Shown here: positions 1 to 25,906 of the stretch, piece by piece
Layout of the letters: each line of letters starts with the position of its first letter
Numbering within the stretch: the first letter of the stretch is position 1
From: a virus
Lineage: Duplodnaviria > Heunggongvirae > Uroviricota > Caudoviricetes
Length of the DNA: 25,906 nucleotides
IMG/VR virus record: IMGVR_UViG_2740892258_000020
Strand: one strand, 5' to 3'
Program-made: the position numbers and the translations under genes
The notes under the pieces: model-generated
What the model was told of the DNA's origin: nothing
What the model saw: the letters and a program-made list of their open reading frames with translations, nothing else
The model's database searches: none

Positions 1-774
1 TCAATCTGTCAATGCAACACCCCTTTCAACTGCAAGCCCCCAGGTAAAGCAGTCATGCCCGCGCCCCGCCAGCGCCCCGGATTTGTACGCCTCAAGCGTT
101 ACATCAGCCGGGATGGTGGTTTCGCCGTATTCTTTGCGCAGCAGTTCGATAGATTCAGCGATCAGCGCGTCGGTCAGGTCGCGTGAGCAAAACAGGTATT
201 TCACGCCACCATAAACACGGTGGAAGCCCGTAATGTTGTATTCGTAAATGTCCTCCATTGAGTTAACGCTACCTTCCTCAAACTTGTCTGTAATCGCTTC
301 TACAGCCTCTTTGGTTGGGCCATCCGTCCACGAAACATAGAGCGCGTTATAGTCACGCATACGGACAGAAAACTTCACTCCGGGGAAATGCTTTTTCAGC
401 AGAATACGGATGTTTTTAGCGGCTAGCTTGGTGGTGTTGCTTTCGGTGGCCGTGGTCAGCAATCCGGCGTTTTCCGGGTCAGCGCTGGCGCGTTCGTTCG
501 CCAGCTGGCGGGCATCTTCTTTCGCCTGGTGTCTCGCTTCGCGCTGGTCGGTCACACTCTGCACAACCTGACGGCGGGCGCGGAGTTCATCGAGTGGAAG
601 GGTCTTATCGATCACCTGGTAAAAGCGCAGGGAAGTTTCCAGCAGCGGGGCGCAGGTTGGGGCATTCAGGCCGAGGATGGTATAGCTGATTTTGCCGTCA
701 GCCAGATTAACCGCGCTTACTACATACTCGTTTTTAAAAGAGGTGAGGCACTGGCCGACAGTTAAAGTAGTCAT
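1..774 (-). CDS. hypothetical protein (257 aa) in GC-rich flank outside the prophage structural module
   Basis: ORF 1..813 on minus strand; start most likely the internal ATG at 774..772, which has AGGAGT 7 nt upstream (the ORF-track start at 813 is a GTG). Stop at 1..3. No domain recognised. Confidence 0.55.
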
Positions 775-857
775 GATGTTACTCCTGATAATCGCCGCTT
801 TGGGCTGTGTCACCGGGCGGCGGTATTGCCTCCCGATGAATTAAGTATCGCTCTTTT

Positions 858-1018
858 TGCCCTCAAAATTATGGGCGTTGGCCTCAACACGATTTTACGT
901 CACTTAAAAAACTCAGGCCGCAGCCGGTAACCTCGCGCATACAGCCGGGCAGTGACGTCATCGTCTGCGCGGAAATGGACGAACAGTGGGGCTATGTCGG
1001 GGCTAAATCGCGCCAGCG
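858..1018 (+). mobile_element. IS1 internal fragment (insB-coding portion), about 160 bp, lacking both inverted repeats
   Basis: Near-identical to the IS1 sequence as I recall it (ATTATGGGCGTTGGCCTCAACACGATTTTACGTCACTTAAAAAACTCAGGCCGCAG...GGCTAAATCGCGCCAGCG); one frame reads [23 protein letters not shown] as in InsB. Similarity stops abruptly on both sides. Confidence 0.7.
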
Positions 1019-1218
1019 AGCGTCTGCCCGTTCCATACCGGCATACAGCGCATCGCCGAGCAGAAATCACTGAGAACATCCCACGCCTTACGCTGTGTGG
1101 TCAGCCAGGCATTACAGGTGATGCGCGGCTCCGTGCCACCAAAGCCATCCGGCACCGACTGGTCGCAATACTGGCCGATGACATAATTCCTGCTTCAAAG
1201 ATTGAGAAGGAGACGAGA

Positions 1219-1617
1219 ATGTACGGAACATGCGAAACGCTATGCCGGGAGCTGGCAGCAAAGTATCCGGGAGACGCGCCGCTGATGCTGGTTATCTGGT
1301 CCCCGGAAGAAATTCAGGCCCTCGCTGACGGAATGGATATTTCCCTGTCCGATCATGAAATCAGGACTGTCCTGGCGCGCCTGGAGGACATCCCGGAAGA
1401 CCAGCGGACTGAATCCGGTATTTCTTCCGGTGCGGCGATGGAGATCATCAATAACGTGAGAGAAAACCGCCAGGTGACCGTCCCTGCTGAACTGCTGGCG
1501 TCCCTGATTCAGACCGCCGAACAGGCACTGTGGAAACGTGAGTGGGCCGCCCGTGTGTACCACGGTGTATCTGTAATTTTAAATAACTCTCCCTGGATAA
1601 AATCTTCAGAAGCATAA
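1219..1617 (+). CDS. hypothetical protein (132 aa); C-terminus probably altered by the rearrangement junction near 1567
   Basis: ATG at 1219 preceded by GAAGGAGACGAGA (GGAG-type RBS). The ORF-track start at 952 lies inside the IS1 fragment in a different frame from insB. GC-rich coding sequence switches to AT-rich after ~1567. Confidence 0.5.
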   Translation: MYGTCETLCRELAAKYPGDAPLMLVIWSPEEIQALADGMDISLSDHEIRTVLARLEDIPEDQRTESGISSGAAMEIINNVRENRQVTVPAELLASLIQTAEQALWKREWAARVYHGVSVILNNSPWIKSSEA

Positions 1618-2408
1618 AAAAGAGGCTGGCCCGGTATTCTCTCAAATAAAAAACGAGCATTTTTAAATCGACTGACATCCGGAAGAGTTGATACTTTAAA
1701 AGTAAGCCCTAATCCGTCAATTTTATAACCTGGAGATGAGGCTTCAAGGCACGCGCTTATTGCAGTGGAATCGTCATTTATACCATCACCAACAGCTCCA
1801 AAATCTTTGGGGCTAATAGCATCACGCATTTTATCCTGGAACGTTCGGTACACAGCCCCAGAACCATACTGAATAAACCAACCAAAACCACCAACAACCC
1901 CGGAGATTGCAGCATCGACATAATTACGCATTGAGCGATTATTTACAGCGTCCTGCTCAAATGATGGATCTGCAAGGTTAGAAATTTTGTTTTGCTTTGC
2001 ATCGTAATATTTTGCAAGCAAAGATGGTTTCATCAATGCACGTCTGAACCACCCAAAACATTGCTGGATCAGCATCGTCAGGTAGTCAAAGGCATCTTCA
2101 TGCACTTCGGGGAAAAATTTTCCCTGATTGCGAAGGTCTGTCTCCTGCACTACATCAAGCACACGATCTATCGTAATTCGCCATCCAGTAGCAAGCGGAG
2201 ACGGAAGAACCACAGAACCGCCACTATAAGTGCCCGCCCCAGTTACCGTATAACCGGTATCCAGAACCAATTCTGTTACGTTTCCGTTCAGGTCAGACAC
2301 CTGAACAACCAGGTCTGATTTTCTGAAAACTCGAAAAGTATACGGAAACGATGTCGTAACGCCGTTACCGGTGTATTCGTTGTGGTCAACTTCGGTTGAG
2401 ACCGTCAT
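1509..2408 (-). pseudogene. truncated tail fiber/tailspike: N-terminal virion-attachment domain plus the start of a pectate-lyase-like beta-helix (depolymerase) domain; genuine sequence ends near residue 280 (~1567)
   Basis: N-terminus MTVSTEVDHNEYTGNGVTTSFPYTF...DLVVQV is the recurring podovirus tailspike N-terminal pattern; PKDFGAVGDGINDDSTAI is a typical start of a right-handed beta-helix depolymerase domain. Only ~90 residues of that domain are present before the ORF runs into unrelated GC-rich sequence. GGAG RBS 8 nt upstream of the ATG. Confidence 0.6.
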
Positions 2409-2461
2409 GTTAAATCTCCAGATAGTCGCAGCACCCGTTGCGCCGCATATCTGGTTATTCT

Positions 2462-2483
2462 ATTACCTGGAAAACCACATATG
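2462..2483. promoter_or_regulatory. conserved 22-bp element ATTACC-N5-AACCACATATG, copy 1, upstream of the tailspike gene
   Basis: ATTACCTGGAAAACCACATATG here and ATTACCAATTTAACCACATATG at 22241..22262; both lie 30-75 bp upstream of a minus-strand late gene start. Confidence 0.45.
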
Positions 2484-2511
2484 GATAGAAAGGCTGTAAA
2501 TACGAATAGAT

Positions 2512-2527
2512 ATTACCTTTCAGGTAA
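2512..2527. promoter_or_regulatory. operator-like palindrome ATTACC-TTTCA-GGTAA, site 1, in the tailspike / 85-aa gene divergent region
   Basis: Inverted repeat TTACC-N5-GGTAA; one of five copies in the window, all intergenic. Confidence 0.55.
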
Positions 2528-2564
2528 TTTGCAAAACGTGCTGGATAGCAAACAAATTATTTGC

Positions 2565-2584
2565 TACTGTATAAATATACAGTT
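2565..2584 (+). promoter_or_regulatory. LexA (SOS) box immediately upstream of the 85-aa gene
   Basis: TACTGTATAAATATACAGTT matches the E. coli LexA consensus TACTGTATATATATACAGTA at 18 of 20 positions with the CTGT-N8-ACAG core intact; it ends 20 nt before the ATG and overlaps the likely -10 region. Confidence 0.7.
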
Positions 2585-2603
2585 ATTGCATGGAGAAGAT
2601 AAG

Positions 2604-2861
2604 ATGCAGCAGTATCACTATCCACTGGAAGACGGATTTACCGAAAGGATTCACACGCCGGGAGGCGTCAGGTCACTGGTGGAGGGATCGCACTTGATGA
2701 AATTACTCCGGGATCTCGATAAGGATGGATTTAATGTCGATGGCCCACTTGCCGAACTGACTGCACTGATTAACTACGTCACCAGCTCACAGATGTCTAT
2801 GCAGGATCTGCAAACACATCTCGACTATTGTGCCGAACAATTACGAAAACAAACCCGGTAA
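2604..2861 (+). CDS. small protein (85 aa) that is a standalone copy of the Bro-N antirepressor C-terminal domain; predicted SOS-inducible
   Basis: ATG at 2604 with GGAG 9 nt upstream (ORF-track start at 2481 is an unlikely extension). Residues ~15-75 (IHTPGGVRSLVEGSHLMKLLRDLDKDGFNVDGPLAELT...DLQTHLDY) align with the C-terminus of the 4247..4942 protein (IHSPSGVLGLTENSLLMNLLNQLQEDGHDVSGAAAELT...DIQTHAEY). Confidence 0.6.
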   Translation: MQQYHYPLEDGFTERIHTPGGVRSLVEGSHLMKLLRDLDKDGFNVDGPLAELTALINYVTSSQMSMQDLQTHLDYCAEQLRKQTR

Positions 2862-2868
2862 ATTTAAA

Positions 2869-2884
2869 GGCCGCAAGAGCGGCC
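2869..2884. terminator. shared hairpin GGCCGC-AAGA-GCGGCC between convergent genes; U-tract on the minus-strand side
   Basis: Perfect 6-bp GC stem directly after the stop of the minus-strand toxin-like gene and 8 nt after the stop of the 85-aa gene; followed on the minus strand by TTTAAATTT. Confidence 0.45.
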
Positions 2885-2885
2885 A

Positions 2886-3392
2886 TTAACAGTCGTAAAA
2901 TTCCGGGTCCCACAAACTTGCATCGCGCGGCATGGATTCTAAATTTTTCAGCCGCAAAATTCTGTCACACTCGACAAGAAGTTTTTGTTTTTGTTCGTCA
3001 ATTTCTACTTTTTTGTGTGCTGGCTCATCCCAGTAATCCAGAAGAAACGCATGTCGCTCAGACGTTACAAGATAAATCACATACACATCACTGGTTGGTA
3101 TTTTTTTATGCTTGTTGGTGGTCTTGTCTTTCTTCCCGGATGCCCAGTTTTTCCAGCATTGTTCCGTACCGCTCTCACCAAACTTGTCAGTATAGTTTCC
3201 GATGTTTACGTGAACGTGGCGTATGTGATATTCCAGCATCTCTTTCGGTGGATCCCGAAACAGAGTGTCCTTTCCGAAATCCTTATGATGACCGTAGCGC
3301 CAGTGATCTATGAACGCGTTTTTGATAGGTATTAGCTCAGGGTCCTTCCCAAAAATTCCAGGGTGAACCAACCCCTGGAATTTATTCAGCAT
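2886..3392 (-). CDS. YafO-family toxin-like protein (168 aa), probable mRNA-interferase type toxin
   Basis: Motifs resembling E. coli YafO as I recall it: PGIFGKD (YafO PDIFGRD), HVHVNIGNYTDKF (YafO IHLANENNPF), VYVIYLVTSERHAFLLDYWDEPAHKK (YafO HLVYCQGAFDEQAWLLIAILKPEPHK), plus a Lys-rich insertion. Start at ATG 3392..3390 with AGGAG 10 nt upstream; it overlaps the stop of the upstream gene by 11 nt. The ORF-track start at 3497 would give an implausible Arg/Ser/Cys-rich N-terminus. Confidence 0.5.
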   Translation of the reverse strand: MLNKFQGLVHPGIFGKDPELIPIKNAFIDHWRYGHHKDFGKDTLFRDPPKEMLEYHIRHVHVNIGNYTDKFGESGTEQCWKNWASGKKDKTTNKHKKIPTSDVYVIYLVTSERHAFLLDYWDEPAHKKVEIDEQKQKLLVECDRILRLKNLESMPRDASLWDPEFYDC

Positions 3393-3801
3393 CGTCGTAG
3401 AGCTCCTGAGCCATATCTTCGGCAGTGCGTGCAAACATCCTGCGCGAGATTGCATGAGATTTCTCGACGGACATCTTTGGGACCTCATGCATAACATTTT
3501 TGGGAGTTGTGTAATAGCCTATTACAATTTTCACACCTGACTTATGATTAATATCAGCATAATATACTTCTTGTTCAGACGTTTCACGACGAACATAATC
3601 TGCCAGTTTTCCACATTTAAATTCCCCTCCCTGATGTTTTAAAATCTCCTCAACTGCACTATTTTCAGTGAAATACCGAATAAGAAATTTCTGTCCAGAC
3701 TCTTCAGCATGAGGTATAACAGTATTATTGGAAGCCCGAACAATGGCCTTACTCAATATTTCATGGTCTTTATTTTTTTCTGATTTCCTCAAATGCTGCA
3801 T
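3382..3801 (-). CDS. unknown 139-aa protein translationally coupled to the toxin-like gene; candidate antitoxin or sensor partner
   Basis: ATG at 3801 with GAGAG upstream (ORF-track start at 3837 is TTG). Its stop lies inside the first codons of the downstream gene. Does not resemble YafN/Phd-type or RelB/RHH antitoxins that I can recognise. AT-rich. Confidence 0.6.
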   Translation of the reverse strand: MQHLRKSEKNKDHEILSKAIVRASNNTVIPHAEESGQKFLIRYFTENSAVEEILKHQGGEFKCGKLADYVRRETSEQEVYYADINHKSGVKIVIGYYTTPKNVMHEVPKMSVEKSHAISRRMFARTAEDMAQELYDDAE

Positions 3802-3933
3802 TACTGTAGCTCTCTTCGTGTTCACGGGCACCCCCAACTACCTCTAGGGTAAACATTCTATCGAAAGTATACGCATACTGGCAAAAAAATAGGCAGGTAT
3901 TTTCTGAAATGGGATCAATCAAACCACATAGGG

Positions 3934-3977
3934 TTGAAATAACGTGAGTTATGCATTTATTATTACCTTTGCGGTAA
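3934..3977 (+). promoter_or_regulatory. sigma70-like promoter (TTGAAA-17/18-TATTAT) overlapped at the -10/+1 region by operator palindrome site 2 (ATTACC-TTTGC-GGTAA, 3962..3977)
   Basis: Good -35 and -10 hexamers with correct spacing; palindrome begins inside the -10. Points toward the Bro-N gene. Confidence 0.5.
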
Positions 3978-4069
3978 ATTTACATCGCACTCCTCTTGTG
4001 CCATAGTAATCGGGCACTGGAAAAATCCAGTGCCGGGATTGGCGTCCCGGATTACTAAAAGGCGCATTC

Positions 4070-4090
4070 ACCGCGCAAGCGGTTTTTTTA
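4070..4090 (+). terminator. intrinsic terminator-like hairpin (CCGC-GCAA-GCGG with GNRA loop, then 7 T) inside the 5-prime leader of the Bro-N gene
   Basis: ACCGCGCAAGCGGTTTTTTTAT about 100 nt downstream of the promoter and about 155 nt upstream of the Bro-N ATG; preceded by two further stem-loops (4011..4036 and 4034..4050). Confidence 0.4.
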
Positions 4091-4246
4091 TGCGTATAGC
4101 ACGGCCACATTCGTATTATGGTGGGCTGTGTGGGGGCACCGAAAGGTGCGCCGGGTCCTTTTAGCCGGTTACGCCAACCCTGCACAGTTCACCACCAACC
4201 GATTGGCGTCGGTAGTGGTGATTAACCAGACTAAAAGGTAACCACT

Positions 4247-4942
4247 ATGACAGCTACAAAAAGCACGTCCATTTTTTCTTTCGAATCCCAAGCCGATATA
4301 CGGGTAATCGTCATTAATGGTGAGCCATGGTTTATCGCTTCAGATGTTTGTCGGGCTATAGGCATAGCAAATCATCGAGATGCTGTTCGAAAACTTGATG
4401 ATGATGAGAAGGGCGTCGCTTCAACCGACACCCCTGGCGGTGAGCAAGAATCGATCATCATCTCCGAGTCAGGCCTCTACACACTGATCCTCCGCTGCCG
4501 CGACGCAGTGACACCAGGCACTATCCCCTACCGCTTTCGTAAATGGGTTACAGGTGAGGTTCTTCCTCAGATCCGCCGCACCGGAAGTTACATTAAAAAC
4601 TCGCTCCCGCAGGAAGAACGCATAAAGATGGTTGCCGACCAGGTAGCCAACGCCACAGCATCAGCAGTGATGCAGGCAATGAAGATAGAGAACAAAACCT
4701 ACAGTGCCCCACTGAAGCCCGGCTACCGCAGCCTGATTCATTCGCCGTCTGGTGTTCTCGGCCTGACGGAGAACTCACTGCTGATGAATCTGCTGAACCA
4801 GTTACAGGAAGACGGGCACGACGTATCGGGCGCGGCGGCGGAGCTGACCACCATGTTCTGCTACATCGTCGGTGTGAGCAAGTGCCTGCGTGATATCCAG
4901 ACGCACGCGGAGTACATCAACGACAAGGCTGGGTTCTTCTGA
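4247..4942 (+). CDS. Bro-N domain phage antirepressor-like protein (231 aa) with a C-terminal domain shared with the 85-aa protein
   Basis: N-terminus FSFESQADIRVIVINGEPWFIASDVCRAIGIANHRDAVRKLDDDEK...ESGLYTLILRCRDAVTPGTIPYRFRKWVTGEVLPQIRRTG is the canonical Bro-N (phage antirepressor N-terminal) signature. Confidence 0.8.
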   Translation: MTATKSTSIFSFESQADIRVIVINGEPWFIASDVCRAIGIANHRDAVRKLDDDEKGVASTDTPGGEQESIIISESGLYTLILRCRDAVTPGTIPYRFRKWVTGEVLPQIRRTGSYIKNSLPQEERIKMVADQVANATASAVMQAMKIENKTYSAPLKPGYRSLIHSPSGVLGLTENSLLMNLLNQLQEDGHDVSGAAAELTTMFCYIVGVSKCLRDIQTHAEYINDKAGFF

Positions 4943-4979
4943 CGGGCGGCGGCACATGGATGTGCCTTTAAAATAATCA

Positions 4980-5023
4980 TTGGCGATGTGATGTAGATTC
5001 GCGTAATATTACCTTACGGGTAA
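4980..5023 (+). promoter_or_regulatory. sigma70-like promoter (TTGGCG-18-TAATAT) overlapped by operator palindrome site 3 (ATTACC-TTACG-GGTAA, 5008..5023)
   Basis: Same promoter/operator geometry as at 3934..3977; about 60 nt upstream of the 210-aa gene. Confidence 0.45.
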
Positions 5024-5082
5024 GAAAGCGTTTTTAATCTTCCCTTCAAAACGCGTCCTGTAGCCAAACATGGGAGGACGAA

Positions 5083-5715
5083 ATGAAAACAAATACAACA
5101 AGAAAAGCGATGCCATACATTATCCCAGAAGCAGATTTCGACAGAAAACTGAACATGTCTGAGAAGAACACTAGTCACACCGAAAGCTACTTAGCGAAAG
5201 GTGTGGTTGATTTCGTTCTTCCGGGATTCACAACACCTTATGGTTATCGCCTTGTAAAATCTTGTAATGGCGATCATTACAGAATGATTACTACCAGCGA
5301 TACTCCAGAAACGGTGTATGCGGTTAAGTTAATCTTTCGGGAAGATATCGTCGAAGCTAAAAGAACATGTACGCAGATCATGGTATGGCGTACGCCTAAT
5401 GTTATTCATGACCGTGCTGTTCATGGTTTGCCTCAGATTTTTTTTCAGTTCTTCCTAGAGCAATATGCGATCGTTGTATCTGATGAGCAACAAACAATCG
5501 ATGGGAGAAGATTCTGGGAAAGAATGATTTCTTGGGCTATAAACACCCCGGGATATAATGTATACGTTTCAGATGGCTCTGAAGAAGATAGACCTCTTAG
5601 CTTCATGACATCATGGGATGATTTCTATAGCCAGTGGGCTGATTTCTGTTGGGGCAGTGATAAAGATGTGCATACCCACAGACTACTGGTTATAAGCAAA
5701 GATAAACTGCATTAA
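5083..5715 (+). CDS. hypothetical cargo protein (210 aa), monocistronic
   Basis: ATG with GGGAGGA RBS 5 nt upstream; followed by a strong intrinsic terminator; AT-rich; no recognisable motif. Confidence 0.7.
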   Translation: MKTNTTRKAMPYIIPEADFDRKLNMSEKNTSHTESYLAKGVVDFVLPGFTTPYGYRLVKSCNGDHYRMITTSDTPETVYAVKLIFREDIVEAKRTCTQIMVWRTPNVIHDRAVHGLPQIFFQFFLEQYAIVVSDEQQTIDGRRFWERMISWAINTPGYNVYVSDGSEEDRPLSFMTSWDDFYSQWADFCWGSDKDVHTHRLLVISKDKLH

Positions 5716-5719
5716 TAGA

Positions 5720-5742
5720 AGCCCGCAGCGCGGGCTTTTTTG
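5720..5742 (+). terminator. rho-independent terminator AGCCCGC-AGC-GCGGGCT followed by TTTTTT
   Basis: Perfect 7-bp GC-rich stem and six T immediately after the stop of the 210-aa gene. Confidence 0.75.
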
Positions 5743-5813
5743 TGGACGAAACAAAAGTCAGTGCTACACTCATTGACGCCACATTGAGGTGGCTTATAGA
5801 TGGAAATTTCACA

Positions 5814-5975
5814 ATGAAAAAAGCATTTGCTGCACTGTTCGTTTTGTTGTCTCTGGTAGCTTCAACTCAGGCCTTTGCCGGTCGTTGTCAGCACGACAGC
5901 GATACTGCTGCTGACGGCTCCCGCTGCGGTGGGCGTTCTGCGGATTCCCGCCCGGGTGGCGGTGGCATTCGTTAA
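5814..5975 (+). CDS. possible small secreted peptide (53 aa): Sec-type signal peptide then a Gly/Asp/Arg-rich 31-aa mature region with two Cys
   Basis: MKKAFAALFVLLSLVASTQAFA|GRCQHDSDTAADGSRCGGRSADSRPGGGGIR. Upstream TTGACG-16-TATAGA promoter-like hexamers; weak or no SD. Bracketed by terminators at 5720..5742 and 5981..5998. Confidence 0.35.
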   Translation: MKKAFAALFVLLSLVASTQAFAGRCQHDSDTAADGSRCGGRSADSRPGGGGIR

Positions 5976-5980
5976 AAACA

Positions 5981-5998
5981 AGGCCGCGAAAGCGGCCT
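5981..5998. terminator. bidirectional hairpin AGGCCGC-GAAA-GCGGCCT; T-run on the minus-strand side terminates the 283-aa gene
   Basis: 7-bp stem with GAAA loop; on the minus strand followed by TGTTTTTAAC. Confidence 0.65.
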
Positions 5999-6004
5999 GT
6001 TTGA

Positions 6005-6856
6005 TCACTGTGCAGTTTTCGCTGATCGATTTTCAGCTCTAAATTCAAGAACCGTTTCAATATTTCTTTCCTTCAGCATATCAATAACATTTTTATTCAT
6101 TTGACTATCACTGGTTAATAACTGGTAAACGTTGCTTCTCTCTTTATCAGAGTTTTCTTTAACAGCTGCTTTGCATGCCAAATGCTTATTGAAATTTTCT
6201 ACATCGCTAGTACAGGAATTTACGGCTGCTGATGAAATATCAGACGCTGAAGAAACACCATCATCCAAACGTTTTATAGCATTTTCTATACATGAGTTAA
6301 GGGAATAAACGACAACTGAGCGATACCCTTCAGACGCACACCATTCTAAATTTCTTGAAGGATCGAGTGGTTTTACTTCGCTGGATTGAATTAACTTGTC
6401 AAAAACTGACTTATATTCAATCTGTTTTTTATCTATAGCCCATACTTCAGTAGCTGATTTATAATTCCCCGTATGCCTATTAACATCAAATCCATGTTTT
6501 ATAAGCAAATCTGCCCATGAAAGATTTATTGATTCATTGTTATGAGGCCATTTTCCTGTCAGAACCGCCCCCATAGACCCCATATATCCGCCATATGATG
6601 GTATAGCACCATGGCTCAGTAACTTCTCAGCAACCACAGGGCAATTAATTACATAAGAGGCGTAAAGCCCATTCCATAAAGCCCCTCTATAGTAATCGCC
6701 ACGATTAGGTTCTTTTAAGTCGATAGCCTTTGATAATTGTTCACACGTTTTGCATGCATCAAAGTTATCCTTATTGCATTGCAATGAACTGGCAGCTGTA
6801 GGATTTACAGAGACTATTGAAAGCACTATGCCAAAAAACAAATTTATTTTTTTCAT
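6005..6856 (-). CDS. secreted/periplasmic cargo protein (283 aa) with N-terminal signal peptide, many Cys, and possible ankyrin-like repeat motifs
   Basis: MKKINLFFGIVLSIVSVNPTAASS signal-like N-terminus; motifs PVVAEKLLSHGAIP and ADLLIKHGFDVNRHTG resemble ankyrin repeat consensus (tentative). AT-rich; ATG 1 nt after the stop of the upstream ejection-protein gene. Confidence 0.7.
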   Translation of the reverse strand: MKKINLFFGIVLSIVSVNPTAASSLQCNKDNFDACKTCEQLSKAIDLKEPNRGDYYRGALWNGLYASYVINCPVVAEKLLSHGAIPSYGGYMGSMGAVLTGKWPHNNESINLSWADLLIKHGFDVNRHTGNYKSATEVWAIDKKQIEYKSVFDKLIQSSEVKPLDPSRNLEWCASEGYRSVVVYSLNSCIENAIKRLDDGVSSASDISSAAVNSCTSDVENFNKHLACKAAVKENSDKERSNVYQLLTSDSQMNKNVIDMLKERNIETVLEFRAENRSAKTAQ

Positions 6857-6857
6857 C

Positions 6858-9800
6858 CTATTTCATCTGCTCTTCAACTTTATTTAGTAACGGTGATATT
6901 GCCCACAGGTTCTGAAAAGGTAGCATTTTACGGACCGCGTGGGTTTGCTGGCTGTCAAATTCTCCGTTAAGTACACCATTCGCAACCGTCGCGGCATCAC
7001 CGCCAAGATCAAAGGTAGGACCAAGTAAAGCACCAATAGCATTACGACTCTGAAACCTTGATACCGGAGGCGCACCAAACATCGCGCCAAGACCAAACCT
7101 ACCGCCGCTTATGTTCTCAACGGTATTCAGCGGCTCAGAGAGCCAGCCAAGCATTCCGCCCCGGTCGATCCCCTCTTTCACAAGGTTATTCCAGCTGTAG
7201 TCAATATCGCGACCGCTTAACTTCTGTTTCATCATATAGACCATTGAGCCAAGCGCAATCGTGCCAAGCGCACCAAGATAGAATGCAGCATCGCCCTGCT
7301 GGATACCAGATACCAGCACCCTGTTATGCTGTGCGAAGATAAACGTTTTGAACTGCGTGATCATCTTCCAGCCTTCTTTACTAAAAAACAGCGGTGTATC
7401 ACCTACGCCAGGCGTTACAATCACTGAGTCTACATCTTTCAGCACTGCAGACTGGAAAATCTCTCTAGCGAAACGGTCATCCCACAGATGACTATGCCCG
7501 GTTAACAGCCCGTCCATATCCTCTCCGTGCTTCCCGAATTGCTCCCCGATTCGGCGCAGAACATCTTCATTGATGCCGACCTGTGCCATCTTCCGCATTT
7601 CACTTTTGGAGAGCGTGCCACCAGCAGAAACTTGGCGAGCCGCGTCAAGTATCCTCGACTGCACTATCATCCCGGACCATGATTTAAGTGCGCTGTTCCA
7701 CTGATTCATCAGCGTCCAGTTACCGAATTTCTGCGTCATCCAGTTCAGGCCTCGCTCAGCGGCGCTTCTCCGGCTATATGGGTCAGTAAGATCCGCTATA
7801 GCCTTTGTACGCGTAGACAGGACATAATCAAGCCCAACGGCCATTTCTCGCAAATCCCTGGTTGCAATTTTCACTGAGTCCATATTTTTAAGCATGCTTA
7901 CCATTGGTCCGAGAGATTTTCTCAGGCCATGCTGCATCATCGGTCGCATCAGATCAGTTGCAGCGGAGACAGTCATTCCACCAAGCAAACGGAGGAAGTT
8001 AATATTCCTAGCAACTCGCCCGGCACGAACAAAGAAACTGCGTGGATCTTGAGGTGCACCGTAAGTACCAAGCAGTCGATCACGCATAGCCGTAATATCC
8101 CTAATATCAGCCTCCCGTTGCTTCTCAAGAACTGCACGTCGTTTAGGCGTTTTAGCCTCTTTTATTAGCCGGGTATATTCCTCACTAACCTGACGGATTT
8201 GCTCCCCCATATCTTTACGGCCAAACTGCGCAGTCAGCTCAATTTCTGGTGCCACCTGCCGGAGATAACTTTCCATGATGTAGTTAACATCTGATTCAAG
8301 AAAATCTTCTATACGCTCATCAGGAATAAGCAGCGTTCTGCTTTTAGTGAAACCAGCCCGACCAACGAGTCTCTCTGGGATAATATCGGCTGGTACAAGC
8401 CCGGAAGGTGCACCTATTATTTTATTCACGATCTCGTCAGCAGCGTCCTCTGCTTCCTCTCGGGATAGAGGCTCCATCTGCTTCAGTGCTCGTTCGCGGC
8501 TTGCATTCAGCCTTGTGGTTGAATTTGCCCGTTTTTGCAGTCGGCGAAGCTCAGAACGATATTTCCGTGGATTATCCAGCAACTCCATATGGCGCTGATA
8601 GACAGGAAGCTCACTCTTTGCCTGCGCTATATCATCAAGGCGTGTTTTAAGGTCAGAGCTTTCTTTCATCATTCTTGCCTGAAGTTTTTCTGATGAAGTC
8701 TCGGCCAACTCTTTTTCTATTCTTGTAAGACGCGCCTGTGTGTCAGTCTCCTGAGATATAAGCTTATTTCGTTTATCCAGTTCTTCCATGAGTAGAATTT
8801 TTTTACCAGACCATTTCTCCGCTTCAGCGATTTCACTAGCGAGAGCATCAGCGCGCGGTGCCGATTCCTCTGCAGTTTTTAGCAATGAATTTATCCTTTC
8901 AATTCGCTGACCTGCCTTGTCAGCACCTTTGGCACTAATCCCTTGTATCCAGTTGGCAATTCGCCCTCTGAATTCAGTGCGGTCGGAAAGTATCTTATCG
9001 AACTTATAAATGCGGGGAAGATAACTTTTCGCCGTCACGACATCGATATCCTCAGGAAGGATCCCCAGTTCCTGCATACGGGCTTTTGTGGTCTCGAAAA
9101 TGGGGCGGATTCTGGCAGCTGCTTGTGAAACCTCAGGAATATCACTCTGATCACCACGGCGCATAGCCATGCCAACAGCTTCATTGAAATCAATAAAGTT
9201 CATCCTCTTCACGCCGCGGGCGCTAACAGATTTGCTGTACTGCTGGTAAGCATCACGAGTGGCTTCCATCTGCTTATAAAGCATGGCGTCGTATTGCTTA
9301 ATCTTAGTCTCGACTGCCGTAAACGTAGCCAACCCCTCATCATTTTTGGCGAAGAAATAGTTATTTTCGGCAAGCTGCTGGTTAATCTGACGGGAGACAA
9401 GAGATGGTGATTGCGCCAAGCGGCCAGCAGGAGTGACACTCAACGTTTTGTTAGCAAGTCCAAGTCCAGCGAGCTGTTCCTGATCGAGTGTGGTATTGAA
9501 AACCTGAGCTGCACCAATGCTTTGAGGAGAATCCATACCTCGCAAATGATTACCTACTGAGTTAACCACTGCCTCGCGCGCGCCAGGTCCAGCAAGTAGC
9601 TGTGCACCAGCACCAAGGATCCCACCAACGAGAGCATCAACAACAACGTTCGATACGCTCTCCATCGGTGAGCGAGCTTCCTGAGTGGCCTGTAATGCGG
9701 CCTCTGAAGCAACACTGCCAGCAGCATTCGCCAGGGCAAAACGCCCGGCTGTTTCTGCAATACGACCGCCACGAACGACAGCGCCGAACGGAATAAACAT

Positions 9801-10247
9801 AGAAATCGCATTGAATGGATCTGCTAATCTCATTGCTACAGAAGAGACTGTACCAGCAAATCCCAAGCCTGAATTGTATTCCATGTCAGCTCTCTGCTGA
9901 TCGATTCGATGTTTAATTGCCATTGTTTCTTCAGGCGAACCGGAGTTGATAAACGAATCTGCAAAATCTTCATAGCCTTTAATATCTGCTGCATCGTTAT
10001 CAAATGGGTTATATCCTTCAACCCTGTCAAACTGACTGAAAGGAGCACTGGCAATAAAGCTACCCAGCGTGTTATCTATACGAAATGCTGCTTGTCTAGA
10101 CCTTTGAACGCGTTGATCACTGGTAAATGGGTTCACAGCAGAAAGCAAAGAAGGTGTTTCCATATAGAAATTACTGTCATCAGGTGCTGCTATTTGCTGA
10201 ATATCCTCGCCAAGCAACTCTTTAGGATCCTGTTCATATATCGGCAT
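6858..10247 (-). CDS. large internal virion / DNA ejection protein (1129 aa), T7 gp16-position analogue
   Basis: Last and largest gene of the tube/core gene run; long coiled-coil-like central region (KTAEESAPRADALASEIAEAEK...); start overlaps the upstream gene stop. Assignment by position and size. Confidence 0.55.
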   Translation of the reverse strand: MPIYEQDPKELLGEDIQQIAAPDDSNFYMETPSLLSAVNPFTSDQRVQRSRQAAFRIDNTLGSFIASAPFSQFDRVEGYNPFDNDAADIKGYEDFADSFINSGSPEETMAIKHRIDQQRADMEYNSGLGFAGTVSSVAMRLADPFNAISMFIPFGAVVRGGRIAETAGRFALANAAGSVASEAALQATQEARSPMESVSNVVVDALVGGILGAGAQLLAGPGAREAVVNSVGNHLRGMDSPQSIGAAQVFNTTLDQEQLAGLGLANKTLSVTPAGRLAQSPSLVSRQINQQLAENNYFFAKNDEGLATFTAVETKIKQYDAMLYKQMEATRDAYQQYSKSVSARGVKRMNFIDFNEAVGMAMRRGDQSDIPEVSQAAARIRPIFETTKARMQELGILPEDIDVVTAKSYLPRIYKFDKILSDRTEFRGRIANWIQGISAKGADKAGQRIERINSLLKTAEESAPRADALASEIAEAEKWSGKKILLMEELDKRNKLISQETDTQARLTRIEKELAETSSEKLQARMMKESSDLKTRLDDIAQAKSELPVYQRHMELLDNPRKYRSELRRLQKRANSTTRLNASRERALKQMEPLSREEAEDAADEIVNKIIGAPSGLVPADIIPERLVGRAGFTKSRTLLIPDERIEDFLESDVNYIMESYLRQVAPEIELTAQFGRKDMGEQIRQVSEEYTRLIKEAKTPKRRAVLEKQREADIRDITAMRDRLLGTYGAPQDPRSFFVRAGRVARNINFLRLLGGMTVSAATDLMRPMMQHGLRKSLGPMVSMLKNMDSVKIATRDLREMAVGLDYVLSTRTKAIADLTDPYSRRSAAERGLNWMTQKFGNWTLMNQWNSALKSWSGMIVQSRILDAARQVSAGGTLSKSEMRKMAQVGINEDVLRRIGEQFGKHGEDMDGLLTGHSHLWDDRFAREIFQSAVLKDVDSVIVTPGVGDTPLFFSKEGWKMITQFKTFIFAQHNRVLVSGIQQGDAAFYLGALGTIALGSMVYMMKQKLSGRDIDYSWNNLVKEGIDRGGMLGWLSEPLNTVENISGGRFGLGAMFGAPPVSRFQSRNAIGALLGPTFDLGGDAATVANGVLNGEFDSQQTHAVRKMLPFQNLWAISPLLNKVEEQMK

Positions 10248-12994
10248 TATTTGCCCCCTGCGTATATATTGCTCGGAAGGTAATTGGCTGAACCATAACC
10301 GAATGGTTTGGTCAGATCTGGAGGAGTATATCCATCTTTATTGCTGAACTGCGGCAGCGGATTGCCTTCTCTCCGCACTCTAGCCTCATCAACACGCTGT
10401 TGCTGGAACTGAATGGTTTGCCTGTACATTGGAGATGTCAGCTGATCCGGCTTGAAACGAACAGGGAGACCATTTTCTCCAATATAATTTCTCGGTTCTA
10501 TCGCTCCGTTTGCGTCAGGCTGTAAAACCATAACAGCATAACTCCTATCCCTTGCCGTAAGGCCATCAGAAACAAGTATTAAGTCCGTATCACTGCGAGG
10601 ACCGCCAAAGGATTTTGATTTAAGCTCGCGTTTTTCCTGCTCCCACTGCCCCTGTATCCAGTTACCAGCACCATTATTTACTCCGTACAATGCCTCAGGT
10701 GCATACTTCATAACCTCTGCTTTGCCATTAACTGTAGAAACTCCCCAGGTGGTTCTGATCATGGCATTGGTCATTTTCTCAGCCTGTTCTGCATCGCCAC
10801 CTGTCTGTACAAAGTTAGCATCGTAAATTGTCTGGTAATCTCGCTGATAGGCCGCATTTGATTTTCCTGGATCGGTAATATCCGGAGACCACGAACCAAA
10901 GGAAGTCAGACTGCTGGCGTTATTTTGTGCAGCAGTTGCCCTCGCCGCGACATATTTTTTGTCTCGCATGGCAGTGGAAAGCATCTGTTTCATTCGGTCA
11001 TCCTGTTGGAACACCTGGCTGTAAGCCATATCAACAGCCTTATCCTCCGGCACGCCAGCGCGGGAATAATCGTAAACCTTGCCGTAAAATGCCATCGTAC
11101 TTTTATCAAGTGTTGCCGCTGCCGCCGGATTATTATCAAATAACTGACCGTAGAATTTTGCCATCGGGACAACCAGCGCAGGATCTCTTGATGTTGCTCC
11201 ACTGTTAAGCATTGTTTTAACCTGAGTTGGTATCATGCCGCTTTTAGTTGTGACGGTGACCAGTGTATTGATGCTCTGCGGATCAGATATGGAAAACGAA
11301 GGCGCGATATCCTGCGCGAAATAACGGTCTACCGCTGCCTGATTGTTTTTGTCGTTCGGGTCCAGCGGGAAGTTATTTTGCATTGAAGACACGAACCTGT
11401 TTCTTCCCTGCTGAATCTCCCACTCCCTATCCATCTCTTTAAATTTGGCCTGCATTTTCTCCCAGCGTTGCTGGTTAGCTGCAAATCCAGGAGCGTTTGG
11501 ATCCTGTGGACGTAAACGTTCAAGAATGTCTTGTCGTCCTTCTGGAGTGAGGTCTTTAGCGGCACCAATGACACCTCCATATTGTATCTGCGCCTGCATA
11601 TCCTTCCACTTCATAGCGCCAATGCGCGGACCATTGGCCCGGATAAAATCGTCCTCAGAAGGTAACTTCTCAGGTTTCAATCCTTCATCAAGGGCTGAAT
11701 ATGCATCTTTAACTACGGTGCTAAGCTGGTCCGCATACTGCTGGCGGTACTGATTTCTCAGCTCATTAGCCTGCCTCAATGCCTGTATTTGCATTTGAGG
11801 GCTCATAGCGTCAAATGCCGCATTGCCCGTATAACGCTTAGGTGAATCAAGGTTAGTTAGACCAAGGGATGCCGAGATACCAGTTTCAAGCTGTTCGGTG
11901 CTATAAGGCATACTGCCATTTTCGTGTTTAATAATCCCAGCACATAAAGCAGCTAGTGTCTTTGGGTTAGAGATATCAAGCTGATCATTCTCCCCAACAC
12001 CAAGCTCACTACACAATGCCCTAATATAAGCATCAGTATTATTACCATCACTAGCCGGAGCATAGCGATTAACAATCTCGCTAACGGTGTCATAGCCTTG
12101 ACGCTGGTAAGACAACATATTTTTACCCAACGCGCGGATTCCATGCTCAGGGGTAGCAAACGTTGCAAAACGTCCATCGCTACCGATCTGACCTTCCCAC
12201 GGGTTAGATTTGCTCGCTTCAATATTACCAGGGTTATTATTACGTAAACCACGAGCATCCAATGAATTACCATGTGATATTGCACGACTCACACCATCAA
12301 GATCCCCTGGCTCTCCATTAACCTGAAGAAACTCGTTGTATTTTTGAGCGATATTTCCTATCCATGCTTGCTGCCCCATTTGTTCCTTGAGCTGAGTTTT
12401 CTGCTGAACACGCCACCCATCAGGAAGCCCATGTGCATCAGCGTATTGATCAATAGATTCAAATCGCTGCTTGGCTAAATCGACAAATGCTTGGTTATCG
12501 CTATATAGCCCCGCAGACTGAGTGACAGCCAATGCATTTCCTGACAAATACGTTTGATCTTGGAATTGCTGAAACTGCCCAACTTCATATCGACGTGCCT
12601 GATTGTAATAAGACTGCATAGACTGCTGGAGTTGAAAGGATAATTTATTCCTTTCCTCACTTTCAGGAATTGAGCCTAATAATGCCTGAGCCCTTTCCTG
12701 CATATTTTTCATAACAGCGTCACTCTGACCAAGAGCGTTTTTACCCTGTTTAGAAATCAGCCCATTTTCAGGGTTGTTAATCTGGTCATCTGCAAATTGG
12801 TTAAATTGCAGTAACGCCTCCTGAGCCATAGCAACATTCGCTTTCTGCCTGGCTTCACCATATGCCACCGCATACTGATCTGCGACATTCGCCAGCACCT
12901 GACCTGCTTGAGGAACATCGAAGGTCTGAAAACCACCGGTTTGCACACCACGACTTTGCACCTGGCGTCCGGATGTAGTAGGAACAACTGGCAT
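10247..12994 (-). CDS. internal virion protein (915 aa), T7 gp15-position analogue; contains a conserved-looking block (LRNNNPGNIEASKSNPWEGQ...FATFATPEHGIRALGKN) that may be a cell-wall-interacting domain
   Basis: Position and size in the ejection-protein run; Gln/Asn-rich. Domain call is tentative recollection only. Confidence 0.5.
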   Translation of the reverse strand: MPVVPTTSGRQVQSRGVQTGGFQTFDVPQAGQVLANVADQYAVAYGEARQKANVAMAQEALLQFNQFADDQINNPENGLISKQGKNALGQSDAVMKNMQERAQALLGSIPESEERNKLSFQLQQSMQSYYNQARRYEVGQFQQFQDQTYLSGNALAVTQSAGLYSDNQAFVDLAKQRFESIDQYADAHGLPDGWRVQQKTQLKEQMGQQAWIGNIAQKYNEFLQVNGEPGDLDGVSRAISHGNSLDARGLRNNNPGNIEASKSNPWEGQIGSDGRFATFATPEHGIRALGKNMLSYQRQGYDTVSEIVNRYAPASDGNNTDAYIRALCSELGVGENDQLDISNPKTLAALCAGIIKHENGSMPYSTEQLETGISASLGLTNLDSPKRYTGNAAFDAMSPQMQIQALRQANELRNQYRQQYADQLSTVVKDAYSALDEGLKPEKLPSEDDFIRANGPRIGAMKWKDMQAQIQYGGVIGAAKDLTPEGRQDILERLRPQDPNAPGFAANQQRWEKMQAKFKEMDREWEIQQGRNRFVSSMQNNFPLDPNDKNNQAAVDRYFAQDIAPSFSISDPQSINTLVTVTTKSGMIPTQVKTMLNSGATSRDPALVVPMAKFYGQLFDNNPAAAATLDKSTMAFYGKVYDYSRAGVPEDKAVDMAYSQVFQQDDRMKQMLSTAMRDKKYVAARATAAQNNASSLTSFGSWSPDITDPGKSNAAYQRDYQTIYDANFVQTGGDAEQAEKMTNAMIRTTWGVSTVNGKAEVMKYAPEALYGVNNGAGNWIQGQWEQEKRELKSKSFGGPRSDTDLILVSDGLTARDRSYAVMVLQPDANGAIEPRNYIGENGLPVRFKPDQLTSPMYRQTIQFQQQRVDEARVRREGNPLPQFSNKDGYTPPDLTKPFGYGSANYLPSNIYAGGK

Positions 12995-13572
12995 CAGTAA
13001 CCTCCTATTTTGAATCGGGAGTCAGAATTCATAAAACCTGAGTTAGATAACATTGGCGTCCCACCACTAGATGTACTTCCTTTAGAGAACGGACTCCACG
13101 TTCCGCCGCCCAACTTATATGCACCGTATGCTTTTAGTGGTGCTGTTAACAAAGTGCTGGTCATCGATGATTTAGCAGCCGACTGAGCAGCAGCCCCCTG
13201 TGCCTGAGCATTCATTCCCTGAACCTGATACCCATATGCCTCACGCTGAGCATTATTCACTGTCGTTAACGCATCAAGAGTGCCGAACTGAGCATTATCC
13301 GCAAAAACGTCAAGAGCTGTTCCGCTACTTAATTCCGCACCGGTAGCCCCCATAGTGGCCGCCGCAGTGCCTGAGCGTTGACGCATTTCACGACGACGCT
13401 GATCTGCTTCAATATTCCCACGATTGATTGAATCCTGTGCCTGAGCTTCAGCAATTTCAGCATTCCGATCAGCTATGGCTGACTGGTATTTTGCCTGCTT
13501 GCTCTGGCTGTACATTGACGCGGCTGTGGATGCCACTGTGACGGCAACCAAAGCGATGGCTGGGTTACACAT
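12994..13572 (-). CDS. internal virion protein (192 aa) with hydrophobic N-terminal segment, T7 gp14-position analogue
   Basis: MCNPAIALVAVTVASTAASMY hydrophobic N-terminus, Ala/Gln/Gly-rich body, size close to T7 gp14 (196 aa), correct position. Confidence 0.45.
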   Translation of the reverse strand: MCNPAIALVAVTVASTAASMYSQSKQAKYQSAIADRNAEIAEAQAQDSINRGNIEADQRRREMRQRSGTAAATMGATGAELSSGTALDVFADNAQFGTLDALTTVNNAQREAYGYQVQGMNAQAQGAAAQSAAKSSMTSTLLTAPLKAYGAYKLGGGTWSPFSKGSTSSGGTPMLSNSGFMNSDSRFKIGGY

Positions 13573-14036
13573 TATTTTCTCTCCATGTGAAATCTGTGGA
13601 AATTAAGACCAATAGCACCATAAGGCGCGGCTTCTTCAAGCCTGAATCCAAGCCAGTGCAGCCATGCTTTGGCAACATGGTTTCGCTCGTCGACGTAGTT
13701 TTCCAGGCGCGGATAAACTGCCAGCATCTGCTGCAATACAGGGCGGCAGTGGCGCAGAAATGTCTTCTGATATTTTTCAATACGGCTGGTCCCGACCAGC
13801 CAGGGCGTACCATTGCCACCGATCATTGACGCCGGAGATACGCCAAACATGGTTACCAGTTCTCCGTTCGCGAACCCTGACCAGGCCATAGTCGCAGTAC
13901 GCAGACCAACACGCAGCGCATCTTCGGTAGTCATCAGTGATACCGCATACAGTTCGTCAATATCAGCCTGACGAACATCCGGCAAAATCATCTGAAGATG
14001 CTCTTCGGTTGCGGGAATAATTTGAACATCGATCAT
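13572..14036 (-). CDS. small virion-associated protein (154 aa), T7 gp13-position analogue
   Basis: Position between the tail-tubular-B-like and gp14-like genes with 1-nt overlaps on both sides; no motif confidently recognised. Confidence 0.35.
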   Translation of the reverse strand: MIDVQIIPATEEHLQMILPDVRQADIDELYAVSLMTTEDALRVGLRTATMAWSGFANGELVTMFGVSPASMIGGNGTPWLVGTSRIEKYQKTFLRHCRPVLQQMLAVYPRLENYVDERNHVAKAWLHWLGFRLEEAAPYGAIGLNFHRFHMERK

Positions 14037-16507
14037 CAGAATCCCCCAACAGTAAGGCGAGGAATAACGGCAAGAACAGACAGCGGCAACGGATCAAGCT
14101 GACGGATTTTTACACGTCCGTTTTTGCCCCAGTTACTGTCCAGTTTCACTTCTACTTTTCCGGTAGCATCATCAACAGGATCATCGTAGAACTCGAATTC
14201 ACGCTGTGGATATTCGTACCATTTACCGCCGGGCGTAGTCGCCCAGATGCCGCGACTGGCATTCACAACCAGAGTAACGGAGGGGATCACCTGTTTTTTG
14301 TCCAGCAGCGTTTCCTGTCCGTTAATGTTGATATCCAGTGTTTCGAATTCAGCAGTTATTGGCAGGCCGATGTGCACTACAGCCCCCGGAGATTCCAGCG
14401 TGACGGCACCTCCGGAAACCACTTTCTGTGGTTCCACGTTCGCATCAGAGAGAATGTTTACGGTCTGGCCTTCAAGATGAGACAGGCCTCCAAATGTCCG
14501 GCGCGCCATCTGCCAGTTCGTGGTGGCCACATTCCTGAGGGATGGCGGGACGTTCCTGTTAGCACGAACCACTACAGCGGTATTGCTGGTTACAGAAATA
14601 ATGTCGCAACGTAATTCTTTTGACACTTCATCGCCAGTATCAGGATCAGTTCCGGTATAAGGGAACTGTAGTTGCGCGCCGACATCACTACTGGTGAAGT
14701 ACGCACCACCAGAAACACTGATTGTATATTCCGCACGGTAATCCCATTCACCAGAACCACCAGTGATGGTCATCGTTCTGTCAGACGTATTTCTTCCATC
14801 ATAGCTAAGGCCAGAATCAACAAAGAAAGCATCTTCATCGCTGGTAAATAAACGGCTGGACAGTCGCTCGATGTATCTCACTGTTTGCCCGTTAACGGTT
14901 CGGTTAATGACGAAATACACCGCATCTTCATTGCCTTCGCTGATACTGCATGTGCTTTCATATTTTCCGGTACTGGACTGTGGTGCCCATGCAAAAACCT
15001 GTTGATCACGCAAATAGGTCATCACCAGTAATTTACCGTCATCACGAATGCAGAAGGCGCTGGAGTAAGGGACAATAGAGAAGCACCAGTCAACAATGCT
15101 GTGCTTCTGAAAAAGATGATTGGCAAGGATAGTAAGGTCGTTCCCCTGATAGCCGTCAACATCGAATGAGTAGGCCAGATCACGGACAACACTGCCTTTC
15201 TCCTGGACGAACAGAGCAATATTCGCCACGGCAATTGGTGGGACATTGCTCGAACCATTTGATCCCTGAGAGCTGAATGCAAATGATGATGGAGTTAATA
15301 CTTTGTTCTGGTCGCCGGTGATGACGTACTCACCTCCGGAAGTCAGTGCCACCAGCGAACCGACATCAATCAGGTGGCGGATCTCATTAACCTGACGCCC
15401 GGCATAGGTGTAGATAATTCTGTCGTCATCCTGCGTAGGATTGCTTTTGCCAAAATCCTTATAATCCCCAGTACGGCTGGCCCAGATAGTCTGAGGGAAC
15501 GCTGTCGATGCGGCGAAGTAAAGACGTTGTTGATAATAAACAACCGTGCCAGGATAACCGTTAACACTGTTCCAGGCATATTTAGCCCATTTATAGCTGG
15601 CATTATCCTCGCCAACGACCTGCGAAGGGATATAGGAAATCACCTCAGCAGTTGCAGTAGTGCCATTTACAGCAGTTATACGGGCAATGCCAAAACCACT
15701 GTGCAGATACTCCCACTCAATGCCAGTATCATCATCACCGGATCCGCCCCAGCCATCCCATGATGTGCCTTCTGTATGCGAAGGGCGCAAAGTGCCTGTT
15801 TTGCCTGCTGTAACGGCGCGATAGTAGTTACTGTCTGCACGGCGAATATCGCCAATCGACGTACTCTTACTGGTTTCCCATACCGGCACAGAATCCACTG
15901 CAGGCTGTTCCAGATAGAACAATTTGCCTACCTGCTCCGCGCCAAAAATAGAGGCGCTTGCCGTTAACGTAATTGTCCCGGTGCTGGCGCTGGCATAAAC
16001 CGTCACTGACTCATCAATATTGATATCTTCAAATGGCCCGTTCTTCGTTACCACATCAACCAGTTGCCAGTTGTCATGCGCATAGCGGCGCAGCTCTTTC
16101 GGCGGGTATGCCGGGTGAACCAGCGTAAGCACGTCGGCGCTTTGCGTGAATTTAATTCGGAACAGATCGGCTTCAGTATATGGCGTGGCAATTTCATAAA
16201 TAACATTGCTGCTGTTCAGCACCAACGCACCATCTTTGATAACGCGCATGTACTGGTGTCCGAACTCCAGAGCATAAGTCTGAACCGTCGAGAATTGGAA
16301 CGGGATCAGGCGGCATTTCCGATTTGGGTATTTGGCGGCACCGACAAAACGCGTACCAGGTCGATTCTCAACGCCGCCATACTGCCGCACGATAAAGTTA
16401 TCGCACTTGCGCAATGCTACCTGGTACTTCGCCATGTCAATACGCCCGTACAACGACGGTCCAATCTCACCACCGGCAAAGCTGGGCTGGATCCAACTGA
16501 TAGCCAT
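14036..16507 (-). CDS. tail tubular protein B-like (nozzle) protein (823 aa)
   Basis: Size and position match T7 gp12; N-terminus (PSFAGGEIGPSLYGRIDMAKY...GGVENRPGTRF) loosely resembles the gp12 N-terminus as I recall it. Confidence 0.5.
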   Translation of the reverse strand: MAISWIQPSFAGGEIGPSLYGRIDMAKYQVALRKCDNFIVRQYGGVENRPGTRFVGAAKYPNRKCRLIPFQFSTVQTYALEFGHQYMRVIKDGALVLNSSNVIYEIATPYTEADLFRIKFTQSADVLTLVHPAYPPKELRRYAHDNWQLVDVVTKNGPFEDINIDESVTVYASASTGTITLTASASIFGAEQVGKLFYLEQPAVDSVPVWETSKSTSIGDIRRADSNYYRAVTAGKTGTLRPSHTEGTSWDGWGGSGDDDTGIEWEYLHSGFGIARITAVNGTTATAEVISYIPSQVVGEDNASYKWAKYAWNSVNGYPGTVVYYQQRLYFAASTAFPQTIWASRTGDYKDFGKSNPTQDDDRIIYTYAGRQVNEIRHLIDVGSLVALTSGGEYVITGDQNKVLTPSSFAFSSQGSNGSSNVPPIAVANIALFVQEKGSVVRDLAYSFDVDGYQGNDLTILANHLFQKHSIVDWCFSIVPYSSAFCIRDDGKLLVMTYLRDQQVFAWAPQSSTGKYESTCSISEGNEDAVYFVINRTVNGQTVRYIERLSSRLFTSDEDAFFVDSGLSYDGRNTSDRTMTITGGSGEWDYRAEYTISVSGGAYFTSSDVGAQLQFPYTGTDPDTGDEVSKELRCDIISVTSNTAVVVRANRNVPPSLRNVATTNWQMARRTFGGLSHLEGQTVNILSDANVEPQKVVSGGAVTLESPGAVVHIGLPITAEFETLDININGQETLLDKKQVIPSVTLVVNASRGIWATTPGGKWYEYPQREFEFYDDPVDDATGKVEVKLDSNWGKNGRVKIRQLDPLPLSVLAVIPRLTVGGF

Positions 16508-17115
16508 CAGGACAACCTCGCAATGGTAAACTCATCAACCGGTGGCTGTGGTTCCTGTGATTCATTCTGGCTATGCGAGCCAGCACTAAGAATCACGCGA
16601 TTGTACATATTGAGGGCAAACGTACCGAGGTCTGCATTCCCAGTCAGCGCCATGTTAATAGCTGCCGCAAGACGCCAGGCCAACGCCTCCATAAAAATGG
16701 CATCAAACATGTTCACATCTGTAACGCGAGAGACATACTTGAGCCATGCCTGAGGCTGGTCTGTGTAGATCAACTTTCCTGTTCCGTTGGTGTCTGCACC
16801 AACTTCGTACTGAACGCGCATTGCTGCTGTTGGATTGCGTACACCAGGAAGCATAATTTCAGTAATGCGCAGACAATCTGACGGGTACTGGTACGCATAT
16901 TCCCAGTCAGGCGGTGGATTGCTCGTATCTGCAAGCGCCACGCGTTTGGTAGCAAAGTTCCAGTCAAAATCAGAAAGCACAGCATCACGACAGGCCTCAA
17001 AGTGCAGCGAACATTCCCCCGCTTCCTTGCTGGCTTCCGTCAGGCTGTTAATGCTGCGGCTGTTGCCAATATTGGACAGCGCACGATTACAGATCTCTAC
17101 TACAGAGGCCATCAC
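16507..17115 (-). CDS. tail tubular protein A-like (adaptor) protein (202 aa)
   Basis: Size and position match T7 gp11 (196 aa), immediately upstream of the gp12-like gene with overlapping stop/start. Confidence 0.45.
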   Translation of the reverse strand: MMASVVEICNRALSNIGNSRSINSLTEASKEAGECSLHFEACRDAVLSDFDWNFATKRVALADTSNPPPDWEYAYQYPSDCLRITEIMLPGVRNPTAAMRVQYEVGADTNGTGKLIYTDQPQAWLKYVSRVTDVNMFDAIFMEALAWRLAAAINMALTGNADLGTFALNMYNRVILSAGSHSQNESQEPQPPVDEFTIARLS

Positions 17116-17441
17116 TCACCTCCGTTACCGTACAGAGTTTCAGCCGCTGATTTTTCTACATCCCCGGAAACAGGAGCGATCGCCATATCAGTGATCTGCA
17201 GATCGGCGCTGCGATTAACGCCATCGTTAGTTTCTCTGGCAGACAGGCCTCGAATAACAGCCTTTGCAGTTATCATCACTTCCGTTCCGACGCCCTTAGG
17301 TTGCGCCTTCAGCTTATTCAATGTGTCGTTATTAAGAGTGATGCACAGCCCCCACGGGTATTCATCGCGAGTTCTGGTTTCTCCGCTCTCATCCTGGTAG
17401 CTGTCAGTGCCGGTTTTGAGGTTTACGAGTTCCATATACAC
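17112..17441 (-). CDS. hypothetical virion-module protein (109 aa)
   Basis: Compact ORF in the late operon; 4-nt overlap with the downstream gene. Confidence 0.5.
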   Translation of the reverse strand: MYMELVNLKTGTDSYQDESGETRTRDEYPWGLCITLNNDTLNKLKAQPKGVGTEVMITAKAVIRGLSARETNDGVNRSADLQITDMAIAPVSGDVEKSAAETLYGNGGE

Positions 17442-17485
17442 TCCTGCAATAAAGGGGCCGAAGCCCCTTGTCTGATCCGCGAGGC

Positions 17486-17830
17486 TTACACGCCCAGTTC
17501 TTTACGCTTATCTGCGATCTTCTCGCGGAGCGTTTCGGCTTTGGCGTTATGGTGTGGCTTCTCGTTAAAGAGCAATTCGTACTCTTCACGGAGCTTATCC
17601 AGTTCACCATCATCTGACACATCGTTGATGATTTTGGTGCTGGTTGCTGCCATAGACACCTTTCCTGCTACCTTTGCTTTTGCCTGTCTGGCTGCATCGT
17701 TAACAGGTTCCAGTGCGCTACCAGGCTCACCTTCGTATTCGATTTCTGCCCCCTCCGGCCACAGAGTGTTATGGATATGAGAGAGGCGCAGAACGCGGTA
17801 TCTTGGTTTCTCACCTGACATCGATATCAC
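17486..17830 (-). CDS. hypothetical virion-module protein (114 aa)
   Basis: ORF in the late operon between capsid-associated and tail genes; followed by a UUCG-loop hairpin (17452..17467). Confidence 0.5.
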   Translation of the reverse strand: MISMSGEKPRYRVLRLSHIHNTLWPEGAEIEYEGEPGSALEPVNDAARQAKAKVAGKVSMAATSTKIINDVSDDGELDKLREEYELLFNEKPHHNAKAETLREKIADKRKELGV

Positions 17831-17831
17831 C

Positions 17832-18269
17832 TTAACCAGTTACTTTTGAGAGGATCGGATACGGCGTATTGGCATCAACATCAAGACTGATACCAGCAGT
17901 GAATTCGCCAGCCGTTAGTGGGCCAGTTGCGACGGAGTAGTTAACACGCAGATATCGCTGAACACCGGCAGGCACCTTTGCAGAAACAACTCGTTTACCT
18001 GCTGTCAGGGCGGTCTTTGCCAGTGCGCCACTATCATAAATAGTGGTCCATGAGCTGTTATTCTCACTCGTCTGCAACTGGATGTTTACAGTTGCATCAC
18101 CGCTTGCCGCGGCGGCTGTGTTAACCAGCGCCCAAAACTCAAGCGGGTAACCCACGCCGATATCACGACGTTTTCCGTCAATTGGACCGAGATCGATTAC
18201 GTCAGTAGAAGCCGCGGTATTCGTAACCGCCTGAGCTTCGGAGAACATCAACAGTTTGTCGGTGATCAT
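17832..18269 (-). CDS. capsid-associated protein (145 aa), possibly decoration or head-completion
   Basis: Directly follows the major capsid gene; Thr/Ala/Gly-rich, beta-rich composition. Function by position only. Confidence 0.45.
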   Translation of the reverse strand: MITDKLLMFSEAQAVTNTAASTDVIDLGPIDGKRRDIGVGYPLEFWALVNTAAAASGDATVNIQLQTSENNSSWTTIYDSGALAKTALTAGKRVVSAKVPAGVQRYLRVNYSVATGPLTAGEFTAGISLDVDANTPYPILSKVTG

Positions 18270-18320
18270 CTTCTTTCTCCATTAGTGGGTCTGTTACGAC
18301 CCACAGGTTAATAACAGGCG

Positions 18321-19313
18321 TTACACCACGCGGGCTTCTGTTTCCAGAAGCGCATCAGTTTCACGGATTGGTACACCACGGAATGAAGTCCACCACTCGC
18401 CTTCTGTCTCTTTTACGCTGATCGCCAGAGATGTTTTCTCCAGAGATTGCAGATCAAGAGCCTGGCCTACAGTGCGGTTCATGTAGAACACCGGGCGACC
18501 CATGCCACGATTTGGAATGCGATGCAGTGCTTTAACCATCAACTTCGCAATATTTGCGGCAGAGGAAGGTTCTGAAAGATTGCTGACATCGATGTTTGCA
18601 ATGCGAACAACATAACGCCAGTCACGCAGAGCAAGTCCGTTGTCCCATTTGTAATGGGTACGGTAGCCTTCGTACTTGCCGCCATTAGCATCTTCCAGTG
18701 TCACCTGGCCTTTATCTTCCATCTGAATGCCAGCCTTCTGCCCTTTCGGGAAGATGCCATGCACTGTGTTTTCGCCCCACACCACTAACCAGATTGAGGT
18801 GTTATCTGTACCCGTGCCACCAGCATCAATGATGTTCTGAGCATTACCTGCAGACAGGCTGGAATAGCGGGAGGACAGTCCCATAAACTGCTGAGGGTTA
18901 ACGCTGGAATCACCATAAAACAGCGTCTGCGCCATCTGCTGATTCATCGCTTCAATAAATGCGCGGTCTTCAGACAGGCGGAATTCGGCGGTATTACCGT
19001 TCAGATCAGCCAGTGACTTATCGACTTCAGCATAGGTTTCCAGCATTCCAACGGAATCGGTGACCTGCACTGTGGTTGATTTGCTTGGCTGTACGCCATA
19101 GTTCAGCAAACGCCAGGTGGCTGAAGGTAAACCAGAACGAATGGTGGTTCGGTGTCCGGTAGGAAGGTTCCCTTCGACAAAAGGCATATCCTGAAGGATC
19201 GGGTTAGTTTGACCGAGAAGCTCGATAATCTTATCGACTTTCCCGTTTTTATCGACGCGCTTACCCCAGTCAGCCAGCGTTAGCGCAGTTAAGCCTTTAA
19301 CAGCCATTGTCAT
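18321..19313 (-). CDS. major capsid protein (330 aa)
   Basis: Position immediately after the scaffold-like gene and size typical of HK97-fold capsid proteins; GC and codon usage match the structural operon. Confidence 0.6.
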   Translation of the reverse strand: MTMAVKGLTALTLADWGKRVDKNGKVDKIIELLGQTNPILQDMPFVEGNLPTGHRTTIRSGLPSATWRLLNYGVQPSKSTTVQVTDSVGMLETYAEVDKSLADLNGNTAEFRLSEDRAFIEAMNQQMAQTLFYGDSSVNPQQFMGLSSRYSSLSAGNAQNIIDAGGTGTDNTSIWLVVWGENTVHGIFPKGQKAGIQMEDKGQVTLEDANGGKYEGYRTHYKWDNGLALRDWRYVVRIANIDVSNLSEPSSAANIAKLMVKALHRIPNRGMGRPVFYMNRTVGQALDLQSLEKTSLAISVKETEGEWWTSFRGVPIRETDALLETEARVV

Positions 19314-19321
19314 TTCCTCTC

Positions 19322-20023
19322 TTATTTGCCATAGAGCACTTCGGCCGCACTACGCTGGCCTTCATTACCACCGGTGACCATGCCATCTTCAGACATCGCC
19401 TTTCCGATTTTCACGAACGTTTTGACCAGATCAGGGTGATTACCCAGCCCGGTGGTGTTCAGATATTCTTTGAGTTCAGGTGTCCCGAACTGGTCAAGCG
19501 CACGCTGTGCGGCGCTAAGGTTAGAAATCAACTTGTCGCCACCGATTTCTTTGTCAGCTTTTACATCCGCAGCCCACTGCTCGGTTGTTTTCTGCCAGGC
19601 TTCTGCCTGGCGCTGCTGAACACCTGCCAGAATCTTCGGATAAGCATCAACCAGCTTTTGCGCTTGCTCGTTGGTCAGGTTAAGTTCTCGCGCCACCGGC
19701 TCGAATTCCTTCAACGCTTCTGTATCCAGCTCTACGCCTTCGGCAGCCTGAAACTCGTACTTCTCAGGCGCACCCTCTGGTTTATCGCCGTCCTTTTTTT
19801 CATCCTGCTTATCGTTTTCAGGCTTTTTGTCATCAGCAGGTTTATCGCCATCAGCAACAGGTTGTGGCTTATCACCTTCCTGTTGTGATGGATCACCAAC
19901 TGGAGCAGGGTTATCACCTGCAGGCGCTGACGGTTCTGACGCAGCCGGAGCTGCTCCACCATCGACTGGTTGCTCATTGCAAAGACGGCTATACAGCAAA
20001 CGCTCAAATAAATTCATGATCAC
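19322..20023 (-). CDS. scaffolding protein (233 aa)
   Basis: Highly acidic, Pro/Asp/Lys-rich N-terminal half and predicted-helical C-terminal half; lies between portal and capsid genes; 4-nt overlap with the upstream gene. Confidence 0.6.
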   Translation of the reverse strand: MIMNLFERLLYSRLCNEQPVDGGAAPAASEPSAPAGDNPAPVGDPSQQEGDKPQPVADGDKPADDKKPENDKQDEKKDGDKPEGAPEKYEFQAAEGVELDTEALKEFEPVARELNLTNEQAQKLVDAYPKILAGVQQRQAEAWQKTTEQWAADVKADKEIGGDKLISNLSAAQRALDQFGTPELKEYLNTTGLGNHPDLVKTFVKIGKAMSEDGMVTGGNEGQRSAAEVLYGK

Positions 20024-20316
20024 TCCTGTTCACTGGCCTCTTTGGCCATCTTCAAATACTGTTCAGGACAATGCGCCATAACGCGCTGAAACAGTTCCAG
20101 CGCCAGATTGCGTTGCCCCTCATTAAATGCCATTGCCATAGCGTCCATCGGTGAGATAGCGGAAAACACACGGCCTTTCTCCAGCACCGACCAGACAACG
20201 CGACGCCCCTGTTCACTGCTCATGACAAAGCGAATGTCATCAATTTCACGCTGTGCCATGTCACGTTGCTTACGGGCGTTTTCTTCTTTCAGTTGATCGT
20301 CTTCGTAATCTGTCAT
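20020..20316 (-). CDS. small acidic protein (98 aa) between portal and scaffold
   Basis: ORF with ATGA-type overlaps to the portal stop and the scaffold start; function unknown. Confidence 0.5.
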   Translation of the reverse strand: MTDYEDDQLKEENARKQRDMAQREIDDIRFVMSSEQGRRVVWSVLEKGRVFSAISPMDAMAMAFNEGQRNLALELFQRVMAHCPEQYLKMAKEASEQE

Positions 20317-21992
20317 TGTGATTGCCCACCCTGACCACTAACTGCATTCGCCATAGCTGACAAAACACTCGGATCCGAAGTTTTAGCTTCGCTTAGCGTC
20401 TTGGCACCCTGTGCCGCCGCCATCCCCATCGCCATCATTTGTTGCTGCTGTTGCTGCTGTGCCCGTTGCTGGCGAGCCTGCTCAACCTGTTCCTGCGGAA
20501 CAATGACGGTTGGAGACACTCCGGACATATCAGCGAATGCATCGATCGCCTGATCAACGTTGAGTTTGTCGAGAGCTTCTGGTTTCGCTTGCGCAAGTTG
20601 ACCAATGAAGTTAACCGTGGACGCCAGACTGGACAGGCCGATAGACTTCTGCGCCTGAGCCATGACGGAAATGTATTCGACCTTCAGGGGCATACCTTCC
20701 ATCACGTCTGGCGGTGGCGGCAGCATGTTTTTACGCACCATCATCGAGAAAGAGCGGTCAATGAGAGGATTAAGACATTCGTCGTTCAGACGCTCCAGAA
20801 CCGGCCCCAACATCAGAAGTTTTTCTTCTTTCATTTCGATCACCGCTTCAACAGGCATCGAGCGGGTATTGATGTTCTGCAACATCATGAACAGATCGAC
20901 AAAGTAGGCGCTGTTAATGATTTGACGAGTGTCCTGAATGTCTGCCACCAAATCTGCTGTACTGGGGTTAACCAGATAAGCAGGCCTGAAACCATCCTGA
21001 CCAGTAATCTGATCGATATACGTGATGTCGCCAGGAAGAAGGGAGGCACGCTGATTCTTGAGGGAAGTCGGAGCAACCATCGGCGGATTGGTGGCTTTAT
21101 CAATCAACTGCGACTTGCGCTTCTGGAGAAGCTGCAATGCCTTAACAGGTCCAAGCGCCAGCATACCCGGGCATGATGATCCATAAACATCTTCGCCGTT
21201 AACTTCCCAGCGCGGAGCCATAATTGGAAACTCATCGAATCCGGACTCACGCAACAACTTGTCGTTATCGCCACCAACCTCGTAATAAACCGATTTGAAT
21301 GGCTTGTTCTTGCTATCCAGCTTCGATGTATCGCGGTCAATGTTCGGGTAAACCGAATGCATCACTTCAATCCACTTCTCGTAGGTGCCGCTTTCCCACA
21401 TGCTTTTTACGGATTCGCTGACGTTATTTAGCCCGAACTCCTGAACAAGCTGACGAACAGTCATAGAGAACTTGCGAAAACAGGTGTCCACACTGCCACG
21501 AGGTGAGTTAGCCAGGTAGTAACTGCCTATCGGGAATGGCATTGTGCGAATGATGTCCTCGTCATCCTCCAGCACCGCCATTGCACCAGTGCTGTATGTG
21601 CCGAGGCTTCCGTATAACTGCGGAAGAGACTGGTAGAGATTCGACTTATTGAACATATCGTTCATGCGGTTCTGCACCGCCTCGAGCCACAACTTAACAG
21701 GACCATAATCCATCATTTCAGGATCTGGCGTAGCCAGGCGAAACCACGGACGCGCAGGGCTTGTGATGCCTGACATCATGCCGCTGGCGAGAGTGCGCGC
21801 CGCCATAGTCCCGGTCGAATCAATAATGCGTGTATTGCGTCGATCGTTACGGTTGACTTCAGAAGTCAGAAAGCGGGAACCACGCGGGTTGATGTAATCA
21901 CTCAACTCGCGCCAGTGCGGCTCGAACGACTGACGCTCGCTTTCAAGTTGTGCGAACTGTTTGTTCAATCGCTCTTTAGTTGTTTCCGCCAT
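20313..21992 (-). CDS. portal (head-to-tail connector) protein, T7 gp8-like (559 aa)
   Basis: Size close to T7 gp8; C-terminal region (EQARQQRAQQQQQQQMMAMGMAAAQGA) strongly resembles the T7 gp8 C-terminus (EEQKQQKMAQQSMQMGMDNGAAALAQGMAAQA) as I recall it. GGAG RBS. Confidence 0.8.
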   Translation of the reverse strand: MAETTKERLNKQFAQLESERQSFEPHWRELSDYINPRGSRFLTSEVNRNDRRNTRIIDSTGTMAARTLASGMMSGITSPARPWFRLATPDPEMMDYGPVKLWLEAVQNRMNDMFNKSNLYQSLPQLYGSLGTYSTGAMAVLEDDEDIIRTMPFPIGSYYLANSPRGSVDTCFRKFSMTVRQLVQEFGLNNVSESVKSMWESGTYEKWIEVMHSVYPNIDRDTSKLDSKNKPFKSVYYEVGGDNDKLLRESGFDEFPIMAPRWEVNGEDVYGSSCPGMLALGPVKALQLLQKRKSQLIDKATNPPMVAPTSLKNQRASLLPGDITYIDQITGQDGFRPAYLVNPSTADLVADIQDTRQIINSAYFVDLFMMLQNINTRSMPVEAVIEMKEEKLLMLGPVLERLNDECLNPLIDRSFSMMVRKNMLPPPPDVMEGMPLKVEYISVMAQAQKSIGLSSLASTVNFIGQLAQAKPEALDKLNVDQAIDAFADMSGVSPTVIVPQEQVEQARQQRAQQQQQQQMMAMGMAAAQGAKTLSEAKTSDPSVLSAMANAVSGQGGQSQ

Positions 21993-22006
21993 TTCAATGA
22001 CTCCGG

Positions 22007-22213
22007 TTACTGACCAAGCAGCGTTTTACCGCTGGTATTAGCGGTTGATGTGTCGCCCTGAGAACCGGTAAGCAGCGTAGAACTACGACCAGCAGCAGCG
22101 CGACGGCGACGTGTTTCTTCGTCGCGGGCATCAACAACGGCGGCATCCTGCTCCTGTGGTGCTGCCTGAACTTCTGGTGTTGCAGGCACTGATGGTGAGC
22201 TACCCATGCACAT
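22007..22213 (-). CDS. small low-complexity protein (68 aa) immediately upstream of portal
   Basis: ATG preceded by CGGAGTCATTGAT, nearly the same translation-initiation context as portal (CGGAGTCATTGAA); Ala/Pro/Gln/Arg-rich; coding status uncertain. Confidence 0.4.
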   Translation of the reverse strand: MCMGSSPSVPATPEVQAAPQEQDAAVVDARDEETRRRRAAAGRSSTLLTGSQGDTSTANTSGKTLLGQ

Positions 22214-22240
22214 ATCAATGACTCCGTACGCAATTAAATT

Positions 22241-22262
22241 ATTACCAATTTAACCACATATG
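22241..22262. promoter_or_regulatory. conserved 22-bp element ATTACC-N5-AACCACATATG, copy 2, upstream of the portal operon
   Basis: ATTACCAATTTAACCACATATG; see copy 1 at 2462..2483. Confidence 0.45.
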
Positions 22263-22281
22263 ATTTATTTATCGTAGAAGG

Positions 22282-22318
22282 TTGACATTTAACGCGTTAA
22301 TTATTACCTTTCAGGTAA
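22282..22318 (+). promoter_or_regulatory. TTGACA -35-like hexamer followed by operator palindrome site 4 (ATTACC-TTTCA-GGTAA, 22303..22318); possible plus-strand promoter for the tRNA/moron unit
   Basis: Consensus TTGACA at 22282..22287 with the palindrome centred where a -10 would be; the -10 match itself is poor. Confidence 0.4.
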
Positions 22319-22650
22319 CCAAAGGGCTCATTCTGGTTACTAACCTGACTGGCTTGTCGTTAAATTAAACAGGTGGAGTGAGCTTTTATTTTGAGCAGTA
22401 CGGCGTATGGCACATGCGCCGATAGCGGTCTGGATACGTTTAAGGGGCACCCTCCCTTGCTCGGGCAAACGAACCAGGTAGCCGGAATGTGCAAGTCGAG
22501 CGGTTTTATTCCGCGCACGGGGATTCACCATCCCGGCGATTCGGTGTGACGCCTCGGAAGAGACGAGGGTACAACGATGAGAGCATTTATGGAGCCGCGA
22601 CAAAGTGTGGCGCCTTAACAGGCTAAGTGCTCTCAGCGTTGTGGCATTAG

Positions 22651-22727
22651 CTCAGTTGGACAGAGCAACCGCCTTCTAAGCGGTTGGTCGCAGGTTCGAA
22701 TCCTGCATGCCACGCCAGAATCACGCC
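22651..22727 (+). tRNA. tRNA-Arg, anticodon UCU (reads AGA), phage-encoded
   Basis: Full cloverleaf: acceptor GTGGCAT/ATGCCAC, D-arm GCTC-AGTTGGACA-GAGC, anticodon stem ACCGC/GCGGT with loop CTTCTAA, T-arm GCAGG-TTCGAAT-CCTGC, discriminator G and encoded CCA. Similar to but distinct from host argU as I recall it. Confidence 0.9.
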
Positions 22728-22760
22728 TAAGGACCGTGATGCCAGAAGTTCCAGGTGCTT

Positions 22761-22804
22761 GGCGGTGATGGTTTCCCTTGAAGGACTATCACCGCCCTTT
22801 TTAC
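22761..22804 (+). terminator. terminator-like hairpin (9-bp stem GGCGGTGAT/ATCACCGCC, large loop) followed by CTTTTTA, downstream of the tRNA
   Basis: Perfect inverted repeat and T-run about 35 nt after the tRNA 3-prime end. Confidence 0.5.
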
Positions 22805-22880
22805 AGCAGGACGCCATTGCGATGACTTCATGCTGTAAACCCGTACAGCCACGGAAGGCATAACTCATTGCTTCCAGTTC

Positions 22881-22904
22881 GCCCGGTTCGCCGGGCATTT
22901 TTTT
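22881..22904 (+). terminator. strong intrinsic terminator GCCCGG-UUCG-CCGGGC followed by 7 U, 12 nt upstream of the 140-aa gene start
   Basis: Perfect 6-bp GC stem, UUCG tetraloop, TTTTTTT run. Confidence 0.7.
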
Positions 22905-22915
22905 AAGGTGAGATC

Positions 22916-23338
22916 ATGAAAACAATTGATATGTTGGCTAAGTATCTAAATGAATGGCCATTAAAATATTCTCGTATCGTTCAGGCTGAAGACTGCGTTT
23001 TTTATGGCGTTTTTGCTGGTAATGAAATGCATTACGAAGTAATTCAGAGTGAGGGACTGGCCGGGTTAACGCTTAGCGATGACCATGGAATAGGAGTTAC
23101 TTGCCATGACTGGATTTCAGCGCAGAAAACTGAAATGGAAAAAGGCAATGTGTTTGATATTTCTCGCGCTGTATACGCCAAAGAAAAAAGTGATGATGAT
23201 TACATGCGCGAAAACTTATACAACATGAAGTTACAATGCCTGGCTGAAGTGCTTAGTAAAAGATCTTTACTTGATGTGGTTGGTGCTGAGCAGGACGCCA
23301 AGGCAATCAACGCCGCATTCGATAAAATAACCTTCTAA
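22916..23338 (+). CDS. hypothetical moron protein (140 aa), opposite strand to the flanking terminase and portal genes
   Basis: ATG with AAGGTGAG RBS; AT-rich; followed by terminator at 23361..23385; no domain recognised. Confidence 0.65.
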   Translation: MKTIDMLAKYLNEWPLKYSRIVQAEDCVFYGVFAGNEMHYEVIQSEGLAGLTLSDDHGIGVTCHDWISAQKTEMEKGNVFDISRAVYAKEKSDDDYMRENLYNMKLQCLAEVLSKRSLLDVVGAEQDAKAINAAFDKITF

Positions 23339-23360
23339 CGCCGTGACATGTCACAATCAG

Positions 23361-23385
23361 CCCGCCGATTCGCGGGCTTTTTTAT
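23361..23385 (+). terminator. rho-independent terminator AGCCCGCCGATTCGCGGGCT followed by TTTTTTAT
   Basis: GC-rich stem and T-run downstream of the 140-aa gene; overlaps the 3-prime end of the convergent large-terminase gene. Confidence 0.6.
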
Positions 23386-24857
23386 GCAAAAGGATCATAG
23401 TCTGTGATGGCTTTGCCTTGCTGGTTCTGCTGCCCGGGAATTCGCAGACGCTTCGACACAGGGAACGCAAACGTCAGCAGTAGCGCATCGCCTTTACCAG
23501 GAGAACGCCCAAGTCGCTCTTTGATATCTTCCTTCGGTTCGATAACGATTTTACCGTCCACGCGAACTTTGTACTCTGCCGTCGACAGGTCGTCCGCTGT
23601 TTCCTGGTCATCCAGCATGCCGCCGAGCCTCAGCCATGTCTTGCATGAGTTGAACATCTCCCCACGCTTGTTGAGCATCTGCGGGTCAGTAGACGCGCCA
23701 CCGAACGGAACAAGTTGCCATGTACGACCCCAGCCGTCACCGATTGACTTCAAACCGGTTCCGTAACCGAAGTCGATGAACACCGCGTCAGCCTGATACT
23801 GGTCTTCAAAGTCAGCGATACGCTTCGCCATAATCAGATCGTCGGTAGTCTTGTTGCCAGTCCACAGCACCTTACTGTGTAGCCCCTGCCGCAGGTATAT
23901 CACCGCGTCATCAACGCCTGAATATGCCGGGTCAACACCGATTATCACCGGAGCATGTGCCACCTGCGCAGCGGTTACCACCCGTTTCATTGCCTCGTCA
24001 GTAAGACCGGTAGGGATAAACTGCAATTCAGATGCATCAGGGAATATGCCACGCACACGGATTTTAACGAAGTCGCTATCTTCCCCATAGTCATCAACCC
24101 ATTTCTGCAACTGCTGTTTGTTGGTGCCTTCCACCGTCCTGCTGTCAATCTGCGCAGTTTTCCAGCGGTGTTTGTATTTGCGGAAACATTCACGGAAACG
24201 CCCGGTGTTACGTGTAGGGTTTCCGAAAGCCACCCAGATAATCTCAGTGTCTTCGTCCGTTAGCGCACCCTCGGCAACTTCCCACACCAGATCCGCAATG
24301 TTCGACGCTTCATCAAATACCACGATGATGCGTTTACGCTCGTTGTGTAGTCCGGCGAATGCCTCAGTGTTGTGCTCAGACCAGGGGATTGCGTCAGCTC
24401 GCCACCGCTTGTCGTGCCCAGGGTCATTGCTGTACATCGCGGTAGCGGTACAGGTAAACCAGTCTTTCGTGATAGCAAGGTTTGACCACTTGATAATTTC
24501 CGGCCAGGTCTTCGTTCGTAGCTGGTTGTCGGTGTTGGCGGTCACCACGACCTTACAATCCTCGCAAGTGGACATGCCCCAGTTGATCAGCATTGAGATG
24601 AATGCGGATTTACCAATACCGTGACCAGAAGCACGTGCCAGCATAAGCGGCTGATATCGCGTCTCTGGATTCTGCAGGTGATCACGTATCTCTCGGAACG
24701 CATCGGCCTGCCACTGACGTGGACCGGTGGCATGTGCCAGTTCAGTACCCTCTTCCCCCCACGGGAACGCATAGAGGGCATAGCCAAGCGGATCGTGAGT
24801 GAACCCTGCAATATCCTCGATTAACTGCTCTTCAGGAGATAACGCTGTATCTGTCAC
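23382..24857 (-). CDS. terminase large subunit (491 aa)
   Basis: Walker A-like ARASGHGIGKS, Walker B-like IIVVFDEAS, and a C-terminal nuclease-like region (VIIGVDPAYSG...VFIDFGYG); 4-nt overlap with the small-subunit gene. Confidence 0.9.
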   Translation of the reverse strand: MTDTALSPEEQLIEDIAGFTHDPLGYALYAFPWGEEGTELAHATGPRQWQADAFREIRDHLQNPETRYQPLMLARASGHGIGKSAFISMLINWGMSTCEDCKVVVTANTDNQLRTKTWPEIIKWSNLAITKDWFTCTATAMYSNDPGHDKRWRADAIPWSEHNTEAFAGLHNERKRIIVVFDEASNIADLVWEVAEGALTDEDTEIIWVAFGNPTRNTGRFRECFRKYKHRWKTAQIDSRTVEGTNKQQLQKWVDDYGEDSDFVKIRVRGIFPDASELQFIPTGLTDEAMKRVVTAAQVAHAPVIIGVDPAYSGVDDAVIYLRQGLHSKVLWTGNKTTDDLIMAKRIADFEDQYQADAVFIDFGYGTGLKSIGDGWGRTWQLVPFGGASTDPQMLNKRGEMFNSCKTWLRLGGMLDDQETADDLSTAEYKVRVDGKIVIEPKEDIKERLGRSPGKGDALLLTFAFPVSKRLRIPGQQNQQGKAITDYDPFA

Positions 24858-25450
24858 TGATTGCCATCCTGGCGTTCTTTCAGTCTCTTCCTGGCTGCCG
24901 CTATGCGATCAGCAATTGTCACATTCACATTAACATCCAGGCGTTCTTTGAATGCGTTGACGTCGACGTGCTTACCAATCAGTTCGAGGTTCTTCACCTT
25001 GTCAGGCCATTTAATTTTTTTGAGGATTGTCTCTATCGAATCCTCGTTCATGTTCATGATGGTCGATGACAGATCAAAGCCACTAAGCGTAGTGCGCCAG
25101 ATTTTCGGCCACTCGCGGATTGGCTTAAGGCTCCCATCGTCGTTGAGGATGTCGATCACGTCCATCTGGTCGATCTCCACCAGGCGCATGAGAACGTAAT
25201 CAGCACTGACGCGCATTCGTTTGTTGCGCTCTTCCATCAGCTCGGCAATCCGTTTTTGAATGCGTTCATCGCGCATCATGAGACTGGCTTTAACTGCCGC
25301 TGTATTTGGGGAGAATCCTGCGTTAATCGCTGCCTGAGTCTGGTTTTCAGGCGTTTTGATGTATGACTGGCAATAAGCCTCCTGCATTGCTGTTAGTGGC
25401 TTAAATTGCGTTGATTTGCGTTTATAGGCTTTAGGTTCAGCAGGCATCAT
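24854..25450 (-). CDS. terminase small subunit (198 aa from ATG at 25450; ORF extends in frame to 25546)
   Basis: Immediately upstream of and overlapping the large terminase; region TAMQEAYCQSYIKTPENQTQAAINAGFSPNTAAVKASLMM matches the small-terminase pattern (conserved AA..AG.S..A..A motif). The upstream in-frame extension is low-complexity and contains palindromic repeats, so the shorter start is preferred. Confidence 0.75.
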   Translation of the reverse strand: MMPAEPKAYKRKSTQFKPLTAMQEAYCQSYIKTPENQTQAAINAGFSPNTAAVKASLMMRDERIQKRIAELMEERNKRMRVSADYVLMRLVEIDQMDVIDILNDDGSLKPIREWPKIWRTTLSGFDLSSTIMNMNEDSIETILKKIKWPDKVKNLELIGKHVDVNAFKERLDVNVNVTIADRIAAARKRLKERQDGNQ

Positions 25451-25466
25451 AACCACCGTGGTAATA

Positions 25467-25483
25467 GTTACCGTTGTGGTAAT
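25467..25483. promoter_or_regulatory. operator palindrome site 5 (GTTACC-GTTGT-GGTAAT) within a tandem array of GGTAAT/TTACC half-sites upstream of the small-terminase gene
   Basis: GTGGTAATAGTTACCGTTGTGGTAATAGTACC (25458..25489) contains TTACC-N5-GGTAA flanked by further GGTAAT and TACC half-sites. Confidence 0.45.
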
Positions 25484-25567
25484 AGTACCATGCAAAATAA
25501 AGCCGCCATAGTTGGCGGCAGTATTCAAAACCATCAAATTCATCATGCATAACCCACTCGTGACATG

Positions 25568-25906
25568 TCACAATATTAATTTCGTTTCATGCCAGCCTTT
25601 GGTCACCCAGCATTGCGAGTCACCATTACACGGGCATGAATTCACAGGAACTCTCTCGCCGCACTTACCGCAACGTTTTCTGCTGATCGATTTTATACGC
25701 CCGTGCACGCGAGCATCATCCTGGCGGATAAGTAACGCAATATACTCACCAAATTCGTAAGGCGCACGCCCGGGGCGACGCGTGGCACAGTTACGCTCCA
25801 GCATTTCAATTTCCTGAGCATCAAGCACAATCTCCAGTTTACGCACACCAGATGCAGCTTGTCTGGCTCTCTGAGCGGCTTTGCGCTCTGCTGCTGATTT
25901 AGCCAT
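25568..25906 (-). CDS. Cys-rich small protein (112 aa), possible zinc-binding protein; ATG is the last three bases of the window
   Basis: Basic, helical N-terminal half and C-terminal cluster CGKCGERVPVNSCPCNGDSQC (CxxC-x8-CxC). Upstream region is outside the window. Confidence 0.55.
   Translation of the reverse strand: MAKSAAERKAAQRARQAASGVRKLEIVLDAQEIEMLERNCATRRPGRAPYEFGEYIALLIRQDDARVHGRIKSISRKRCGKCGERVPVNSCPCNGDSQCWVTKGWHETKLIL

Follow-up and report, generated by a model that had tools for sequence, protein, structure and literature searches.

A conserved 22-bp control element upstream of the head-gene operon and the tailspike gene in epsilon15/phiV10-type prophages

Several phages have late or middle promoters that lack a -35 hexamer and carry an activator box over the -35 position or the spacer. 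These include the Lpa-dependent late promoters of P1, the MotA promoters of T4, where the box is at about -30, and promoters that depend on Mu C/Mor or P2 Ogr. A second group of related systems uses auxiliary operators or DNA looping, e.g., lambda CI at OL-OR, lac O1/O3, gal and deo.

The epsilon15/phiV10 prophage type is common, and its lysis-lysogeny switch (Rep, Ant and LexA) has already been studied structurally. The Rep/Ant system was described by Kim and Ryu (2013) and Kim et al. (2016). According to PMC9638917, which cites Kim et al. (2016), Rep on DNA is a tetramer whose domain pairs come from different dimers. No account of the silencing and timing of late genes in this prophage type was found in the reachable literature. 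A 22-bp module with testable parts offers a direct handle on both, and would be of use for the design of phiV10-based reporter phages and for the prediction of prophage induction.

The repeated 22-bp element

The stretch of DNA analysed, termed the window, comprises 25,906 nucleotides of an epsilon15/phiV10-type (Uetakevirus) prophage and shares 93-99.8% identity with phages of the phiV10 group. The features that frame the element are as follows.

1509-2408, minus strand: N-terminal part of the tailspike; the open reading frame is truncated at codon 299 (299 codons) and is shorter than in ZX5 and IHE3034
2462-2483, minus strand: 22-bp element, copy 1, tailspike side; transcribed strand CATATGTGGTT-TTCCA-GGTAAT
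2567-2582, plus strand: LexA box CTGTATAAATATACAG before ant, marking a divergent SOS-controlled antirepressor promoter (context)
2604-2861, plus strand: ant, small antirepressor, homologue of SPC32H_020 and epsilon15 gp19
20313-21992: portal gene, after the gp3-like gene
22007-22213, minus strand: gp3-like small gene, first in the head/tail operon
22241-22262, minus strand: 22-bp element, copy 2, gp3/portal side; transcribed strand CATATGTGGTT-AAATT-GGTAAT
25568-25906, minus strand: p55/gp49-like protein of 112 amino acids, last early-right gene, phrog_536 'transcriptional regulator'

The divergent ant gene precedes the tailspike gene, and upstream of gp3 are the opposite-strand tRNA-Arg and p03 genes and a terminator. 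The repeat given in a preliminary description of this DNA is exact: ATTACCTGGAAAACCACATATG at 2462-2483 and ATTACCAATTTAACCACATATG at 22241-22262 are identical at 17 of 22 positions, with the differences confined to the 5-nt spacer. The geometry given there is also correct. The near end of the element is 54 nt (tailspike, 2408) and 28 nt (gp3, 22213) away from the ATG, and the far end is 28 nt from a palindromic operator at 2512-2528 and 40 nt from one at 22303-22319. A search of the window with the pattern ATTACC-N5-AACCACATATG, allowing up to three mismatches, returned only the two 22-mers against 0.07 sites expected, a chance estimate that is partly circular as the pattern was taken from both sites themselves. 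Conservation outranks it as evidence.

In each of the 10 phage genomes compared, the 22-mer has kept its distance to the start codons of gp3 and the tailspike gene. In phiV10, epsilon15, SPC32H, Tyrion, BUCT554 and four Klebsiella phages, CATATGTGGTT-N5-GGTAAT or a close variant keeps a constant offset on the transcribed strand. Counted from its first base, the core precedes the gp3 ATG by 49 nt and, in the five genomes with this offset measured, the tailspike ATG by 75-77 nt. A motif search in relatives upstream of the tailspike and portal-operon genes, which had been proposed as a check, finds the element conserved at fixed offsets. The gp3 copy is also kept in 12 of the 16 prophages taken from GTDB species genomes of other bacteria, Pantoea included. 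A 27-nt block that holds this copy, TAT[G/A]TGGTTAAATTGGTAATAATTTAA, is flanked by variable sequence but itself invariant in 10 genomes, and in blastn comparisons three Klebsiella phages align over the non-coding stretch upstream of gp3 only, not over the gp3 coding sequence. The 22-mer is the most conserved non-coding block in both promoter regions. The gp3 control region is carried by 517 of 5426 complete E. coli genomes and is found as well in Salmonella, Klebsiella, Enterobacter, Citrobacter and Pantoea. The repeated 22-mer is real and is a conserved control core before the head-gene operon and the tailspike gene.

An operator half-site joined to a 14-bp box

The palindrome ATTACC-N5-GGTAAT that accompanies each copy is the repressor (Rep) operator, which appears as 'repressor' protein_bind features in the epsilon15 record AY150271. 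It is enriched in the window, with eight sites against 0.71 expected. The parts of the element and the operators next to it are listed below.

2462-2467, minus strand: Rep half-site GGTAAT; with the spacer it forms ATTACCTGGAA, 2462-2472
2473-2486: 14-bp box, tailspike side, AACCACATATGGAT on the plus strand and ATCCATATGTGGTT on the minus strand
2512-2528: full Rep operator ATTACCTTTCAGGTAAT in the ant-tailspike intergenic region (operator search; epsilon15 annotation)
3922-3935: third box of the window, AACCACATAGGGTT, upstream of the isrK/C4/Bro antirepressor region
22241-22257: 'hybrid operator' 17-mer ATTACC-AATTT-AACCAC, with a single consensus half
22252-22265: 14-bp box, gp3 side, AACCACATATGATT on the plus strand and AATCATATGTGGTT on the minus strand
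22303-22319: full Rep operator ATTACCTTTCAGGTAAC (operator search)

The 22-mer consists of a 14-bp near-palindromic box, 5 bp, and then the Rep half-site GGTAAT(A), which overlaps -10-like hexamers; as a functional unit it reaches 3 nt past the end first assigned to it. The suggestion that it might be a composite site sharing a half with the palindrome proved correct. As in the Rep operators of epsilon15 and SPC32H, one exact consensus half is present together with the operator's flanking bases: ATTACCTGGAA is 91% complementary to the arm 2518-2528 of the full operator and shares the operator's own flanks (ATTACCTGGAA compared with ATTACCTGAAA), and on the gp3 side AATTATTACC occurs twice, at 22237-22246 and 22299-22308. 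The full 17-bp operator repeat is absent. Rep operators are palindromic, whereas the opposite half of the 22-mer is GTGGTT and not ATTACC (1/6 match when aligned on GGTAAT), and an operator search with up to two mismatches returned neither copy. The box differs further from an operator in its N6 spacing, the T at half-site position 4 and its conserved centre. The 22-mer is part of one set of Rep-controlled regions with these operators, and its distance from a full operator is fixed and in helical phase. The centre of the hybrid site (22249) is 62 bp from the operator centre (22311), which is the operator-to-operator spacing at PL and at the p45 promoter in relatives. On the tailspike side the corresponding distance, 50 bp, does not amount to whole helical turns. 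The GGTAAT half-site is absent from the copy of the box before the lysis genes.

The box has a consensus of about AWCCATATRTGGTT. Apart from the sites at 2473-2486 and 22252-22265, it is found before the lysis cassette and in three other promoter regions. Early or middle promoters are among its locations (before p42 and p45, and at PL in Tyrion and BUCT554), and it is also found upstream of the bro/isrK operator in the antirepressor sRNA region. A box restricted to the late class is ruled out by these copies at p42, p45, PL and bro/isrK. The box is unannotated in the records inspected and no description of it was found in the accessible literature; this palindrome-like sequence is apparently previously undescribed.

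Each of the 27 boxes with up to two mismatches has a Rep operator within 60 bp, where 4% would be expected by area; they come from related genomes and represent about six independent site classes. The centre-to-centre distance is 40.5 bp on the tailspike side (operator 2512-2528), 52.5 bp on the gp3 side (operator 22303-22319) and 41.5 bp for the third box (operator 3962-3978). Over all sites the distances are quantised at 19.5, 40.5, 41.5, 42.5, 43.5 and 52.5 bp, roughly 2, 4 and 5 turns, and each is at most 0.15 turn from a whole number at 10.5 bp per turn. Unlike this fixed distance to the Rep operator, the position of the box relative to the -10 varies: about -19.5, -26.5/-29.5 and -40.5, and further upstream at bro/isrK. 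Such variation is at least as compatible with a repressive or architectural role as with that of an activator site. The box is found in both orientations and in untranscribed positions.

Promoter features and a proposed mechanism

The element was initially proposed to be a late promoter. Its location agrees with this, as the 22-mer sits where the gp3-portal and tailspike promoters must be and there is no sigma-70 -35 hexamer. The part of the proposal that does not stand is late specificity, given the early copies of the box. Consensus sigma-70 promoters (-35 and -10 hexamers 16-18 nt apart, at least 9 of 12 matches) number zero on either strand in both 2380-2640 and 22180-22660. Candidate -10 hexamers follow or overlap GGTAAT.

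2457-2462, minus strand: TAGAAT, best tailspike -10 candidate, kept in 9 of 10 genomes (TAAACT in BUCT554)
2460-2465: TAATAG, possible alternative register for the tailspike -10
22236-22243, minus strand: putative gp3 -10 hexamers AATAAT (22238-22243) and TAATTT (22236-22241), within the invariant 27-nt block

In one register, TAATAA, TAATAG or TATRAT follows the end of the box by 7 nt at the gp3, tailspike and lysis units; before the lysis cassette the box is 7 nt ahead of TATAAT/TATGAT in five relatives. For TAATTT and TAGAAT, the alternative register, this distance is 10 nt. With TAGAAT/TAATTT as the -10, the box would take the place of the -35 at roughly -36 to -23, and in the other register at -33 to -20. 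A fixed distance from box to -10 without a -35, as in activator-dependent late promoters, is thus seen at gp3, tailspike and lysis units, and position in the sequence suggests that the 22-mer is part of a promoter.

The likeness to promoters of the P1 Lpa, T4 MotA, Mu C/Mor and P2 Ogr type lies in the -10-like hexamer, the lack of a -35 and, at each of the three late units, a conserved and in part palindromic box that precedes the -10 by 7-10 nt. On the other hand, the MotA box and the P2 motif are unrelated in sequence to the 14-bp box, and the box is also found at early promoters, inside the spacer. No homologue of these activators turned up in the window in searches that were general rather than directed at them. 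The idea of a phage-specific sigma factor or activator was not borne out: there is no phage sigma factor among the proteins scanned, and assignment of an activator failed.

We tentatively favour an interpretation in which late promoters that lack a -35, those of the gp3-portal operon and the tailspike gene, are clamped by Rep and have the 22-mer as their core, with the box read by a dimeric regulator. In the lysogen, tetrameric Rep would use one pair of its DNA-binding domains to grip the strong operator upstream. The second pair would occupy a weak promoter-proximal site formed by the half-site and the edge of the box, and the promoter would be covered. Removal of Rep by LexA-controlled Ant would then allow the late promoters to fire. 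The dimeric box-binding factor might substitute for -35 recognition at the late promoters and might also dampen early promoters that have the box in the -35/-10 spacer. It is more likely to be phage-encoded than a host protein.

This arrangement resembles the lambda CI, lac, gal and deo looping systems in having a strong and a weak site on the same helix face, a bridge by a tetrameric repressor (as proposed here) and a promoter that is enclosed or covered. It differs in its very short distances (20-62 bp) and in a weak site that belongs to another sequence class.

One unproven candidate for a late regulator is p55 (phrog_536), whose place in the genome suits such a role. It has no match in Pfam or among solved structures (PDB), and its structure model is poor (pLDDT 60). 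The protein is conserved in Morganellaceae prophages that have no box at gp3, and because it persists where the gp3 box has been lost, p55 is disfavoured as the box-binding protein.

Alternative interpretations

It is possible, if rather unlikely, that the whole 22-mer including the box is a weak, non-canonical secondary operator. A Rep tetramer or a co-repressor would bind it jointly with the strong operator, at a distance of 2, 4 or 5 turns, and would cover the promoter; the late promoters would be weak sigma-70 promoters with no activator. In agreement with this, every box accompanies an operator at near-whole helical turns whatever its position in the promoter, and at the p45 promoter and PL of Tyrion and BUCT554 the box falls between good -35 and -10 hexamers. 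The half-sites of the box, AACC/GGTT, are similar to the operator's invariant ACC/GGT but are spaced by N6 in place of N5, and GGTT is used in N5-type operators of Proteus and Morganella relatives. Rep itself has two HTH-like regions (residues 21-61 and 106-147), and where Rep is only 33-36% identical, in the Morganellaceae, the gp3 box is lost in two of three genera and loosely kept in Proteus. However, the box centre CATATRNG is conserved while the N5 centre of true operators is free, and half-site position 4 is always T in the box whereas it is A or G in the listed Enterobacteriaceae operators, with few exceptions. The rep-cro switch region has no box. A promoter without an activator would also have lysis and structural genes expressed at once on infection, and late timing would be missing.

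A more doubtful reading makes the box a second operator class, the obligate partner of the Rep operator, read by the C-terminal HTH_3 of Rep, so that the operator would be bipartite, or by a small phage protein that docks beside Rep. If this were true, silencing of the late promoters in the lysogen and, after antirepression, the replacement of -35 recognition would both fall to a single short element. Such an arrangement would be compact compared with the antiterminator or activator cascades of other temperate phages.

It is quite improbable that the box serves to bind a host architectural protein, or is an intrinsically bendable segment that aids a short Rep loop, with no dedicated phage factor. 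The box centre is rich in TA and CA/TG (CATATATG), the boxes are helically phased with operators and conserved across several host genera, and the epsilon15 record has predicted IHF sites beside two of these operators. Those sites, however, are between operator and box, not on the box. Matches to the IHF consensus WATCAR-N4-TTR with at most one mismatch do not overlap 2473-2486 or 22252-22265 and are at chance level in the window (50 against 41.8 expected), and a conserved 14-bp dyad with an invariant GGTT suggests base-specific recognition rather than bendability alone.

That the two copies are alike because the 5' leaders of both late mRNAs share an RNA element (structure, processing or translation control), and not a DNA site, is very improbable. 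The gp3 copy can pair TTAAATT/AATTTAA around GGTAAT and the fold of the tailspike leader is better than those of shuffled controls (z = -2.67), but the gp3 fold is no better than shuffles (z = -0.94), and the significant tailspike hairpin is downstream of the 22-mer. The alignment fold of the tailspike leaders is without covariation, with its 5' arm partly cut off. Neither 22-mer has an Rfam match, the only Rfam matches in the window being tRNA, isrK and C4, all elsewhere. Orientation in both directions and untranscribed positions of the box also argue against an RNA.

A functionless repeat, left by common descent or gene conversion between the two intergenic regions, would accord with only two copies in the window and the circular chance test, but can hardly be right when offset and sequence are kept across genera while flanks diverge, and when more copies are found at other regulatory regions with quantised spacing to operators.

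Two minor observations concern the operators and their surroundings. GGTTAT and GGTTAC, at two terS-proximal operators, are the exceptions at position 4 of the operator half-site. On the gp3 side there is a putative divergent promoter.

22282-22310, plus strand: predicted sigma-70-like promoter TTGACA-N17-TACCTT, with the -10 inside the operator

It is directed at the tRNA-Arg gene and the phiV10p03-like gene, and TTGAC(A/C)-N17-TACC(T/A)T is read in the window, epsilon15, one Klebsiella phage and Proteus.

Conservation of the repeated element

The 22-bp element is present twice in the window, exactly at the positions reported in the preliminary description, and the two copies are identical at 17 of 22 positions, as was described there. 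The distances given to genes and operators hold as well. From the near ends it is 54 nt to the tailspike ATG (2408) and 28 nt to that of gp3 (22213), the first gene of the head/tail operon; from the far ends it is 28 nt to the palindrome at 2512-2528 and 40 nt to the one at 22303-22319. The element's sequence on the transcribed strand is CATATGTGGTT-N5-GGTAAT. No further copy of the 22-mer turns up in the window in a pattern search, but as such a search is circular, the significance of the repeat is judged by conservation. The two copies and the genes of the window are as follows.

2462-2483, minus strand: element, tailspike side
22241-22262, minus strand: element, gp3/portal side
1509-2408, minus strand: tailspike N-terminus
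2604-2861, plus strand: ant, a small antirepressor gene, with a perfect LexA box at 2567-2582
22007-22213 and 20313-21992: gp3 and portal genes of the head/tail operon, which continues to ~6005
25568-25906: p55/gp49-like gene, the last early-right gene
Also encoded: terL and terS

The window runs in the reverse orientation of the phiV10 map. Its two element regions are 93-99.8% identical to phiV10-group Escherichia phages, e.g. ZX5, PAS61 and phiV10, and ~76-85% identical to Tyrion, epsilon15 and SPN1S/SPC32H, all of the genus Uetakevirus. Similarity to ZX5 and IHE3034 stops at about position 1556, the tailspike open reading frame has 299 codons, and the left end (1-1556) carries conjugative-plasmid-type genes with LPD29 and DUF1380 domains at 100% identity to many plasmids. 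At this end the prophage is thus truncated or chimeric; the receptor-binding part and the lysis cassette are absent.

A motif search in related phages and prophages, proposed in the preliminary description, finds the element conserved upstream of tailspike and gp3/portal genes. In phiV10, epsilon15, SPC32H and Tyrion the offset is that of the window, the 11-mer core CATATGTGGTT beginning 49 nt ahead of the ATG of gp3 and 75-77 nt ahead of that of the tailspike gene; BUCT554 and four Klebsiella phages have the same architecture. When 10 genomes are aligned with MAFFT, the gp3 copy is inside an invariant 27-nt block, TAT[G/A]TGGTTAAATTGGTAATAATTTAA, with variable flanks, and the tailspike copy conserves AT.CATAT..GGTT.....GGTAATA.A.T. 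The blastn match to three Klebsiella phages is restricted to the non-coding stretch, the gp3 coding sequence being unmatched. Among prophages of GTDB species genomes, 11 from Enterobacteriaceae (including one Klebsiella and one Candidatus Erwinia contig) show the order operator, 40 nt, core, 5 nt, GGTAAT. A Pantoea prophage keeps the arrangement with a 7-nt spacer, and relatives from Proteus, Providencia and Morganella have no clean version of it. The exact 22-mer is found in 67 of 80 E. coli prophage loci of IMG/VR and has single or double substitutions in the other 13; as these loci, retrieved with the portal, are 99-100% identical in that protein, they inform on within-population variation only. 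Of 5426 complete E. coli genomes, 517 carry the element region. Portal relatives at <=45% identity were left out as too distant for regulatory comparison.

The operator half-site and the 14-bp box

The epsilon15 GenBank record marks the palindrome ATTACC-N5-GGTAAT as a 'repressor' protein-binding site at nine places, among them the regions before terS, gp3 and the tailspike gene, and the window has eight such sites at <=2 mismatches (0.71 expected). The full palindrome near each copy is therefore the known operator of Rep, the phage repressor. Rep is described as binding DNA as a tetramer that is dismantled by the antirepressor Ant (PMC9638917, in a passage citing Kim et al., 2016). Operator, Rep, Ant and LexA control are thus already known.

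The remaining 6-7 bp of the element, GGTAAT(A), constitute an operator half-site with the operator's own flanks, which bears out the earlier suggestion of a composite site sharing a half-site with the palindrome. When sequences are aligned on this half-site, the second operator half is replaced by GTGGTT. In a scan of the 10 genomes, the conserved 11-mer proves to be the right-hand portion of a 14-bp near-palindrome, here called the box, of which GTGGTT is the right arm; box and half-site therefore overlap physically. A perfect palindrome, AACCATATATGGTT, is found before the lysis cassette in phiV10 and Tyrion. At gp3 the operator is 62 bp from the hybrid 17-mer (22241-22257), which is also the operator-to-operator spacing at PL and at the p45 promoter. 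Boxes in the window are the following.

2473-2486: box at the tailspike copy
22252-22265: box at the gp3 copy
3922-3935: third box

The preliminary description assigned the repeat to late transcription units, but the box is not late-specific. A copy overlapping a conserved TTGATC -35 follows the terminator that separates the cro-like p41 gene from p42, and another lies upstream of the operator ahead of the isrK/C4/Bro antirepressor region. In front of the p45/RuvC gene the 17-nt spacer of a good -35/-10 pair is taken up by the box, and the same holds at PL in Tyrion and BUCT554. The rep-cro switch region is without a box. It is operators, rather than late genes, that the box accompanies: all 27 boxes (<=2 mismatches) are within 60 bp of an operator, against ~4% expected by area. 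As the genomes are related, these represent about six independent site classes, within each of which the centre-to-centre distance is strictly conserved. At 10.5 bp per turn, each of the six distances is <=0.15 turn from a whole number.

Box-to-operator distances, centre to centre, by site class
Operator-adjacent sites: 19.5 bp
Tailspike: 40.5 bp
Bro region: 41.5 bp
p45: 42.5 bp
Lysis cassette: 43.5 bp
gp3: 52.5 bp

Candidate promoters and a proposed mode of action

The tailspike gene is opposed by the divergent ant gene. On the 5′ side of gp3 are an opposite-strand tRNA-Arg(TCT) gene (22641-22717), a p03-like gene and the terminator hairpin after terL. The gp3 Shine-Dalgarno sequence is ~20 nt downstream of GGTAAT, so that any gp3 promoter must include the element. 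By position, the element regions appear to be the promoters of the gp3 operon and the tailspike gene. A promoter scan detects no sigma-70 consensus promoter in either region. Overlapping or following GGTAAT are hexamers whose second base is A and whose sixth is T. In another register, the box ends 7 nt before TAATAA (gp3), TAATAG (tailspike) and TATAAT/TATGAT (lysis cassette of relatives).

2457-2462: candidate tailspike -10, TAGAAT, conserved in 9 of 10 genomes
22236-22243: candidate gp3 -10, AATAAT/TAATTT, invariant

The reading favoured here, put forward tentatively, is that the element is a late promoter with two inputs. In the lysogen, Rep anchored on the strong upstream operator would clamp the hybrid site next to the promoter; once antirepression has occurred, a dimeric factor bound to the box would stand in for the missing -35. 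The make-up of the element, its conservation and its helical phasing are demonstrated; bridging by Rep and activation are inferred. Of the earlier proposal of a late promoter recognised by a phage activator or sigma factor, the position is supported, and the departure from the sigma-70 consensus fits; the restriction to late genes does not hold, and no activator can be assigned.

None of p55, Rep and p41 is assignable to the box by computation. p55 has the position typical of late regulators and is a 'transcriptional regulator' in PHROGs and RefSeq. It has no Pfam match and no PDB match in sequence or profile searches. A weak NCBIfam match to YbfE (E = 0.05) and a predicted secondary structure of an unstructured stretch followed by two helices hint at a ribbon-helix-helix fold; the AlphaFold model (pLDDT 60) is too poor for a fold search. 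Homologues of p55 are present in N15 and in Yersinia and Vibrio phages. It is disfavoured as the box factor, as it persists at 51-58% identity in Morganellaceae prophages without a box at gp3, which speaks for a factor that differs from one immunity region to another. In Rep there are two regions of HTH type, YdaS-like at residues 21-61 and HTH_3 at residues 106-147, as seen in phiV10 Rep (L005, the phiV10 genome, 32087-32671) and a homologue alignment. The recognition helix of the second is well conserved, and its motif Q-x-T-x-x-R is kept even in Morganellaceae homologues. The crystallised domain for tetramerisation and Ant binding contains this HTH_3. The cro-like p41 belongs to phrog_35.

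The principal alternative, that the box is an auxiliary repressor site and nothing else, is less likely than the two-input promoter. It accounts more simply for the variable box-to-promoter geometry but leaves unexplained why the box centre is conserved, why half-site position 4 is T and what would hold back late genes on infection. Binding of a host factor is a weak alternative; for IHF, the box departs from the consensus. An RNA element in the leaders and a repeat without function are weak alternatives too. The tailspike-leader alignment fold, in which the 5′ arm lies partly outside the aligned region, displays no covariation. DnaA box, CRP, sigma-54, sigma-28 and sigma-E patterns were rejected on comparison by eye. 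An argument that the half-site changes with immunity type was dropped because Morganellaceae phages also use ACC-N5-GGT operators.

The two-input arrangement resembles in architecture the P1 Lpa and T4 MotA late/middle promoters, which lack a -35 and have a box near -25 to -30, and also auxiliary-operator looping systems; by sequence it is a member of neither. The box, the half-operator pairing at late promoters and the helical register are unannotated in all records inspected and do not appear in the accessible literature, a scope outside which the primary epsilon15 and SPC32H papers fall. Full-text searches for Uetakevirus late promoters and for operator half-sites ATTACC/GGTAAT gave nothing relevant. 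The ZX5 paper has only four software-predicted promoters and does not mention the element.

Other features of the prophage

A conserved putative divergent promoter, TTGACA-N17-TACCTT (22282-22310), overlapped by a Rep operator, is directed at the tRNA-Arg(TCT) gene (plus strand, opposite to gp3). The tRNA gene overlaps the PhiV10p04-equivalent open reading frame (22647-22898, minus strand), which may therefore be spurious. Downstream of the putative tailspike -10, CATATCTGGTT (2446-2456, plus strand) is an inverted 10-of-11 copy of the core, found in the window and phiV10 and absent from epsilon15. A hairpin predicted in the tailspike leader (z = -2.67) has this inverted copy as its 5′ arm and extends over part of the Shine-Dalgarno sequence. 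The lysis-operon leader, outside the window, is nearly invariant (L005 24770-24815, and the same region in the relatives' genomes L004, L006 and L007). In these four it has a short upstream open reading frame, ATGCACAGTAAACGGTGG..., of 6-12 codons that is served by a separate AAGGGGG Shine-Dalgarno sequence and whose end meets or overlaps the first lysis gene's start.

Relative to ZX5, a 1.1-kb insertion at 2862-3956 lies between ant and the bro region. Its minus-strand open reading frames are annotated as a YafO-family type II toxin and a hypothetical partner (RefSeq, E. coli IHE3034); the insertion further includes a TTGCCA-N17-TAGAAT promoter of its own and, at 3837-3853, an operator-like site. 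Rfam matches to the Hfq-binding RNA isrK (4014-4089, plus strand, 76.7 bits) and to C4 antisense RNA (4114-4199, plus strand, 77.7 bits) are immediately 5′ of a Bro-N antirepressor gene (4247-4942). Together these are a P1/P7-like RNA-controlled second antirepressor module, placed after the operator at 3962-3978 and the box at 3922-3935.

The terS open reading frame from 25546 (minus strand, 230 aa) would enclose, in the region 25445-25546, a rho-independent terminator hairpin and two Rep operators (25449-25483). Translation probably begins instead at an in-frame ATG, 25450 or 25447, directly after the operators, as in epsilon15. A perfect 12-bp palindrome, GTGACATGTCAC, occurs twice in the window (0.00 expected), shortly 3′ of the terL terminator hairpin and overlapping the stop codon of the p55-like gene (23343-23354 and 25560-25571). 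It is 100% conserved in relatives at operon 3′ ends: after gp49/p55, after terL and at the end of the structural operon beside the terminator. The palindrome is kept even in Proteus, Providencia and Morganella prophages, in which other regulatory motifs have diverged.

Follow-up and report, generated by a model that had tools for sequence, protein, structure and literature searches.

The window analysed here, a stretch of 25,906 nucleotides, belongs to a prophage of the epsilon15/phiV10 type (Uetakevirus) that is present in E. coli IHE3034. It contains five copies of the palindrome TTACC-N5-GGTAA, which raises the question of which protein recognizes them. The original prediction held them to be operators of a regulator encoded elsewhere in the prophage or host. 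We conclude that the five palindromes are very likely operators of the prophage's own master repressor, Rep, based on their enrichment, intergenic placement and conservation, on the homology of Rep and the antirepressor Ant, and on the annotation of phage epsilon15. Binding at these five sites and its regulatory outcome are what we infer from these sequence comparisons.

Distribution of the palindrome

The palindrome occurs exactly five times in the window, at the positions originally reported. The core matches at 2513-2527, 3963-3977, 5009-5023, 22304-22318 and 25468-25482, to which the flanking A/T adds the outer positions. All five sites are symmetric, with the ten core bases exact. Two further copies have one mismatch: one is at 3838 and the other, 18 bp from site 5, at 25450. 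The N6-spaced form does not occur in the window.

2512..2528, putative Rep operator site 1, ATTACCTTTCAGGTAAT, separating ant from the minus-strand tailspike gene, which starts at 2408; syntenic with epsilon15 19895-19911
3962..3977, putative Rep operator site 2, adjoining the -10 of the isrK-C4-BRO/Ant operon promoter; orthologues at phiV10 20497, Tyrion 21393 and BUCT711 17377
5008..5023, putative Rep operator site 3, adjoining the -10 of the promoter of the 210-aa cargo gene
22303..22318, putative Rep operator site 4, in the gap separating the minus-strand unit of gp3-like head genes from the plus-strand tRNA-Arg/140-aa unit; syntenic with epsilon15 2931-2947
25467..25483, putative Rep operator site 5, the one of the terS pair nearer the promoter; syntenic with epsilon15 12-27
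25450..25464, second operator of the terS pair, one mismatch, TAACCACCGTGGTAA, with the terS Shine-Dalgarno in its spacer
3838..3852, operator-like site with one mismatch, CTACCTCTAGGGTAA, 13 bp upstream of a gene for a 147-aa protein on the minus strand; site 2 is 125 bp away

The number of copies is indeed far beyond chance: five exact copies stand against a mean of 0.00 in 100 dinucleotide-preserving shuffles of the window. The whole prophage (~39.5 kb) has ten exact and five near copies and, together with its flanks, 16 copies with at most one mismatch are found versus 0.85 expected; the host DNA right of the prophage (~9 kb) has a single near-copy. The ~15 prophage sites have the consensus wATTACC-wwWww-GGTAATw, and a single site or a pair heads nearly every transcription unit. 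Rather than being similarly dense in coding regions, the motif has nine of its ten exact copies in intergenic DNA, although non-coding DNA makes up only 7.9% of the prophage. That all five window sites are intergenic, as was first claimed, holds for four of them as annotated; the fifth is inside the 5' end of terS in the IHE3034 record. This annotated 5' extension of the small-terminase gene is probably wrong, since it contains a terminator hairpin (25519-25502) and since terS of both epsilon15 and Tyrion begins directly after the operators.

25502..25519, minus strand, terminator hairpin that closes the early-right operon and shortly precedes the terS promoter-operator; annotated as terminator in epsilon15 and phiV10

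Rep and the alternative explanations

The earlier suggestion that the binding protein is encoded elsewhere in the prophage is supported by clusters of the motif that flank a 194-aa HTH repressor gene outside the window.

33757-34341 (L002 coordinates), ~4.8 kb right of the window end, rep, 194-aa HTH repressor gene, WP_000836290.1

The operators around rep are at 33639, 33670, 33687, 34399 and 34461 (L002 coordinates) in an OL/OR-like layout, three between rep and a divergent cro-like gene and two just downstream of rep, where they overlap a TTGACA-N17-AATTAT promoter. The 194-aa protein is homologous to Rep of Salmonella phage SPC32H (PDB 5D50 chain A, E=4e-42) and has an N-terminal HTH DNA-binding, a middle dimerisation and a C-terminal tetramerisation domain; Pfam gives only HTH families (Cro/C1-type) and no S24 self-cleavage domain in Rep. 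SPC32H Rep binds palindromic sites as a tetramer that is broken by Ant (PMC9638917; PMC9986798), and its repression mechanism is described as not yet well characterised in a recent structural paper (PMC9986798). The ZX5 paper gives no operator sequence.

In the epsilon15 RefSeq record (NC_004775.2), seven features are entered as 'protein_bind: repressor'. Each of them reads ATTACC-N5-GGTAAT, and among them are sites ahead of terS, ahead of gp3 and in the gp19-gp20 interval. Window sites 1, 4 and 5 are syntenic with those at 19895, 2931 and 12, respectively. These features may themselves be predictions. The motif is thus already annotated as a repressor site in epsilon15, and the system is of a known kind and ordinary phage biology; in all likelihood the regulator of the motif is now identified, and no new principle is involved.

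The motif is found at syntenic places in five genomes (this prophage, epsilon15, phiV10, Tyrion and BUCT711), and operator clusters are on both sides of rep in every genome compared. Among 120 IMG/VR stretches collected solely by means of the 62-bp operator pair, 89 have a Rep homologue (41-100% identity), always with an operator 54-89 bp from the gene end, and another 25 have the neighbouring genes of the second pair. The lambdoid phage LLS, used as negative control, contains just one exact copy. Reps with an overall identity of only 42-45% all have NLVNRW, the putative recognition segment, without change, which fits the half-site common to all of them. Covariation of repressor and operator across heteroimmune relatives was also considered and was uninformative, as all four Rep groups (42-100% identity) have the same half-sites and NLVNRW.

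It is improbable that the main binder is a protein other than Rep, be it the 76-aa cro-like protein, the 112-aa protein encoded at the window's right end, or some transcription factor of the host. The first matches phrog_35 'transcriptional repressor', and Cro and CI use common operators in lambdoid phages; the second also belongs to a regulator family.

25568-25906, window's right end, 112-aa regulator-family protein, phrog_536 'transcriptional regulator'

The window had been described as devoid of an obvious helix-turn-helix regulator. It does encode this regulator-family protein, which is, however, not the binder that the data suggest. It is rep that is flanked by the operator clusters in every genome, Rep homologues recur in the independent viral stretches mentioned above, and the epsilon15 record ascribes the sites to the repressor. 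Rep's operators are probably also used by the cro-like protein, but Cro on the same sites would add to Rep binding rather than supplant it. A host factor is opposed by the motif being missing from the host flanks, save the one near-copy.

Still less probable is that the palindromes are no protein sites but form RNA hairpins in transcripts or mark junctions where phage modules recombine. The sites are at gene-module boundaries and inter-phage homology stops directly after the site-3 operator, as would befit junctions. The predicted RNA stems, however, have low stability (-2.2 to -5.4 kcal/mol) and lack a U-tract, and the hairpin or terminator reading was rejected on these grounds. Moreover, in the comparison of epsilon15, phiV10, Tyrion and BUCT711 the half-sites are constant while the 5-bp spacers vary freely; the central base is A or T in 92 of 94 symmetrised sites. 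Such invariant half-sites with free spacers are the signature of recognition by a dimeric protein rather than of homology that was conserved or of an RNA loop under selection. Pair spacings of 17-18 bp and 62 bp are also kept among relatives, the 18-bp spacing of the terS pair recurring in phiV10, epsilon15 and Tyrion. All that favours a chance cluster is that the motif is short, with 10 specified bases, and this reading can practically be dismissed, given that none of the 100 shuffles had even one exact copy and that synteny extends over five genomes and the motif over more than 100 viral contigs.

Promoters, antirepressors and cargo

If the palindromes are Rep operators, as we think very likely, their position with respect to promoters bears on how Rep would act.

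3934..3963, plus strand, sigma70-like promoter TTGAAA-18-TATTAT, 10/12; its last T is the first T of the site-2 operator
4980..5009, plus strand, weaker promoter TTGGCG-18-TAATAT, 8/12, with the same geometry as at site 2
25482..25490, minus strand, TGGTACTAT, extended -10 element, conserved, belonging to the putative late (terS) promoter; its end coincides with the operator's first T

Both plus-strand promoters had been called well formed, a description that suits the one at 3934-3963, which was found by the scan with 10/12, better than the one at 4980, which reaches only 8/12. Promoters at the site-2 orthologues of phiV10, Tyrion and BUCT711 score 9-10/12; the site-3 promoter-operator is common to HEMP4 and TL-2011b, where the cargo downstream is not the same. 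By consensus scan, promoter-like matches in the region are not enriched over shuffles (7 vs 6.9). Enrichment is seen only for the specific arrangement in which a -10 hexamer ends on the operator's first T; the control positions were random and mostly coding, so that part of this enrichment may reflect AT-rich intergenic DNA. Among the five window sites only 2, 3 and 5 have the operator abutting a -10. Sites 1 and 4 overlap no convincing sigma70 core promoter, a conserved TTGACA at site 4 being just 11 bp from an AATTAT hexamer. The terS pair and the DUF1064 pair are between co-oriented genes, after terminators, and each also adjoins a -10-like hexamer.

Sites 1 and 2 precede genes related to antirepressors:

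2567..2582, perfect LexA box, CTGTATAAATATACAG, preceding ant and retained across the five-genome alignment
2604..2861, plus strand, ant, encoding an 85-aa small antirepressor homologous to SPC32H Ant (PDB 5D50 chain E, E=4e-47)
4014..4089, plus strand, isrK-family Hfq-binding RNA with terminator, 76.7 bits (gathering score 50)
4114..4199, plus strand, C4 antisense RNA family element (RF01695), 77.7 bits (gathering score 45)
4247..4942, plus strand, BRO-N domain protein, second antirepressor candidate, with Ant-like C-terminal residues 148-229

The gene at 4247 was originally named as the antirepressor. Its C-terminus is Ant-like, but it encodes a BRO-N/Ant fusion located behind isrK and C4, and it is the 85-aa gene at 2604-2861 that represents the true antirepressor of SPC32H type.

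Sites 3 and 4 are followed on the plus strand by:

5083..5715, plus strand, 210-aa cargo gene, phrog_1349, without assigned function
22641..22717, tRNA-Arg(TCT), first plus-strand gene downstream of site 4

PADLOC defence-system models gave no matches to the cargo genes. Phage LLS has a homologue of the 210-aa cargo gene with its own operator copy, an orphan operator travelling with the cargo.

Proposed switch and comparison with known systems

In the lysogen, a pair of Rep N-terminal domains would sit on each palindrome, and a Rep tetramer could probably bridge paired sites 17-18 bp or 62 bp apart. Where the operator adjoins the -10, as at PL and the isrK-C4-BRO/Ant, 210-aa cargo and extended -10 terS promoters, bound Rep would occlude RNA polymerase. 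At sites 1 and 4 the operator would act from within a divergent control region, ~65-85 bp from the putative starts on either side. Upon DNA damage LexA would leave the box at 2567-2582, allowing the 85-aa Ant to be produced; Ant would then remove Rep from the DNA, and all operator-controlled units would fire together. Since these include the second Ant-domain protein, this would amount to positive feedback. For this K1-type E. coli prophage we thus predict that tailspike, head, terminase, tRNA, cargo and both antirepressors are silent in the lysogen and are switched on jointly after SOS induction. The sites paired at 17-18 bp and 62 bp offer material for probing the proposed tetramer and looping.

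The closest parallel is the Rep-Ant lysis/lysogeny switch of the Salmonella phages SPC32H and epsilon15, with an identical operator consensus (ATTACC-N5-GGTAAT), homologous Rep and Ant, and a LexA box before ant. As in epsilon15, sites precede terS, gp3 and a nin-like unit and lie in the ant/tailspike divergent region and on the OL side of rep; they also occur on the OR side, where epsilon15 has copies that are absent from its annotation. In contrast, Rep is just 42% identical overall, its N-terminal DNA-binding part being far better conserved, and the present prophage has an extra operator-controlled isrK-C4-BRO/Ant operon, the 210-aa cargo gene, an endosialidase tailspike and a YafO-like cassette.

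The C1 repressor of phage P1 has many dispersed operators, and the P1 immI operon consists of c4 RNA, icd and ant. Here likewise one master repressor would serve many scattered operators, and as in immI an operator is at the promoter that drives a C4-family RNA (4114-4199) followed by an antirepressor gene (4247), presumably under Rep control. The P1 operators, however, are asymmetric 17-mers and C1 is probably of another protein family than Rep, whereas the operator here is a symmetric 15-17-mer and an isrK-family RNA is present as well. The stoperators of mycobacteriophage L5, bound by gp71, are reportedly asymmetric, orientation-dependent 13-mers, ~30 in number, that block elongation. The present sites resemble them in being dispersed over short intergenic gaps, also inside co-oriented operons (before terS, before DUF1064), but they are palindromic and number ~15, and since several abut -10 hexamers a block of initiation is suggested, unlike in L5. 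As with lambda CI at OL and OR, the repressor gene has two to three adjacent pseudo-symmetric operators on either side, overlapping divergent early promoters, and a cro-like gene opposite to it. Unlike CI, Rep is without an S24 autocleavage domain, its homologue SPC32H Rep being non-cleavable; induction would be driven by an antirepressor, and late, cargo and antirepressor units have operators as well.

A looping tetramer/octamer architecture has been reported for the SPC32H Rep homologue. More speculatively, and on balance doubtfully, the ~15 Rep operators together with SPC32H-like looping might fold the whole prophage into a bridged, silenced structure, in which sites 1 and 4 would be bidirectional hubs and the cargo slots mobile and expressed only in the lytic phase. 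Each hub would pair a Rep operator with (AA)CCATAT(G/A)TGGTT, the box of a putative late-unit activator, and the operator-bearing slots would make tRNA-Arg, the 210-aa protein and BRO/Ant lytic-phase-only rather than lysogenic-conversion genes. If true, cassettes moving to unrelated phages, as with the orphan operator of LLS, would allow cross-phage control.

The box itself, CCATATGTGGTT, is a second conserved element seen repeatedly near operators. A role as a fixed -35 element is doubtful, since its spacing to -10-like hexamers and start codons varies.

2473..2481, minus strand, conserved box (CCA)TATGTGGTT, upstream of the tailspike gene; further copies at 3922-3930 and 22252-22260

The palindrome in the window, the prophage and its relatives

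The window holds exactly five copies of TTACC-N5-GGTAA, at 2513, 3963, 5009, 22304 and 25468 (sites 1 to 5), as the original prediction had it, versus a mean of 0.00 copies in 100 dinucleotide-preserving shuffles of the window. The N6-spaced variant was searched for in the window and is absent, and copies with a single mismatch were found at 3838 and 25450, of which the second is 18 bp from site 5. As RNA the palindromes form weak hairpins (-2.2 to -5.4 kcal/mol) without a U-tract, and for that reason a role as terminators was excluded.

By sequence comparison the window belongs to the temperate podophages of the epsilon15/phiV10 group (Uetakevirus). Its structural genes are ~98% identical to those of phiV10, phiv142-3, EC.W1-9 and others (megablast), and 2300-5200 shows 100% identity with K1-type E. 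coli prophages, among them those of IHE3034 and APEC O18. Over the full length, mismatches with the IHE3034 prophage start at the window's very first bases, the tailspike-distal end. The whole IHE3034 prophage is referred to as L002, window position x corresponding to L002 x+3057; the late genes are on the minus strand, and the early region, repressor gene and integrase gene all lie right of the window.

The IHE3034 prophage has ten exact and five one-mismatch copies of the motif, and prophage plus flanks hold 16 copies versus 0.85 expected. All five window sites had been called intergenic; of the ten exact prophage copies nine are, although unannotated DNA makes up only 7.9% of the prophage; the exception is site 5, which falls inside the annotated and probably spurious 5' extension of the small-terminase gene terS. 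Around a 194-aa HTH gene the sites form an OR/OL layout.

Operator clusters around the 194-aa HTH gene (L002 coordinates)
33639, 33670, 33687: OR cluster of three sites, between the 76-aa cro-like gene and the divergent 194-aa HTH gene
34399, 34461: OL pair, just downstream of the 194-aa HTH gene; 34461 directly follows a TTGACA-N17-AATTAT promoter

Epsilon15, phiV10, Tyrion, BUCT711 and the IHE3034 prophage contain 8-11 exact and 4-6 near copies each, and share a set of operator places. Half-sites are invariant and spacers variable, with A or T as the central base in 92 of 94 symmetrised sites.

Operator places common to all five genomes
Before terS: pair, 18 bp apart
Before gp3: single operator
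Ant/tailspike divergent region: single operator
Before the BRO/moron unit: single operator
Before the lysis genes: single operator
OL and OR clusters: OL is a pair 62 bp apart, OR includes two sites 17 bp apart
After the cro-like gene: single operator
Before the DUF1064/RuvC unit: pair, 62 bp apart

A search of IMG/VR for site pairs with a 62-bp spacing retrieved at least 120 stretches, most from ~40-kb contigs. Among the matches listed, 89 of 120 stretches encode a homologue of the 194-aa protein (41-100% identity), and the operator is always 54-89 bp away from where the homologous region ends; another 25 among the matches listed have the genes that neighbour the second 62-bp pair.

A one-mismatch variant, TTACC-N5-GGTAT, at L002 39685-39699 is conserved with its flanks at syntenic sites in four relatives. 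It lies just upstream of the integrase gene and adjoins annotated Int arm-type sites in epsilon15, and may be an attP component instead of a member of the repressor's regulon.

Repressor, antirepressor and the epsilon15 annotation

The 194-aa protein (WP_000836290.1) contains HTH domains, a search of it for an S24 peptidase domain found none, and by sequence it is a clear homologue of Rep, the Salmonella phage SPC32H repressor (PDB 5D50 chain A, E=4e-42). The proposal that the palindromes are operators of a regulator encoded elsewhere is thereby supported, the Rep homologue being encoded right of the window with motif clusters flanking its gene. Rep of SPC32H is known to bind palindromic sites in tetrameric form and to be broken up by a tetramer of the antirepressor Ant (PMC9638917). 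Rep consists of N-terminal DNA-binding, middle dimerisation and C-terminal loop-type tetramerisation domains, and its mechanism of repression has not yet been extensively characterised (PMC9986798).

The product of the 85-aa gene at 2604-2861 is a homologue of SPC32H Ant (5D50 chain E, E=4e-47), and a perfect LexA box, CTGTATAAATATACAG, is found at 2567-2582, 22 bp upstream of this gene. Kim and Ryu reportedly found in 2013 that LexA controls ant in SPC32H. The likely SOS trigger of induction is the 85-aa Ant gene, not the BRO-N gene. A second intergenic CTGT-N8-ACAG (CTGTAAACCCGTACAG), at 22833-22848 between tRNA-Arg and a 140-aa gene, is a poor LexA candidate because its centre is GC-rich.

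The RefSeq record of epsilon15 carries seven features of the type 'protein_bind: repressor / lysogeny', all of them ATTACC-N5-GGTAAT.

Annotated repressor sites of epsilon15
12-27: before terS, orthologue of site 5 by alignment
2931-2947: before gp3, orthologue of site 4 by alignment
19895-19911: between gp19 (Ant homologue) and the tail-fibre gene, orthologue of site 1 by alignment
Three sites: OL side of the repressor gene
One site: before the RuvC-like gene

The Reps of the relatives are only 42-78% identical to that of IHE3034, but their N-terminal domains have an NLVNRW segment that is invariant among them, a putative recognition element that would explain the half-site common to these phages. 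Judged by sequence-level features, of which every defining one is found, the window set belongs to the epsilon15/SPC32H Rep-operator system; the observation is sound but unremarkable, being already known at genus level.

Promoter geometry and the induction model

In a recurring arrangement the last T of the -10 hexamer is the first T of the operator's TTACC.

Promoters abutting an operator (slash, end of the -10 hexamer)
PL: TTGACA-17-AATTAT/TACC
Site 2: TTGAAA-18-TATTAT/TACC, 10/12
Site 3: TTGGCG-18-TAATAT/TACC, 8/12
DUF1064 unit: TTGATT-17-TTTAAT/TACC
terS, 25490-25482, late strand: conserved extended -10, TGgTACTAT/TACC

In this register 11 of the 92 operator flanks have a promoter of at least 9/12, versus 0.56% of random positions, an enrichment that may come in part from AT-rich intergenic DNA, since the control positions are mostly coding. 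Sites 1 and 4 show no clean fit. Site 4 has a TTGACA that four of the five genomes share (GGTCAA in BUCT711), but it is only 11 bp from AATTAT, and the site 1 operator is ~65-70 bp from the LexA-overlapped ant promoter and from the tailspike-side elements alike; the mode of action at these two sites is one that we infer.

The annotated span of terS, 24854-25528 (minus strand), follows the IHE3034 and phiV10 RefSeq starts. Its extension includes a terminator hairpin (25519-25502), the extended -10 element and both operators. In epsilon15 and Tyrion terS begins immediately past the operator pair, and the conserved N-terminus MPAEPK starts at 25444; from the sequence, the annotated start probably lies farther upstream than the true one. 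At ~25556-25567 a perfect palindrome of 12 bp, GTGACATGTCAC, at the 3' end of a 112-aa regulator-family gene (25568-25906), upstream of the terminator and terS promoter, is conserved in phiV10, epsilon15 and Tyrion, which may reflect coding or a site.

The regulatory consequences we infer are these. In the lysogen Rep would sit on all operators and block initiation at those that adjoin a -10 hexamer; Rep tetramers may also link paired sites. Upon SOS induction LexA would be removed, Ant made and Rep stripped from the DNA. PL, PR and the nin-like unit would then be released jointly with the late terS unit, the tRNA/140-aa unit, the 210-aa cargo gene and the isrK-C4-BRO/Ant operon. Release of the BRO-N protein would reinforce induction, because its C-terminal domain is Ant-like.

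The BRO-N/Ant operon, a possibly mobile operator and a second box

The 270-nt leader that separates operator site 2 from the BRO-N gene holds two Rfam matches above the gathering threshold.

Features of the operon
4014-4089 (+): isrK Hfq-binding RNA, 76.7 bits
4114-4199 (+): C4 antisense RNA, 77.7 bits
4247-4942 (+): BRO-N protein, a fusion with residues 148-229 homologous to small Ant (42% identity, E=8e-16)

Both the BRO-N protein and Ant match phrog_450, and the former is a second candidate Rep antagonist beneath a predicted Rep operator. The arrangement resembles P1 immI (c4-ant) and Gifsy-1 isrK-anrP. P1 C1 with its dispersed operators works in a somewhat similar way, and it too has a repressor-controlled operon of C4 RNA and antirepressor, C4 and isrK being matched here. 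Likeness to the stoperator network of L5 is superficial, since in this prophage the sites are symmetric and several of them promoter-proximal.

A toxin-like gene of the YafO family (168 aa) and its 147-aa partner (2886-3825, minus strand) are inserted between ant and the isrK-C4-BRO/Ant operon. A CCATATGTGGTT box at 3922-3930 precedes them, as does an operator with one mismatch at 3838-3852; PADLOC gave no match for this cassette. Homology of 4940-5023 with phages TL-2011b and HEMP4 covers the site-3 promoter and operator and ends right after, and the cargo genes downstream differ among these phages. By this comparison the site-3 promoter-operator behaves like a constant slot for the expression of exchangeable cargo. 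Phage LLS (PQ299149.1), a lambdoid siphophage with its own CI/Cro, has a homologue of the 210-aa cargo gene (76% nt identity) preceded by TTGGCT-N18-TACTAT/TACCCAGAAGGTAA, whose motif, at 42053-42067, is the sole exact copy in its genome. No Rep homologue was detected in LLS, and it seems that this orphan operator moves together with the cargo cassette.

A 14-bp pseudo-palindrome, (AA)CCATAT(G/A)TGGTT, lies on the strand of the late genes, ~31-42 bp from a Rep operator and upstream of gp3, tailspike, lysis genes, DUF1064 and the toxin cassette. Window copies, read on the minus strand, are at 2473-2481, 3922-3930 and 22252-22260, and further copies at L002 31338, 2100 and 34442. No other block before gp3 is as well conserved across the five aligned genomes. 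GGTAAT follows 5 nt after the box at gp3 and tailspike, and a full operator at DUF1064; its geometry relative to the -10 hexamer is not constant. From its sequence and placement the box could be the site of an activator or architectural protein.

Follow-up and report, generated by a model that had tools for sequence, protein, structure and literature searches.

The closest described system to the locus considered here is that of phage SPC32H, in which the antirepressor Ant acts on the repressor Rep. According to a review that cites Kim & Ryu 2013, synthesis of Ant follows the self-cleavage of LexA, and Ant then inactivates Rep through direct contact between the two proteins (PMC7380047). Two other papers describe two Rep dimers bound per Ant tetramer, with the Rep tetramer broken (PMC9638917), and a Rep C-terminal domain through which Rep tetramerizes and also contacts Ant (PMC9986798); a 2025 preprint carries a similar statement on SPC32H Ant and Rep (bioRxiv 10.1101/2025.11.27.690993).

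Other phage antirepressor genes are found behind short RNA elements. In P1 immI, the gene order is c4-icd-ant. In Gifsy-1 it is isrK-orf45-anrP (PMC4825925). Overexpression of ORF4 of phage ZX5 reduced lysogens from 1e9 to 1e6 PFU/mL (PMC9782041).

We analyzed a stretch of viral DNA of 25,906 nucleotides ("the window") that carries genes related to both kinds of system. Our main reading, to which we give a probability of about 0.9, is that the small gene at 2604–2861 is ant and that, in a prophage of the epsilon15/phiV10 type (Uetakevirus), it encodes an antirepressor that works the lytic switch under SOS control and is orthologous to SPC32H Ant. The Ant system has already been described in this genetically and structurally characterized orthologue from the same phage genus, and the finding matters mainly for annotation: the family to which the 85-residue protein belongs, PHROG 450, is listed as being of "unknown function." What goes beyond annotation is the proposed wiring of two antirepressors, as read from the sequence.

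The ant gene and its LexA box

Gene order is the same in the window, phiV10, EC.W1-9, SPC32H and epsilon15: a tailspike gene, a divergent ant, and then the virion structural genes, with the tailspike on the minus strand, ant on the plus strand and the structural genes on the minus strand in the window as in SPC32H. Over positions 1552–4000 at least, the window matches a prophage of E. coli APEC O18 with 100% identity; the same prophage lies next to guaA in APEC O18, IHE3034 and other K1 strains, and window positions 6858–25906 hold the structural and packaging genes of this kind of prophage. The tailspike gene of the window, which encodes an endosialidase, is truncated at about 1552, where it is joined to plasmid-type DNA, and a search for a complete E. 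coli genome spanning this junction found none. The rep gene is absent from the window, the immunity region lying beyond its end. Given the missing rep and the cut tailspike joined to plasmid-type DNA, this copy of ant may belong to a prophage that is broken or has been misassembled.

The reading frame of ant runs on the plus strand from the ATG at 2604 to the stop ending at 2861 (85 codons), and is preceded by a Shine-Dalgarno sequence, GGAGA, at 2592–2596, 7 nt before the ATG, of which GGAG is invariant in nine phages. As the original prediction had it, the gene lies directly behind a LexA box, its start codon 20 nt past the box. When all PDB chains were searched with the 85-aa protein, a single match was returned, chain E of 5D50 ("Anti-repressor protein"; E = 4.1e-47, residues 2–84). 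Global alignment with SPC32H Ant, whose crystallized form has 86 residues, gave 75 identities over 86 positions (~87%), and tblastn gave 88% identity to SPC32H_020, named "ant: anti-repressor protein" in both SPC32H and SPC32N. Between the two genes there are 34 synonymous and 10 non-synonymous codon differences, and 41 of the 54 base differences fall at third positions, which shows that ant is a genuine coding sequence kept by purifying selection. In its homology and size, as in its LexA box and position, it agrees with an Ant of the SPC32H type.

Domain searches added little to this assignment. No Pfam family matched the 85-aa protein above its curated cut-off (a spurious DUF724 match fell below it), NCBIfam gave no match, and no Bro-N, AntA, Rha or KilA-N N-terminal domain was detected with Pfam or PHROG; against PHROG 1760 ("anti-repressor"), the protein matched just the C-terminal part of the profile (positions 177–225 of 232).

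A tblastn search of 50,697 phage records found Ant in 35, nearly all of them Uetakevirus-type (epsilon15/phiV10-like) podoviruses of Escherichia, Salmonella, Enterobacter and Klebsiella. Among complete E. coli genomes, ant and its upstream region are present in about 523 of 5,426 (~10%), including K1 ExPEC/APEC strains of the ST95 type, in which the prophage has an endosialidase tailspike; RefSeq labels the gene "hypothetical protein" in every row among the matches listed, and the ZX5 record likewise annotates it as hypothetical.

Downstream of ant, a scan for terminator-like structures reported, on the minus strand, a GC-rich hairpin (GGCCGCAAGAGCGGCC, 2869–2884) between ant and the convergent yafO-like gene; on the plus strand it lacks a following T-run, and whether it terminates ant transcription is doubtful. 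The neighboring ORF (2886–3497), which lies between the two antirepressor genes of the window, is called "YafO family toxin" by RefSeq, an assignment for which Pfam and NCBIfam searches with the 202-aa translation gave no confirmation.

The LexA box itself, TACTGTATAAATATACAGTT at 2565–2584, agrees with the consensus TACTGTATATATATACAGTA at 18 of 20 positions, both mismatches lying outside the CTG/CAG arms, and has a perfect CTGT-N8-ACAG core at 2567–2582. No other site with three or fewer mismatches occurs in the 25.9-kb window, where 0.01 would be expected by chance. Near the second antirepressor gene no LexA box was found, only GC-rich core matches with one mismatch (12 found, 9.2 expected). 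The predicted near-consensus box is borne out, and the arrangement of small gene and box that was to be sought in related prophages does recur: in an alignment of ant upstream regions, CTGT-N8-ACAG is kept in E. coli, Salmonella and Enterobacter phages, while in Klebsiella phages the left arm reads ATGT. Over 223 aligned nucleotides upstream of ant, SPC32H and its clear-plaque sibling SPC32N differ solely by a C to A change in the CAG arm of the box, at the base that aligns with window position 2580. Kim and Ryu reportedly found in 2013 that this SPC32N box mutation leads to constitutive Ant synthesis and that SPC32N is lytic.

The box probably overlaps the ant promoter, and its left arm, TACTGT (2565–2570), probably serves as the –10 hexamer. 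This is suggested by coliphage 186, whose record gives TACTGT, the left arm of the LexA box TACTGTATGTTTATACAGTA, as the –10 of the SOS promoter p95. By the same analogy, the candidate –35 hexamer of ant is TGGATA (2542–2547, plus strand), located 17 nt before TACTGT within CTGGA(T/A)A, which is invariant in nine phages. A scan for the sigma-70 consensus found no promoter match reaching 9/12 at the box, and the exact hexamers proposed here should be read as candidates.

A different reading of this region would make the real gene a 126-aa ORF starting at 2481, the longer form of the small gene in the program-made list of open reading frames, and the LexA-like palindrome a chance sequence inside it. 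The long form does appear in many automatic gene calls, and there are clusters of 126–127 aa, one of which has 833 members. Of the nine relatives compared, however, six have a stop in the upstream frame within 6–13 codons, and in Klebsiella phages indels break the frame; the Shine-Dalgarno sequence and ATG of the short form are conserved, the crystallized orthologue is of the short length, and a box of this quality is hardly expected by chance in the window. For the frame closures, the indels and the length of the orthologue, we rejected the 126-aa form as the gene and give this reading almost no weight.

Operator-like palindromes and the repressor partner

A perfect palindrome, ATTACCT-ttc-AGGTAAT (2512–2528), stands some 40 bp upstream from the LexA box, and its core, ATTACC-N5-GGTAA, is invariant in all nine aligned phages. 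Further upstream is a conserved half-site, TATTACCT (2461–2468, plus strand), inside a block, TTCTATTACC...AAACC.TATATG.AT, that is kept in each of the nine aligned Uetakevirus ant upstream regions. The half-site is over-represented, with five copies in the window (0.31 expected) and eight in SPC32H (0.69 expected); among the SPC32H copies, two lie between rep and cro, one lies upstream from int and one is at ant. The SPC32H rep-cro intergenic region also has the ATTACC-N5-GGTAA motif, at 34359 and 34446, similar TTACC-N5-GGTAA sites occur in the rep-cro region of the APEC O18 prophage, and the epsilon15 RefSeq record labels the equivalent ant-proximal site "protein_bind: repressor." From the motif shared with rep-cro and the epsilon15 label, it is probable that Rep has binding sites close to the promoters of ant and the tailspike gene as well, and the palindrome at 2512–2528 is a probable Rep operator. 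It could equally well serve the divergent promoter of the tailspike gene.

The likely partner of Ant can be examined in sister genomes. Rep of the APEC O18 prophage is a 194-aa helix-turn-helix (HTH) protein that matches chain A of 5D50 ("Repressor"; E = 4e-42) and shares 42% identity with SPC32H Rep. Both proteins have HTH domains and no peptidase S24 domain, which fits a repressor that is not cleaved. A Rep of the SPC32H family is also encoded in each of the 35 phage records with Ant, a one-to-one co-occurrence.

Taken together, these features suggest a switch of the following kind, in which LexA control and the Ant-Rep complex are carried over by analogy from the SPC32H literature. In the lysogen, host LexA would occupy the box at 2565–2584, overlapping the ant promoter, and keep ant off. 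Upon DNA damage, activated RecA would promote LexA self-cleavage and ant would be transcribed; the Ant tetramer would then bind the C-terminal domains of Rep, a two-HTH protein with no S24 autocleavage domain, splitting the Rep tetramer into dimers that would leave their operators, so that the lytic genes would be derepressed. If Rep also damps the ant intergenic region via the palindrome, positive feedback would set in once Ant appears. The original prediction of a DNA-damage-inducible, minimal antirepressor is thus supported, because SPC32H has an orthologue (~87% identical, and published) at the same position and the LexA box is conserved. From SPC32H, one would predict that SOS agents such as fluoroquinolones and mitomycin C induce these prophages by way of LexA and then Ant, instead of by cleavage of the repressor.

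What makes the transfer of the SPC32H mechanism most uncertain is the divergence of Rep set against the conservation of Ant, and binding between the two proteins of this lineage, although expected, is not guaranteed. The Salmonella phages share 84–88% Ant identity with the window lineage and 42% Rep identity, and the Ant-binding region crystallized from SPC32H (Rep 92–198) is 37% identical to the E. coli-type Rep; for the Enterobacter phages, the figures are 78–85% for Ant and 75–78% for Rep. Conservation of Ant and Rep thus appears to be decoupled between lineages: either the Reps, though divergent, have kept structural features that Ant recognizes, or E. coli phages pair the two proteins differently.

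Under the second option, the small Ant of the E. coli type would be mismatched to its Rep, the fusion protein described below, with its diverged C-terminal domain, would be the working antirepressor, and Ant would act chiefly in trans, on the repressors of other prophages, in a Gifsy-type cross-talk. A Rep C-terminal domain only 37% identical beside an Ant 87% identical between lineages is what such a mismatch would look like; overexpression of the fusion protein alone lowers lysogeny in ZX5 (PMC9782041), and cross-talk among antirepressors is documented in Salmonella (PMC7380047). Against this, the Enterobacter phages pair an Ant and a Rep that both resemble those of the window lineage, and one of the phages with Ant, BUCT554, has no gene for the fusion protein; the Enterobacter pairing suggests that Ant works with that type of Rep. 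In addition, the LexA box and the ant coding sequence are clearly constrained in the roughly one-tenth of complete E. coli genomes that carry them. We regard the mismatch as unlikely and favor E. coli Ant acting on the E. coli-type Rep as the mode of action.

A second antirepressor gene and the spread of the Ant domain

The second antirepressor gene of the window (4247–4942, plus strand) encodes a 231-aa protein with a Bro-N domain at residues 17–107 (Pfam, E = 2.3e-21) and an Ant-like C-terminal domain at about 148–229. Its start codon is 1643 nt from that of ant, in line with the 1.6 kb given originally. The likeness between the two proteins, which had been put at 40–45% by eye, came to 42% in a pairwise BLASTP alignment (31 of 74 positions without gaps, E = 8e-16; residues 2–75 of the small protein against 150–223 of the Bro-N protein). 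The C-terminus of the Bro-N protein also matches chain E of 5D50 (E = 1e-13, residues 150–226) and PHROG 450 (E = 4e-36), and the protein is a true paralogue of Ant. In a literature search that covered papers other than the primary SPC32H papers, none was found that links the Bro-N C-terminus to SPC32H Ant.

The second gene is present in phiV10, ZX5 (whose ORF4 is 100% identical to the window protein), EC.W1-9, Tyrion and some Klebsiella phages; in SPC32H, SPN1S and epsilon15, ant and its LexA box are present and the Bro-N gene is not, and BUCT554 lacks this gene as well. This distribution points to the small gene as the core gene and to the Bro-N fusion as an optional cassette. The description of the small gene as a standalone copy of the Bro-N protein's C-terminal domain accordingly holds for the similarity, while the implied direction of descent is probably the reverse, since the small gene is core and the fusion is absent from SPC32H and epsilon15.

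The original prediction also offered the small protein as a competitor that modulates the Bro-N protein. Stated fully, the small protein would act mainly on the Bro-N antirepressor, with mixed oligomers that titrate or activate the full-length protein. The identity between the two domains would allow this, as would the 20 alignment columns that are invariant between standalone and fused forms, and the SPC32H Ant domain is a tetramerization unit. The phages that carry ant and its LexA box without a Bro-N gene speak against it, however, as does the strict co-occurrence of Ant with Rep and not with the Bro-N gene, and according to two papers Ant suffices for induction in SPC32H (PMC7380047, PMC9638917). 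Because Ant functions in SPC32H without a Bro-N partner, the competitor is unnecessary, and we consider it quite improbable that the Bro-N protein is the main target, although mixed oligomers may form as an additional effect; inactivation of Rep by Ant remains our preferred account.

Control of the Bro-N gene appears to be of another kind. A promoter-like site, TTGAAA-18-TATTAT (10/12), lies at 3934–3963 on the plus strand, immediately upstream of an IsrK-type leader or small RNA with an intrinsic terminator (4014–4089, plus strand; Rfam RF01394, 76.7 bits against a gathering score of 50), within which a terminator-like stem at 4070–4083 is followed by a T-run; a sub-threshold Rfam match to c4-a1b1 covers 4001–4053. 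A second operator-like palindrome, ATTACC-N5-GGTAA (3962–3977), overlaps the –10 of the promoter-like site (element pair 3934–3978). Next comes a C4-type antisense RNA (4114–4199, plus strand; RF01695, 77.7 bits against a gathering score of 45), and the pair of IsrK and C4 elements recurs ahead of the second antirepressor gene in ZX5, phiV10, Tyrion and OXA245phi3.2. A 37-codon upstream ORF with a GTG start (4128–4241, plus strand) ends 5 nt before the Bro-N ATG; its equivalent is labeled "ash family protein" in the ZX5 record, and by position it would correspond to P1 icd and Gifsy-1 orf45. By these sequence elements, the region upstream of the Bro-N gene belongs with the P1 immI and Gifsy-1 isrK-like (IsrK-C4) modules. 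Both the placing of a Bro-N-fused Ant paralogue behind IsrK and C4 elements and the presence of a Rep-operator-like palindrome before each of the two antirepressor genes may be new.

The Ant domain is rare and mostly free-standing. A profile built from standalone and fused forms and searched against 1.84 billion cluster representatives matched only 60 proteins, most of them standalone and 80–95 aa long. In all ten of the longer matches that we examined, the Ant domain was C-terminal; eight of these had an N-terminal Bro-N, AntA, Phage_pRha or ORF6N domain, and two had no Pfam match there. This spread fits the known shuffling of domains among phage proteins of the antirepressor type, and the use of the Ant fold as a portable C-terminal module behind four different N-terminal domains may be a new observation.

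Tentatively, and with doubts that outweigh our confidence, one can go a step further and view the Ant fold as a portable module that binds the repressor C-terminal domain and tetramerizes, two versions of which this prophage has wired to different inputs: LexA (SOS) may control the small Ant, and the IsrK/C4 switch together with the operator-like palindrome may control the Bro-N fusion. The two versions could act on one and the same Rep domain, assemble together, or split Rep immunity types between them; this last arrangement would explain an Ant that is 87% identical across phages with 42%-identical Reps. Two antirepressors with a shared domain, one predicted to be under LexA and the other under RNA control, and both near Rep-operator-like sites, would offer a tractable model for how a repressor integrates multiple signals.

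Comparison with known antirepressor systems

With Tum of coliphage 186, the locus shares the regulatory logic of a small protein that is made from a LexA-repressed promoter and inactivates a non-cleavable repressor, as well as the geometry of the box, the TACTGTATGTTTATACAGTA box of 186 doubling as the –10 of p95. "Tum-like," the term used originally, is apt for this logic and not for descent: BLASTP of Ant against 186 Tum gave no homology (E = 0.061, 14 of 46 identities), Tum has a DinI-like part, and 186 is a P2-like myovirus with a repressor of another fold. The antirepressors of Gifsy-1, Gifsy-3 and Fels-2 are likewise SOS-controlled and small, target uncleavable repressors and can act across prophages, but they are reported as Tum-type and come from sipho- and myovirus prophages (PMC7380047).

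For the Bro-N gene alone, the closest likeness is to P1/P7 immI and Gifsy-1, with the same succession of promoter, IsrK/a1b1 terminator leader, C4-type RNA, short ORF and antirepressor. It differs from both in that the C-terminal domain of the antirepressor has the SPC32H Ant fold and in that an operator-like palindrome overlaps the –10. ZX5 ORF4 is the same protein, with a reported effect on lysogeny; the ZX5 study treats it as the only antirepressor and leaves LexA, SPC32H and the small gene unmentioned (PMC9782041).

The nearest relative of the system as a whole is SPC32H Ant/Rep (PDB 5D50, 5D4Z). The two loci share an Ant protein of high identity and essentially the same length, its position and the phage genus, the same distance from LexA box to start codon, an upstream operator-like palindrome and, in the sister genomes of the window, a Rep homologue. 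They differ in that the Rep of these sister genomes has diverged so far (only 42% identical) and in that the window tailspike is a truncated endosialidase; furthermore, the window lineage has added a Bro-N-fused paralogue of Ant under putative IsrK/C4 control and, between the two antirepressor genes, a YafO-family toxin cassette.

Immunity and control around ant

Ant (window 2604-2861) and the prophage repressor have diverged to very different extents in the E. coli and Salmonella phages: Ant identity is 87%, versus only 42% for Rep (coding regions compared: 20755-21339 in L006, an E. coli locus, and 33739-34335 in L004, the SPC32H locus) and 37% for the Ant-binding C-terminal region of Rep. 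In the Enterobacter phages, Ant identities of 78-85% are paired with Rep identities of 75-78%. Immunity type and Ant conservation are decoupled.

The probable Rep operator is a strongly over-represented palindrome, ATTACC-N5-GGTAA(T). In the window it lies upstream of ant (2512-2528), upstream of the IsrK/Bro-N unit (3962-3977), upstream of the ORF at 5083-5715 (5008-5023), and where the tRNA gene and the portal operon adjoin (22303-22318); in SPC32H it is found at 3184, 20022, 26958, 33602, 34359, 34446 and 35981, the copies at 34359 and 34446 falling in the rep-cro intergenic region of that phage. If the palindrome is indeed the Rep operator, the Rep regulon would extend beyond the immunity region. 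As for SOS control, the LexA box of the Klebsiella Uetakeviruses (L008, L009 and L013), about 35 nt upstream of ant, has ATGT rather than CTGT in its left arm (TATATGTATATATATACAGTA), and LexA control may be weaker or lost in this branch.

The Ant-like domain is also found as a C-terminal module behind four N-terminal domains, Bro-N, AntA, Phage_pRha and ORF6N (fusion proteins P0122, P0123, P0131, P0146 and P0174-P0176 from the profile search); in one of these, the Bro-N fusion P0146, the Ant-like domain lacks its first half.

Tailspike, left end and tRNA gene

The tailspike gene (window 1509-2408, minus strand; 3737-6856 in L005, an E. coli locus) encodes a head-binding region of the epsilon15 type at the N-terminus and, behind it, an endosialidase N-terminal extension (PF12218). 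The complete 1039-aa tailspike of APEC O18 and IHE3034 is an endosialidase, and the prophage is therefore a K1-capsule-specific Uetakevirus, carried in ST95-type ExPEC strains. In the window only the first 299 codons remain, meeting plasmid-type DNA at about 1552: the left end (1-1555) is plasmid leading-region DNA, with genes for an LPD29-domain protein (1-813, minus strand) and a DUF1380 protein. The junction is found in none of 5,426 complete E. coli genomes; it has arisen by rearrangement or is an assembly chimera. Flanked by the terminase region on one side and the portal region on the other is a tRNA gene (22641-22714; Rfam RF00005, 73.3 bits), the counterpart of the annotated tRNA-Arg in SPC32H and the APEC O18 prophage.

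From ant to the Bro-N antirepressor gene

The interval between ant and IsrK holds an insertion of two overlapping minus-strand ORFs (2886-3837), which APEC O18 and EC.W1-9 also have and phiV10 and ZX5 lack. In RefSeq the first ORF is labelled "type II toxin-antitoxin system YafO family toxin" and the second hypothetical; searches of Pfam and NCBIfam with our own translation did not confirm the YafO assignment. Chromosomal yafO is a member of the SOS-regulated dinB operon.

The Bro-N antirepressor gene lies directly 3' of an IsrK RNA (4014-4089; RF01394) and a C4 antisense RNA (4114-4199; RF01695), which are followed by a 37-codon upstream ORF (4128-4241). The IsrK and C4 pair also occurs in ZX5, phiV10, Tyrion and OXA245phi3.2; SPC32H lacks it. 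This segment (4001-4246) is a riboregulatory module like those of P1 immI and Gifsy-1 isrK, here in a Uetakevirus prophage.

Follow-up and report, generated by a model that had tools for sequence, protein, structure and literature searches.

YafN-YafO of Escherichia coli K-12 lies in the dinB operon and is SOS-regulated, and its toxin, YafO, is a ribosome-dependent mRNA interferase. In RelB-RelE, YefM-YoeB and Phd-Doc, the antitoxin consists of an N-terminal DNA-binding/dimerization domain followed by a C-terminal toxin-binding tail, and a "mix and match" of antitoxin modules and toxins is well known from such systems of type II. Among the 13 toxin families with the BECR fold is YafO (PF13957), with about 1,000 entries; its members combine the antitoxin-toxin gene order with ribosome-dependent mRNA degradation (PMC11980606). 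The gene order of higBA is inverted, with the toxin first (PMC11980606, Table 1), and HigBAC of E. coli C496 contains a RelE-superfamily defense toxin activated by the lambda major tail protein (PMC11980606).

The window analyzed here, i.e., the whole stretch of 25,906 nucleotides of IMG/VR virus record IMGVR_UViG_2740892258_000020, carries a two-gene locus which is best explained, with a probability of roughly 0.68, as a self-contained type II toxin-antitoxin (TA) cassette with a modular antitoxin that Uetakevirus-like (epsilon15/phiV10-type) prophages carry as a moron. With YafN-YafO it shares the sequence neighborhood of the toxin (family-level matches to PF13957 and 34 bits against YafO itself) and the antitoxin-then-toxin order of abutting or overlapping genes. 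It differs in the length of the toxin (168 aa vs. 132 aa in YafO), which contains an insertion of about 20 residues (a CW..W helix and a Lys-rich loop) and a C-terminal extension and is by itself below Pfam detection. It differs also in its partner protein, devoid of the PhdYeFM domain (PF02604), and in its setting outside the dinB operon, in a prophage moron that carries an operator-like palindrome of the phage. Compared to HigB2-HigA2 of Vibrio cholerae (PDB 5mje/5jaa) and other RelE/HigB toxins, the identity is only 14%; moreover, higBA has the toxin-first order (PMC11980606), and HigA2, unlike the window partner, has a recognizable DNA-binding domain. HigBAC likewise combines a RelE/ParE-fold toxin with location on a mobile element and a possible use in phage conflict (PMC11980606), whereas the window cassette has neither a chaperone gene nor a PADLOC match.

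Gene layout and distribution of the cassette

The features of the locus are as follows (positions in the window):
2862..3962, minus strand: whole cassette (moron) consisting of terminator, toxin gene, partner gene and promoter, delimited by blastn against phiV10
2859..2884, minus strand: intrinsic-terminator-like hairpin GGCCGC-TCTT-GCGGCC followed by TTTAAATTTA, directly 3' of the toxin stop
2886..3392, minus strand: toxin gene, 168 aa, divergent YafO family, RefSeq WP_000932553.1, from the ORF list and homology
3382..3392, minus strand: stop/start overlap of 11 nt, ATGCTGAATAA, shared by the partner and toxin ORFs
3382..3825 or 3382..3801, minus strand: partner (putative antitoxin) gene, from the ORF list, PGAP and the starts of relatives
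3838..3852, no strand: operator-like palindrome TTACCCTAGAGGTAG (TTACC-N5-GGTAR), 2 nt after the -10 element
3855..3884, minus strand: sigma-70-like promoter with -35 TTGCCA (3884-3879), an 18-nt spacer and -10 TAGAAT (3860-3855), a 10/12 match in a consensus scan

Read on the minus strand, the partner ORF ends with TAA at 3384-3382, and the toxin ORF starts with ATG at 3392-3390 and ends at 2886. An AGGAG (Shine-Dalgarno) motif is placed at 3407-3403, 10 nt ahead of the toxin ATG, and together with the 11-nt overlap it suggests translational coupling of the two genes. The initial annotation had described this pair as overlapping by 11 nt in the antitoxin-toxin arrangement, AT-rich, divergent from the antirepressor gene and closed by its own terminator, and all of this was borne out. 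The ORF list and the minus-strand reading agree on the overlap; the GC content is 0.38-0.45 across 2800-4000 vs. 0.49-0.57 in the flanks; the BRO-N antirepressor gene occupies 4247-4942 on the plus strand; and the hairpin with its trailing stretch follows the toxin stop directly (2884-2859). The length of 139 aa given there for the partner is that of the ORF from ATG 3801, while PGAP places the start at GTG 3825, resulting in 147 aa. Because the codon matching GTG 3825 is ATG ("MNTKR...") in close relatives, 3825 is more likely the start than 3801. The promoter elements (T-run/TTGCCA and TAGAAT/TACAAT) are kept across diverged loci in an alignment of the upstream regions.

Positions 1552-16250 of the window match a prophage of the E. 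coli K1 strain IHE3034 at 99.99% identity; this prophage is integrated beside guaA and has virion genes of the epsilon15/phiV10 type (Uetakevirus) and an endosialidase tailspike. Phage phiV10 is free of the cassette: in blastn, its homology with the window extends to 2861 and is found again from about 3963-3973 on, with some 40 nt in place of 1.1 kb. Since the phiV10 flanks abut without this segment, the pair with its promoter and terminator is a discrete accessory cassette (moron) of 1.1 kb, in agreement with its earlier designation as prophage cargo. At least 80% of the region 2700-4250 is present in 43 of 5426 complete E. coli genomes, with about 950 more matching only the flanks. Similarly, in the phage collection EC.W1-9 was the only record covering the whole region, the others matching the flanks only. 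The position of the cassette varies among phages, on either side of the BRO/antirepressor gene and in either orientation, the cassette being a mobile unit that moves between slots around this gene in related phages.

A scan of viral contigs yielded toxin relatives at 44 loci, with 39-100% identity and nearly all on contigs of about 40 kb. At every one of them (44/44), a same-strand upstream ORF of 111-188 open codons ends inside the toxin gene, the overlap with the toxin start being 11 nt in the close clades and 14 nt in the distant ones. The toxin relative P0007 is encoded on three further contigs, including a chromosome assembly of 5.6 Mb from NCBI, and is coupled by overlap there in the same way. 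With an overlap of 11 or 14 nt between an upstream ORF and the toxin start at 47 of 47 loci, from E. coli, Klebsiella and other hosts, the arrangement is not due to chance. Thus, the comparison of genomes proposed with the initial annotation as a check on co-occurrence gave a positive answer, and the locus has the makeup of a type II TA system: its two genes are small and co-directional, with the antitoxin in first place, and they are coupled and invariably occur together. No relatives turned up among 100,044 species-representative genomes, the family alignment being too diverse for the search patterns. The toxin family is prophage cargo at the level of strains. In the literature searches, no paper dealing with the cassette was found.

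The toxin as a long member of the YafO branch

In RefSeq, the window toxin is named "type II toxin-antitoxin system YafO family toxin". Direct scans of Pfam, NCBIfam and PADLOC with this protein gave no match; it falls into PHROG 1651, of unknown function (E 2e-46). For PF13957 (YafO_toxin), with a gathering score of 25 bits, no match to the window toxin was reported even at E<=10, so that the protein alone stays below the Pfam gathering score. The close relatives reached 17.6-25.4 bits, the latter value coming from a protein with 66% identity to the window toxin, in comparison with 28.1 bits for the relative P0050 and 135 bits for K-12 YafO. PF13957 was matched by 11 of 15 close relatives (best 1.6e-5) and by 26 of 47 wider relatives at E<=0.01 (best 5.5e-14). 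The profile search against YafO_toxin suggested with the initial annotation was therefore positive at the family level (26/47 members) and negative for the window protein itself.

In the opposite direction, the family HMM built from 47 representatives matched K-12 YafO with 34.2 bits in two blocks, YafO 5-67 and 83-129. The FG[KR]D, HxH and Y...H motifs fall within these blocks, and about 20 extra residues, including the Lys-rich loop SGKKDKTTNKHKK, are located between them. Three YafO motif blocks interrupted by a Lys-rich insertion had been proposed originally; the motifs and the insertion were recovered, whereas the number of aligned blocks is two. Residues F27, G40, H61, Y107 and H126 are invariant in the toxin family, and H61/Y107/H126 align with H62/Y88/H109 of YafO, i.e., the homology to bona fide YafO at the profile level includes the conserved positions.

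The family is small, with 14 clusters in a search of 5.8 billion proteins. An exhaustive HMM search of 1.84 billion proteins gave 69 representatives at E<=1e-3, some of them spurious: the long multi-repeat matches (P0078, P0084 and others) are RCC1-like or other repeat proteins that miss the wider family HMM and were discarded. A sequence search of the PDB with the toxin family profile gave no match, Foldseek gave nothing significant in PDB and BFVD, and no solved structure of a toxin relative was found in the search. With its RelE-type alpha/beta fold, the toxin belongs to the RelE/ParE (BECR) superfamily, in which it represents a long and divergent form of the YafO branch. Its most likely activity, judging from homology, is that of an mRNA endonuclease. 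Since RefSeq already names it as YafO family, the interest rating of the initial annotation was too high: on the toxin side, the new element is a long variant of a known family, and the new points proper are the modular orphan partner and the wiring of the cassette to a phage operator.

Partner protein: a constant tail on exchangeable bodies

Searches of the partner against Pfam, NCBIfam and PADLOC gave no family, and its PHROG (9503, E 3.5e-88) is of unknown function, consistent with the early statement that it resembles no antitoxin family. No Pfam domain was detected in ten other partner/body types, and no HTH, RHH, AbrB or Phd domain was found in any partner type; the protein is thus not of the class of antitoxins with a DNA-binding domain. 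Nor is it YafN-like, as had also been noted before: the probability in hhalign against the YafN family was 0.25%, and the partner does not have the YafN-type Phd/YefM-fold antitoxin (PF02604) that characterizes YafNO. A likeness of the partner tail to the C-terminus of YafN seen by eye (an acidic/aromatic ...E end, with I[ST]RR in register) was rejected after an HMM score of -0.3 bits and the above 0.25% in hhalign, where partner tails were compared with 27 YafN-family sequences. Modeled alone by AF2, the partner had a mean pLDDT of 45, with only a C-terminal helix (112-137) predicted. Such poor folding would be as expected of an antitoxin that folds on its toxin.

Two regions can be distinguished in the partner (residues in the 139-aa numbering):
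3382..3496, minus strand: C-terminal tail, residues ~103-139, VMHEVPKMSVEKSHAISRRMFARTAEDMAQELYDDAE, a predicted amphipathic helix and candidate toxin-neutralizing segment
3497..3792, minus strand: variable "body", residues ~4-102, delimited by blastn breakpoints

Among 25 partner homologues with different bodies, the last ~36 residues are almost invariant and the remainder is highly variable. The tails align gap-free across all clades, following the pattern P-x-[VIL]-K-x-[ML]-[ST]-x-x-E-x-x-x-[IL]-S-x-x-[ML]-...-[FY]-D-x-x-E, and are amphipathic at helical periodicity, with a helical hydrophobic moment of 0.88. Relative to the window pair, the identities of toxin/tail in a series of relatives were 99/100, 94/94, 77/82, 61/50 and 43/25%, while that of the body stayed at 16-36% over the same series. 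The correlation of toxin and tail distances had a Mantel rho of 0.68, a value reached in 0 of 2000 permutations. Because the tail is physically next to the toxin gene and overlaps its Shine-Dalgarno motif and start, linkage and coding constraints could account for part of this correlation. The retention of the helical pattern across clades with diverged DNA argues for selection on the tail at the protein level.

As opposed to the tail, the body is non-homologous DNA in phages whose toxins are 93-99% identical. In blastn of the related locus L003 against four others (L007, L008, L010 and L012), the homology stops at L003 position 3600 and resumes at 3897 in all four, corresponding to window positions 3793 and 3496. 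Overall, the bodies form six clusters without detectable mutual similarity, and these are joined to tails of four clades. Bodies of cluster 2 are found on tails of both clade A and clade C, and clade A tails carry bodies of either cluster 1 or cluster 2. A property found in most bodies is a net-positive charge of the first 40 residues (19 of 20 partner variants). A short-peptide antitoxin starting from the internal Met110 (with a GAGG Shine-Dalgarno motif) was considered and rejected: other clades have Leu or Ile in place of this Met, and every locus retains an open full-length ORF.

With RelB-RelE, YefM-YoeB and Phd-Doc, the partner would have in common the two-part logic of the antitoxin, with a short, toxin-specific C-terminal helix (predicted here). 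It differs from them in that its N-terminal part is not any known DNA-binding fold and is swapped among at least six orphan types, even with toxins that are 93-99% identical, and in that the control of its promoter is apparently delegated to a phage-wide palindrome.

Operator-like palindrome and possible roles of the pair

The palindrome, TTACC-N5-GGTAA, was first picked out from the alignment of upstream regions; an inverted-repeat search at the promoter reported none, the arms being shorter than the search seed. It is found upstream of the partner gene in 44 of 47 related loci and, judging from its place after the -10 element, would cover the expected transcription start of the cassette promoter. 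The window has 16 matches on both strands vs. 1.48 expected, a count reached in 0 of 100 shuffles, and several of them lie directly next to a -10-like hexamer or shortly after it. Copies outside the cassette promoter include the following:
2513-2527: upstream of orf2604
3963-3977: at the isrK/C4/antirepressor promoter
5009-5023: upstream of orf5083
22304-22318: single copy
25450-25482: two adjacent copies

The second of these adjoins the -10 element of the divergent isrK/C4/antirepressor promoter, 125 bp from the cassette site. The rest of the IHE3034 prophage has 11 sites vs. 0.4 expected, two of them between the cro-like gene and the gene of the HTH repressor WP_000836290.1 and two a short distance downstream of the latter gene. 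As about 15 other sites occur in the prophage, including the immunity region, the element is not specific to this operon. The cassette promoter therefore bears the general operator-like element of the phage, and specific binding of this element by the partner is unlikely. Given a partner without a DNA-binding domain and a phage-wide palindrome at the promoter, control of expression by a phage regulator is more probable than TA autoregulation, and it may be the prophage repressor or Cro that represses or tunes the operon. For the same reason, i.e., the operator-like palindrome in the promoter, constitutive expression in the lysogen cannot be assumed.

In the preferred reading, one promoter would give rise to a bicistronic, translationally coupled mRNA ending at the cassette's own terminator. 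The presumed toxicity of the 168-aa protein would be that of a ribosome-associated mRNA endonuclease halting translation, as judged from its homology. The partner would be a largely disordered modular antitoxin, of which the C-terminal amphipathic helix of ~36 residues may be the toxin-specific piece that binds and neutralizes the toxin. Its N-terminal body, usually with a basic beginning and exchangeable among six unrelated types, could be either a fast-evolving spacer/degron or a specificity/sensor module. Once the labile partner is lost or titrated, the toxin would be freed and translation would stop. The pay-off would most likely lie in phage-phage or phage-host conflict, in the form of either exclusion/abortive infection or prophage retention. 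A role of the pair in defense/abortive infection, as raised in the initial annotation, is a possibility: the PADLOC-DB v2.0.0 defense models had 0 matches with both proteins at E<=1, by which a defense function is not excluded, and a palindrome over the expected transcription start suggests a poor fit with a constitutively expressed prophage defense gene.

The same TA pair might be selected for addiction instead of phage defense, arresting or killing cells that lose the prophage or the cassette, which we regard as unlikely. Phd-Doc of prophage P1 is the classical precedent for such a module, the logic of a stable toxin and a labile antitoxin suits a disordered partner, and the movement of the cassette between slots in related phages is the selfish spread expected of addiction modules. 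The benefit would be small, however, as an integrated prophage is seldom lost, and the toxin is dispensable since some relatives (P0012-P0014) carry frameshifted or truncated toxins.

A more far-reaching proposal treats the partner as a two-part adaptor, in which the fixed helix restrains the RNase and the exchanged body acts as a sensor or decoy that sets its release, the operon being wired to the immunity operator and firing together with the antirepressor. The body could, for example, respond to an invading phage by binding one of its proteins or nucleic acids, or it could be the target of a protease. This proposal is doubtful; if true, it would represent a phage-encoded TA system in which new trigger specificities evolve as antitoxin bodies are swapped like cassettes.

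Still more doubtful is a place of the pair in the developmental program of the phage, i.e., repression in the lysogen and firing with the antirepressor operon upon infection or induction, whereby the RNase would shut off host translation or commit the cell to lysis and the partner would delay or limit its action. The palindrome, directly after the -10 element of the cassette and over the expected start, is consistent with such a role, as are its copies at the -10 of isrK/C4/antirepressor (125 bp off) and in the cro/repressor intergenic region and its retention at the cassette promoter in 44 of 47 loci. Nevertheless, a general mRNase would strike the phage transcripts too, and because most related phages (e.g., phiV10 and ZX5) lack the cassette and are still viable, it is accessory and not part of the core program.

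Finally, it is very improbable that the 168-aa protein is a RelE-fold protein without nuclease or toxic activity (e.g., a ribosome- or RNA-binding regulator) and the upstream gene a co-transcribed accessory and not an antitoxin: its similarity to YafO is weak and Pfam gives no direct match, it is about 36 residues longer than YafO owing to the insertion and the C-terminal extension, and ParE-type members of the RelE/ParE fold are not RNases (PMC11980606), but the His/Tyr/His positions common to K-12 YafO are invariant throughout the family, and the strict 11/14-nt coupling with a toxin-specific tail (47/47 loci) would be hard to explain without a need for neutralization.

Overall, sequence comparison supports a real, conserved, phage-borne type II-like TA pair that is moderately novel. 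YafO is among the least studied RelE-type toxins, with only about 1,000 Pfam entries (PMC11980606), and the cassette defines a long YafO branch that is borne by phages and has a partner without relation to YafN. From the comparison of loci, the likely toxin-binding segment can be narrowed down to ~36 residues, i.e., a minimal construct for structural and biochemical study. Should the pair be an ordinary addiction module, the result is a routine gain in annotation for about 1% of E. coli genomes. The swapping of unrelated bodies on a constant tail next to near-identical toxins is a compact natural case of modular antitoxin evolution, and the common palindrome would tie accessory morons into the regulatory circuit of the phage, which bears on the timing of cargo expression. 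If the body is a sensor, the cassette would show how the trigger specificity of TA-based immunity diversifies.

A recurring palindrome and the divergent promoters of the cassette and the antirepressor operon

The 15-bp palindrome TTACC-N5-GGTAA occurs at about 15 sites in the prophage, mostly intergenic and promoter-proximal, including the following:

Window 2513-2527
Window 3838-3852, at the promoter of the toxin–antitoxin cassette
Window 3963-3977, at the promoter of the antirepressor operon
Window 5009-5023
Window 22304-22318
Window 25450-25464
Window 25468-25482
Contig L050, sites within 12718-15875

The cro-like/HTH-repressor intergenic region is among these sites. The palindrome looks like the operator of the phage immunity repressor/Cro, whereby the regulon it defines appears to take in the accessory genes. 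The operator-like sites at the divergent cassette and antirepressor-operon promoters are 125 bp apart from centre to centre, or approximately 12 helical turns, and related loci carry the same two sites at 123-125 bp. Judged from this spacing, cooperative or looped binding of the repressor could be possible. The annotation of the E. coli K1 strain IHE3034 places a tRNA-Arg gene inside the prophage at window ~22640-22716, downstream of one of the palindromes.

Genes and RNAs around the BRO antirepressor

Three Rfam matches were located upstream of the BRO antirepressor gene, and a small gene adjoins the cassette:

Window 4001-4053, + strand: c4-a1b1 target, sub-threshold match
Window 4014-4089, + strand: isrK Hfq-binding RNA, 76.7 bits, above the gathering score
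Window 4114-4199, + strand: C4 antisense RNA, 77.7 bits, above the gathering score
Window 2604-2861, + strand: small gene, 85 aa, homologue of epsilon15 p19/phiV10 p24

Together, the RNA matches (window 4001-4199) make up a putative control region, similar to immI of P1, in which antisense RNA would act on the antirepressor. When the BRO protein was used as a tblastn query, the position of the small gene was matched in several loci at 43-47% identity; its product and the antirepressor's C-terminal domain are paralogues.

Left end of the window

Correspondence between the window and the IHE3034 prophage breaks off at position 1552. There the tailspike gene is interrupted after approximately 285 codons, and GC-rich DNA (window 1-1551) adjoins it; this DNA carries two ORFs of unknown type and is present in many copies per E. 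coli genome, on both chromosomes and plasmids. The junction was found in none of the complete E. coli genomes of the collection and therefore reflects rearrangement, insertion or a join made during assembly.

The accessory slot and the toxin relatives in other prophages

In a related, Klebsiella-type prophage (L047 and L049), the corresponding accessory region holds another gene pair beside the BRO gene. The partner of one toxin relative (P0007) is called at two lengths. The coordinates are:

L047 5557-6166 and L049 5554-6163: genes of 86 aa and 85 aa
L047 versus L048/L049, 7466/7553-8014: P0007 partner genes

The second gene of the 86-aa/85-aa pair carries Pfam DUF1902, which we take to be a HicB-like antitoxin domain; this would suggest that the slot gathers various small TA-like cassettes. 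The P0007 toxin is identical in L047, L048 and L049, and its partner is called at 182 aa in one contig versus 153 aa in two, reflecting either a different gene-call start or an exchange of the partner body at zero toxin divergence. Moreover, the database relatives P0012, P0013 and P0014 (102-120 aa) are truncated or frameshifted, one of them on a 32.7-kb contig. To judge from these sequences, the toxin can evidently be lost without loss of the locus.

Follow-up and report, generated by a model that had tools for sequence, protein, structure and literature searches.

A probable immI/isrK-type control region with IsrK and C4 small RNAs ahead of a Bro-N antirepressor gene in a Uetakevirus-like prophage of Escherichia coli

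The stretch of DNA analysed here, called the window in the following, is 25,906 nucleotides long and represents a Uetakevirus-type prophage whose closest phages were EC.W1-9, TL-2011b and phiV10. At positions 4247-4942 it carries ant, which encodes an antirepressor of 231 aa; the product matched Pfam Bro-N (2.3e-21) as well as PHROG 130, 'anti-repressor Ant' (3.7e-63). This gene is the regulated cargo of a module that adjoins the tailspike gene and has a YafO-family toxin pair as its upstream neighbours. The features of the module lie on the plus strand, and the palindromic operator-like site described below has no strand assigned to it. A tRNA-like element was also considered for the leader and rejected, as ARAGORN found only a tRNA-Arg at 22641.

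An Rfam scan of the window placed an IsrK-family small RNA at 4014-4090. The isrK model (RF01394) matched 4014-4089 over model positions 1-77 with a score of 76.7 bits, against a gathering cut-off of 50. By folding, the RNA consists of hairpin 1 (4014-4033), hairpin 2 (4034-4049), a single-stranded linker and a Rho-independent terminator (4070-4090). The terminator has a 5-bp stem (ACCGC/GCGGU) and a GCAA loop at 4070-4083, followed by seven T residues at 4084-4090 (U7 in the RNA), and the hairpin has a folding energy of -8.1 kcal/mol. The first-pass annotation of this DNA, which was made from the letters alone, had described two stable stem-loops and then a GNRA-loop hairpin with a seven-T run; these are the three hairpins of IsrK. 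Its distance of about 155 nt from terminator to antirepressor was also accurate, the ATG at 4247 lying 157 nt after the T-run. The segment 4014-4090 folded at -30 kcal/mol (z = -3.27) and the longer segment 4014-4262 had a z score of -5.97; no shuffle folded equally well in either case. Among 71 relatives, compensatory changes were found at 9 of the 12 pairs of the IsrK hairpins. A further Rfam family, c4-a1b1 (RF03163, "a1, b1 targets of C4 antisense RNA"), matched at 4001-4053 with 41.7 bits (E = 3e-9), just below its gathering cut-off of 46.7, and membership of it is not claimed here. P1 and Gifsy-1 both passed that cut-off.

Downstream of the terminator, a C4 antisense RNA of 86 nt was found at 4114-4199, made of two hairpins enclosed by a long basal stem. 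The match to the P1/P7 c4 family (RF01695) was full-length (model positions 1-87) and scored 77.7 bits, against a gathering cut-off of 45 (E = 7e-14); the isrK and C4 models were thus both above their gathering scores, with E about 1e-14. The minimum-energy fold of C4 was the same as the Rfam consensus, at -45.6 kcal/mol (z = -4.70), and no shuffle folded equally well. In the C4 stems of 52 variants, 10 of the 24 pairs showed compensatory changes and 97.9% of cells were paired. In P1, c4 is excised from its precursor by RNase P. When the window was aligned to P1 c4 (48343-48419), a mature C4 RNA of 77 nt was predicted at 4120-4196, and its predicted ends, GGUGGG at 4120 and CACC followed by A at 4196, match the annotated ends of P1 c4. 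A 35-codon ORF at 4118-4225 overlaps C4 and is the positional counterpart of Gifsy-1 orf45. The C4 fold is the largest structure within 3934-4246 and takes up most of the gap between the terminator and ant; like the target sites described next, it had been missed by the first-pass annotation.

Two short segments of C4 are complementary to sites on either side of it. The segment b' (CCUUUUAG, 4157-4164) lies in the loop of the second C4 hairpin; a' (ACGCCAA, 4171-4177) is in an unpaired junction. On the IsrK side, a1 (GAUUGGCGUC, 4037-4046) covers the loop of IsrK hairpin 2 together with its 3' arm and is complementary to a', while b1 (ACUAAAAGG, 4054-4062), in the single-stranded IsrK linker, is complementary to b'. 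On the ant side, a2 (GAUUGGCGUC, 4201-4210) in the 5' UTR is complementary to a', and b2 (ACUAAAAGG, 4230-4238) is complementary to b' in the Shine-Dalgarno (SD) region of ant, 8 nt ahead of the ATG. The sites are exact direct repeats, a1 and a2 of a 10-mer and b1 and b2 of a 9-mer, and they fall in unpaired parts of the IsrK and C4 folds. The local a and b duplexes amounted to about -9 to -15 kcal/mol for each site. Duplex energies of the whole sequences (C4 against IsrK or the ant UTR) were set aside, since they ignore intramolecular structure.

Viral contigs were pattern-scanned for the conserved C4 frame, which gave 120 loci; together with P1, Gifsy-1, phiV10 and the window these made up 87 distinct modules, with 47 distinct C4 cores, 8 variants of a' and 36 variants of loop 2 (b'). 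As a control, the sites were scored against the a' or b' of mismatched modules. An exact 7-mer complementary to the module's own a' was present at a1 in 85 of the 87 modules (mismatched control 1.4%) and at a2 in 86 (0.5%). Complementarity to the own b' extended over at least 6 nt at b1 in 66 modules (control 5.5%) and over at least 7 nt at b2 in 72 (control 2.8%). The positions of a1, b1, a2 and b2 were all fixed across the modules, that of a2 being +19 to +23, and in the related modules b2 invariably overlapped the next gene's SD or lay directly against it. Co-variation of this three-way kind argues strongly that the a/b pairings are functional. Furthermore, a hairpin with a T-run was found between b1 and C4 in 73/87 modules. 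The b1 site was short or missing in about a quarter of the modules, so that a decoy role may not be universal. The cargo after b2 is interchangeable and comprised antirepressors of the Bro-N, ORF6N (as AnrP of Gifsy-1), Rha or AntA types, or small ORFs resembling icd.

Two promoters precede these RNAs. The upstream promoter-like site at 3934-3963 (TTGAAA-18-TATTAT, 10/12 matches), from which the first-pass annotation had the leader transcribed, is indeed present. Taken alone it was at chance level, with 7 such sites against 6.3 expected in 3.5 kb. Both hexamers were retained in most of ten aligned Uetakevirus-type relatives, and the site was absent from the other lineages of the family whose upstream sequences were compared; it is lineage-specific and possibly an analogue of P51a of P1. 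The promoter conserved throughout the family is instead a sigma-70 promoter at 3979-4007 (TTTACA-17-CATAGT, with TG before the -10). Among 70 distinct upstream sequences, the arrangement of -35, 17 nt and -10 ended about 7 nt ahead of hairpin 1, and 3979-4007 aligned with the annotated P1 promoter P1c4 (P51b) and with the isrK promoter of Gifsy-1, for which the published isrK start is position 1 of the Rfam model. A transcription start near 4014 is therefore predicted from 3979-4007, which would give an IsrK of 77 nt, whereas the promoter at 3934 would extend the 5' end by 44 nt and give a species of about 120 nt. The small RNA of about 120 nt proposed earlier held up in that the terminator ends a discrete small RNA, of the IsrK family; its length would apply to the 3934 promoter and not to the conserved one.

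A palindromic operator-like site, TTACC-N5-GGTAA, lies at 3963-3977; it follows the -10 of the upstream promoter at once and, at its other end, abuts the -35 of the conserved one. Its half-sites were retained and its spacer was variable among relatives. The same palindrome is dispersed in the window, where 5 exact copies and 2 copies with one mismatch were counted against 0.43 expected. The divergent upstream genes were considered as the source of the repressor that binds it and were rejected; they encode a YafO-family toxin and a partner annotated without a function. In the fold of a long isoform, 3997-4011 paired with 4050-4066, which masks part of b1. One could picture tandem promoters around one operator making two 5' isoforms of IsrK, of which the long one (start near 3970) would inhibit itself as a decoy and leave the titration of C4 to the short one alone, so that promoter choice by a repressor acting at the dispersed TTACC-N5-GGTAA sites would tune antirepressor release. 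We consider such a device unlikely.

The arrangement is not new. Both the isrK and the C4 models also matched in phiV10, APSE-7 and Gifsy-1, and in P1 only C4 was matched. In the immI region of P1/P7 (NC_005856), the same C4 Rfam family was found (68.8 bits in P1, 77.7 bits in the window), and P1 and the window have a common order: promoter, a1, b1, hairpin with T-run, C4 (b', a'), a2, b2 at the SD and the antirepressor operon. The gap between a1 and b1 is 7 nt in both, and that between a2 and b2 is 19 nt in the window and 22 nt in P1. As in the window, P1 has tandem promoters with an upstream repressor operator (Op51, P51a, P51b); the operator is a palindrome in the window and an asymmetric C1 site in P1. 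The position of b2 differs as well: it lies at the ribosome-binding site (RBS) of icd in P1 and on the SD of ant in the window, where icd is missing, no ORF having been found between b2 and ant. In P1, C4 acts on icd, and ant is affected only indirectly, by polarity. The antirepressor is of the Bro-N type in the window and is Ant1/2 in P1, and the carriers are a podovirus-type Uetakevirus and a plasmid prophage, respectively. The a/b codes are ACGCCAA/CCUUUUAG in the window and CUGUCAA/CACUAAC in P1, and this difference implies a different immunity specificity. The c4 antisense RNA of P1/P7 immI, with a1/b1, a2/b2, icd and ant, was reportedly described by Citron and Schuster in 1990.

In the isrK-orf45(STnc1160)-anrP locus of the Salmonella prophage Gifsy-1 (Hershko-Shalev et al. 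2016, PMC4825925), the isrK and C4 models matched in the same arrangement, and the module DNA was about 72% identical. The a1 and a' sequences of Gifsy-1 are identical to those of the window; its b' is CGGUGAU and differs. In both, a terminator lies between IsrK and the C4-like RNA, and b2 adjoins the SD of the antirepressor gene. The Rfam C4 match in the Gifsy-1 locus (L003:1595-1678) means that orf45 overlaps a C4 homologue. The antirepressor is of the ORF6N type in Gifsy-1 and Bro-N in the window, and the Gifsy-1 module follows antQ in a lambdoid late region while that of the window stands beside the tailspike gene. In Gifsy-1, the isrK terminator was leaky and read-through was shown; the read-through isrK-orf45-anrP RNA was translationally silent, and a stable processed RNA, STnc1160, occurred downstream of IsrK (PMC4825925). 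When supplied in trans, IsrK raised anrP translation 139-fold and induced the prophage (PMC4825925). Hfq binding and trans-activation of antirepressor translation by IsrK have been reported for Gifsy-1 only. Furthermore, compensatory mutations there proved two pairs, G28-C162 and G31-C159 (PMC4825925 Table 1D). When we set the Gifsy-1 +1 at L003:1493, anchored on the published AUG positions of orf45, these two pairs turned out to be a1:a' pairs (UUGGCGU:ACGCCAA). The translation of orf45 contributed to anrP expression (PMC4825925 Table 1C), and the published model requires orf45 translation coupled to anrP (PMC4825925). orf45 overlaps the anrP start (AUGA), so translational coupling is possible there, whereas the ORF in the window ends 22 nt upstream of ant. 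As that ORF is also unconserved, the coupling step of Gifsy-1 may not apply to the window.

Modules of the same kind are known from other phages. For example, APSE phages of Hamiltonella defensa have the same module with a Bro-N cargo (DNA about 71% identical), and isrK, C4, a' and b' are already marked in their records before the Bro-N gene (Rouil et al. 2020, PMC7313666). APSE differs from the window in its a/b codes and its host, and the APSE module, too, is known from sequence. In P4, the CI RNA (seqA/seqC) is likewise a processed small RNA between two copies of its own target. P4 CI acts by transcription termination, unlike a block of the RBS. SeqA has been cited as a structural homologue of IsrK (PMC4825925).

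On these grounds, the region 3934-4246 is very probably the control region of an antirepressor operon of the P1-immI/Gifsy-1-isrK type in a Uetakevirus (phiV10/epsilon15-like) prophage of E. coli. The family membership, the structures, the complementarities, the three-way co-variation and the conservation of promoter and terminator were established directly here; what is carried over from P1 and Gifsy-1 is the processing of C4, the translational block, how leaky the terminator is, and that IsrK activates. Transcription would mainly initiate near 4014 from the promoter at 3979-4007, and most transcripts would end at the terminator at 4070-4090, which is weak and presumably leaky, to give the 77-nt IsrK. 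Some would continue past it and take in the C4 element and ant. C4 would be excised from the read-through transcript, with 4120-4196 as the predicted mature RNA, and its b' and a' would pair with b2 and a2, so that the RBS of ant is occluded and its translation is blocked. The antirepressor would thereby be kept off in the lysogen. As icd is missing, C4 would act directly on ant. In cis, a1 and b1 of IsrK would pair with C4 and make an inactive read-through isoform, and free IsrK would compete for a' and b' and relieve the repression. The a/b sequences would then serve as a code of immunity specificity. That the antirepressor is under RNA-level control had been expected from the first reading, and this part of it was supported.

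The same terminator could also be read as a classical attenuator, as the first-pass annotation proposed, in which 4070-4090 holds ant off and polymerase gets past only with the help of an antiterminator (protein or RNA) or of an alternative leader fold. There is a real terminator-like hairpin with U7 in the 5' leader, kept in 73/87 relatives; IsrK in trans raised a transcriptional fusion 8-fold in Gifsy-1 (PMC4825925 Table 1B), and the authors of that study speculated that the downstream RNA modulates termination like P4 CI (PMC4825925). However, when the leader was folded in search of terminator/antiterminator alternatives, no structure competed with the terminator: its hairpin was retained every time, in the minimum-energy and centroid folds of the 77-nt RNA (4014-4090) as well as of 3970-4090, 4014-4262 and 3970-4262, and no mutually exclusive antiterminator structure appeared, as far as folding can tell. 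Moreover, the main effect in Gifsy-1 was translational (139-fold, compared with 8-fold at the transcriptional level), and the co-varying a2 and b2 sit on the ribosome-binding site, away from the terminator. Attenuation is thus quite improbable as the principal control of ant, and the idea of a leader waiting for its antiterminator was given up in favour of the C4 block at the RBS.

The leader might instead mainly encode a small regulatory peptide (the ORF at 4118-4225, as the counterpart of orf45 or icd), and translation of it would gate ant in place of C4 pairing. The Rfam consensus of C4 retains the AUG at 4118, the frame is open into the downstream gene in 43/87 relatives, and orf45 translation aids anrP expression in Gifsy-1 (PMC4825925 Table 1C). 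Yet from this conserved AUG the ORFs of the 87 relatives ran for 8-45 codons or on (>68), with frame shifts between close relatives, and in one relative, L010, whose b' is that of the window, the frame closes after 17 codons. The amino-acid sequence of orf45 is variable too (review PMC12197685). In the window, the ORF had no Pfam match, no SD was found ahead of its AUG, and its stop precedes the ant ATG by 22 nt; the RNA stem accounts for the conservation. It is doubtful that this ORF is a real gene, and very unlikely that its translation gates ant. A third possibility follows from the P22-type immI analogy of the first-pass annotation, with an opposite-strand, sar-like antisense RNA and Arc/Mnt repressors controlling ant. 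The location beside the tailspike gene is like that of P22 immI, and there is a palindromic operator at the promoter. Against this, no minus-strand promoter-like site was found within 3900-4300, the neighbours gave no ribbon-helix-helix (Arc/Mnt) or other Pfam match, the upstream pair being the YafO-family toxin pair, and the two RNAs are members of same-strand families akin to P1 c4. A P22-like circuit is hardly credible at this locus, and the analogy had to be replaced: the homologues are the P1/P7 immI (c4) region and Gifsy-1 isrK.

In the reading preferred here, that of a C4 operon of the P1-immI/Gifsy-1-isrK type, both RNA families, their targets and the mechanism are already published, and the window holds an ordinary instance of a known element. 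The leader itself (4005-4250) was 100% identical to that of TL-2011b and of prophages in E. coli IHE3034 and APEC O18, and a relative was found in about 895 of 5,426 complete E. coli genomes. In phiV10, annotation is confined to a "terminator" and a "putative anti-immunity protein", and in RefSeq no RNA is annotated at the identical prophage stretch of IHE3034 and APEC O18. The analysis supplies a correct functional annotation for a stretch that is blank in RefSeq, and adds little else that is new. Lists often give IsrK as an sRNA of its own, as does a 2025 review (PMC12197685); the data show it to be the leader, terminated and carrying a1/b1, of a C4 operon of the P1 immI type. With 8 variants of a' and 36 of b', each with matched targets, such modules would encode many mutually orthogonal immunity specificities, and the a/b codes could help to predict heteroimmunity among prophages of E. 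coli and Salmonella.

The palindrome TTACC-N5-GGTAA was found seven times in the 26 kb of the window, against 0.43 copies expected, and none of the shuffled sequences contained seven. The copies are located at 2513-2527, 3838-3852 (one mismatch), 3963-3977, 5009-5023, 22304-22318, 25450-25464 (one mismatch) and 25468-25482, and those at 3963 and 5009 are immediately preceded by a -10-like hexamer. This set looks like a putative dispersed operator on which a single phage repressor would act, an arrangement that recalls how the C1 operators are scattered in P1.

Folding of the RNA from 3970 to 4090 predicted that 3997-4011 pairs with 4050-4066 (-53.6 kcal/mol, z = -6.1). In a transcript from the upstream promoter (3934-3963), the 5' extension would thus, in this model, pair with the IsrK linker and mask the start of b1, one of the segments complementary to the C4 antisense RNA. 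The helix was mostly preserved across nine lineage variants, with one A-U pair replaced by G-C and some changes involving G.U pairs. A second, self-masked IsrK isoform is weakly suggested.

Two IMG/VR contigs carry further modules of this type. In the relative L068, the b' loop of C4 (UCAUAGUGA) almost matches the -10 region of the module's own promoter (CCAUAGUGAUC) in the module upstream region, and therefore a transcript started further upstream would carry a mimic of b'. By its sequence, such a mimic could pair with b1 and with b2, the Shine-Dalgarno region of the antirepressor gene ant; the resemblance could also be a coincidence. The viral contig L020 contains two C4 modules (9726-9794 and 10382-10450) about 650 nt apart, whose a' and b' codes both differ from one module to the other. 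The pair would be tandem, orthogonal antirepressor switches within one phage.

The region upstream of the control region contains further genes. An 85-aa ORF on the plus strand (2604-2861), similar to epsilon15 p19, matched PHROGs 450 and 15539, and both families were also matched by the C-terminal domain of Ant (residues 148-231). This ORF may be a separate, free-standing copy of the antirepressor C-domain. The palindromic copy at 2513 is located upstream of it. Upstream of the control region there is also a divergent gene pair (2886-3392 and 3382-3825, both on the minus strand; PHROGs 1651 and 9503), annotated in the identical prophage of E. coli IHE3034 as a YafO-family type II toxin and a hypothetical partner. 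The pair is probably a toxin-antitoxin cargo, with the tailspike gene on one side of the insertion and the antirepressor module on the other. Elsewhere within the prophage, a tRNA-Arg gene with anticodon TCT is encoded on the plus strand (22641-22717), and the palindromic copy at 22304 lies upstream of it, beside a TTGACA hexamer.

What the first reader, a model, noticed from the sequence alone, without database searches (positions are those of the whole stretch)
4247..4942. Bro-N antirepressor in an immI-like position between ejection-protein genes and tailspike
In P22-like phages the immI region (sieA, mnt, arc, ant) lies between the ejection-protein genes and the tailspike gene. Here a Bro-N antirepressor, its C-domain paralog, a TA-like pair, secreted proteins and an orphan gene occupy the same position (2409..6857) and are visibly AT-richer than the virion genes. 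This looks like a functionally analogous but compositionally different immunity and host-interaction island, not a simple structural module.
Basis: partly seen in the sequence, partly recalled or inferred. Interest (0 to 1): 0.55.

Follow-up and report, generated by a model that had tools for sequence, protein, structure and literature searches.

The report
RNA-controlled antirepressor beside SOS antirepressor

Summary
ORF 4247..4942 is confirmed as a Bro-N protein. It is 100% identical to ORF4 of phage vB_EcoP_ZX5, which lowered lysogeny when overexpressed. The window is the late region of an epsilon15/phiV10-like (Uetakevirus) prophage. The gene does lie between the internal-virion-protein genes and the tailspike gene.

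- The "C-domain paralog" (2604..2861) is the ortholog of the characterised SPC32H antirepressor Ant (PDB 5D50). It has a conserved LexA box and a Rep operator upstream.
- Residues 150-226 of the Bro-N protein are an Ant-like domain, so the protein is a Bro-N::Ant fusion.
- The Bro-N gene is preceded on the same strand by IsrK (4014..4089) and C4 antisense RNA (4114..4199). The a1/b1 and a2/b2 target boxes lie exactly as in phage P1 immI, and b2 covers the Shine-Dalgarno sequence. These boxes co-vary with the C4 loops across 16 phages.

So the locus is immI-like, but of the P1/Gifsy-1 RNA type, not the P22 type. The AT-rich signal comes only from the variable cargo genes. The RNA-plus-Bro-N unit is 53% GC, higher than the virion genes. 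All components belong to known families, so interest is modest.

The parts
1509..2408 (-). Tailspike gene, truncated after about 283 residues. It has an epsilon15-type N-terminal domain and an endosialidase N-extension. It marks the left border of the island.
   Evidence: Pfam End_N_terminal E=1.1e-32 and PHROG tail proteins. Homology to the full-length 1039-aa endosialidase tailspike of the APEC O18 prophage starts at 1552.
2512..2528 (.). Perfect Rep operator palindrome ATTACCTTTCAGGTAAT, upstream of ant.
   Evidence: It matches the repressor sites annotated in epsilon15 (ATTACC-N5-GGTAAT). The motif occurs 4 times in the window against 0.09 expected. The site is conserved in 5 phages.
2565..2584 (+). 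LexA (SOS) box TACTGTATAAATATACAGTT, overlapping the ant promoter.
   Evidence: It is the only match in the window to the 20-nt LexA consensus at 3 mismatches or fewer, against 0.01 expected. The CTGT and ACAG halves are invariant and the spacer varies in phiV10, EC.W1-9, SPC32H and epsilon15.
2604..2861 (+). ant: an 85-aa antirepressor, ortholog of SPC32H Ant and epsilon15 gp19.
   Evidence: 88% identical to the CDS 'ant: anti-repressor protein' of SPC32H. PDB 5D50 chain E 'Anti-repressor protein', E=4.1e-47.
2886..3392 (-). YafO-like toxin candidate (168 aa). Variable cargo.
   Evidence: PGAP names the identical APEC O18 protein 'YafO family toxin'. It is 31% identical (E=9e-23) to TL-2011b gp44, which passes Pfam YafO_toxin. 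No direct Pfam, NCBIfam or PADLOC hit.
3382..3801 (-). 139-aa gene upstream of the YafO-like gene, overlapping it by 11 nt. Putative antitoxin, with no family assignment.
   Evidence: phrog_9503, function unknown. CDS boundaries as in EC.W1-9; PGAP calls a longer 444-bp CDS in APEC O18 with the same 11-nt overlap. No Pfam hit at E<=10.
3934..4007 (+). Two tandem sigma-70-like promoters: TTGAAA-18-TATTAT at 3934-3963, and TTTACA-17-CATAGT with an extended -10 TG at 3979-4007. The second ends 7 nt before the IsrK 5' end.
   Evidence: Consensus scan. Inferred function; not significant on its own.
3962..3978 (.). Rep-operator-like site ATTACCTTTGCGGTAAA, between and overlapping the two promoters.
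   Evidence: 0 mismatches to ATTACC-N5-GGTAA. Its position is analogous to the C1 operator at P1 P2c4.
4014..4089 (+). IsrK sRNA. It contains box a1 (TTGGCGT, 4039-4045), box b1 (CTAAAAGG, 4055-4062) and its own intrinsic terminator (4070-4089).
   Evidence: Rfam RF01394, 76.7 bits against a gathering score of 50. Terminator. Boxes.
4114..4199 (+). C4 antisense RNA. The b' loop is CCUUUUAG (4157-4164) and the a' junction is ACGCCAA (4171-4177).
   Evidence: Rfam RF01695, 77.7 bits against a gathering score of 45; P1's own c4 scores 68.8. The MFE fold equals the Rfam consensus, z=-4.7.
4203..4238 (+). C4 target region in the ant-type mRNA leader. It holds a2 (TTGGCGT, 4203-4209), a conserved GTGGTGA box (4215-4221), and b2 (CTAAAAGG, 4231-4238), which covers the Shine-Dalgarno sequence 8 nt before the ATG.
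   Evidence: Exact-complement scan. The same scan recovers P1's annotated a1/b1/a2/b2 sites. Two shared boxes in both flanks occurred in 0 of 5000 shuffles.
4247..4942 (+). Bro-N::Ant fusion antirepressor (231 aa). The Bro-N domain is residues 17-107 (nt 4295-4567). The SPC32H-Ant-like domain is residues 150-226 (nt 4694-4924).
   Evidence: Pfam Bro-N. PDB 5D50_E E=1e-13 over residues 3-79 of 86. 231/231 identical to vB_EcoP_ZX5 ORF4 anti-repressor, which was tested by overexpression (PMC9782041).
5008..5024 (.). Rep-operator-like site ATTACCTTACGGGTAAG, 59 nt before orf210.
5083..5715 (+). orf210. Variable cargo, function unknown, 40.8% GC.
   Evidence: phrog_1349 over its full length. Replaced by other genes in EC.W1-9, ZX5 and TL-2011b.
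5814..5975 (+). 53-aa protein with an N-terminal signal/anchor-like sequence.
   Evidence: phrog_14503 'membrane associated protein'. TL-2011b gp43 is annotated 'putative transmembrane anchored protein'.
6005..6856 (-). orf283. A 36.7% GC gene with a signal-like N-terminus, starting 1 nt after the stop of the 1129-aa internal virion protein gene. Variable cargo.
   Evidence: phrog_6118. GC. Present in APEC O18 and EC.W1-9; absent from phiV10, TL-2011b, SPC32H and epsilon15.
6858..10247 (-). Last internal virion (ejection-type) protein gene. It marks the right border of the island.
   Evidence: phrog_342 'internal virion protein with endolysin domain', E=2e-233.

Best explanation
Region 2409..6857 is the antirepressor locus of an epsilon15/phiV10-like temperate podophage. 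It holds two antirepressors that share one repressor-binding domain but are wired to different inputs.

(1) SOS arm. The small ant gene (2604..2861) sits behind a promoter covered by a LexA box and a Rep operator. DNA damage removes LexA and Ant is made. As shown for SPC32H, Ant tetramers bind Rep dimers and break up the DNA-binding Rep tetramer.

(2) RNA arm. A Rep-operator-flanked promoter transcribes IsrK. Part of the transcripts read through the IsrK terminator into C4 and the Bro-N::Ant gene (4247..4942). C4 pairs through its b' loop and a' junction with b2 (the Shine-Dalgarno sequence) and a2 in the leader, blocking translation, as c4 does in the immI operon of phage P1. Because C4 acts in trans, a resident prophage also silences the same gene on a superinfecting phage that has the same a'/b' specificity. 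Short IsrK carries the decoy copies a1/b1. It can therefore titrate C4 or remodel the leader and switch translation on, as found for Gifsy-1 IsrK and anrP. The Bro-N::Ant protein then neutralises Rep through its C-terminal Ant-like domain.

The other genes (YafO-like pair, orf210, small membrane protein, orf283) are variable AT-rich cargo.

Shown here: the identities of the RNAs and protein domains, the box complementarities and their co-variation, the LexA box and operator motifs, and the variability of the island.
Inferred: transcription and processing, translational repression, the IsrK decoy action, and binding of the fusion protein to Rep.
For: Phage type and position.

Protein evidence:
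- Bro-N domain.
- Protein identical to ZX5 ORF4. Overexpressing ORF4 cut the prophage titre from 10^9 to 10^6 and repressor transcription by 75% (PMC9782041).
- C-terminal residues 150-226 match the SPC32H Ant crystal chain over its full length (E=1e-13). Small Ant is the SPC32H ortholog.
- Ant mechanism: a tetramer binds two Rep dimers and breaks the Rep tetramer (Kim et al. 2016, as summarised in PMC9638917 and PMC9986798).
- A Rep homolog is present in the near-identical APEC O18 prophage (E=4e-42 to 5D50_A), with operator motifs clustered around it.

Regulatory sites:
- The LexA box is conserved in 5 phages, with invariant half-sites and a variable spacer.
- Operator motifs lie at 2512, 3962 and 5008.

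RNA evidence:
- IsrK and C4 score above the Rfam gathering thresholds. They are found in the same order before antirepressor-type genes in phiV10, TL-2011b, EC.W1-9, ZX5, Stx phages, APSE-1, phiP27, Gifsy-1 and P1.
- My complement scan reproduces P1's annotated a1/b1/a2/b2 sites and finds the same four boxes here.
- There are 12 different b' and 6 different a' sequences among 16 loci. Each is matched in both targets: a1, a2 and b2 are exact in every locus, and b1 is exact in most and by my reading a G-U wobble or a shorter match in the rest.
- b2 covers the SD, and the ORF starts 46-57 nt after C4 in every locus.
- 0 of 5000 shuffles give two shared boxes.

Published mechanisms:
- Gifsy-1: IsrK in trans activates anrP translation, and a processed RNA (STnc1160) arises at the C4 position (PMC4825925).
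- P1: C4 is needed for full ant repression (PMC8198154; PMC12197685).

Modularity:
- EC.W1-9 has a different a'/b' pair and a diverged Bro-N domain, but an identical linker plus Ant domain.
- TL-2011b fuses the same Ant-like domain to P22_AR_N behind arc and sar.
- An AntA fusion also exists.
Against: - No RNA or protein experiment exists for this phage's IsrK/C4.
- In Gifsy-1, constitutive expression of the C4-region RNA made IsrK-dependent growth arrest stronger, not weaker (PMC4825925). That does not fit a simple 'C4 represses, IsrK sponges' scheme.
- The Gifsy-1 authors explain activation through a leader ORF (orf45) coupled to anrP. Here the only ORF over C4 (4090..4164, 24 codons) ends 82 nt before the ATG.
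- The Ant-like domain is only about 40% identical to Ant, and I did not check the Rep-contact residues.
- The ZX5 overexpression assay does not show direct Rep binding.
- phiV10 carries a frameshift inside the Ant-like domain, so the fusion is dispensable for at least one viable phage.
- In this genome the prophage is truncated at the tailspike, and Rep is not within the window.
- The promoter calls are consensus matches no more frequent than chance.
Confidence: 0.72

Rival explanations
1. This would be a P22-style immI analogue: a compositionally foreign 'immunity and host-interaction island' acquired as a block, with the Bro-N protein as its antirepressor and the neighbouring genes as lysogen-expressed accessory functions.
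For: - The position is the same as P22 immI (established P22 gene order).
- Island GC is 44.1% against 49.5% for the virion genes.
- The content is variable.
- TL-2011b carries arc-sar-ant at this position.
Against: - There is no Arc, no P22_AR domain and no sar RNA in the window.
- The antirepressor unit is GC-rich (53%), and ant is conserved across the whole genus. The island is therefore a conserved core plus separately acquired cargo, not one foreign block.
- Rep-operator-like sites precede the plus-strand units. This argues that they are repressed in the lysogen.
Confidence: 0.15
2. Same parts, opposite RNA logic. The leader would work as proposed for Gifsy-1: the read-through transcript folds into a translationally inert structure in cis. 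Short IsrK opens it in trans. C4 would be only a processing by-product, or a termination factor like P4 CI, rather than a translational repressor conferring immunity.
For: - Genetic and structural probing in Gifsy-1 (PMC4825925).
- The 249-nt leader folds very stably (-105 kcal/mol, z=-6).
- A conserved GTGGTGA box (4215-4221), complementary to the 3' strand of the C4 stem, allows alternative folds.
Against: - Three-way co-variation of a'/b' with both a1/b1 and a2/b2 across 16 loci, including P1, where C4 is a proven trans-acting repressor of ant.
- b2 sits on the SD in most loci and on the start-codon region in two others.
- There is no coupled leader ORF here.
Confidence: 0.2
3. The Bro-N protein is not an antirepressor of the phage's own Rep. 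It would instead be a DNA-binding regulator or host-takeover/toxic protein of the KilA-N/Bro-N class, or a trans-acting inducer of other prophages. The Ant-like tail would serve only for oligomerisation.
For: - Bro-N domains are DNA-binding modules of diverse function.
- phiV10 tolerates a frameshift in the tail.
- Gifsy antirepressors act in trans on other prophages (PMC3121763 abstract).
- The AlphaFold model was uninformative.
Against: - The identical ZX5 protein shifts the phage's own lysis-lysogeny balance.
- The tail is homologous over its full length to a structurally defined Rep-binding protein.
- The tail stays constant while N-domains and RNA leaders are exchanged, as expected if it is matched to the resident Rep.
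Confidence: 0.12
4. In this particular genome the module is an inert relic, because the prophage is decaying.
For: - The tailspike is cut at about residue 283 and joined to plasmid leading-region fragments, an IS transposase and the fec operon.
- The lysis genes that follow the tailspike in APEC O18 are absent from this side.
Against: - All island ORFs and RNAs are intact.
- The island is 100% identical to that of the complete APEC O18 prophage, and the Bro-N protein is identical to that of the viable phage ZX5. Any decay is therefore recent and has not touched this locus.
Confidence: 0.25

Closest known systems
vB_EcoP_ZX5 ORF4 anti-repressor (Uetakevirus; PMC9782041)
   Same: The protein is identical, 231/231. 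It occupies the same position next to ant and an endosialidase tailspike, and the same IsrK and C4 lie upstream.
   Different: The ZX5 island lacks the YafO-like pair and has other cargo downstream. The paper does not mention the RNAs, the small ant gene or the Ant-like C-domain. The ZX5 record annotates an 'ash family protein' CDS over C4.
SPC32H Rep-Ant antirepression system (Kim & Ryu 2013; Kim et al. 2016; PDB 5D50/5D4Z)
   Same: - The small ant is 88% identical and sits at the same locus.
- The LexA box and Rep operator upstream are conserved.
- A Rep homolog is present in the sister prophage.
- The Bro-N protein carries an Ant-like domain.
   Different: SPC32H has only the small Ant at this locus. 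It has no Bro-N fusion and no IsrK/C4 here. I could not open the two primary papers. The mechanism is taken from papers that cite them.
Phage P1/P7 immI operon (c4-icd-ant1/2)
   Same: - The RNA family is the same (RF01695).
- The order is the same: promoters with a repressor operator, then a1 b1, C4, a2 b2, then the ORF.
- The boxes are the same length (7 and 8 nt), and b2 lies at the ribosome-binding site.
   Different: There is no icd-type leader ORF, so b2 sits directly on the antirepressor's SD. The antirepressor is unrelated to P1 Ant1 (tblastn E>0.3). The upstream a1/b1 segment is a discrete terminated sRNA (IsrK). The host phage is a podovirus with a different repressor.
Gifsy-1 isrK-orf45-anrP locus (PMC4825925)
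   Same: IsrK with its own terminator, a C4-family RNA, a2/b2 boxes and an antirepressor gene occur in the same order and spacing.
   Different: AnrP is an ORF6N protein, not Bro-N::Ant. The b' specificity differs. No orf45-like ORF is coupled to the start codon here. The Gifsy-1 locus lies next to antQ in a lambdoid nin/Q region, not among the virion genes.
Phage P22 immI (mnt-arc-sar-ant)
   Same: It has the same map position, between the ejection-protein genes and the tailspike, and the same biological role (an antirepressor kept off in lysogens).
   Different: There are no Arc/Mnt proteins, no sar RNA and no P22_AR domains in the window. Such a module does occur in this island in TL-2011b.

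Membership tests
Bro-N domain proteins (PF02498) | Match to the Bro-N profile above the gathering score. | tested here: met
   76.7 bits against a cut-off of 25.6; profile positions 1-96 of 96; residues 17-107.
SPC32H-type Ant antirepressors | Sequence homology to the Ant chain of PDB 5D50 over its whole length. | tested here: met
   Small Ant: E=4.1e-47. Bro-N protein residues 150-226: E=1e-13, covering chain positions 3-79 of 86.
SPC32H-type Ant antirepressors | LexA box and Rep operator at the ant promoter. | tested here: met
   Met for the small ant (2565-2584 and 2512-2528). The Bro-N gene has a Rep-operator-like site (3962-3978) but no LexA box.
SPC32H-type Ant antirepressors | A cognate Rep repressor in the same phage. 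| tested here: inconclusive
   Rep is not in the window. It is present in the APEC O18 prophage, whose island is 100% identical (E=4e-42 to 5D50_A).
SPC32H-type Ant antirepressors | Physical binding to Rep and disassembly of the Rep tetramer. | not testable with these tools
   Needs biochemistry. The AlphaFold monomer model had pLDDT 51 and was not used.
P1/P7-type immI (C4 antisense control) | C4 RNA homolog with the consensus fold. | tested here: met
   RF01695, 77.7 bits against a gathering score of 45. The MFE fold is identical to the consensus, z=-4.7.
P1/P7-type immI (C4 antisense control) | The a' and b' segments of C4 are complementary to a2 and b2 downstream, with b2 at the ribosome-binding site. 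| tested here: met
   4171-4177 pairs with 4203-4209, and 4157-4164 pairs with 4231-4238 (the SD, 8 nt before the ATG). The pairing co-varies across 16 loci.
P1/P7-type immI (C4 antisense control) | Upstream duplicate targets a1 and b1. | tested here: met
   4039-4045 and 4055-4062, inside IsrK.
P1/P7-type immI (C4 antisense control) | An icd-type leader ORF translationally coupled to ant. | tested here: not met
   b2 lies directly before the Bro-N ATG. No Icd homolog was found (tblastn E>0.6).
P1/P7-type immI (C4 antisense control) | An antirepressor homologous to P1 Ant1/Ant2. | tested here: not met
   tblastn of P1 Ant1 against the window: best E=0.36, elsewhere in the window.
P1/P7-type immI (C4 antisense control) | C4 is processed from the operon transcript and represses ant translation in trans. 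| not testable with these tools
   Requires Northern blots or reporter assays.
Gifsy-1 isrK locus | IsrK RNA with an intrinsic terminator, upstream of the antirepressor gene. | tested here: met
   RF01394, 76.7 bits against a gathering score of 50. Terminator at 4070-4089.
Gifsy-1 isrK locus | An orf45 leader ORF coupled to the antirepressor, and an ORF6N-type AnrP. | tested here: not met
   The only ORF over C4 is 4090..4164 (24 codons), ending 82 nt before the ATG. The protein is Bro-N, not ORF6N.
P22-type immI | Arc/Mnt repressors, sar antisense RNA, and an Ant with P22_AR_N/C domains. | tested here: not met
   No sar hit. No Arc match (E>=0.79). The P22-type Ant of TL-2011b matches the window only through its shared C-terminal Ant-like domain. 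No P22_AR domains in the Bro-N protein.
YafNO-type type II toxin-antitoxin | Toxin matches the YafO profile. | tested here: inconclusive
   No direct Pfam or NCBIfam hit, even at E<=10. Homologous (E=9e-23) to TL-2011b gp44, which scores 26.3 against a cut-off of 25 on PF13957. PGAP names the identical protein YafO family toxin.
YafNO-type type II toxin-antitoxin | A recognisable antitoxin encoded upstream and overlapping the toxin gene. | tested here: inconclusive
   The 139-aa upstream gene overlaps by 11 nt but has no family beyond phrog_9503, which is of unknown function.

The most novel reading that the evidence does not exclude
In the epsilon15-like phages of enterobacteria, the locus before the tailspike gene may be a multi-input antirepressor hub. 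One Rep-specific 'warhead' (the SPC32H-Ant domain) would be kept by the lineage and plugged into interchangeable sensor cassettes:
- a bare LexA/Rep promoter;
- an IsrK-C4 RNA leader plus a Bro-N domain, exchanged as a unit that also sets RNA-immunity specificity;
- in some members, arc-sar plus a P22_AR_N domain, or an AntA domain.

As a corollary, Gifsy-1 'orf45/STnc1160' would be the C4 RNA, and IsrK would be the a1/b1 anti-antisense decoy of a P1-type immI operon. That would unify two systems that reviews still treat separately.
Probability: 0.45. Interest if true: 0.5.

Novelty: new member of a known kind. Interest (0 to 1): 0.3.

Why it matters
It corrects the annotation of a widespread E. 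coli K1/APEC prophage family. The 'hypothetical' 85-aa gene is the SOS antirepressor. The Bro-N 'anti-repressor' is a fusion carrying the same Rep-binding domain. Two unannotated RNAs, sometimes mis-called as 'Ash' or 'Rha' CDSs, most likely set its translation and its immunity specificity.

It gives testable predictions for how these prophages are induced and how they exclude or cross-induce relatives. It also links the Gifsy-1 IsrK story to the classical P1 c4 mechanism.

It does not reveal a new kind of system. Every component belongs to a described family.

Tried and rejected
- Pfam, NCBIfam and PADLOC on the YafO-like pair, orf210, orf283 and the small membrane protein gave no direct hits. 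Their functions stay open.
- A LexA box at the IsrK/Bro-N promoter was looked for and not found.
- tblastn for Arc, P1 Ant1, Icd, KilA and Gifsy-1 AnrP in the window found nothing.
- By eye, the C-terminus of the Rha-type protein behind C4 in Stx2a phage 131990 resembles Ant. This was not supported (BLASTP E=0.048 on a different segment; no PDB hit) and was dropped.
- The AlphaFold2 model of the fusion, built with a 24-row alignment that is deep only over the C-domain, gave mean pLDDT 51. No fold search was run on it.
- The two primary SPC32H papers could not be opened. The mechanism is cited second-hand.
- The homolog search with the Ant profile listed mainly stand-alone 85-86-aa proteins in its top 120. 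The frequency of fused architectures was therefore not quantified.
- The Rfam c4-a1b1 family did not reach threshold in the window itself, although it did in P1, Gifsy-1, APSE-1 and an Stx phage. Boxes a1 and b1 were located here by complementarity instead.
Full report
WHAT THE WINDOW IS. The window is the late-gene half of an epsilon15/phiV10-like temperate podophage (genus Uetakevirus). The virion genes are on the minus strand.
- PHROG profiles identify the terminase, portal, major head protein, tail tube proteins and four internal-virion/ejection-type proteins (12994..13572, 13572..14036, 10247..12994, 6858..10247).
- They also identify a tailspike gene with the epsilon15-type N-terminus (1509..2408).
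- The closest phage records are EC.W1-9, vB_EcoP_ZX5, TL-2011b and phiV10.
- Region 2409..6857 is 100% identical to a prophage beside yfgI in the E. coli APEC O18 chromosome.
- The window itself comes from NCBI assembly GCA_001245225.1, contig CVOH01000153.1.

CHECK OF THE OBSERVATION.
- ORF 4247..4942 is present and carries a full Bro-N domain (E=2.3e-21).
- It lies between the last internal virion protein gene and the tailspike gene, as stated.
- The 'C-domain paralog' is real (E=8e-16).
- The composition claim is only half right. The island averages 44.1% GC against 49.5% for the virion block, which is lower than any equally long stretch elsewhere in the window. But the Bro-N gene with its leader (4014..4942) is 53.3% GC, the richest part.
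- The low values come from the YafO-like pair, orf210, orf283 and the spacers.
- The 'orphan' orf210 has a full-length PHROG family.
- The 'TA-like pair' is supported only indirectly. The 168-aa protein is homologous (E=9e-23) to TL-2011b gp44, which just passes Pfam YafO_toxin, and PGAP gives the identical protein that name. Its upstream partner has no known family.

An Rfam scan at gathering thresholds gives two hits on the plus strand immediately upstream of the Bro-N gene. They are IsrK (4014..4089, 76.7 bits) and C4 antisense RNA (4114..4199, 77.7 bits). For comparison, P1's own c4 scores 68.8 bits on the same model.
- C4 folds on its own into the consensus shape, with z=-4.7.
- Reading the sequence and scanning for exact complements shows two pairings.
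- The loop of the second C4 hairpin, CCUUUUAG (4157-4164), is complementary to CUAAAAGG at 4231-4238. That site is the Shine-Dalgarno region, 8 nt before the ATG.
- The single-stranded junction ACGCCAA (4171-4177) is complementary to UUGGCGU at 4203-4209.
- Both target boxes occur again inside IsrK (4039-4045 and 4055-4062).
- The same script, run blind on phage P1, returns the a1, b1, a2 and b2 sites annotated in the P1 GenBank record; only b1 comes out 1 nt shorter than annotated.
- In 5000 shuffles of the two flanks, two shared boxes never occurred.

COMPARATIVE TEST. I collected the same RNA pair from 15 other loci: phiV10, TL-2011b, EC.W1-9, ZX5, several Stx-converting phages, Hafnia yong2, a Yersinia phage, APSE-1, phiP27, PhiR47_1, Gifsy-1 and P1.
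- The b' loop takes 12 different sequences and the a' junction 6.
- In every case a1, a2 and b2 carry the matching complement. b1 does so exactly in most loci; in the rest, by my reading, the match needs a G-U wobble or is shorter.
- This is three-way co-variation, and it is strong evidence that these pairings are selected.
- The first ORF always starts 46-57 nt after C4.
- That ORF encodes a Bro-N, ORF6N or Rha-type regulator, or a short ORF of 63-77 aa at the position that icd occupies in P1.
- The IsrK-C4 leader is therefore a portable controller of antirepressor-type genes, and the window holds one more instance of it.

THE PROTEINS. The Bro-N protein is 231/231 identical to ORF4 of vB_EcoP_ZX5.
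- In that phage, overexpressing ORF4 lowered the prophage titre about 1000-fold and repressor transcription by 75% (PMC9782041). The antirepressor label therefore has experimental support.
- A search of solved structures shows why. Residues 150-226 match, over its whole length, the 'Anti-repressor protein' chain of PDB 5D50 from Salmonella phage SPC32H (E=1e-13).
- The small gene 2604..2861 is the true ortholog of that Ant. It is 88% identical to the SPC32H CDS named ant, with E=4e-47 to the crystal chain.
- According to papers citing Kim et al. [quoted passage not shown]
- Rep is outside the window. The APEC O18 sister prophage encodes a 194-aa homolog (E=4e-42 to 5D50_A).

REGULATORY SITES.
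- Upstream of the small ant lies TACTGTATAAATATACAGTT (2565-2584). It is the only near-consensus LexA box in the window.
- In an alignment with phiV10, EC.W1-9, SPC32H and epsilon15, its CTGT and ACAG halves are invariant while the spacer varies.
- Fifty bases further upstream is ATTACCTTTCAGGTAAT. This matches the repressor sites annotated in the epsilon15 record, consensus ATTACC-N5-GGTAAT.
- The motif is strongly over-represented: 4 sites against 0.09 expected, and 13 strand-matches against 0.3 expected. It clusters around rep in the sister prophage.
- In the island it also occurs at 3962-3978, between two tandem promoter-like sites that end 7 nt before IsrK. It occurs at 5008-5024 before orf210, and with one mismatch at 3837-3852 by the divergent promoter of the YafO-like operon.
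- The arrangement at IsrK resembles P1, where a C1 operator overlaps the distal of two c4 promoters.

MOST LIKELY MECHANISM. There are two antirepressors sharing one Rep-binding domain.
- SOS arm: DNA damage inactivates LexA, small Ant is made, Rep is disassembled and induction follows. This is established for SPC32H (as summarised in PMC7380047).
- RNA arm: IsrK is transcribed and mostly terminates. Read-through yields C4 and the Bro-N::Ant mRNA. C4 occludes the SD through b'/b2 and a'/a2, as in P1 immI, where C4 is needed for full ant repression and determines P1/P7 hetero-immunity.
- IsrK carries a1/b1. It can sequester C4 or remodel the leader, which would explain why IsrK in trans activates anrP translation in Gifsy-1.
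- The steps from transcription onward are inferred for this phage.
- One Gifsy-1 result does not fit a simple sponge model: more C4-region RNA made the IsrK effect stronger. I therefore keep the 'cis-structure switch' reading as a rival.

MODULARITY.
- EC.W1-9 differs from the window in a', b' and their targets, and in the Bro-N domain. It is identical from residue ~103 onward. The RNA leader and N-domain therefore move together, while the Ant-like tail stays with the lineage.
- TL-2011b has, in the same island, the small ant, the IsrK-C4-Bro-N::Ant unit and a third gene. In that third gene the same tail (84% identical) is fused to a P22_AR_N domain behind an Arc-like repressor gene and a sar RNA.
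- A partial AntA/AntB protein with the same tail also exists.
- SPC32H and epsilon15 have only ant and a small membrane-protein gene at this position.
- The conserved core of the 'island' is therefore ant. The E. coli members added further antirepressor cassettes and unrelated AT-rich cargo.

VERDICT.
- The interpretation 'immI-like' is right in spirit, but the locus is of the P1/Gifsy-1 RNA-controlled type combined with the SPC32H SOS type, not the P22 type.
- The antirepressor unit is not compositionally foreign.
- The protein is already published, and the RNAs and the Ant domain belong to described families. This is a new member of known kinds.
- The added value is the integrated wiring diagram and the link between IsrK and P1 c4.

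Noticed in passing
window 1..1555 and the junction at 1552-1555: The tailspike gene is cut after about 283 codons and reads into foreign DNA. Homology to the intact APEC O18 tailspike starts at 1552. Homology to plasmid DUF1380 genes (99.5%) runs up to 1555, and 30..867 is 100% identical to an LPD29 gene of IncN-type plasmids. No record in the plasmid or E. coli collections spans the junction. In the source contig the next genes are an IS transposase and the fec operon. The prophage therefore appears truncated at its tailspike/lysis end.
   Followed up: partly
window 22303..22319 and 22641..22717: A tRNA-Arg (anticodon UCU) lies between the terminase and portal modules. A Rep operator (ATTACCTTTCAGGTAAC) lies upstream of the portal operon, at the place where epsilon15 also has an annotated repressor site. 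Two further operator-like sites sit inside the small terminase gene (25449-25483).
   Followed up: partly
window 4215..4221: A box, GTGGTGA here and 6-9 nt long in the other loci, lies between a2 and b2. It is complementary to the 3' strand of the C4 closing stem. It is found as an exact match in all examined loci except APSE-1 and P1; I checked P1 by eye and it has a near-match. It could put a2 in a hairpin loop, or compete with the C4 stem in the unprocessed transcript.
   Followed up: no
window 4090..4164: A 24-codon ORF starts right after the IsrK terminator and ends inside the C4 b' loop. It occupies the place of Gifsy-1 'orf45', whose nucleotide sequence but not its protein sequence is reported as conserved. 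This fits the idea that the region is the C4 RNA rather than a coding gene.
   Followed up: partly
window 3837..3884 and 5008..5024: Rep-operator-like sites also sit by the divergent promoter of the YafO-like operon (one mismatch) and before orf210. Cargo genes may therefore have been brought under the phage repressor.
   Followed up: no
L003 (phiV10) 5890..6569: The phiV10 Bro-N gene is identical to the window's up to residue ~183. It then shifts frame, splitting off the Ant-like domain (annotated as p23 plus the tiny p22). This is either a real pseudogene or a sequencing error.
   Followed up: partly
L002 (TL-2011b) 8645..9829: In the same island, TL-2011b carries a P22-type module: an Arc-like gene, a sar RNA (Rfam 44.8 bits) and an Ant with a P22_AR_N domain. 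Its C-terminal 100 residues are 84% identical to the tail of the window's Bro-N protein and match PDB 5D50_E (E=7.5e-14).
   Followed up: yes
L021 1779..1892; L006 1288..1971; L011 1125..2273: Public annotations place protein CDSs ('ash family protein', 'Ash family protein', 'Rha protein') over the IsrK and C4 RNAs. These are probably mis-calls.
   Followed up: partly
window 6005..6856: orf283 (36.7% GC, GC3 28%, signal-like N-terminus) starts 1 nt after the stop of the 1129-aa internal virion protein gene, on the same strand. It is likely co-transcribed with the late genes, although it is absent from most relatives.
   Followed up: no

Follow-up and report, generated by a model that had tools for sequence, protein, structure and literature searches.

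What does a 210-codon gene do when it stands alone beside the antirepressor of a temperate phage, and who benefits from it? The question is raised by an open reading frame at positions 5083-5715 (+) of a 25,906-nucleotide stretch of viral DNA (hereafter the window). The E. coli APEC O18 chromosome (NZ_CP006830.1) holds a sequence identical to the window, as part of a phiV10/epsilon15-like prophage of ~39 kb integrated beside guaA. This prophage comprises a minus-strand epsilon15/phiV10-type structural module, an endosialidase tailspike and a cI/cro-type immunity region. The 210-aa gene lies in an accessory region, with the tailspike on one side and genes for internal virion proteins on the other. 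The same region contains a small plus-strand ORF resembling the C-terminal part of Ant (2604-2858), a minus-strand YafO-family toxin pair (2886-3825), genes for the isrK RNA (4014-4089) and the C4 antisense RNA (4114-4199), the BRO-N antirepressor gene ant (4247-4942), a gene for a 53-aa secreted protein (5814-5975) and an AT-rich 283-aa gene on the minus strand (6005-6856). An Rfam scan of positions 4900-5800 returned no relevant motif.

The coding sequence starts with ATG and encodes WP_000856391.1. Between it and the preceding ant gene, after the ant stop codon, a hairpin at 4951..4973 (+; GGCACAT-GG-ATGTGCC followed by TTTAAAA; -9.0 kcal/mol, z = -3.6 by RNA folding) is a weak terminator-like element parting ant from the cargo unit. 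A putative sigma-70 promoter follows at 4980..5009 (+), with a -35 hexamer TTGGCG (4980-4985), an 18-nt spacer and a -10 hexamer TAATAT (5004-5009). TTGGCG-N18-TAATAT agrees with the consensus at 8 of 12 positions, which is under the scan threshold, and a promoter scan of 4200-6900 reported no promoter; the promoter of the 210-aa gene is therefore one that we infer, and it would be a weak or modest, sigma-70-like one. In its support, its hexamers are kept in phage LLS (TTGGCT-N17-TACTAT) and in Enterobacter/Klebsiella prophages (TTGCAT-N17-TAAGAT). An operator-like palindrome, TTACCTTACGGGTAA (TTACC-TTACG-GGTAA, 5009..5023), begins with the final T of the -10 hexamer and also covers the expected transcription start; as further support for the promoter, this geometry of -35, -10 and operator is repeated at other copies of the palindrome (e.g. 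TTGACA-N17-AATTAT at position 19459 of locus L015, described below). In the 5' untranslated region (5024..5082, +), a Shine-Dalgarno sequence GGGAGGA (5072-5078) stands 5 nt ahead of the ATG, and GGAGG precedes the start codon in nearly all homologues. A CGTCC/ACTCC element upstream of GGAGGAC is also conserved. A hairpin sequestering the Shine-Dalgarno sequence was considered and rejected, given no compensatory pairs, no RNAalifold consensus and a pairing probability of 0.66 for the Shine-Dalgarno sequence versus 0.65 for shuffled leaders. The unit ends, after the stop codon, in an intrinsic terminator (5717..5742, +), whose 10-bp G+C-rich stem (GAAGCCCGC/GCGGGCUUU, loop AGC; 5717-5739, -15.3 kcal/mol, z = -2.6) is followed by a T-run; a simple terminator scan did not list it.

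No partner gene accompanies the ORF, and the unit is monocistronic here. Its G+C content is 40.8%, compared with 48.9% for the window and 53% for ant. The earlier note had described a 210-aa ORF in an AT-rich location next to the antirepressor, with a strong ribosome-binding site, a strong terminator and a promoter overlapped by a palindrome, all of which is borne out with one refinement: the overlap is real and involves the last T of the -10 hexamer, while the promoter itself, at 8/12 and with no call by the scan, is a putative one. With a terminator and a putative promoter of its own, variable presence among related prophages and deviant base composition, the gene has the hallmarks of a moron. 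We conclude that it is an autonomous accessory-gene cassette of this kind, located in a cargo slot.

The palindrome is far from unique to this promoter. With up to one mismatch, TTACC-N5-GGTAA occurs 7 times in the window (0.43 expected; no shuffle reached 7) and 12 times in a 40-kb locus holding the rest of the prophage (L015; 0.63 expected). In total, 15 copies lie inside the prophage, whereas ~15 kb of flanking chromosome holds just one, with one mismatch. Two copies are found between the cro-like and cI-like genes (L015 18637 and 18685) and two more shortly after the cI-like gene, preceding the leftward-module genes that come next (L015 19397 and 19459), the last of them directly following TTGACA-N17-AATTAT. 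Within the window, TTACCTTTGCGGTAA (3963..3977) follows TTGAAA-N18-TATTAT upstream of isrK, the C4 RNA and ant, and TTACCTTTCAGGTAA occurs both at 2513..2527, upstream of the plus-strand Ant C-terminal-like ORF (2604-2858), and at 22304..22318, upstream of a plus-strand unit of tRNA-Arg and a 140-aa ORF that is embedded in the minus-strand structural operon. At sites 3963, 5009 and L015 19459 alike, -10 hexamer and palindrome overlap by one base, the T that closes the former and opens the latter.

Fifteen copies in the prophage, including pairs on both sides of the cI-like gene, argue that the palindrome is not a product of chance. From this distribution it is best read as the putative operator of the cI-like repressor. 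The cI-like protein itself (WP_000836290.1) is a candidate binder: it carries a Cro/C1-type helix-turn-helix (HTH_3) without an S24 peptidase domain, which fits a repressor inactivated by an antirepressor. The operator palindrome claimed to lie over the promoter is thus real and belongs to a prophage-wide network, in which the immunity region, the antirepressor module and several accessory units on the plus strand all appear to be controlled through about 15 repeats of a single symmetric operator. Phage P1 has dispersed C1 operators together with a c4-ant immI module. The parallel extends to a master repressor with many dispersed single operators and to a C4 antisense RNA placed before ant, although the symmetric TTACC-N5-GGTAA is unrelated to the asymmetric C1 operator of P1.

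Comparison with other prophages shows what this promoter and terminator enclose. When 901 bases (window 4900-5800) were searched against 5,426 complete E. coli genomes, 445 matched some part of the query, and the 210-aa gene was present in 93 of these. Among the genomes listed, the same place is occupied by a pair consisting of a small ORF and a YafO-family toxin, by two small ORFs, by DUF2335 or by DUF4760 genes. In two aligned prophages with other cargo, homology stops precisely with the final base of the palindrome (5023) and resumes at 5719 or 5736, that is at the terminator or its T-tract; the palindrome in these two relatives is a perfect 7-1-7 site, TTACCTTAAAGGTAA. Phage phiV10 itself is devoid of the whole segment from ~4953 to 5950. 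Related prophages therefore keep the promoter/operator and the terminator region and swap the cargo between them, which defines a swap slot. The promoter/operator and the terminator are in part backbone features, common to other cargo in sister prophages, and the breakpoints together with the alternative cargo indicate that the promoter/operator is a backbone element gating whatever cargo is present. The operator marks the exact left edge of cargo exchange between phages.

The promoter/operator can also travel with the 210-aa gene. In the lambdoid phage LLS an 84%-identical homologue is located after the lysis cassette, preceded by the homologous TTGGCT-N17-TACTAT promoter and by the only exact copy of the palindrome in the 42.9-kb genome, so that promoter, palindrome, gene and terminator are present as a whole unit. 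Enterobacter/Klebsiella phiV10-like prophages have TTGCAT-N17-TAAGAT and then TTACCTCAAAGGTCA at the same place. Overall, at least four phage backbones hold relatives, among them lambdoid, siphovirus, P1-like and podovirus ones. Apart from phiV10-like podoviruses, these include Serratia siphovirus-like prophages, where the tail chaperone and tape-measure genes enclose the homologue and a P22-type antirepressor and Arc adjoin it; a lambdoid prophage of Yersinia pestis, with the homologue after the tail-tip protein, beside Arc and a BRO-N antirepressor; and P1-like plasmid prophages of Citrobacter, with the homologue on the opposite strand between baseplate genes and sit. The Arc-like genes near the Serratia and Yersinia homologues belong to divergent ant modules, and no P1 C1 operator was found upstream of the P1-like homologue. 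In nearly all phage contexts GGAGG precedes the gene and a hairpin with a T-run follows it, with stem sequences that differ by context.

Both observations, other cargo in the slot of sister prophages and recurrence of the unit in unrelated phage backbones, strengthen the structural part of the earlier reading, a monocistronic, self-contained moron with an operator-overlapped promoter beside an antirepressor. Classical morons and immI-region accessory genes include bor and lom of lambda and sieA of P22, which lies beside mnt-arc-ant. Like them, the present unit consists of promoter, gene and terminator, deviates in G+C content, varies among sister phages and adjoins an antirepressor module. Typical morons are expressed in the lysogen, whereas the promoter of the 210-aa gene carries the putative operator of the repressor.

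The gene is also found on its own, away from any phage. In a survey of one representative genome per species, 69 species carried a relative. Clustering by shared flanking proteins resolved multi-species syntenic groups, each of 3 to 17 species, in which lone copies are flanked by housekeeping genes at a genus-specific locus. The largest group (17 species of Enterobacter, Leclercia, Lelliottia, Silvania and Huaxiibacter) has the gene beside a nitroreductase. In Photorhabdus (7 species) the neighbours are a cellobiose-type PTS operon and hda, in Proteus (6 species) a pyrimidine/pyridoxal-type kinase and pagP, in Morganella (5 species) a haemagglutinin-repeat gene and peptidase C69, and in Providencia (4 species) bamC and purC. 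Xenorhabdus contributes two groups, one of 4 species with a permease and a Gig2-like gene, the other of 3 species with ppc and metF. The copies of Photorhabdus kayaii and P. cinerea are 83% identical, with a dN/dS of 0.09 at a dS of 0.92. Synteny and this ratio together show that the unit has repeatedly been fixed in chromosomes and is kept by selection without a surrounding phage. That relatives occur in phages of several types, and also singly as conserved genes of chromosomes, shows the gene to be real and selected. The lone copies have TATAAT-type promoters and no palindrome; since neither they nor the phage LLS copy come with the cognate repressor network, expression there is probably constitutive and tolerated.

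The description of the gene as an orphan does not hold. Close homologues form 63 clusters of 37-99% identity and 199-237 aa (210 being the commonest length), with all named hosts in the Enterobacterales, and an exhaustive profile search retrieved 917 clusters (at 50% identity) at E <= 1e-3, including 275 at E <= 1e-10; a second search with the distant alignment added almost nothing. The protein is predicted to be soluble (24.6 kDa), has no detectable membrane segment and is only modestly rich in Trp (2.9%) and Phe (5.7%), an enrichment that had been put more strongly. Its only family match is a full-length one to PHROG 1349, whose function is unannotated. Pfam and NCBIfam gave no match at E <= 10 except a spurious one to PF02458 at 0.21, PDB sequence and profile searches gave chance matches only, with nothing relevant, and none of the 5,027 defence-system models of PADLOC-DB v2.0.0 (2023) matched at E <= 10. 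Among viral models, the best matches were NAT_SF proteins and uncharacterised proteins of ~190-200 aa from other phages (E 1e-10 to 1e-6), with jumbo phage Atu_ph07 among the latter. We found no paper mentioning WP_000856391 or PHROG 1349, and nothing on the family among papers dealing with GNATs in prophages and defence.

Structure prediction goes further than these searches. The predicted model shows the topology of the GNAT superfamily (beta1-alpha1-alpha2-beta2-beta3-beta4-alpha3-beta5-alpha4-beta6-beta7), the order of predicted secondary structure fits its beta2-beta3-beta4 / alpha3 / beta5 / alpha4 / beta6 / beta7 part, and the structural neighbours are nearly all GNATs, e.g. NatD/Naa40 (4ua3), AAC(2')-Ia (5us1) and HAT1 (1bob). 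At the level of sequence or profile no significant match to the superfamily was obtained, nor did any GNAT Pfam model match among 92 distant family members. We consider assignment to a divergent GNAT-like fold moderately secure. The earlier statement that the protein shows no motif can be refined to a divergent, GNAT-like predicted fold.

Residues N29, Y79, Q98, W102, R103, S/T133, D134, Q137, T138, G141, F144, W145, Y161, W190 and G191 are conserved across 92 relatives with 22-49% identity to the query (median about 28%). Such conservation at a pairwise identity of about 25-30% suggests an active or ligand-binding site. Several features set the protein apart from typical GNATs: an extra N-terminal stretch of ~50 residues that carries the invariant N29, a long loop between beta4 and alpha3, and, in an alignment by eye, a Trp in place of the catalytic Tyr of many GNATs. 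The canonical Q/RxxGxG/A CoA-binding motif is not evident. Alignment by eye places a G-L-A consensus (G-L-P here, 115-117) ahead of alpha3 in the motif A region, preceded by an unusually long loop and lacking the R/Q. In our own reading, G115-L-P/A may be a remnant of GNAT motif A, T138-x-x-G141-x-x-F144-W145, where the helix following beta5 begins, would have the spacing of motif B (N-x-x-A-x-x-L-Y), and Trp145 would stand at the usual position of the catalytic Tyr. Taken as a whole, the predicted fold suggests either an enzyme of acyl transfer or a protein that binds acyl-CoA, with catalysis being the function that we infer.

Rare fusions were seen in the family, each in a single cluster: one member is joined to a domain that resembles SRA at a score under the Pfam threshold and would bind modified bases, another to a zinc ribbon of the MqsA type, which replaces the DNA-binding domain of MqsA, and a third to DUF5397. 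In one distant branch, two paralogues are arranged in tandem. These arrangements give a hint, each from one cluster only, of nucleic-acid-related partners or of oligomers.

Two groups of characterised proteins of the same fold class deserve comparison. GNAT type II toxins (TacT, AtaT, KacT) are among the structural matches (6gtp, 7ak7, 5xun) and, like the 210-aa gene, ride on mobile elements. They have a DUF1778/RHH antitoxin partner, whereas the present gene has none and is monocistronic in nearly all contexts. A GNAT/DUF1778 toxin-antitoxin pair was rejected on the ground that an adjacent RHH (DUF1778/TacA-type) gene was seen in none of the contexts examined. The lone, constitutive-looking chromosomal copies also argue against toxicity of the protein. 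Mom of phage Mu is a GNAT-fold enzyme that modifies adenine in DNA using Gly-tRNA (PMC13219725), and the phage carries its gene as an accessory at the border of the late region, with tightly controlled expression (PMC13219725, PMC7261163). The two proteins have their fold class in common and both are encoded by phage-borne accessory genes, but Mom has the Com partner, of which there is no counterpart here. Membership of the Mom family was rejected (no match to PF25680, where R111, S124, D149 and R151 are conserved), as was a relationship by profile-profile comparison, where probabilities were 0.1-0.3% with a single sequence and with the 28-member Mom profile (hhalign 0.3%). A third candidate, the T4 Mrh-like (PF24070)/ModA.3 proteins, was prompted by a match at E = 0.08 on a fused member and was dropped at hhalign values of 0.2-0.3%.

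What the gene product does must be weighed against how it would be expressed. An operator of the repressor over the transcription start would mean repression in the lysogen, and this argues against a classical exclusion gene expressed by lysogens. Anti-phage protection (superinfection exclusion, abortive infection or another form of defence), which is the main functional guess of the earlier note and would come from an enzyme modifying a component of the incoming phage or a host factor needed by it, is accordingly in some difficulty in this prophage, where expression in the lysogen should be low. The reading has points in its favour: in other prophages the variable slot is occupied by a YafO-family toxin pair, DUF2335 or DUF4760 genes, homologues in several phages occupy classical moron positions, tRNA-acetylating GNAT toxins are among the structural neighbours, and the lone chromosomal copies are under purifying selection, as expected of a gene that protects the cell. 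Yet PADLOC returned no match and there is neither a partner gene nor a membrane segment; structural relatives also occur in virulent and jumbo phages, and fixation at a core locus across whole genera is unusual for defence genes, which normally turn over quickly. We consider protection against phages possible but rather unlikely. Low expression in the lysogen and release together with the antirepressor module would in turn suit an early lytic function, for instance an enzyme of counter-defence or host takeover that is freed when the repressor lifts and acylates and inactivates a protein of host immunity or housekeeping. AcrVA5, an anti-CRISPR acetyltransferase, is the model for such an activity. 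The operator over the transcription start, co-location with an antirepressor module that is itself operator-controlled, the tRNA-Arg in another operator-gated plus-strand unit (a typical helper of the lytic phase) and structural relatives in virulent phages are all consistent with it. A lone anti-defence gene would, however, not be expected in synteny across 3 to 17 species with a dN/dS of 0.09, and the copies in phage LLS and in chromosomes, outside the cognate repressor network, are probably expressed constitutively and tolerated. Counter-defence is therefore distinctly unlikely in our judgement.

Modification of nucleic acid by an orphan enzyme, a functional analogue of Mom rather than its relative, would account for the shared fold class (PMC13219725) and for the fusions to an SRA-like domain and to an MqsA-type zinc ribbon. 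Orphan DNA-modification genes also have a similar distribution over phages and chromosomes. The model nevertheless lacks the HTH-like insertion required by Mom, PF25680 is not matched, the profile-profile probability against a 28-sequence Mom alignment is 0.3%, and the SRA assignment is below the Pfam threshold and from one cluster, so that we regard this analogy as improbable. Orphan methyltransferases are known in virulent phages, as morons and as lone chromosomal genes. Equally improbable would be a GNAT-like scaffold devoid of catalysis that acts by binding, for instance to inhibit a protein of the host or of a phage, to serve such a protein as an adaptor, or to sense acyl-CoA. No evident CoA-binding motif and a Trp145 that would replace the catalytic Tyr mean that the protein could be such a non-catalytic binder, but the polar residues N29, Q98, R103, S/T133, D134 and T138, kept at 25-30% identity, look more like an active site.

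Ranked ahead of these alternatives, and held tentatively with a little under even confidence, is a reading in which the gene encodes an autonomous accessory enzyme from a divergent family of GNAT-like proteins and the carrying cell is the one to benefit. Transcription would most likely start from the modest sigma-70 promoter, at a site under the operator of the cI-like repressor. In the lysogen the gene would be held low, to be released with the isrK-C4-ant module on induction or, alternatively, before repressor builds up after infection; the strong ribosome-binding site and the intrinsic terminator would make its transcript monocistronic. The product may transfer an acyl or aminoacyl group, with a protein, a nucleic acid or a small molecule as conceivable acceptor, and the benefit, as protection or as competitive fitness, would go to the expressing cell. 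In the case of the APEC O18 prophage, a benefit to the cell sits uneasily with repression in the lysogen. The lone copies under purifying selection argue for a benefit to the cell and not for a purely lytic or anti-defence role, and since the chromosomal singletons and the LLS copy with its orphan operator imply that cells tolerate constitutive expression and profit from it, a role in protection or fitness is favoured over counter-defence.

In our view there is nothing categorically new about the 210-aa gene: its predicted fold is a divergent branch of one already known, and genetic units of this kind are known as well. That the large unnamed GNAT-like family represents a new single-gene protective or modifying function, common to phages and Enterobacterales chromosomes (e.g. 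by acylating nucleic acid, a translation component or an anti-bacterial or anti-phage small molecule) and moving as a complete unit into repressor-gated slots, appears to us unlikely, if still worth stating. If fold and autonomy hold, the gene would be an entry point to a large protein family without annotation, one that is common in enterobacterial prophages, among them prophages of Yersinia pestis and of E. coli strains pathogenic to birds and humans, and that has also become fixed in chromosomes of Proteus, Morganella, Providencia, Photorhabdus, Xenorhabdus and the Enterobacter clade. The gene is short, its product is soluble and apparently non-toxic, and phage LLS, which carries a homologue, can be plated on E. 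coli K-12, so that the function can be tested directly.

The BRO-N antirepressor gene ant (window 4247–4942, +) is immediately preceded by isrK (4014–4089, +) and a C4 antisense RNA (4114–4199, +), matched in Rfam with scores of 76.7 and 77.7 bits, respectively. Together, isrK, C4, and ant form an immI module of the P1/P7 type, combining antisense RNA and ant, within a phiV10-like podovirus prophage. The module is preceded by a putative repressor operator at window 3963. In a sister prophage (L014), the place of isrK and C4 upstream of ant is taken by an RHH gene (649–933), annotated as a "TacA family antitoxin" and overlapping the start of ant; its product probably acts on ant as a regulator resembling Arc/Mnt, not as an antitoxin.

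About 15 copies of the symmetric site TTACC-N5-GGTAA are scattered over the prophage, both in the window (2513, 3838, 3963, 5009, 22304, 25450, and 25468) and in L015, the locus carrying the rest of the prophage (16292, 16354, 18300, 18637, 18685, 19397, 19459, and 24683). They are placed in the cI/cro region and ahead of several plus-strand accessory units. The C1 operators of phage P1 are similarly dispersed, although the prophage site differs from them in sequence and is palindromic. The candidate repressor, WP_000836290.1, has no peptidase domain.

Among the features associated with these sites is an 85-aa ORF (window 2604–2858, +) with its own putative operator at 2513, which matches the C-terminal part of antirepressors only (PHROG 450). 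Because PHROG 450 also matches residues 148–229 of the ant product, this ORF may be a duplicated or remnant 3′ end of ant. The surroundings of the operator copies at 2513 and 22304 resemble each other in sequence. A TTGACA hexamer is found upstream of the 22304 copy, and a tRNA-Arg gene (22641–22714, +) and a 140-aa ORF (22916–23338, +) form a plus-strand unit inside the minus-strand packaging and structural operon. Divergent from isrK-C4-ant are a YafO-family toxin gene and an overlapping upstream gene for a 147-aa protein (window 2886–3392 and 3382–3825, both −); a putative operator with one mismatch to the site lies at 3838. Pairs of this kind, a YafO-family toxin and its partner, occupy the cargo slot (5024–5718) in other E. 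coli prophages (L013).

Further along, a gene for a 53-aa protein (window 5814–5975, +) belongs to PHROG 14503, a "membrane associated protein" of the moron category; its N-terminus resembles a signal peptide, and its tail is rich in Gly and Arg. The gene is flanked by TTGACG-N16-TATAGA on its 5′ side and by a bidirectional-looking hairpin (5981–5998) on its 3′ side, and phiV10 lacks both this gene and the cargo slot. The virion-protein operon has at its distal end a 283-aa ORF (6005–6856, −) that matches PHROG 6118, of unknown function, and has no match in Pfam; at 36.7% G+C it is the most AT-rich gene of the region and perhaps another accessory gene of foreign origin. The tailspike (window 1–2408, −; 1390–4509 in locus L001) carries the annotation of an endosialidase, a depolymerase of the K1 capsule, which suggests that this phiV10-like prophage is adapted to the K1 capsule of its host, APEC O18.

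In the wider family of the cargo protein, a distant branch carries two tandem paralogues of 221 and about 205 aa, spaced by 15 nt (L068, 851–1516 and 1531–2148; L069, 4186–4851 and 4866–5480; hhalign probability 100%), which suggests a hetero-oligomeric form. Fusions of the family domain are rare. In the relatives P0135, P0154, and P0150, the partner domains are, one per protein, an SRA-like domain at the N-terminus that scores below the Pfam threshold, a zinc ribbon of the MqsA type (E = 3e-20), and DUF5397 at the C-terminus.

On bacterial chromosomes, homologues of the cargo gene stand alone in genus-specific housekeeping loci, with synteny extending over 3 to 17 species each, in Photorhabdus (L076, L077), Xenorhabdus (L071/L093), Proteus (L110), Providencia (L120), and Leclercia (L118). 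The Photorhabdus homologues show a dN/dS of 0.09. The overall picture points to a phage-type moron that has been fixed repeatedly in chromosomes.

Follow-up and report, generated by a model that had tools for sequence, protein, structure and literature searches.

The window, a 25,906-nt stretch of DNA, carries on its minus strand a closely spaced operon of virion genes that runs from the portal gene to that of an 1129-aa protein (6858-21992; Table 1). The products are, in order, the portal (559 aa), proteins of 98 and 233 aa, the major capsid protein (330 aa), and proteins of 145, 114, 109, 202, 823, 154, 192, 915 and 1129 aa, and neighboring genes either overlap (by 1-4 nt) or lie only a few bases apart. 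The portal is preceded by the terminase genes (TerS and TerL), with TerL separated from it by a 1.4-kb island that contains a plus-strand 140-aa ORF and a tRNA-Arg(TCT) followed by a terminator-like hairpin (22761-22796). The ORFs listed in the first-pass annotation were all found, on the minus strand and at the sizes given there. These are real genes and not chance reading frames: PHROG matches are strong for every operon ORF (E 1e-47 to 0), and annotated prophages carry identical DNA (100%).

Table 1. Features of the virion gene region, in window coordinates
Feature	Position	Strand	Basis
Small terminase subunit (TerS)	24854..25546	-	230-aa ORF; RefSeq start gives 224 aa
Large terminase subunit (TerL), 491 aa	23382..24857	-	phrog_2 terminase large subunit, E 1.1e-52
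tRNA-Arg, anticodon TCT, in TerL-portal island	22641..22717	+	ARAGORN; annotated tRNA-Arg in IHE3034
Portal, T7 gp8 family, 559 aa	20313..21992	-	Pfam Head-tail_con PF12236, E 2.7e-187
Bbp19-like small head-module protein, 98 aa	20020..20316	-	Pfam Phage_Bbp19, E 2.8e-17
Putative scaffold/protease-like head assembly protein, 233 aa	19322..20023	-	phrog_458 'protease', E 1.1e-110
Major capsid protein, BPP-1/epsilon15 type, 330 aa	18321..19313	-	Pfam GP7 PF20911, E 4e-149
Bbp16-family capsid cement protein homologue, 145 aa	17832..18269	-	Pfam Bbp16, E 4.7e-47
Small conserved protein, epsilon15 gp9 homologue, 114 aa	17486..17830	-	phrog_590, E 3.9e-61
Epsilon15 gp10 capsid staple protein homologue, 109 aa	17112..17441	-	Pfam Gp10-like PF21628, E 8e-52
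Tail adaptor, T7 gp11 fold, 202 aa	16507..17115	-	PDB sequence matches and AF2/Foldseek
Tail nozzle, T7 gp12 fold, 823 aa	14036..16507	-	PDB sequence matches and AF2/Foldseek
T7 gp13-like internal/assembly protein, 154 aa	13572..14036	-	phrog_308, as T7 gp13
T7 gp14-like ejection protein, 192 aa	12994..13572	-	Pfam T7_gp14 PF24072, E 6.5e-9
gp15-position ejection protein, 915 aa	10247..12994	-	phrog_1044/992
Enc34 ORF39-type (PHA02564) lysozyme-like glycosidase domain, residues 247-399 of the 915-aa protein	11798..12256	-	PDB sequence matches
T7 gp16-family ejection protein, 1129 aa	6858..10247	-	phrog_342, E 2.2e-233
Secreted protein, last gene of the operon, 283 aa	6005..6856	-	phrog_6118, unknown function

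Window positions 1552-25000 are 100% identical in DNA to prophages in E. coli IHE3034, APEC O18 and others. The IHE3034-type prophage sits between yfgI and guaA and carries an integrase, repressors and lambdoid replication genes, which bears out the temperate lifestyle proposed earlier; no phage RNA polymerase is annotated in it. The free phage EC.W1-9 shares 97.5% DNA identity across 93% of the query (window 6005-25906), including the ejection cassette. From TerS to the 154-aa protein, proteins of the Uetakevirus phiV10 are 97-100% identical and encoded in the same order. We are highly confident that these genes form the late (virion) operon of an E. coli prophage, a temperate, short-tailed member of the phiV10/epsilon15 (Uetakevirus-type) lineage. 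None of this is new: the phage group has already been sequenced and largely described, and so have its T7-like tail and the cell-wall enzyme carried in its virion.

Is the phage in the window still functional? Its endosialidase tailspike gene breaks off after about 285 residues (window position about 1552-1556), where it is joined to plasmid leading-region genes (LPD29, DUF1380). A search of 5,426 complete E. coli genomes and of the plasmid records found no such junction. Because of the cut, this copy may yield no infectious particles, and we give somewhat less than even weight to the serious possibility that the source genome holds a prophage in decay that has lost the ability to form infectious virions. 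Against it, none of the 17 virion ORFs from TerS to the 283-aa gene is disrupted, and all are identical to their counterparts in the IHE3034 and APEC O18 prophages; the near-identical EC.W1-9 was isolated as a free phage; and the junction may just as well be an artefact of chimeric assembly. Decay would in any case bear on the viability of one copy and not on the nature of the module.

The portal is T7-type, as the first-pass annotation had suggested: besides its Pfam family, it has reciprocal PHROG matches with T7 gp8 (phrog_332/449), and it matches the portal of Cobetia marina phage Carin-1 (PDB 8ck0, E 1.5e-178). The head was correctly judged to be unlike that of T7, as the capsid protein matches those of BPP-1 (3j4u, 1.3e-127), Carin-1 (8cjz, 1.2e-87) and epsilon15 (gp7, 3j40, 3.1e-86). 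The 98- and 233-aa proteins are 66% and 75% identical to epsilon15 gp5 and gp6, respectively. The scaffold/protease role of the latter is putative and annotation-level, with no significant Pfam match to the protein and no Pfam support for the 'protease' label. The three extra small genes noted after the capsid gene are indeed present. RefSeq names the products of two of them 'Bbp16 family capsid cement protein' (145 aa) and 'capsid staple protein' (109 aa); the 114-aa protein is 40% identical to epsilon15 gp9 and has no Pfam match. TerS belongs to Pfam Terminase_2 (E 1.2e-29) and phrog_51 and is 98.7% identical to its phiV10 counterpart; TerL is 99.6% identical to that of phiV10 and 94% to epsilon15 gp2, and its PHROG differs from the main PHROG of T7 gp19 (phrog_38). 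The terminase genes do precede the portal, which is the usual order of the lineage.

The 202-aa adaptor (201 aa from the RefSeq start, an ATG at 17112) matches the Carin-1 connector (8ck1_E, 3.9e-26) and orf17 of Legionella phage LME-1 in sequence. In Foldseek searches, its AF2 model (pLDDT 86) finds the Carin-1 protein (5.9e-16), KP32 tail tubular protein A and, across its full length, T7 gp11 (7box_N, E 1.1e-5, TM 0.61/0.63). The 823-aa nozzle matches the Carin-1 'Tail Nozzle' (8ck1_A, 9.8e-218) and LME-1 orf18 (7e-16); its model (pLDDT 89) superimposes on the solved Carin-1 nozzle at TM 0.93 and on T7 gp12 (7ey9/6r21/7boy) at TM about 0.54, with E values of 4e-24 to 2e-21. A profile of the nozzle family, compared with 12 T7 proteins, picks out gp12 alone (hmmsearch 1.8e-6), with an hhalign probability of 54% versus 1% or less for the others. 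Both proteins thus match T7-type and not non-T7 tail families.

So, is the module a mosaic? The first-pass annotation was right that T7-type tail and ejection machinery accompanies a different head, but its framing as a notable mosaic is misleading. It could be supposed that a T7-type portal, tail and ejection block was recently joined by recombination to head and packaging genes of unrelated origin, giving an unusual hybrid locus, given that the capsid, decoration and terminase families differ from T7 gp10, gp18 and gp19, that identity to epsilon15 is 35-43% for the head-shell genes but 81-88% for the portal, adaptor and nozzle on either side, and that modules do swap inside the group. We consider this very unlikely. 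Portal, capsid, adaptor and nozzle all have sequence-level matches to one distant phage, Carin-1, and epsilon15 and phiV10 show the same gene order. In LME-1, which has a T7-like tail, the accessions of portal, decorated capsid, adaptor and nozzle run consecutively, and clustering the nozzle family at 50% leaves 18,301 representatives. The Carin-1 matches and the shared layout of epsilon15 and phiV10 therefore point to a BPP-1/epsilon15-type head and T7-type tail as an old, stable lineage architecture: the combination is ancient, lineage-wide and already described, and not a local hybrid. The true swap within the group is the cassette encoding the 192-, 915-, 1129- and 283-aa proteins, which differs from those of phiV10 and epsilon15.

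The T7-like character extends to the ejection genes. Phrog_308 takes in both the 154-aa protein (E 2.6e-62) and T7 gp13 (1.1e-42), although Pfam Phage_T7_Gp13 is below threshold for the former (E 0.087). The 192-aa protein matches the T7_gp14 family over its full length (36.4 bits, cutoff 27) and phrog_418, internal virion protein, and may be an outer-membrane pore component. The 1129-aa protein, a predicted inner-membrane component, aligns to phrog_342 at profile positions 192-1227; T7 gp16 aligns from position 4 and has a Pfam SLT domain at residues 15-127, whereas a Pfam search of the 1129-aa protein returned neither SLT nor other muralytic matches. The last gene, for the 283-aa protein, has a GC content of 0.367 and an N-terminal signal-peptide-like segment, is matched by nothing in PDB, Pfam, NCBIfam or PADLOC searches, and lies by a terminator-like hairpin (5998-5981); it is probably a moron rather than a member of the T7-like set.

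The 915-aa protein has the position, size and muralytic domain expected of a gp15 counterpart and weak collinear similarity to T7 gp15 (residues 714-783 versus 570-639, BLASTP E 0.002 in a single pairwise comparison), although this falls short of a firm test of homology. The protein shares 44% identity with phiV10 p18 and epsilon15 gp15 over its N-terminal 496-516 aa; its C-terminal half is unrelated to either. The block flagged earlier as possibly cell-wall-acting, with the motifs LRNNNPGNIE (residues 250-259) and FATFATPEHGIRALGKN (residues 276-292), proves to be an Enc34-type lysozyme-like domain, matching E. coli phage E1004 Gp29 (9vvp_L, 9.7e-35) and the Hafnia phage Enc34 endolysin (7q47, 2.8e-15). 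E358, Y323 and Y311 align with Glu131, Tyr95 and Trp79 of Enc34, which are catalytic in an enzyme whose muralytic activity was shown by experiment (PMC8943055). That the block instead has a purely structural, non-enzymatic role in the internal core, as its lack of Pfam or NCBIfam matches and its place mid-way in a large structural protein might suggest, is scarcely credible given the match to a crystallized, active endolysin domain, the retained catalytic Glu and two aromatic residues, and its PHROGs (873 and 7182), annotated as endolysin and tail injection transglycosylase. The 915-aa protein would be a periplasmic tunnel protein with a muralytic domain.

Identities, families, folds and conserved catalytic residues were computed here; stoichiometries, ejection order, enzyme activity and the cleaved bond we infer by homology to T7, epsilon15, BPP-1, Carin-1 and LME-1. 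TerS and TerL would pack DNA via a dodecameric gp8-family portal into the BPP-1/epsilon15-type capsid, with putative cement (Bbp16) and staple (gp10) proteins encoded just downstream of the major capsid gene. A gp11-type adaptor ring and gp12-type hexameric nozzle would seal the portal and bear the tailspikes. The 192-, 915- and 1129-aa proteins would be packed in the head, ejected at infection and jointly form a channel through the cell envelope. In epsilon15, internal proteins are ejected and a T7-like core stack is seen (PMC8954989). In Autographivirales the three ejection proteins total 2378 +/- 162 aa (bioRxiv 10.64898/2026.05.18.726046); here they sum to 2236 aa (192 + 915 + 1129). Peptidoglycan, cut in T7 by the SLT domain at the gp16 N-terminus, would here be cut by the Enc34-type domain near residue 300 of the 915-aa protein. 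Ejection systems are known to differ in where the hydrolase domain sits, and one known location is central, near residue 300 of the tunnel protein (bioRxiv 10.64898/2026.05.18.726046).

The closest known systems are phiV10, EC.W1-9, TL-2011b and the guaA-adjacent IHE3034/APEC O18 prophage. DNA similarity to phiV10 ends at about 13568, the gp13/gp14 boundary, beyond which the gp14-like protein is 62% identical and the gp15-like protein 44%, in its N-terminal half only. Where phiV10 has p19 and p20 (phrog_1145/684), the window has the gp16-family and 283-aa secreted proteins, and it encodes an endosialidase tailspike of the K1-specific type in place of the O157-specific spike. Epsilon15 gp1-gp15 are collinear with the window (portal 81%, adaptor 85%, nozzle 88% identity), but identity falls to 35-43% for the capsid and decoration proteins, the capsid protein of the window being nearer that of BPP-1, and BLASTP found no window counterpart of its distal ejection genes, gp16 and gp17. 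Its RefSeq record likens gp11 to T7 tail tubular protein A and notes gp15 as SLT-like, by HHpred. The epsilon15 virion, with its internal core and ejected proteins, is described by cryo-EM (PMC8954989).

T7 gp8 and gp11-gp16 follow the same order as their counterparts here, with parallel sizes, as first proposed (559/536, 202/196, 823/794, 154/138, 192/196, 915/747 and 1129/1318 aa, window/T7). T7 and the window share the portal Pfam, the adaptor and nozzle folds, the gp13 and gp16 PHROGs and the gp14 Pfam. Pairwise BLASTP and phmmer searches of window proteins against T7 gp11, gp12, gp15 and gp16 gave nothing significant, so it is profiles and folds that link these proteins to T7. Unlike T7, the phage is temperate, with an integrase and lambdoid replication genes, has terminases upstream of the portal, a head of another sequence family with cement and staple genes, its muralytic domain in the gp15-position protein, and tailspikes in place of gp17 fibres.

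Carin-1 (PDB 8cjz, 8ck0, 8ck1; 32-50% identity to the window) and LME-1 (PDB 9efk; below 20%) are solved T7-like virions from other hosts, with fibres rather than an endosialidase tailspike; the LME-1 tail closely resembles that of T7, according to its authors (PMC12407071). For the enzymatic domain, the nearest known proteins are Enc34 ORF39 and E1004 Gp29, which align with residues 247-399. The former, a lysis-cassette endolysin of 26 kDa, has a membrane anchor at its C-terminus, and the latter carries the domain at the N-terminus of a 1295-aa protein, whereas here the domain, with Tyr in place of Enc34 Trp79, is internal to a 915-aa virion protein.

The virion module is the late operon of a temperate podophage of the phiV10/epsilon15 type (Uetakevirus-like). 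The gene sizes and order claimed in the first-pass annotation were all found on the minus strand, as an unbroken run of tight or overlapping ORFs, and every virion-module ORF has a strong PHROG match. NCBIfam gave no match for ten window proteins, a PDB sequence search gave none for the 154-, 192-, 1129- and 283-aa proteins, and Pfam has no matching model for the adaptor, nozzle or 915-aa protein. An island between the terminase genes and the portal gene carries a 140-aa ORF and a tRNA-Arg(TCT) gene, both on the plus strand. The tRNA gene overlaps, in antisense, an 83-aa ORF that matches phrog_4647 and phiV10p04; at this site, the RefSeq annotation of E. coli IHE3034, which carries the same prophage, has the tRNA only. 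ORFs called opposite a tRNA gene probably account for the phrog_4647-type “protein family”, which would then be an artefact.

Features of the late operon and flanking regions, in order from the packaging genes to the left end of the window
Feature	Size	Coordinates	Strand	Remark
TerS		24854-25546	-	upstream of portal
TerL		23382-24857	-	upstream of portal
83-aa ORF	83 aa	22647-22898		antisense to tRNA gene
tRNA-Arg(TCT)		22641-22717	+	
Portal	559 aa	20313-21992	-	head gene
Two genes after portal	98 aa, 233 aa		-	head genes
Capsid protein	330 aa	18321-19313	-	head gene
Three small genes	145, 114, 109 aa	17112-18269	-	head genes
Adaptor	202 aa	16507-17115	-	tail
Nozzle	823 aa	14036-16507	-	tail
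Two proteins between nozzle and 915-aa gene	154 aa, 192 aa		-	tail/ejection
915-aa protein	915 aa	10247-12994	-	ejection
1129-aa protein	1129 aa	6858-10247	-	ejection
283-aa gene	283 aa	6005-6856	-	operon end; followed by terminator-like hairpin 5998-5981
Accessory island		2481-5975		virion operon to tailspike
Endosialidase tailspike ORF		1509-2408	-	truncated
DUF1380 ORF		952-1617		3'-truncated
LPD29 ORF		1-813		

At the DNA level, window positions 1552-25000 are 100% identical to a prophage of E. coli IHE3034, APEC O18 and other strains that is flanked by yfgI and guaA; of 5,426 complete genomes, 98 carry 80% or more of the query. In the isolated free phage EC.W1-9, 93% of window 6005-25906 is covered at 97.5% identity, and phiV10, TL-2011b and the O157 typing phages share 98% DNA identity over 58-60% of a 19.9-kb query. 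From TerS through the 154-aa protein, protein identity to phiV10 is 97-100%. Gene order is collinear with the type members, with one-to-one BLASTP matches to epsilon15 gp1-gp15 and phiV10 p01-p18. The locus is already known, as part of a sequenced member of a structurally characterised phage group; identical prophages are in RefSeq, and its importance is small beyond correct annotation.

So, is this a T7-like phage in the strict sense? The IHE3034 prophage is annotated with a tyrosine integrase beside guaA, HTH regulators and lambdoid replication genes that include replication protein P. It is through this 100%-identical prophage that the temperate lifestyle is established, the integrase and repressor genes lying outside the window. 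Unlike Autographiviridae, the IHE3034 prophage, as annotated, has no RNA polymerase, and it has an integrase and repressor-type regulators. With both the polymerase and the obligately lytic plan absent from that annotation, the phage would fall outside Autographiviridae. The K1 prophage CUS-3, a P22-like phage, was rejected as the identity of the locus because its ejection-protein sizes do not fit. These are tabulated as 230, 449 and 719 aa (PMC8954989).

The tail is T7-type, and this is visible only by profiles and structures. Pairwise BLASTP and phmmer comparisons of the window proteins with T7 gp8-gp19, which are uninformative at such distance, returned nothing significant beyond a weak gp15 match and weak hints for the portal and gp13. 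The portal, claimed to be T7-type, is recognised by Pfam Head-tail_con (PF12236, E 2.7e-187), and portal PHROGs are reciprocal with T7 gp8, which itself matches the window portal's phrog_332 at 1.5e-31. By sequence, the adaptor-like protein matches the “connector” of the Cobetia marina phage Carin-1 (8ck1_E, 3.9e-26) and orf17 of the Legionella phage LME-1. Its AlphaFold2 model (pLDDT 86) is predicted by Foldseek to share the T7 gp11 fold with probability 1.0 (7box, 7ey7 and 6r21, E 1e-5 to 1e-4, TM 0.52-0.63; best match E 1.1e-5, TM ~0.6, full length), and further retrieves Carin-1, LME-1, the cyanophages A4 and P-SCSP1u, PhiM1 and the KP32 tail tubular protein A. Carin-1 was identified via the Foldseek descriptions and the LME-1 paper.

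The full length of the nozzle-like protein aligns with the Carin-1 “Tail Nozzle” (9.8e-218), and LME-1 orf18 is a further sequence match. Its AlphaFold2 model (pLDDT 89) superposes on Carin-1 with a TM of 0.93 and points to the T7 gp12 fold, with gp12 retrieved in five separate T7 entries (E 4e-24 to 2e-21 and TM 0.52-0.56 for 7ey9, 6r21, 9jyz and 7boy) along with the nozzles of E1004, Kp7, Kp9, HRP29, PhiM1 and P-SCSP1u. Profiles support this prediction. The nozzle homologue listing held only relatives of at least 82% identity and was too shallow, so diverse representatives of a 50% clustering, at which level the family numbers 18,301, were aligned instead. A profile of 129 diverse relatives was compared with twelve T7 structural proteins. 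T7 gp12 scored 1.8e-6 by hmmsearch versus 0.17 or worse for the other T7 proteins, and reached a probability of 54% (E 1.3e-4) by hhalign versus 1% or less for the others, with aligned segments collinear along the profile and gp12. Neither the 823-aa nor the 202-aa protein was assigned to a non-T7 tail family in profile or structure searches. In the solved homologues, Carin-1 (8ck1) and LME-1 (9efk), portal, adaptor and nozzle assemble as 12:12:6 (PMC12407071).

The earlier view, of a capsid that is not T7-like and a different packaging lineage, was correct: the head and packaging genes belong to sequence families other than those of T7. The capsid protein is Pfam GP7, with PDB matches led by BPP-1 (3j4u, 1.3e-127), followed by Carin-1 (8cjz) and epsilon15 gp7 (3j40). 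TerS is Pfam Terminase_2, and the PHROGs of TerL differ from the main T7 gp19 family. The “extra” small genes after the capsid gene are homologues of Bbp16-family cement, epsilon15 gp9 and the epsilon15 gp10 staple. For each of the two decoration proteins characterised by experiment in this lineage, the module encodes a homologue: a 145-aa one of the BPP-1 cement Bbp16 and a 109-aa one of the epsilon15 staple gp10, separated by a conserved 114-aa gene.

Is the locus a notable mosaic, as was first proposed? That emphasis was misplaced, as the head and tail combination is lineage-wide. Carin-1 alone has sequence-level homologues of portal, capsid, adaptor and nozzle; the window layout recurs in epsilon15 and phiV10, and the same parts, with a T7-like tail, are present in LME-1. 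In the epsilon15 RefSeq record, HHpred notes already compare gp11 with T7 tail tubular protein A and gp15 with a lytic transglycosylase. The pairing of this head with a T7-type tail is an old, stable architecture and not a local hybrid.

The suggested parallel with T7 gp13-gp16 holds for three of the four proteins by PHROG and Pfam, and may extend to gp15, by position, size and a weak match. The 154-aa protein and T7 gp13 share phrog_308. The 192-aa protein passes Pfam T7_gp14 over its full length (36.4 bits versus a cutoff of 27), as does epsilon15 gp14 (180 aa). phrog_342 holds both T7 gp16 (E-value 0) and the 1129-aa protein (2.2e-233), of which the latter aligns only from profile position 192. 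T7 gp16 carries an N-terminal SLT domain (residues 15-127), whereas the 1129-aa protein lacks one, with no Pfam match to SLT. Its RefSeq name, “DUF919 family protein”, stems from a 23-bit Pfam match to a baculovirus family at residues 530-575; by phrog_342 membership, it is instead an internal virion protein of the T7 gp16 family, without SLT. The 915-aa protein and T7 gp15 fall in different PHROGs (1044/992 versus 1339) and share a weak BLASTP match (E 0.002) in the corresponding part of both proteins. From this match, position, size and analogy, we infer that it is a gp15-like tunnel protein. The 192-, 915- and 1129-aa proteins total 2236 aa, within the 2378 ± 162 aa reported for Autographivirales ejectosomes (bioRxiv 10.64898/2026.05.18.726046).

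A conserved block in the 915-aa protein, marked by motifs at residues 250-259 and 276-292, had been guessed to be a virion-borne cell-wall-acting domain. Residues 247-399 match the N-terminal domain of Gp29 of E. coli phage E1004 (9vvp, 9.7e-35; PDB sequence search), and residues 247-362 match the endolysin of Hafnia phage Enc34 in its catalytic domain (7q47, 2.8e-15). The Enc34 domain (PHA02564) is experimentally active, all-helical and lysozyme-like, is related to GH73 and GH23, and uses Glu131 with Tyr95 and Trp79 in catalysis (PMC8943055). Glu131, Tyr95 and the aromatic residue 79 align to E358, Y323 and Y311 of the 915-aa protein. The homology and aligned catalytic residues argue for the guess, and a non-enzymatic structural repeat was rejected as the identity of the block. 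Muralytic activity is known from Enc34 (PMC8943055); that of the 915-aa domain is predicted from sequence.

The T7 muralytic domain is the SLT in gp16, whereas that of the window lies inside the 915-aa protein. A preprint (2026) about phage Ar-KM reports that the position of the peptidoglycan hydrolase in podophage ejectosomes varies, among the gp16-like N-terminus, the gp15-like C-terminus and the gp15-like centre near residue 300 (bioRxiv 10.64898/2026.05.18.726046). Of these arrangements, the window locus shows the third; its enzyme is of the Enc34 type, and the phage is temperate and lies outside Autographivirales. This is a small extension of the described pattern of variable hydrolase location.

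The 283-aa gene has a GC of 0.367, versus ~0.50 in its neighbours, and encodes an N-terminal signal-peptide-like segment. Searches of PDB, Pfam, NCBIfam and PADLOC all gave no match for its product, which falls in phrog_6118, a family with no assigned function. The product resembles a secreted accessory protein (a moron), presumably transcribed together with the ejection genes. An accessory island separates the tailspike from the virion operon; in the IHE3034 prophage, its annotation lists a YafO-family toxin and a BRO-N protein beside several hypothetical proteins. GC is low (0.41-0.42) in several of the island's ORFs, and none of the accessory ORFs in this interval matches a PADLOC defence model.

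The K1-type endosialidase tailspike ORF begins with a 166-aa phiV10/epsilon15 particle-binding domain, followed by Pfam End_N_terminal, and is cut after ~285 residues at a junction near 1552-1556. There it is fused to plasmid leading-region-type genes (the LPD29 and DUF1380 ORFs). The junction occurs in no complete E. coli genome and no PLSDB plasmid, and is either a strain-specific rearrangement inactivating the phage or an assembly chimera. An IS element at this end was rejected, the genome-wide matches being to plasmid-type LPD29/DUF1380 genes and not to a transposase.

Overall, the functional reading of the first-pass annotation was largely correct, its enzymatic domain included. Many of these genes are labelled “hypothetical” or wrongly, as in the DUF919 label on a gp16-family protein. 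We propose to call the 202- and 823-aa products adaptor and nozzle, those of 154, 192 and 1129 aa ejection proteins of the gp13-, gp14- and gp16-like kinds, and the 915-aa product a tunnel protein carrying an Enc34-type muralytic domain.

The real mosaicism is finer, within the phiV10/epsilon15 group. DNA identity to phiV10 ends at the gp13/gp14 boundary, near 13568; at the protein level, identity is 62% for the gp14-like protein and 44% for the gp15-like one, the latter over the N-terminal ~500 residues only. No orthologues of epsilon15 gp16/gp17 or phiV10 p19/p20 (phrog_1145 and phrog_684) were found in the window by BLASTP, and in their place are phrog_342/16310 (gp16-family) and phrog_6118 (the 283-aa protein). 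This cassette variant also occurs in EC.W1-9 and, at ~81% identity, in Klebsiella prophages, making the ejection cassette exchangeable inside the group. The capsid and decoration genes are 35-43% identical to epsilon15 in a backbone otherwise at 75-94%, and the capsid protein is nearer to that of the Bordetella phage BPP-1 than to epsilon15. Given this low head-shell identity within a conserved backbone, the head-shell block also acts as an exchangeable unit in the group.

A 2022 review tabulates epsilon15 gp11, gp12 and gp13 as gp14-, gp15- and gp16-like ejection proteins of 229, 499 and 708 aa (PMC8954989, Table 1). Set against window 6858-17115, the epsilon15 RefSeq record (NC_004775 8040-19329) gives gp11 as a 201-aa adaptor, gp12 as an 825-aa nozzle and gp13 as 154 aa. 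Judged against the sequenced genome, the tabulated sizes and assignments do not fit epsilon15, and this mismatch may account for a puzzle in the review, where “small” ejection proteins go with a T7-like core stack (PMC8954989). With moderate confidence, we lean towards a two-part reading. In its first part, the epsilon15-type ejection set would be full-size and T7-type, made up of a gp14-like protein, a ~900-aa tunnel protein that has an Enc34-type glycosidase at its centre, and a large distal component, in place of the small P22-like set that the review tabulates. In its second part, the distal end of the set would be swapped as a cassette, the alternatives being a T7 gp16-family protein, as in the window, or the epsilon15 gp16 and gp17 pair, with a breakpoint that falls in the muralytic half of the gp15-like gene or directly behind it.
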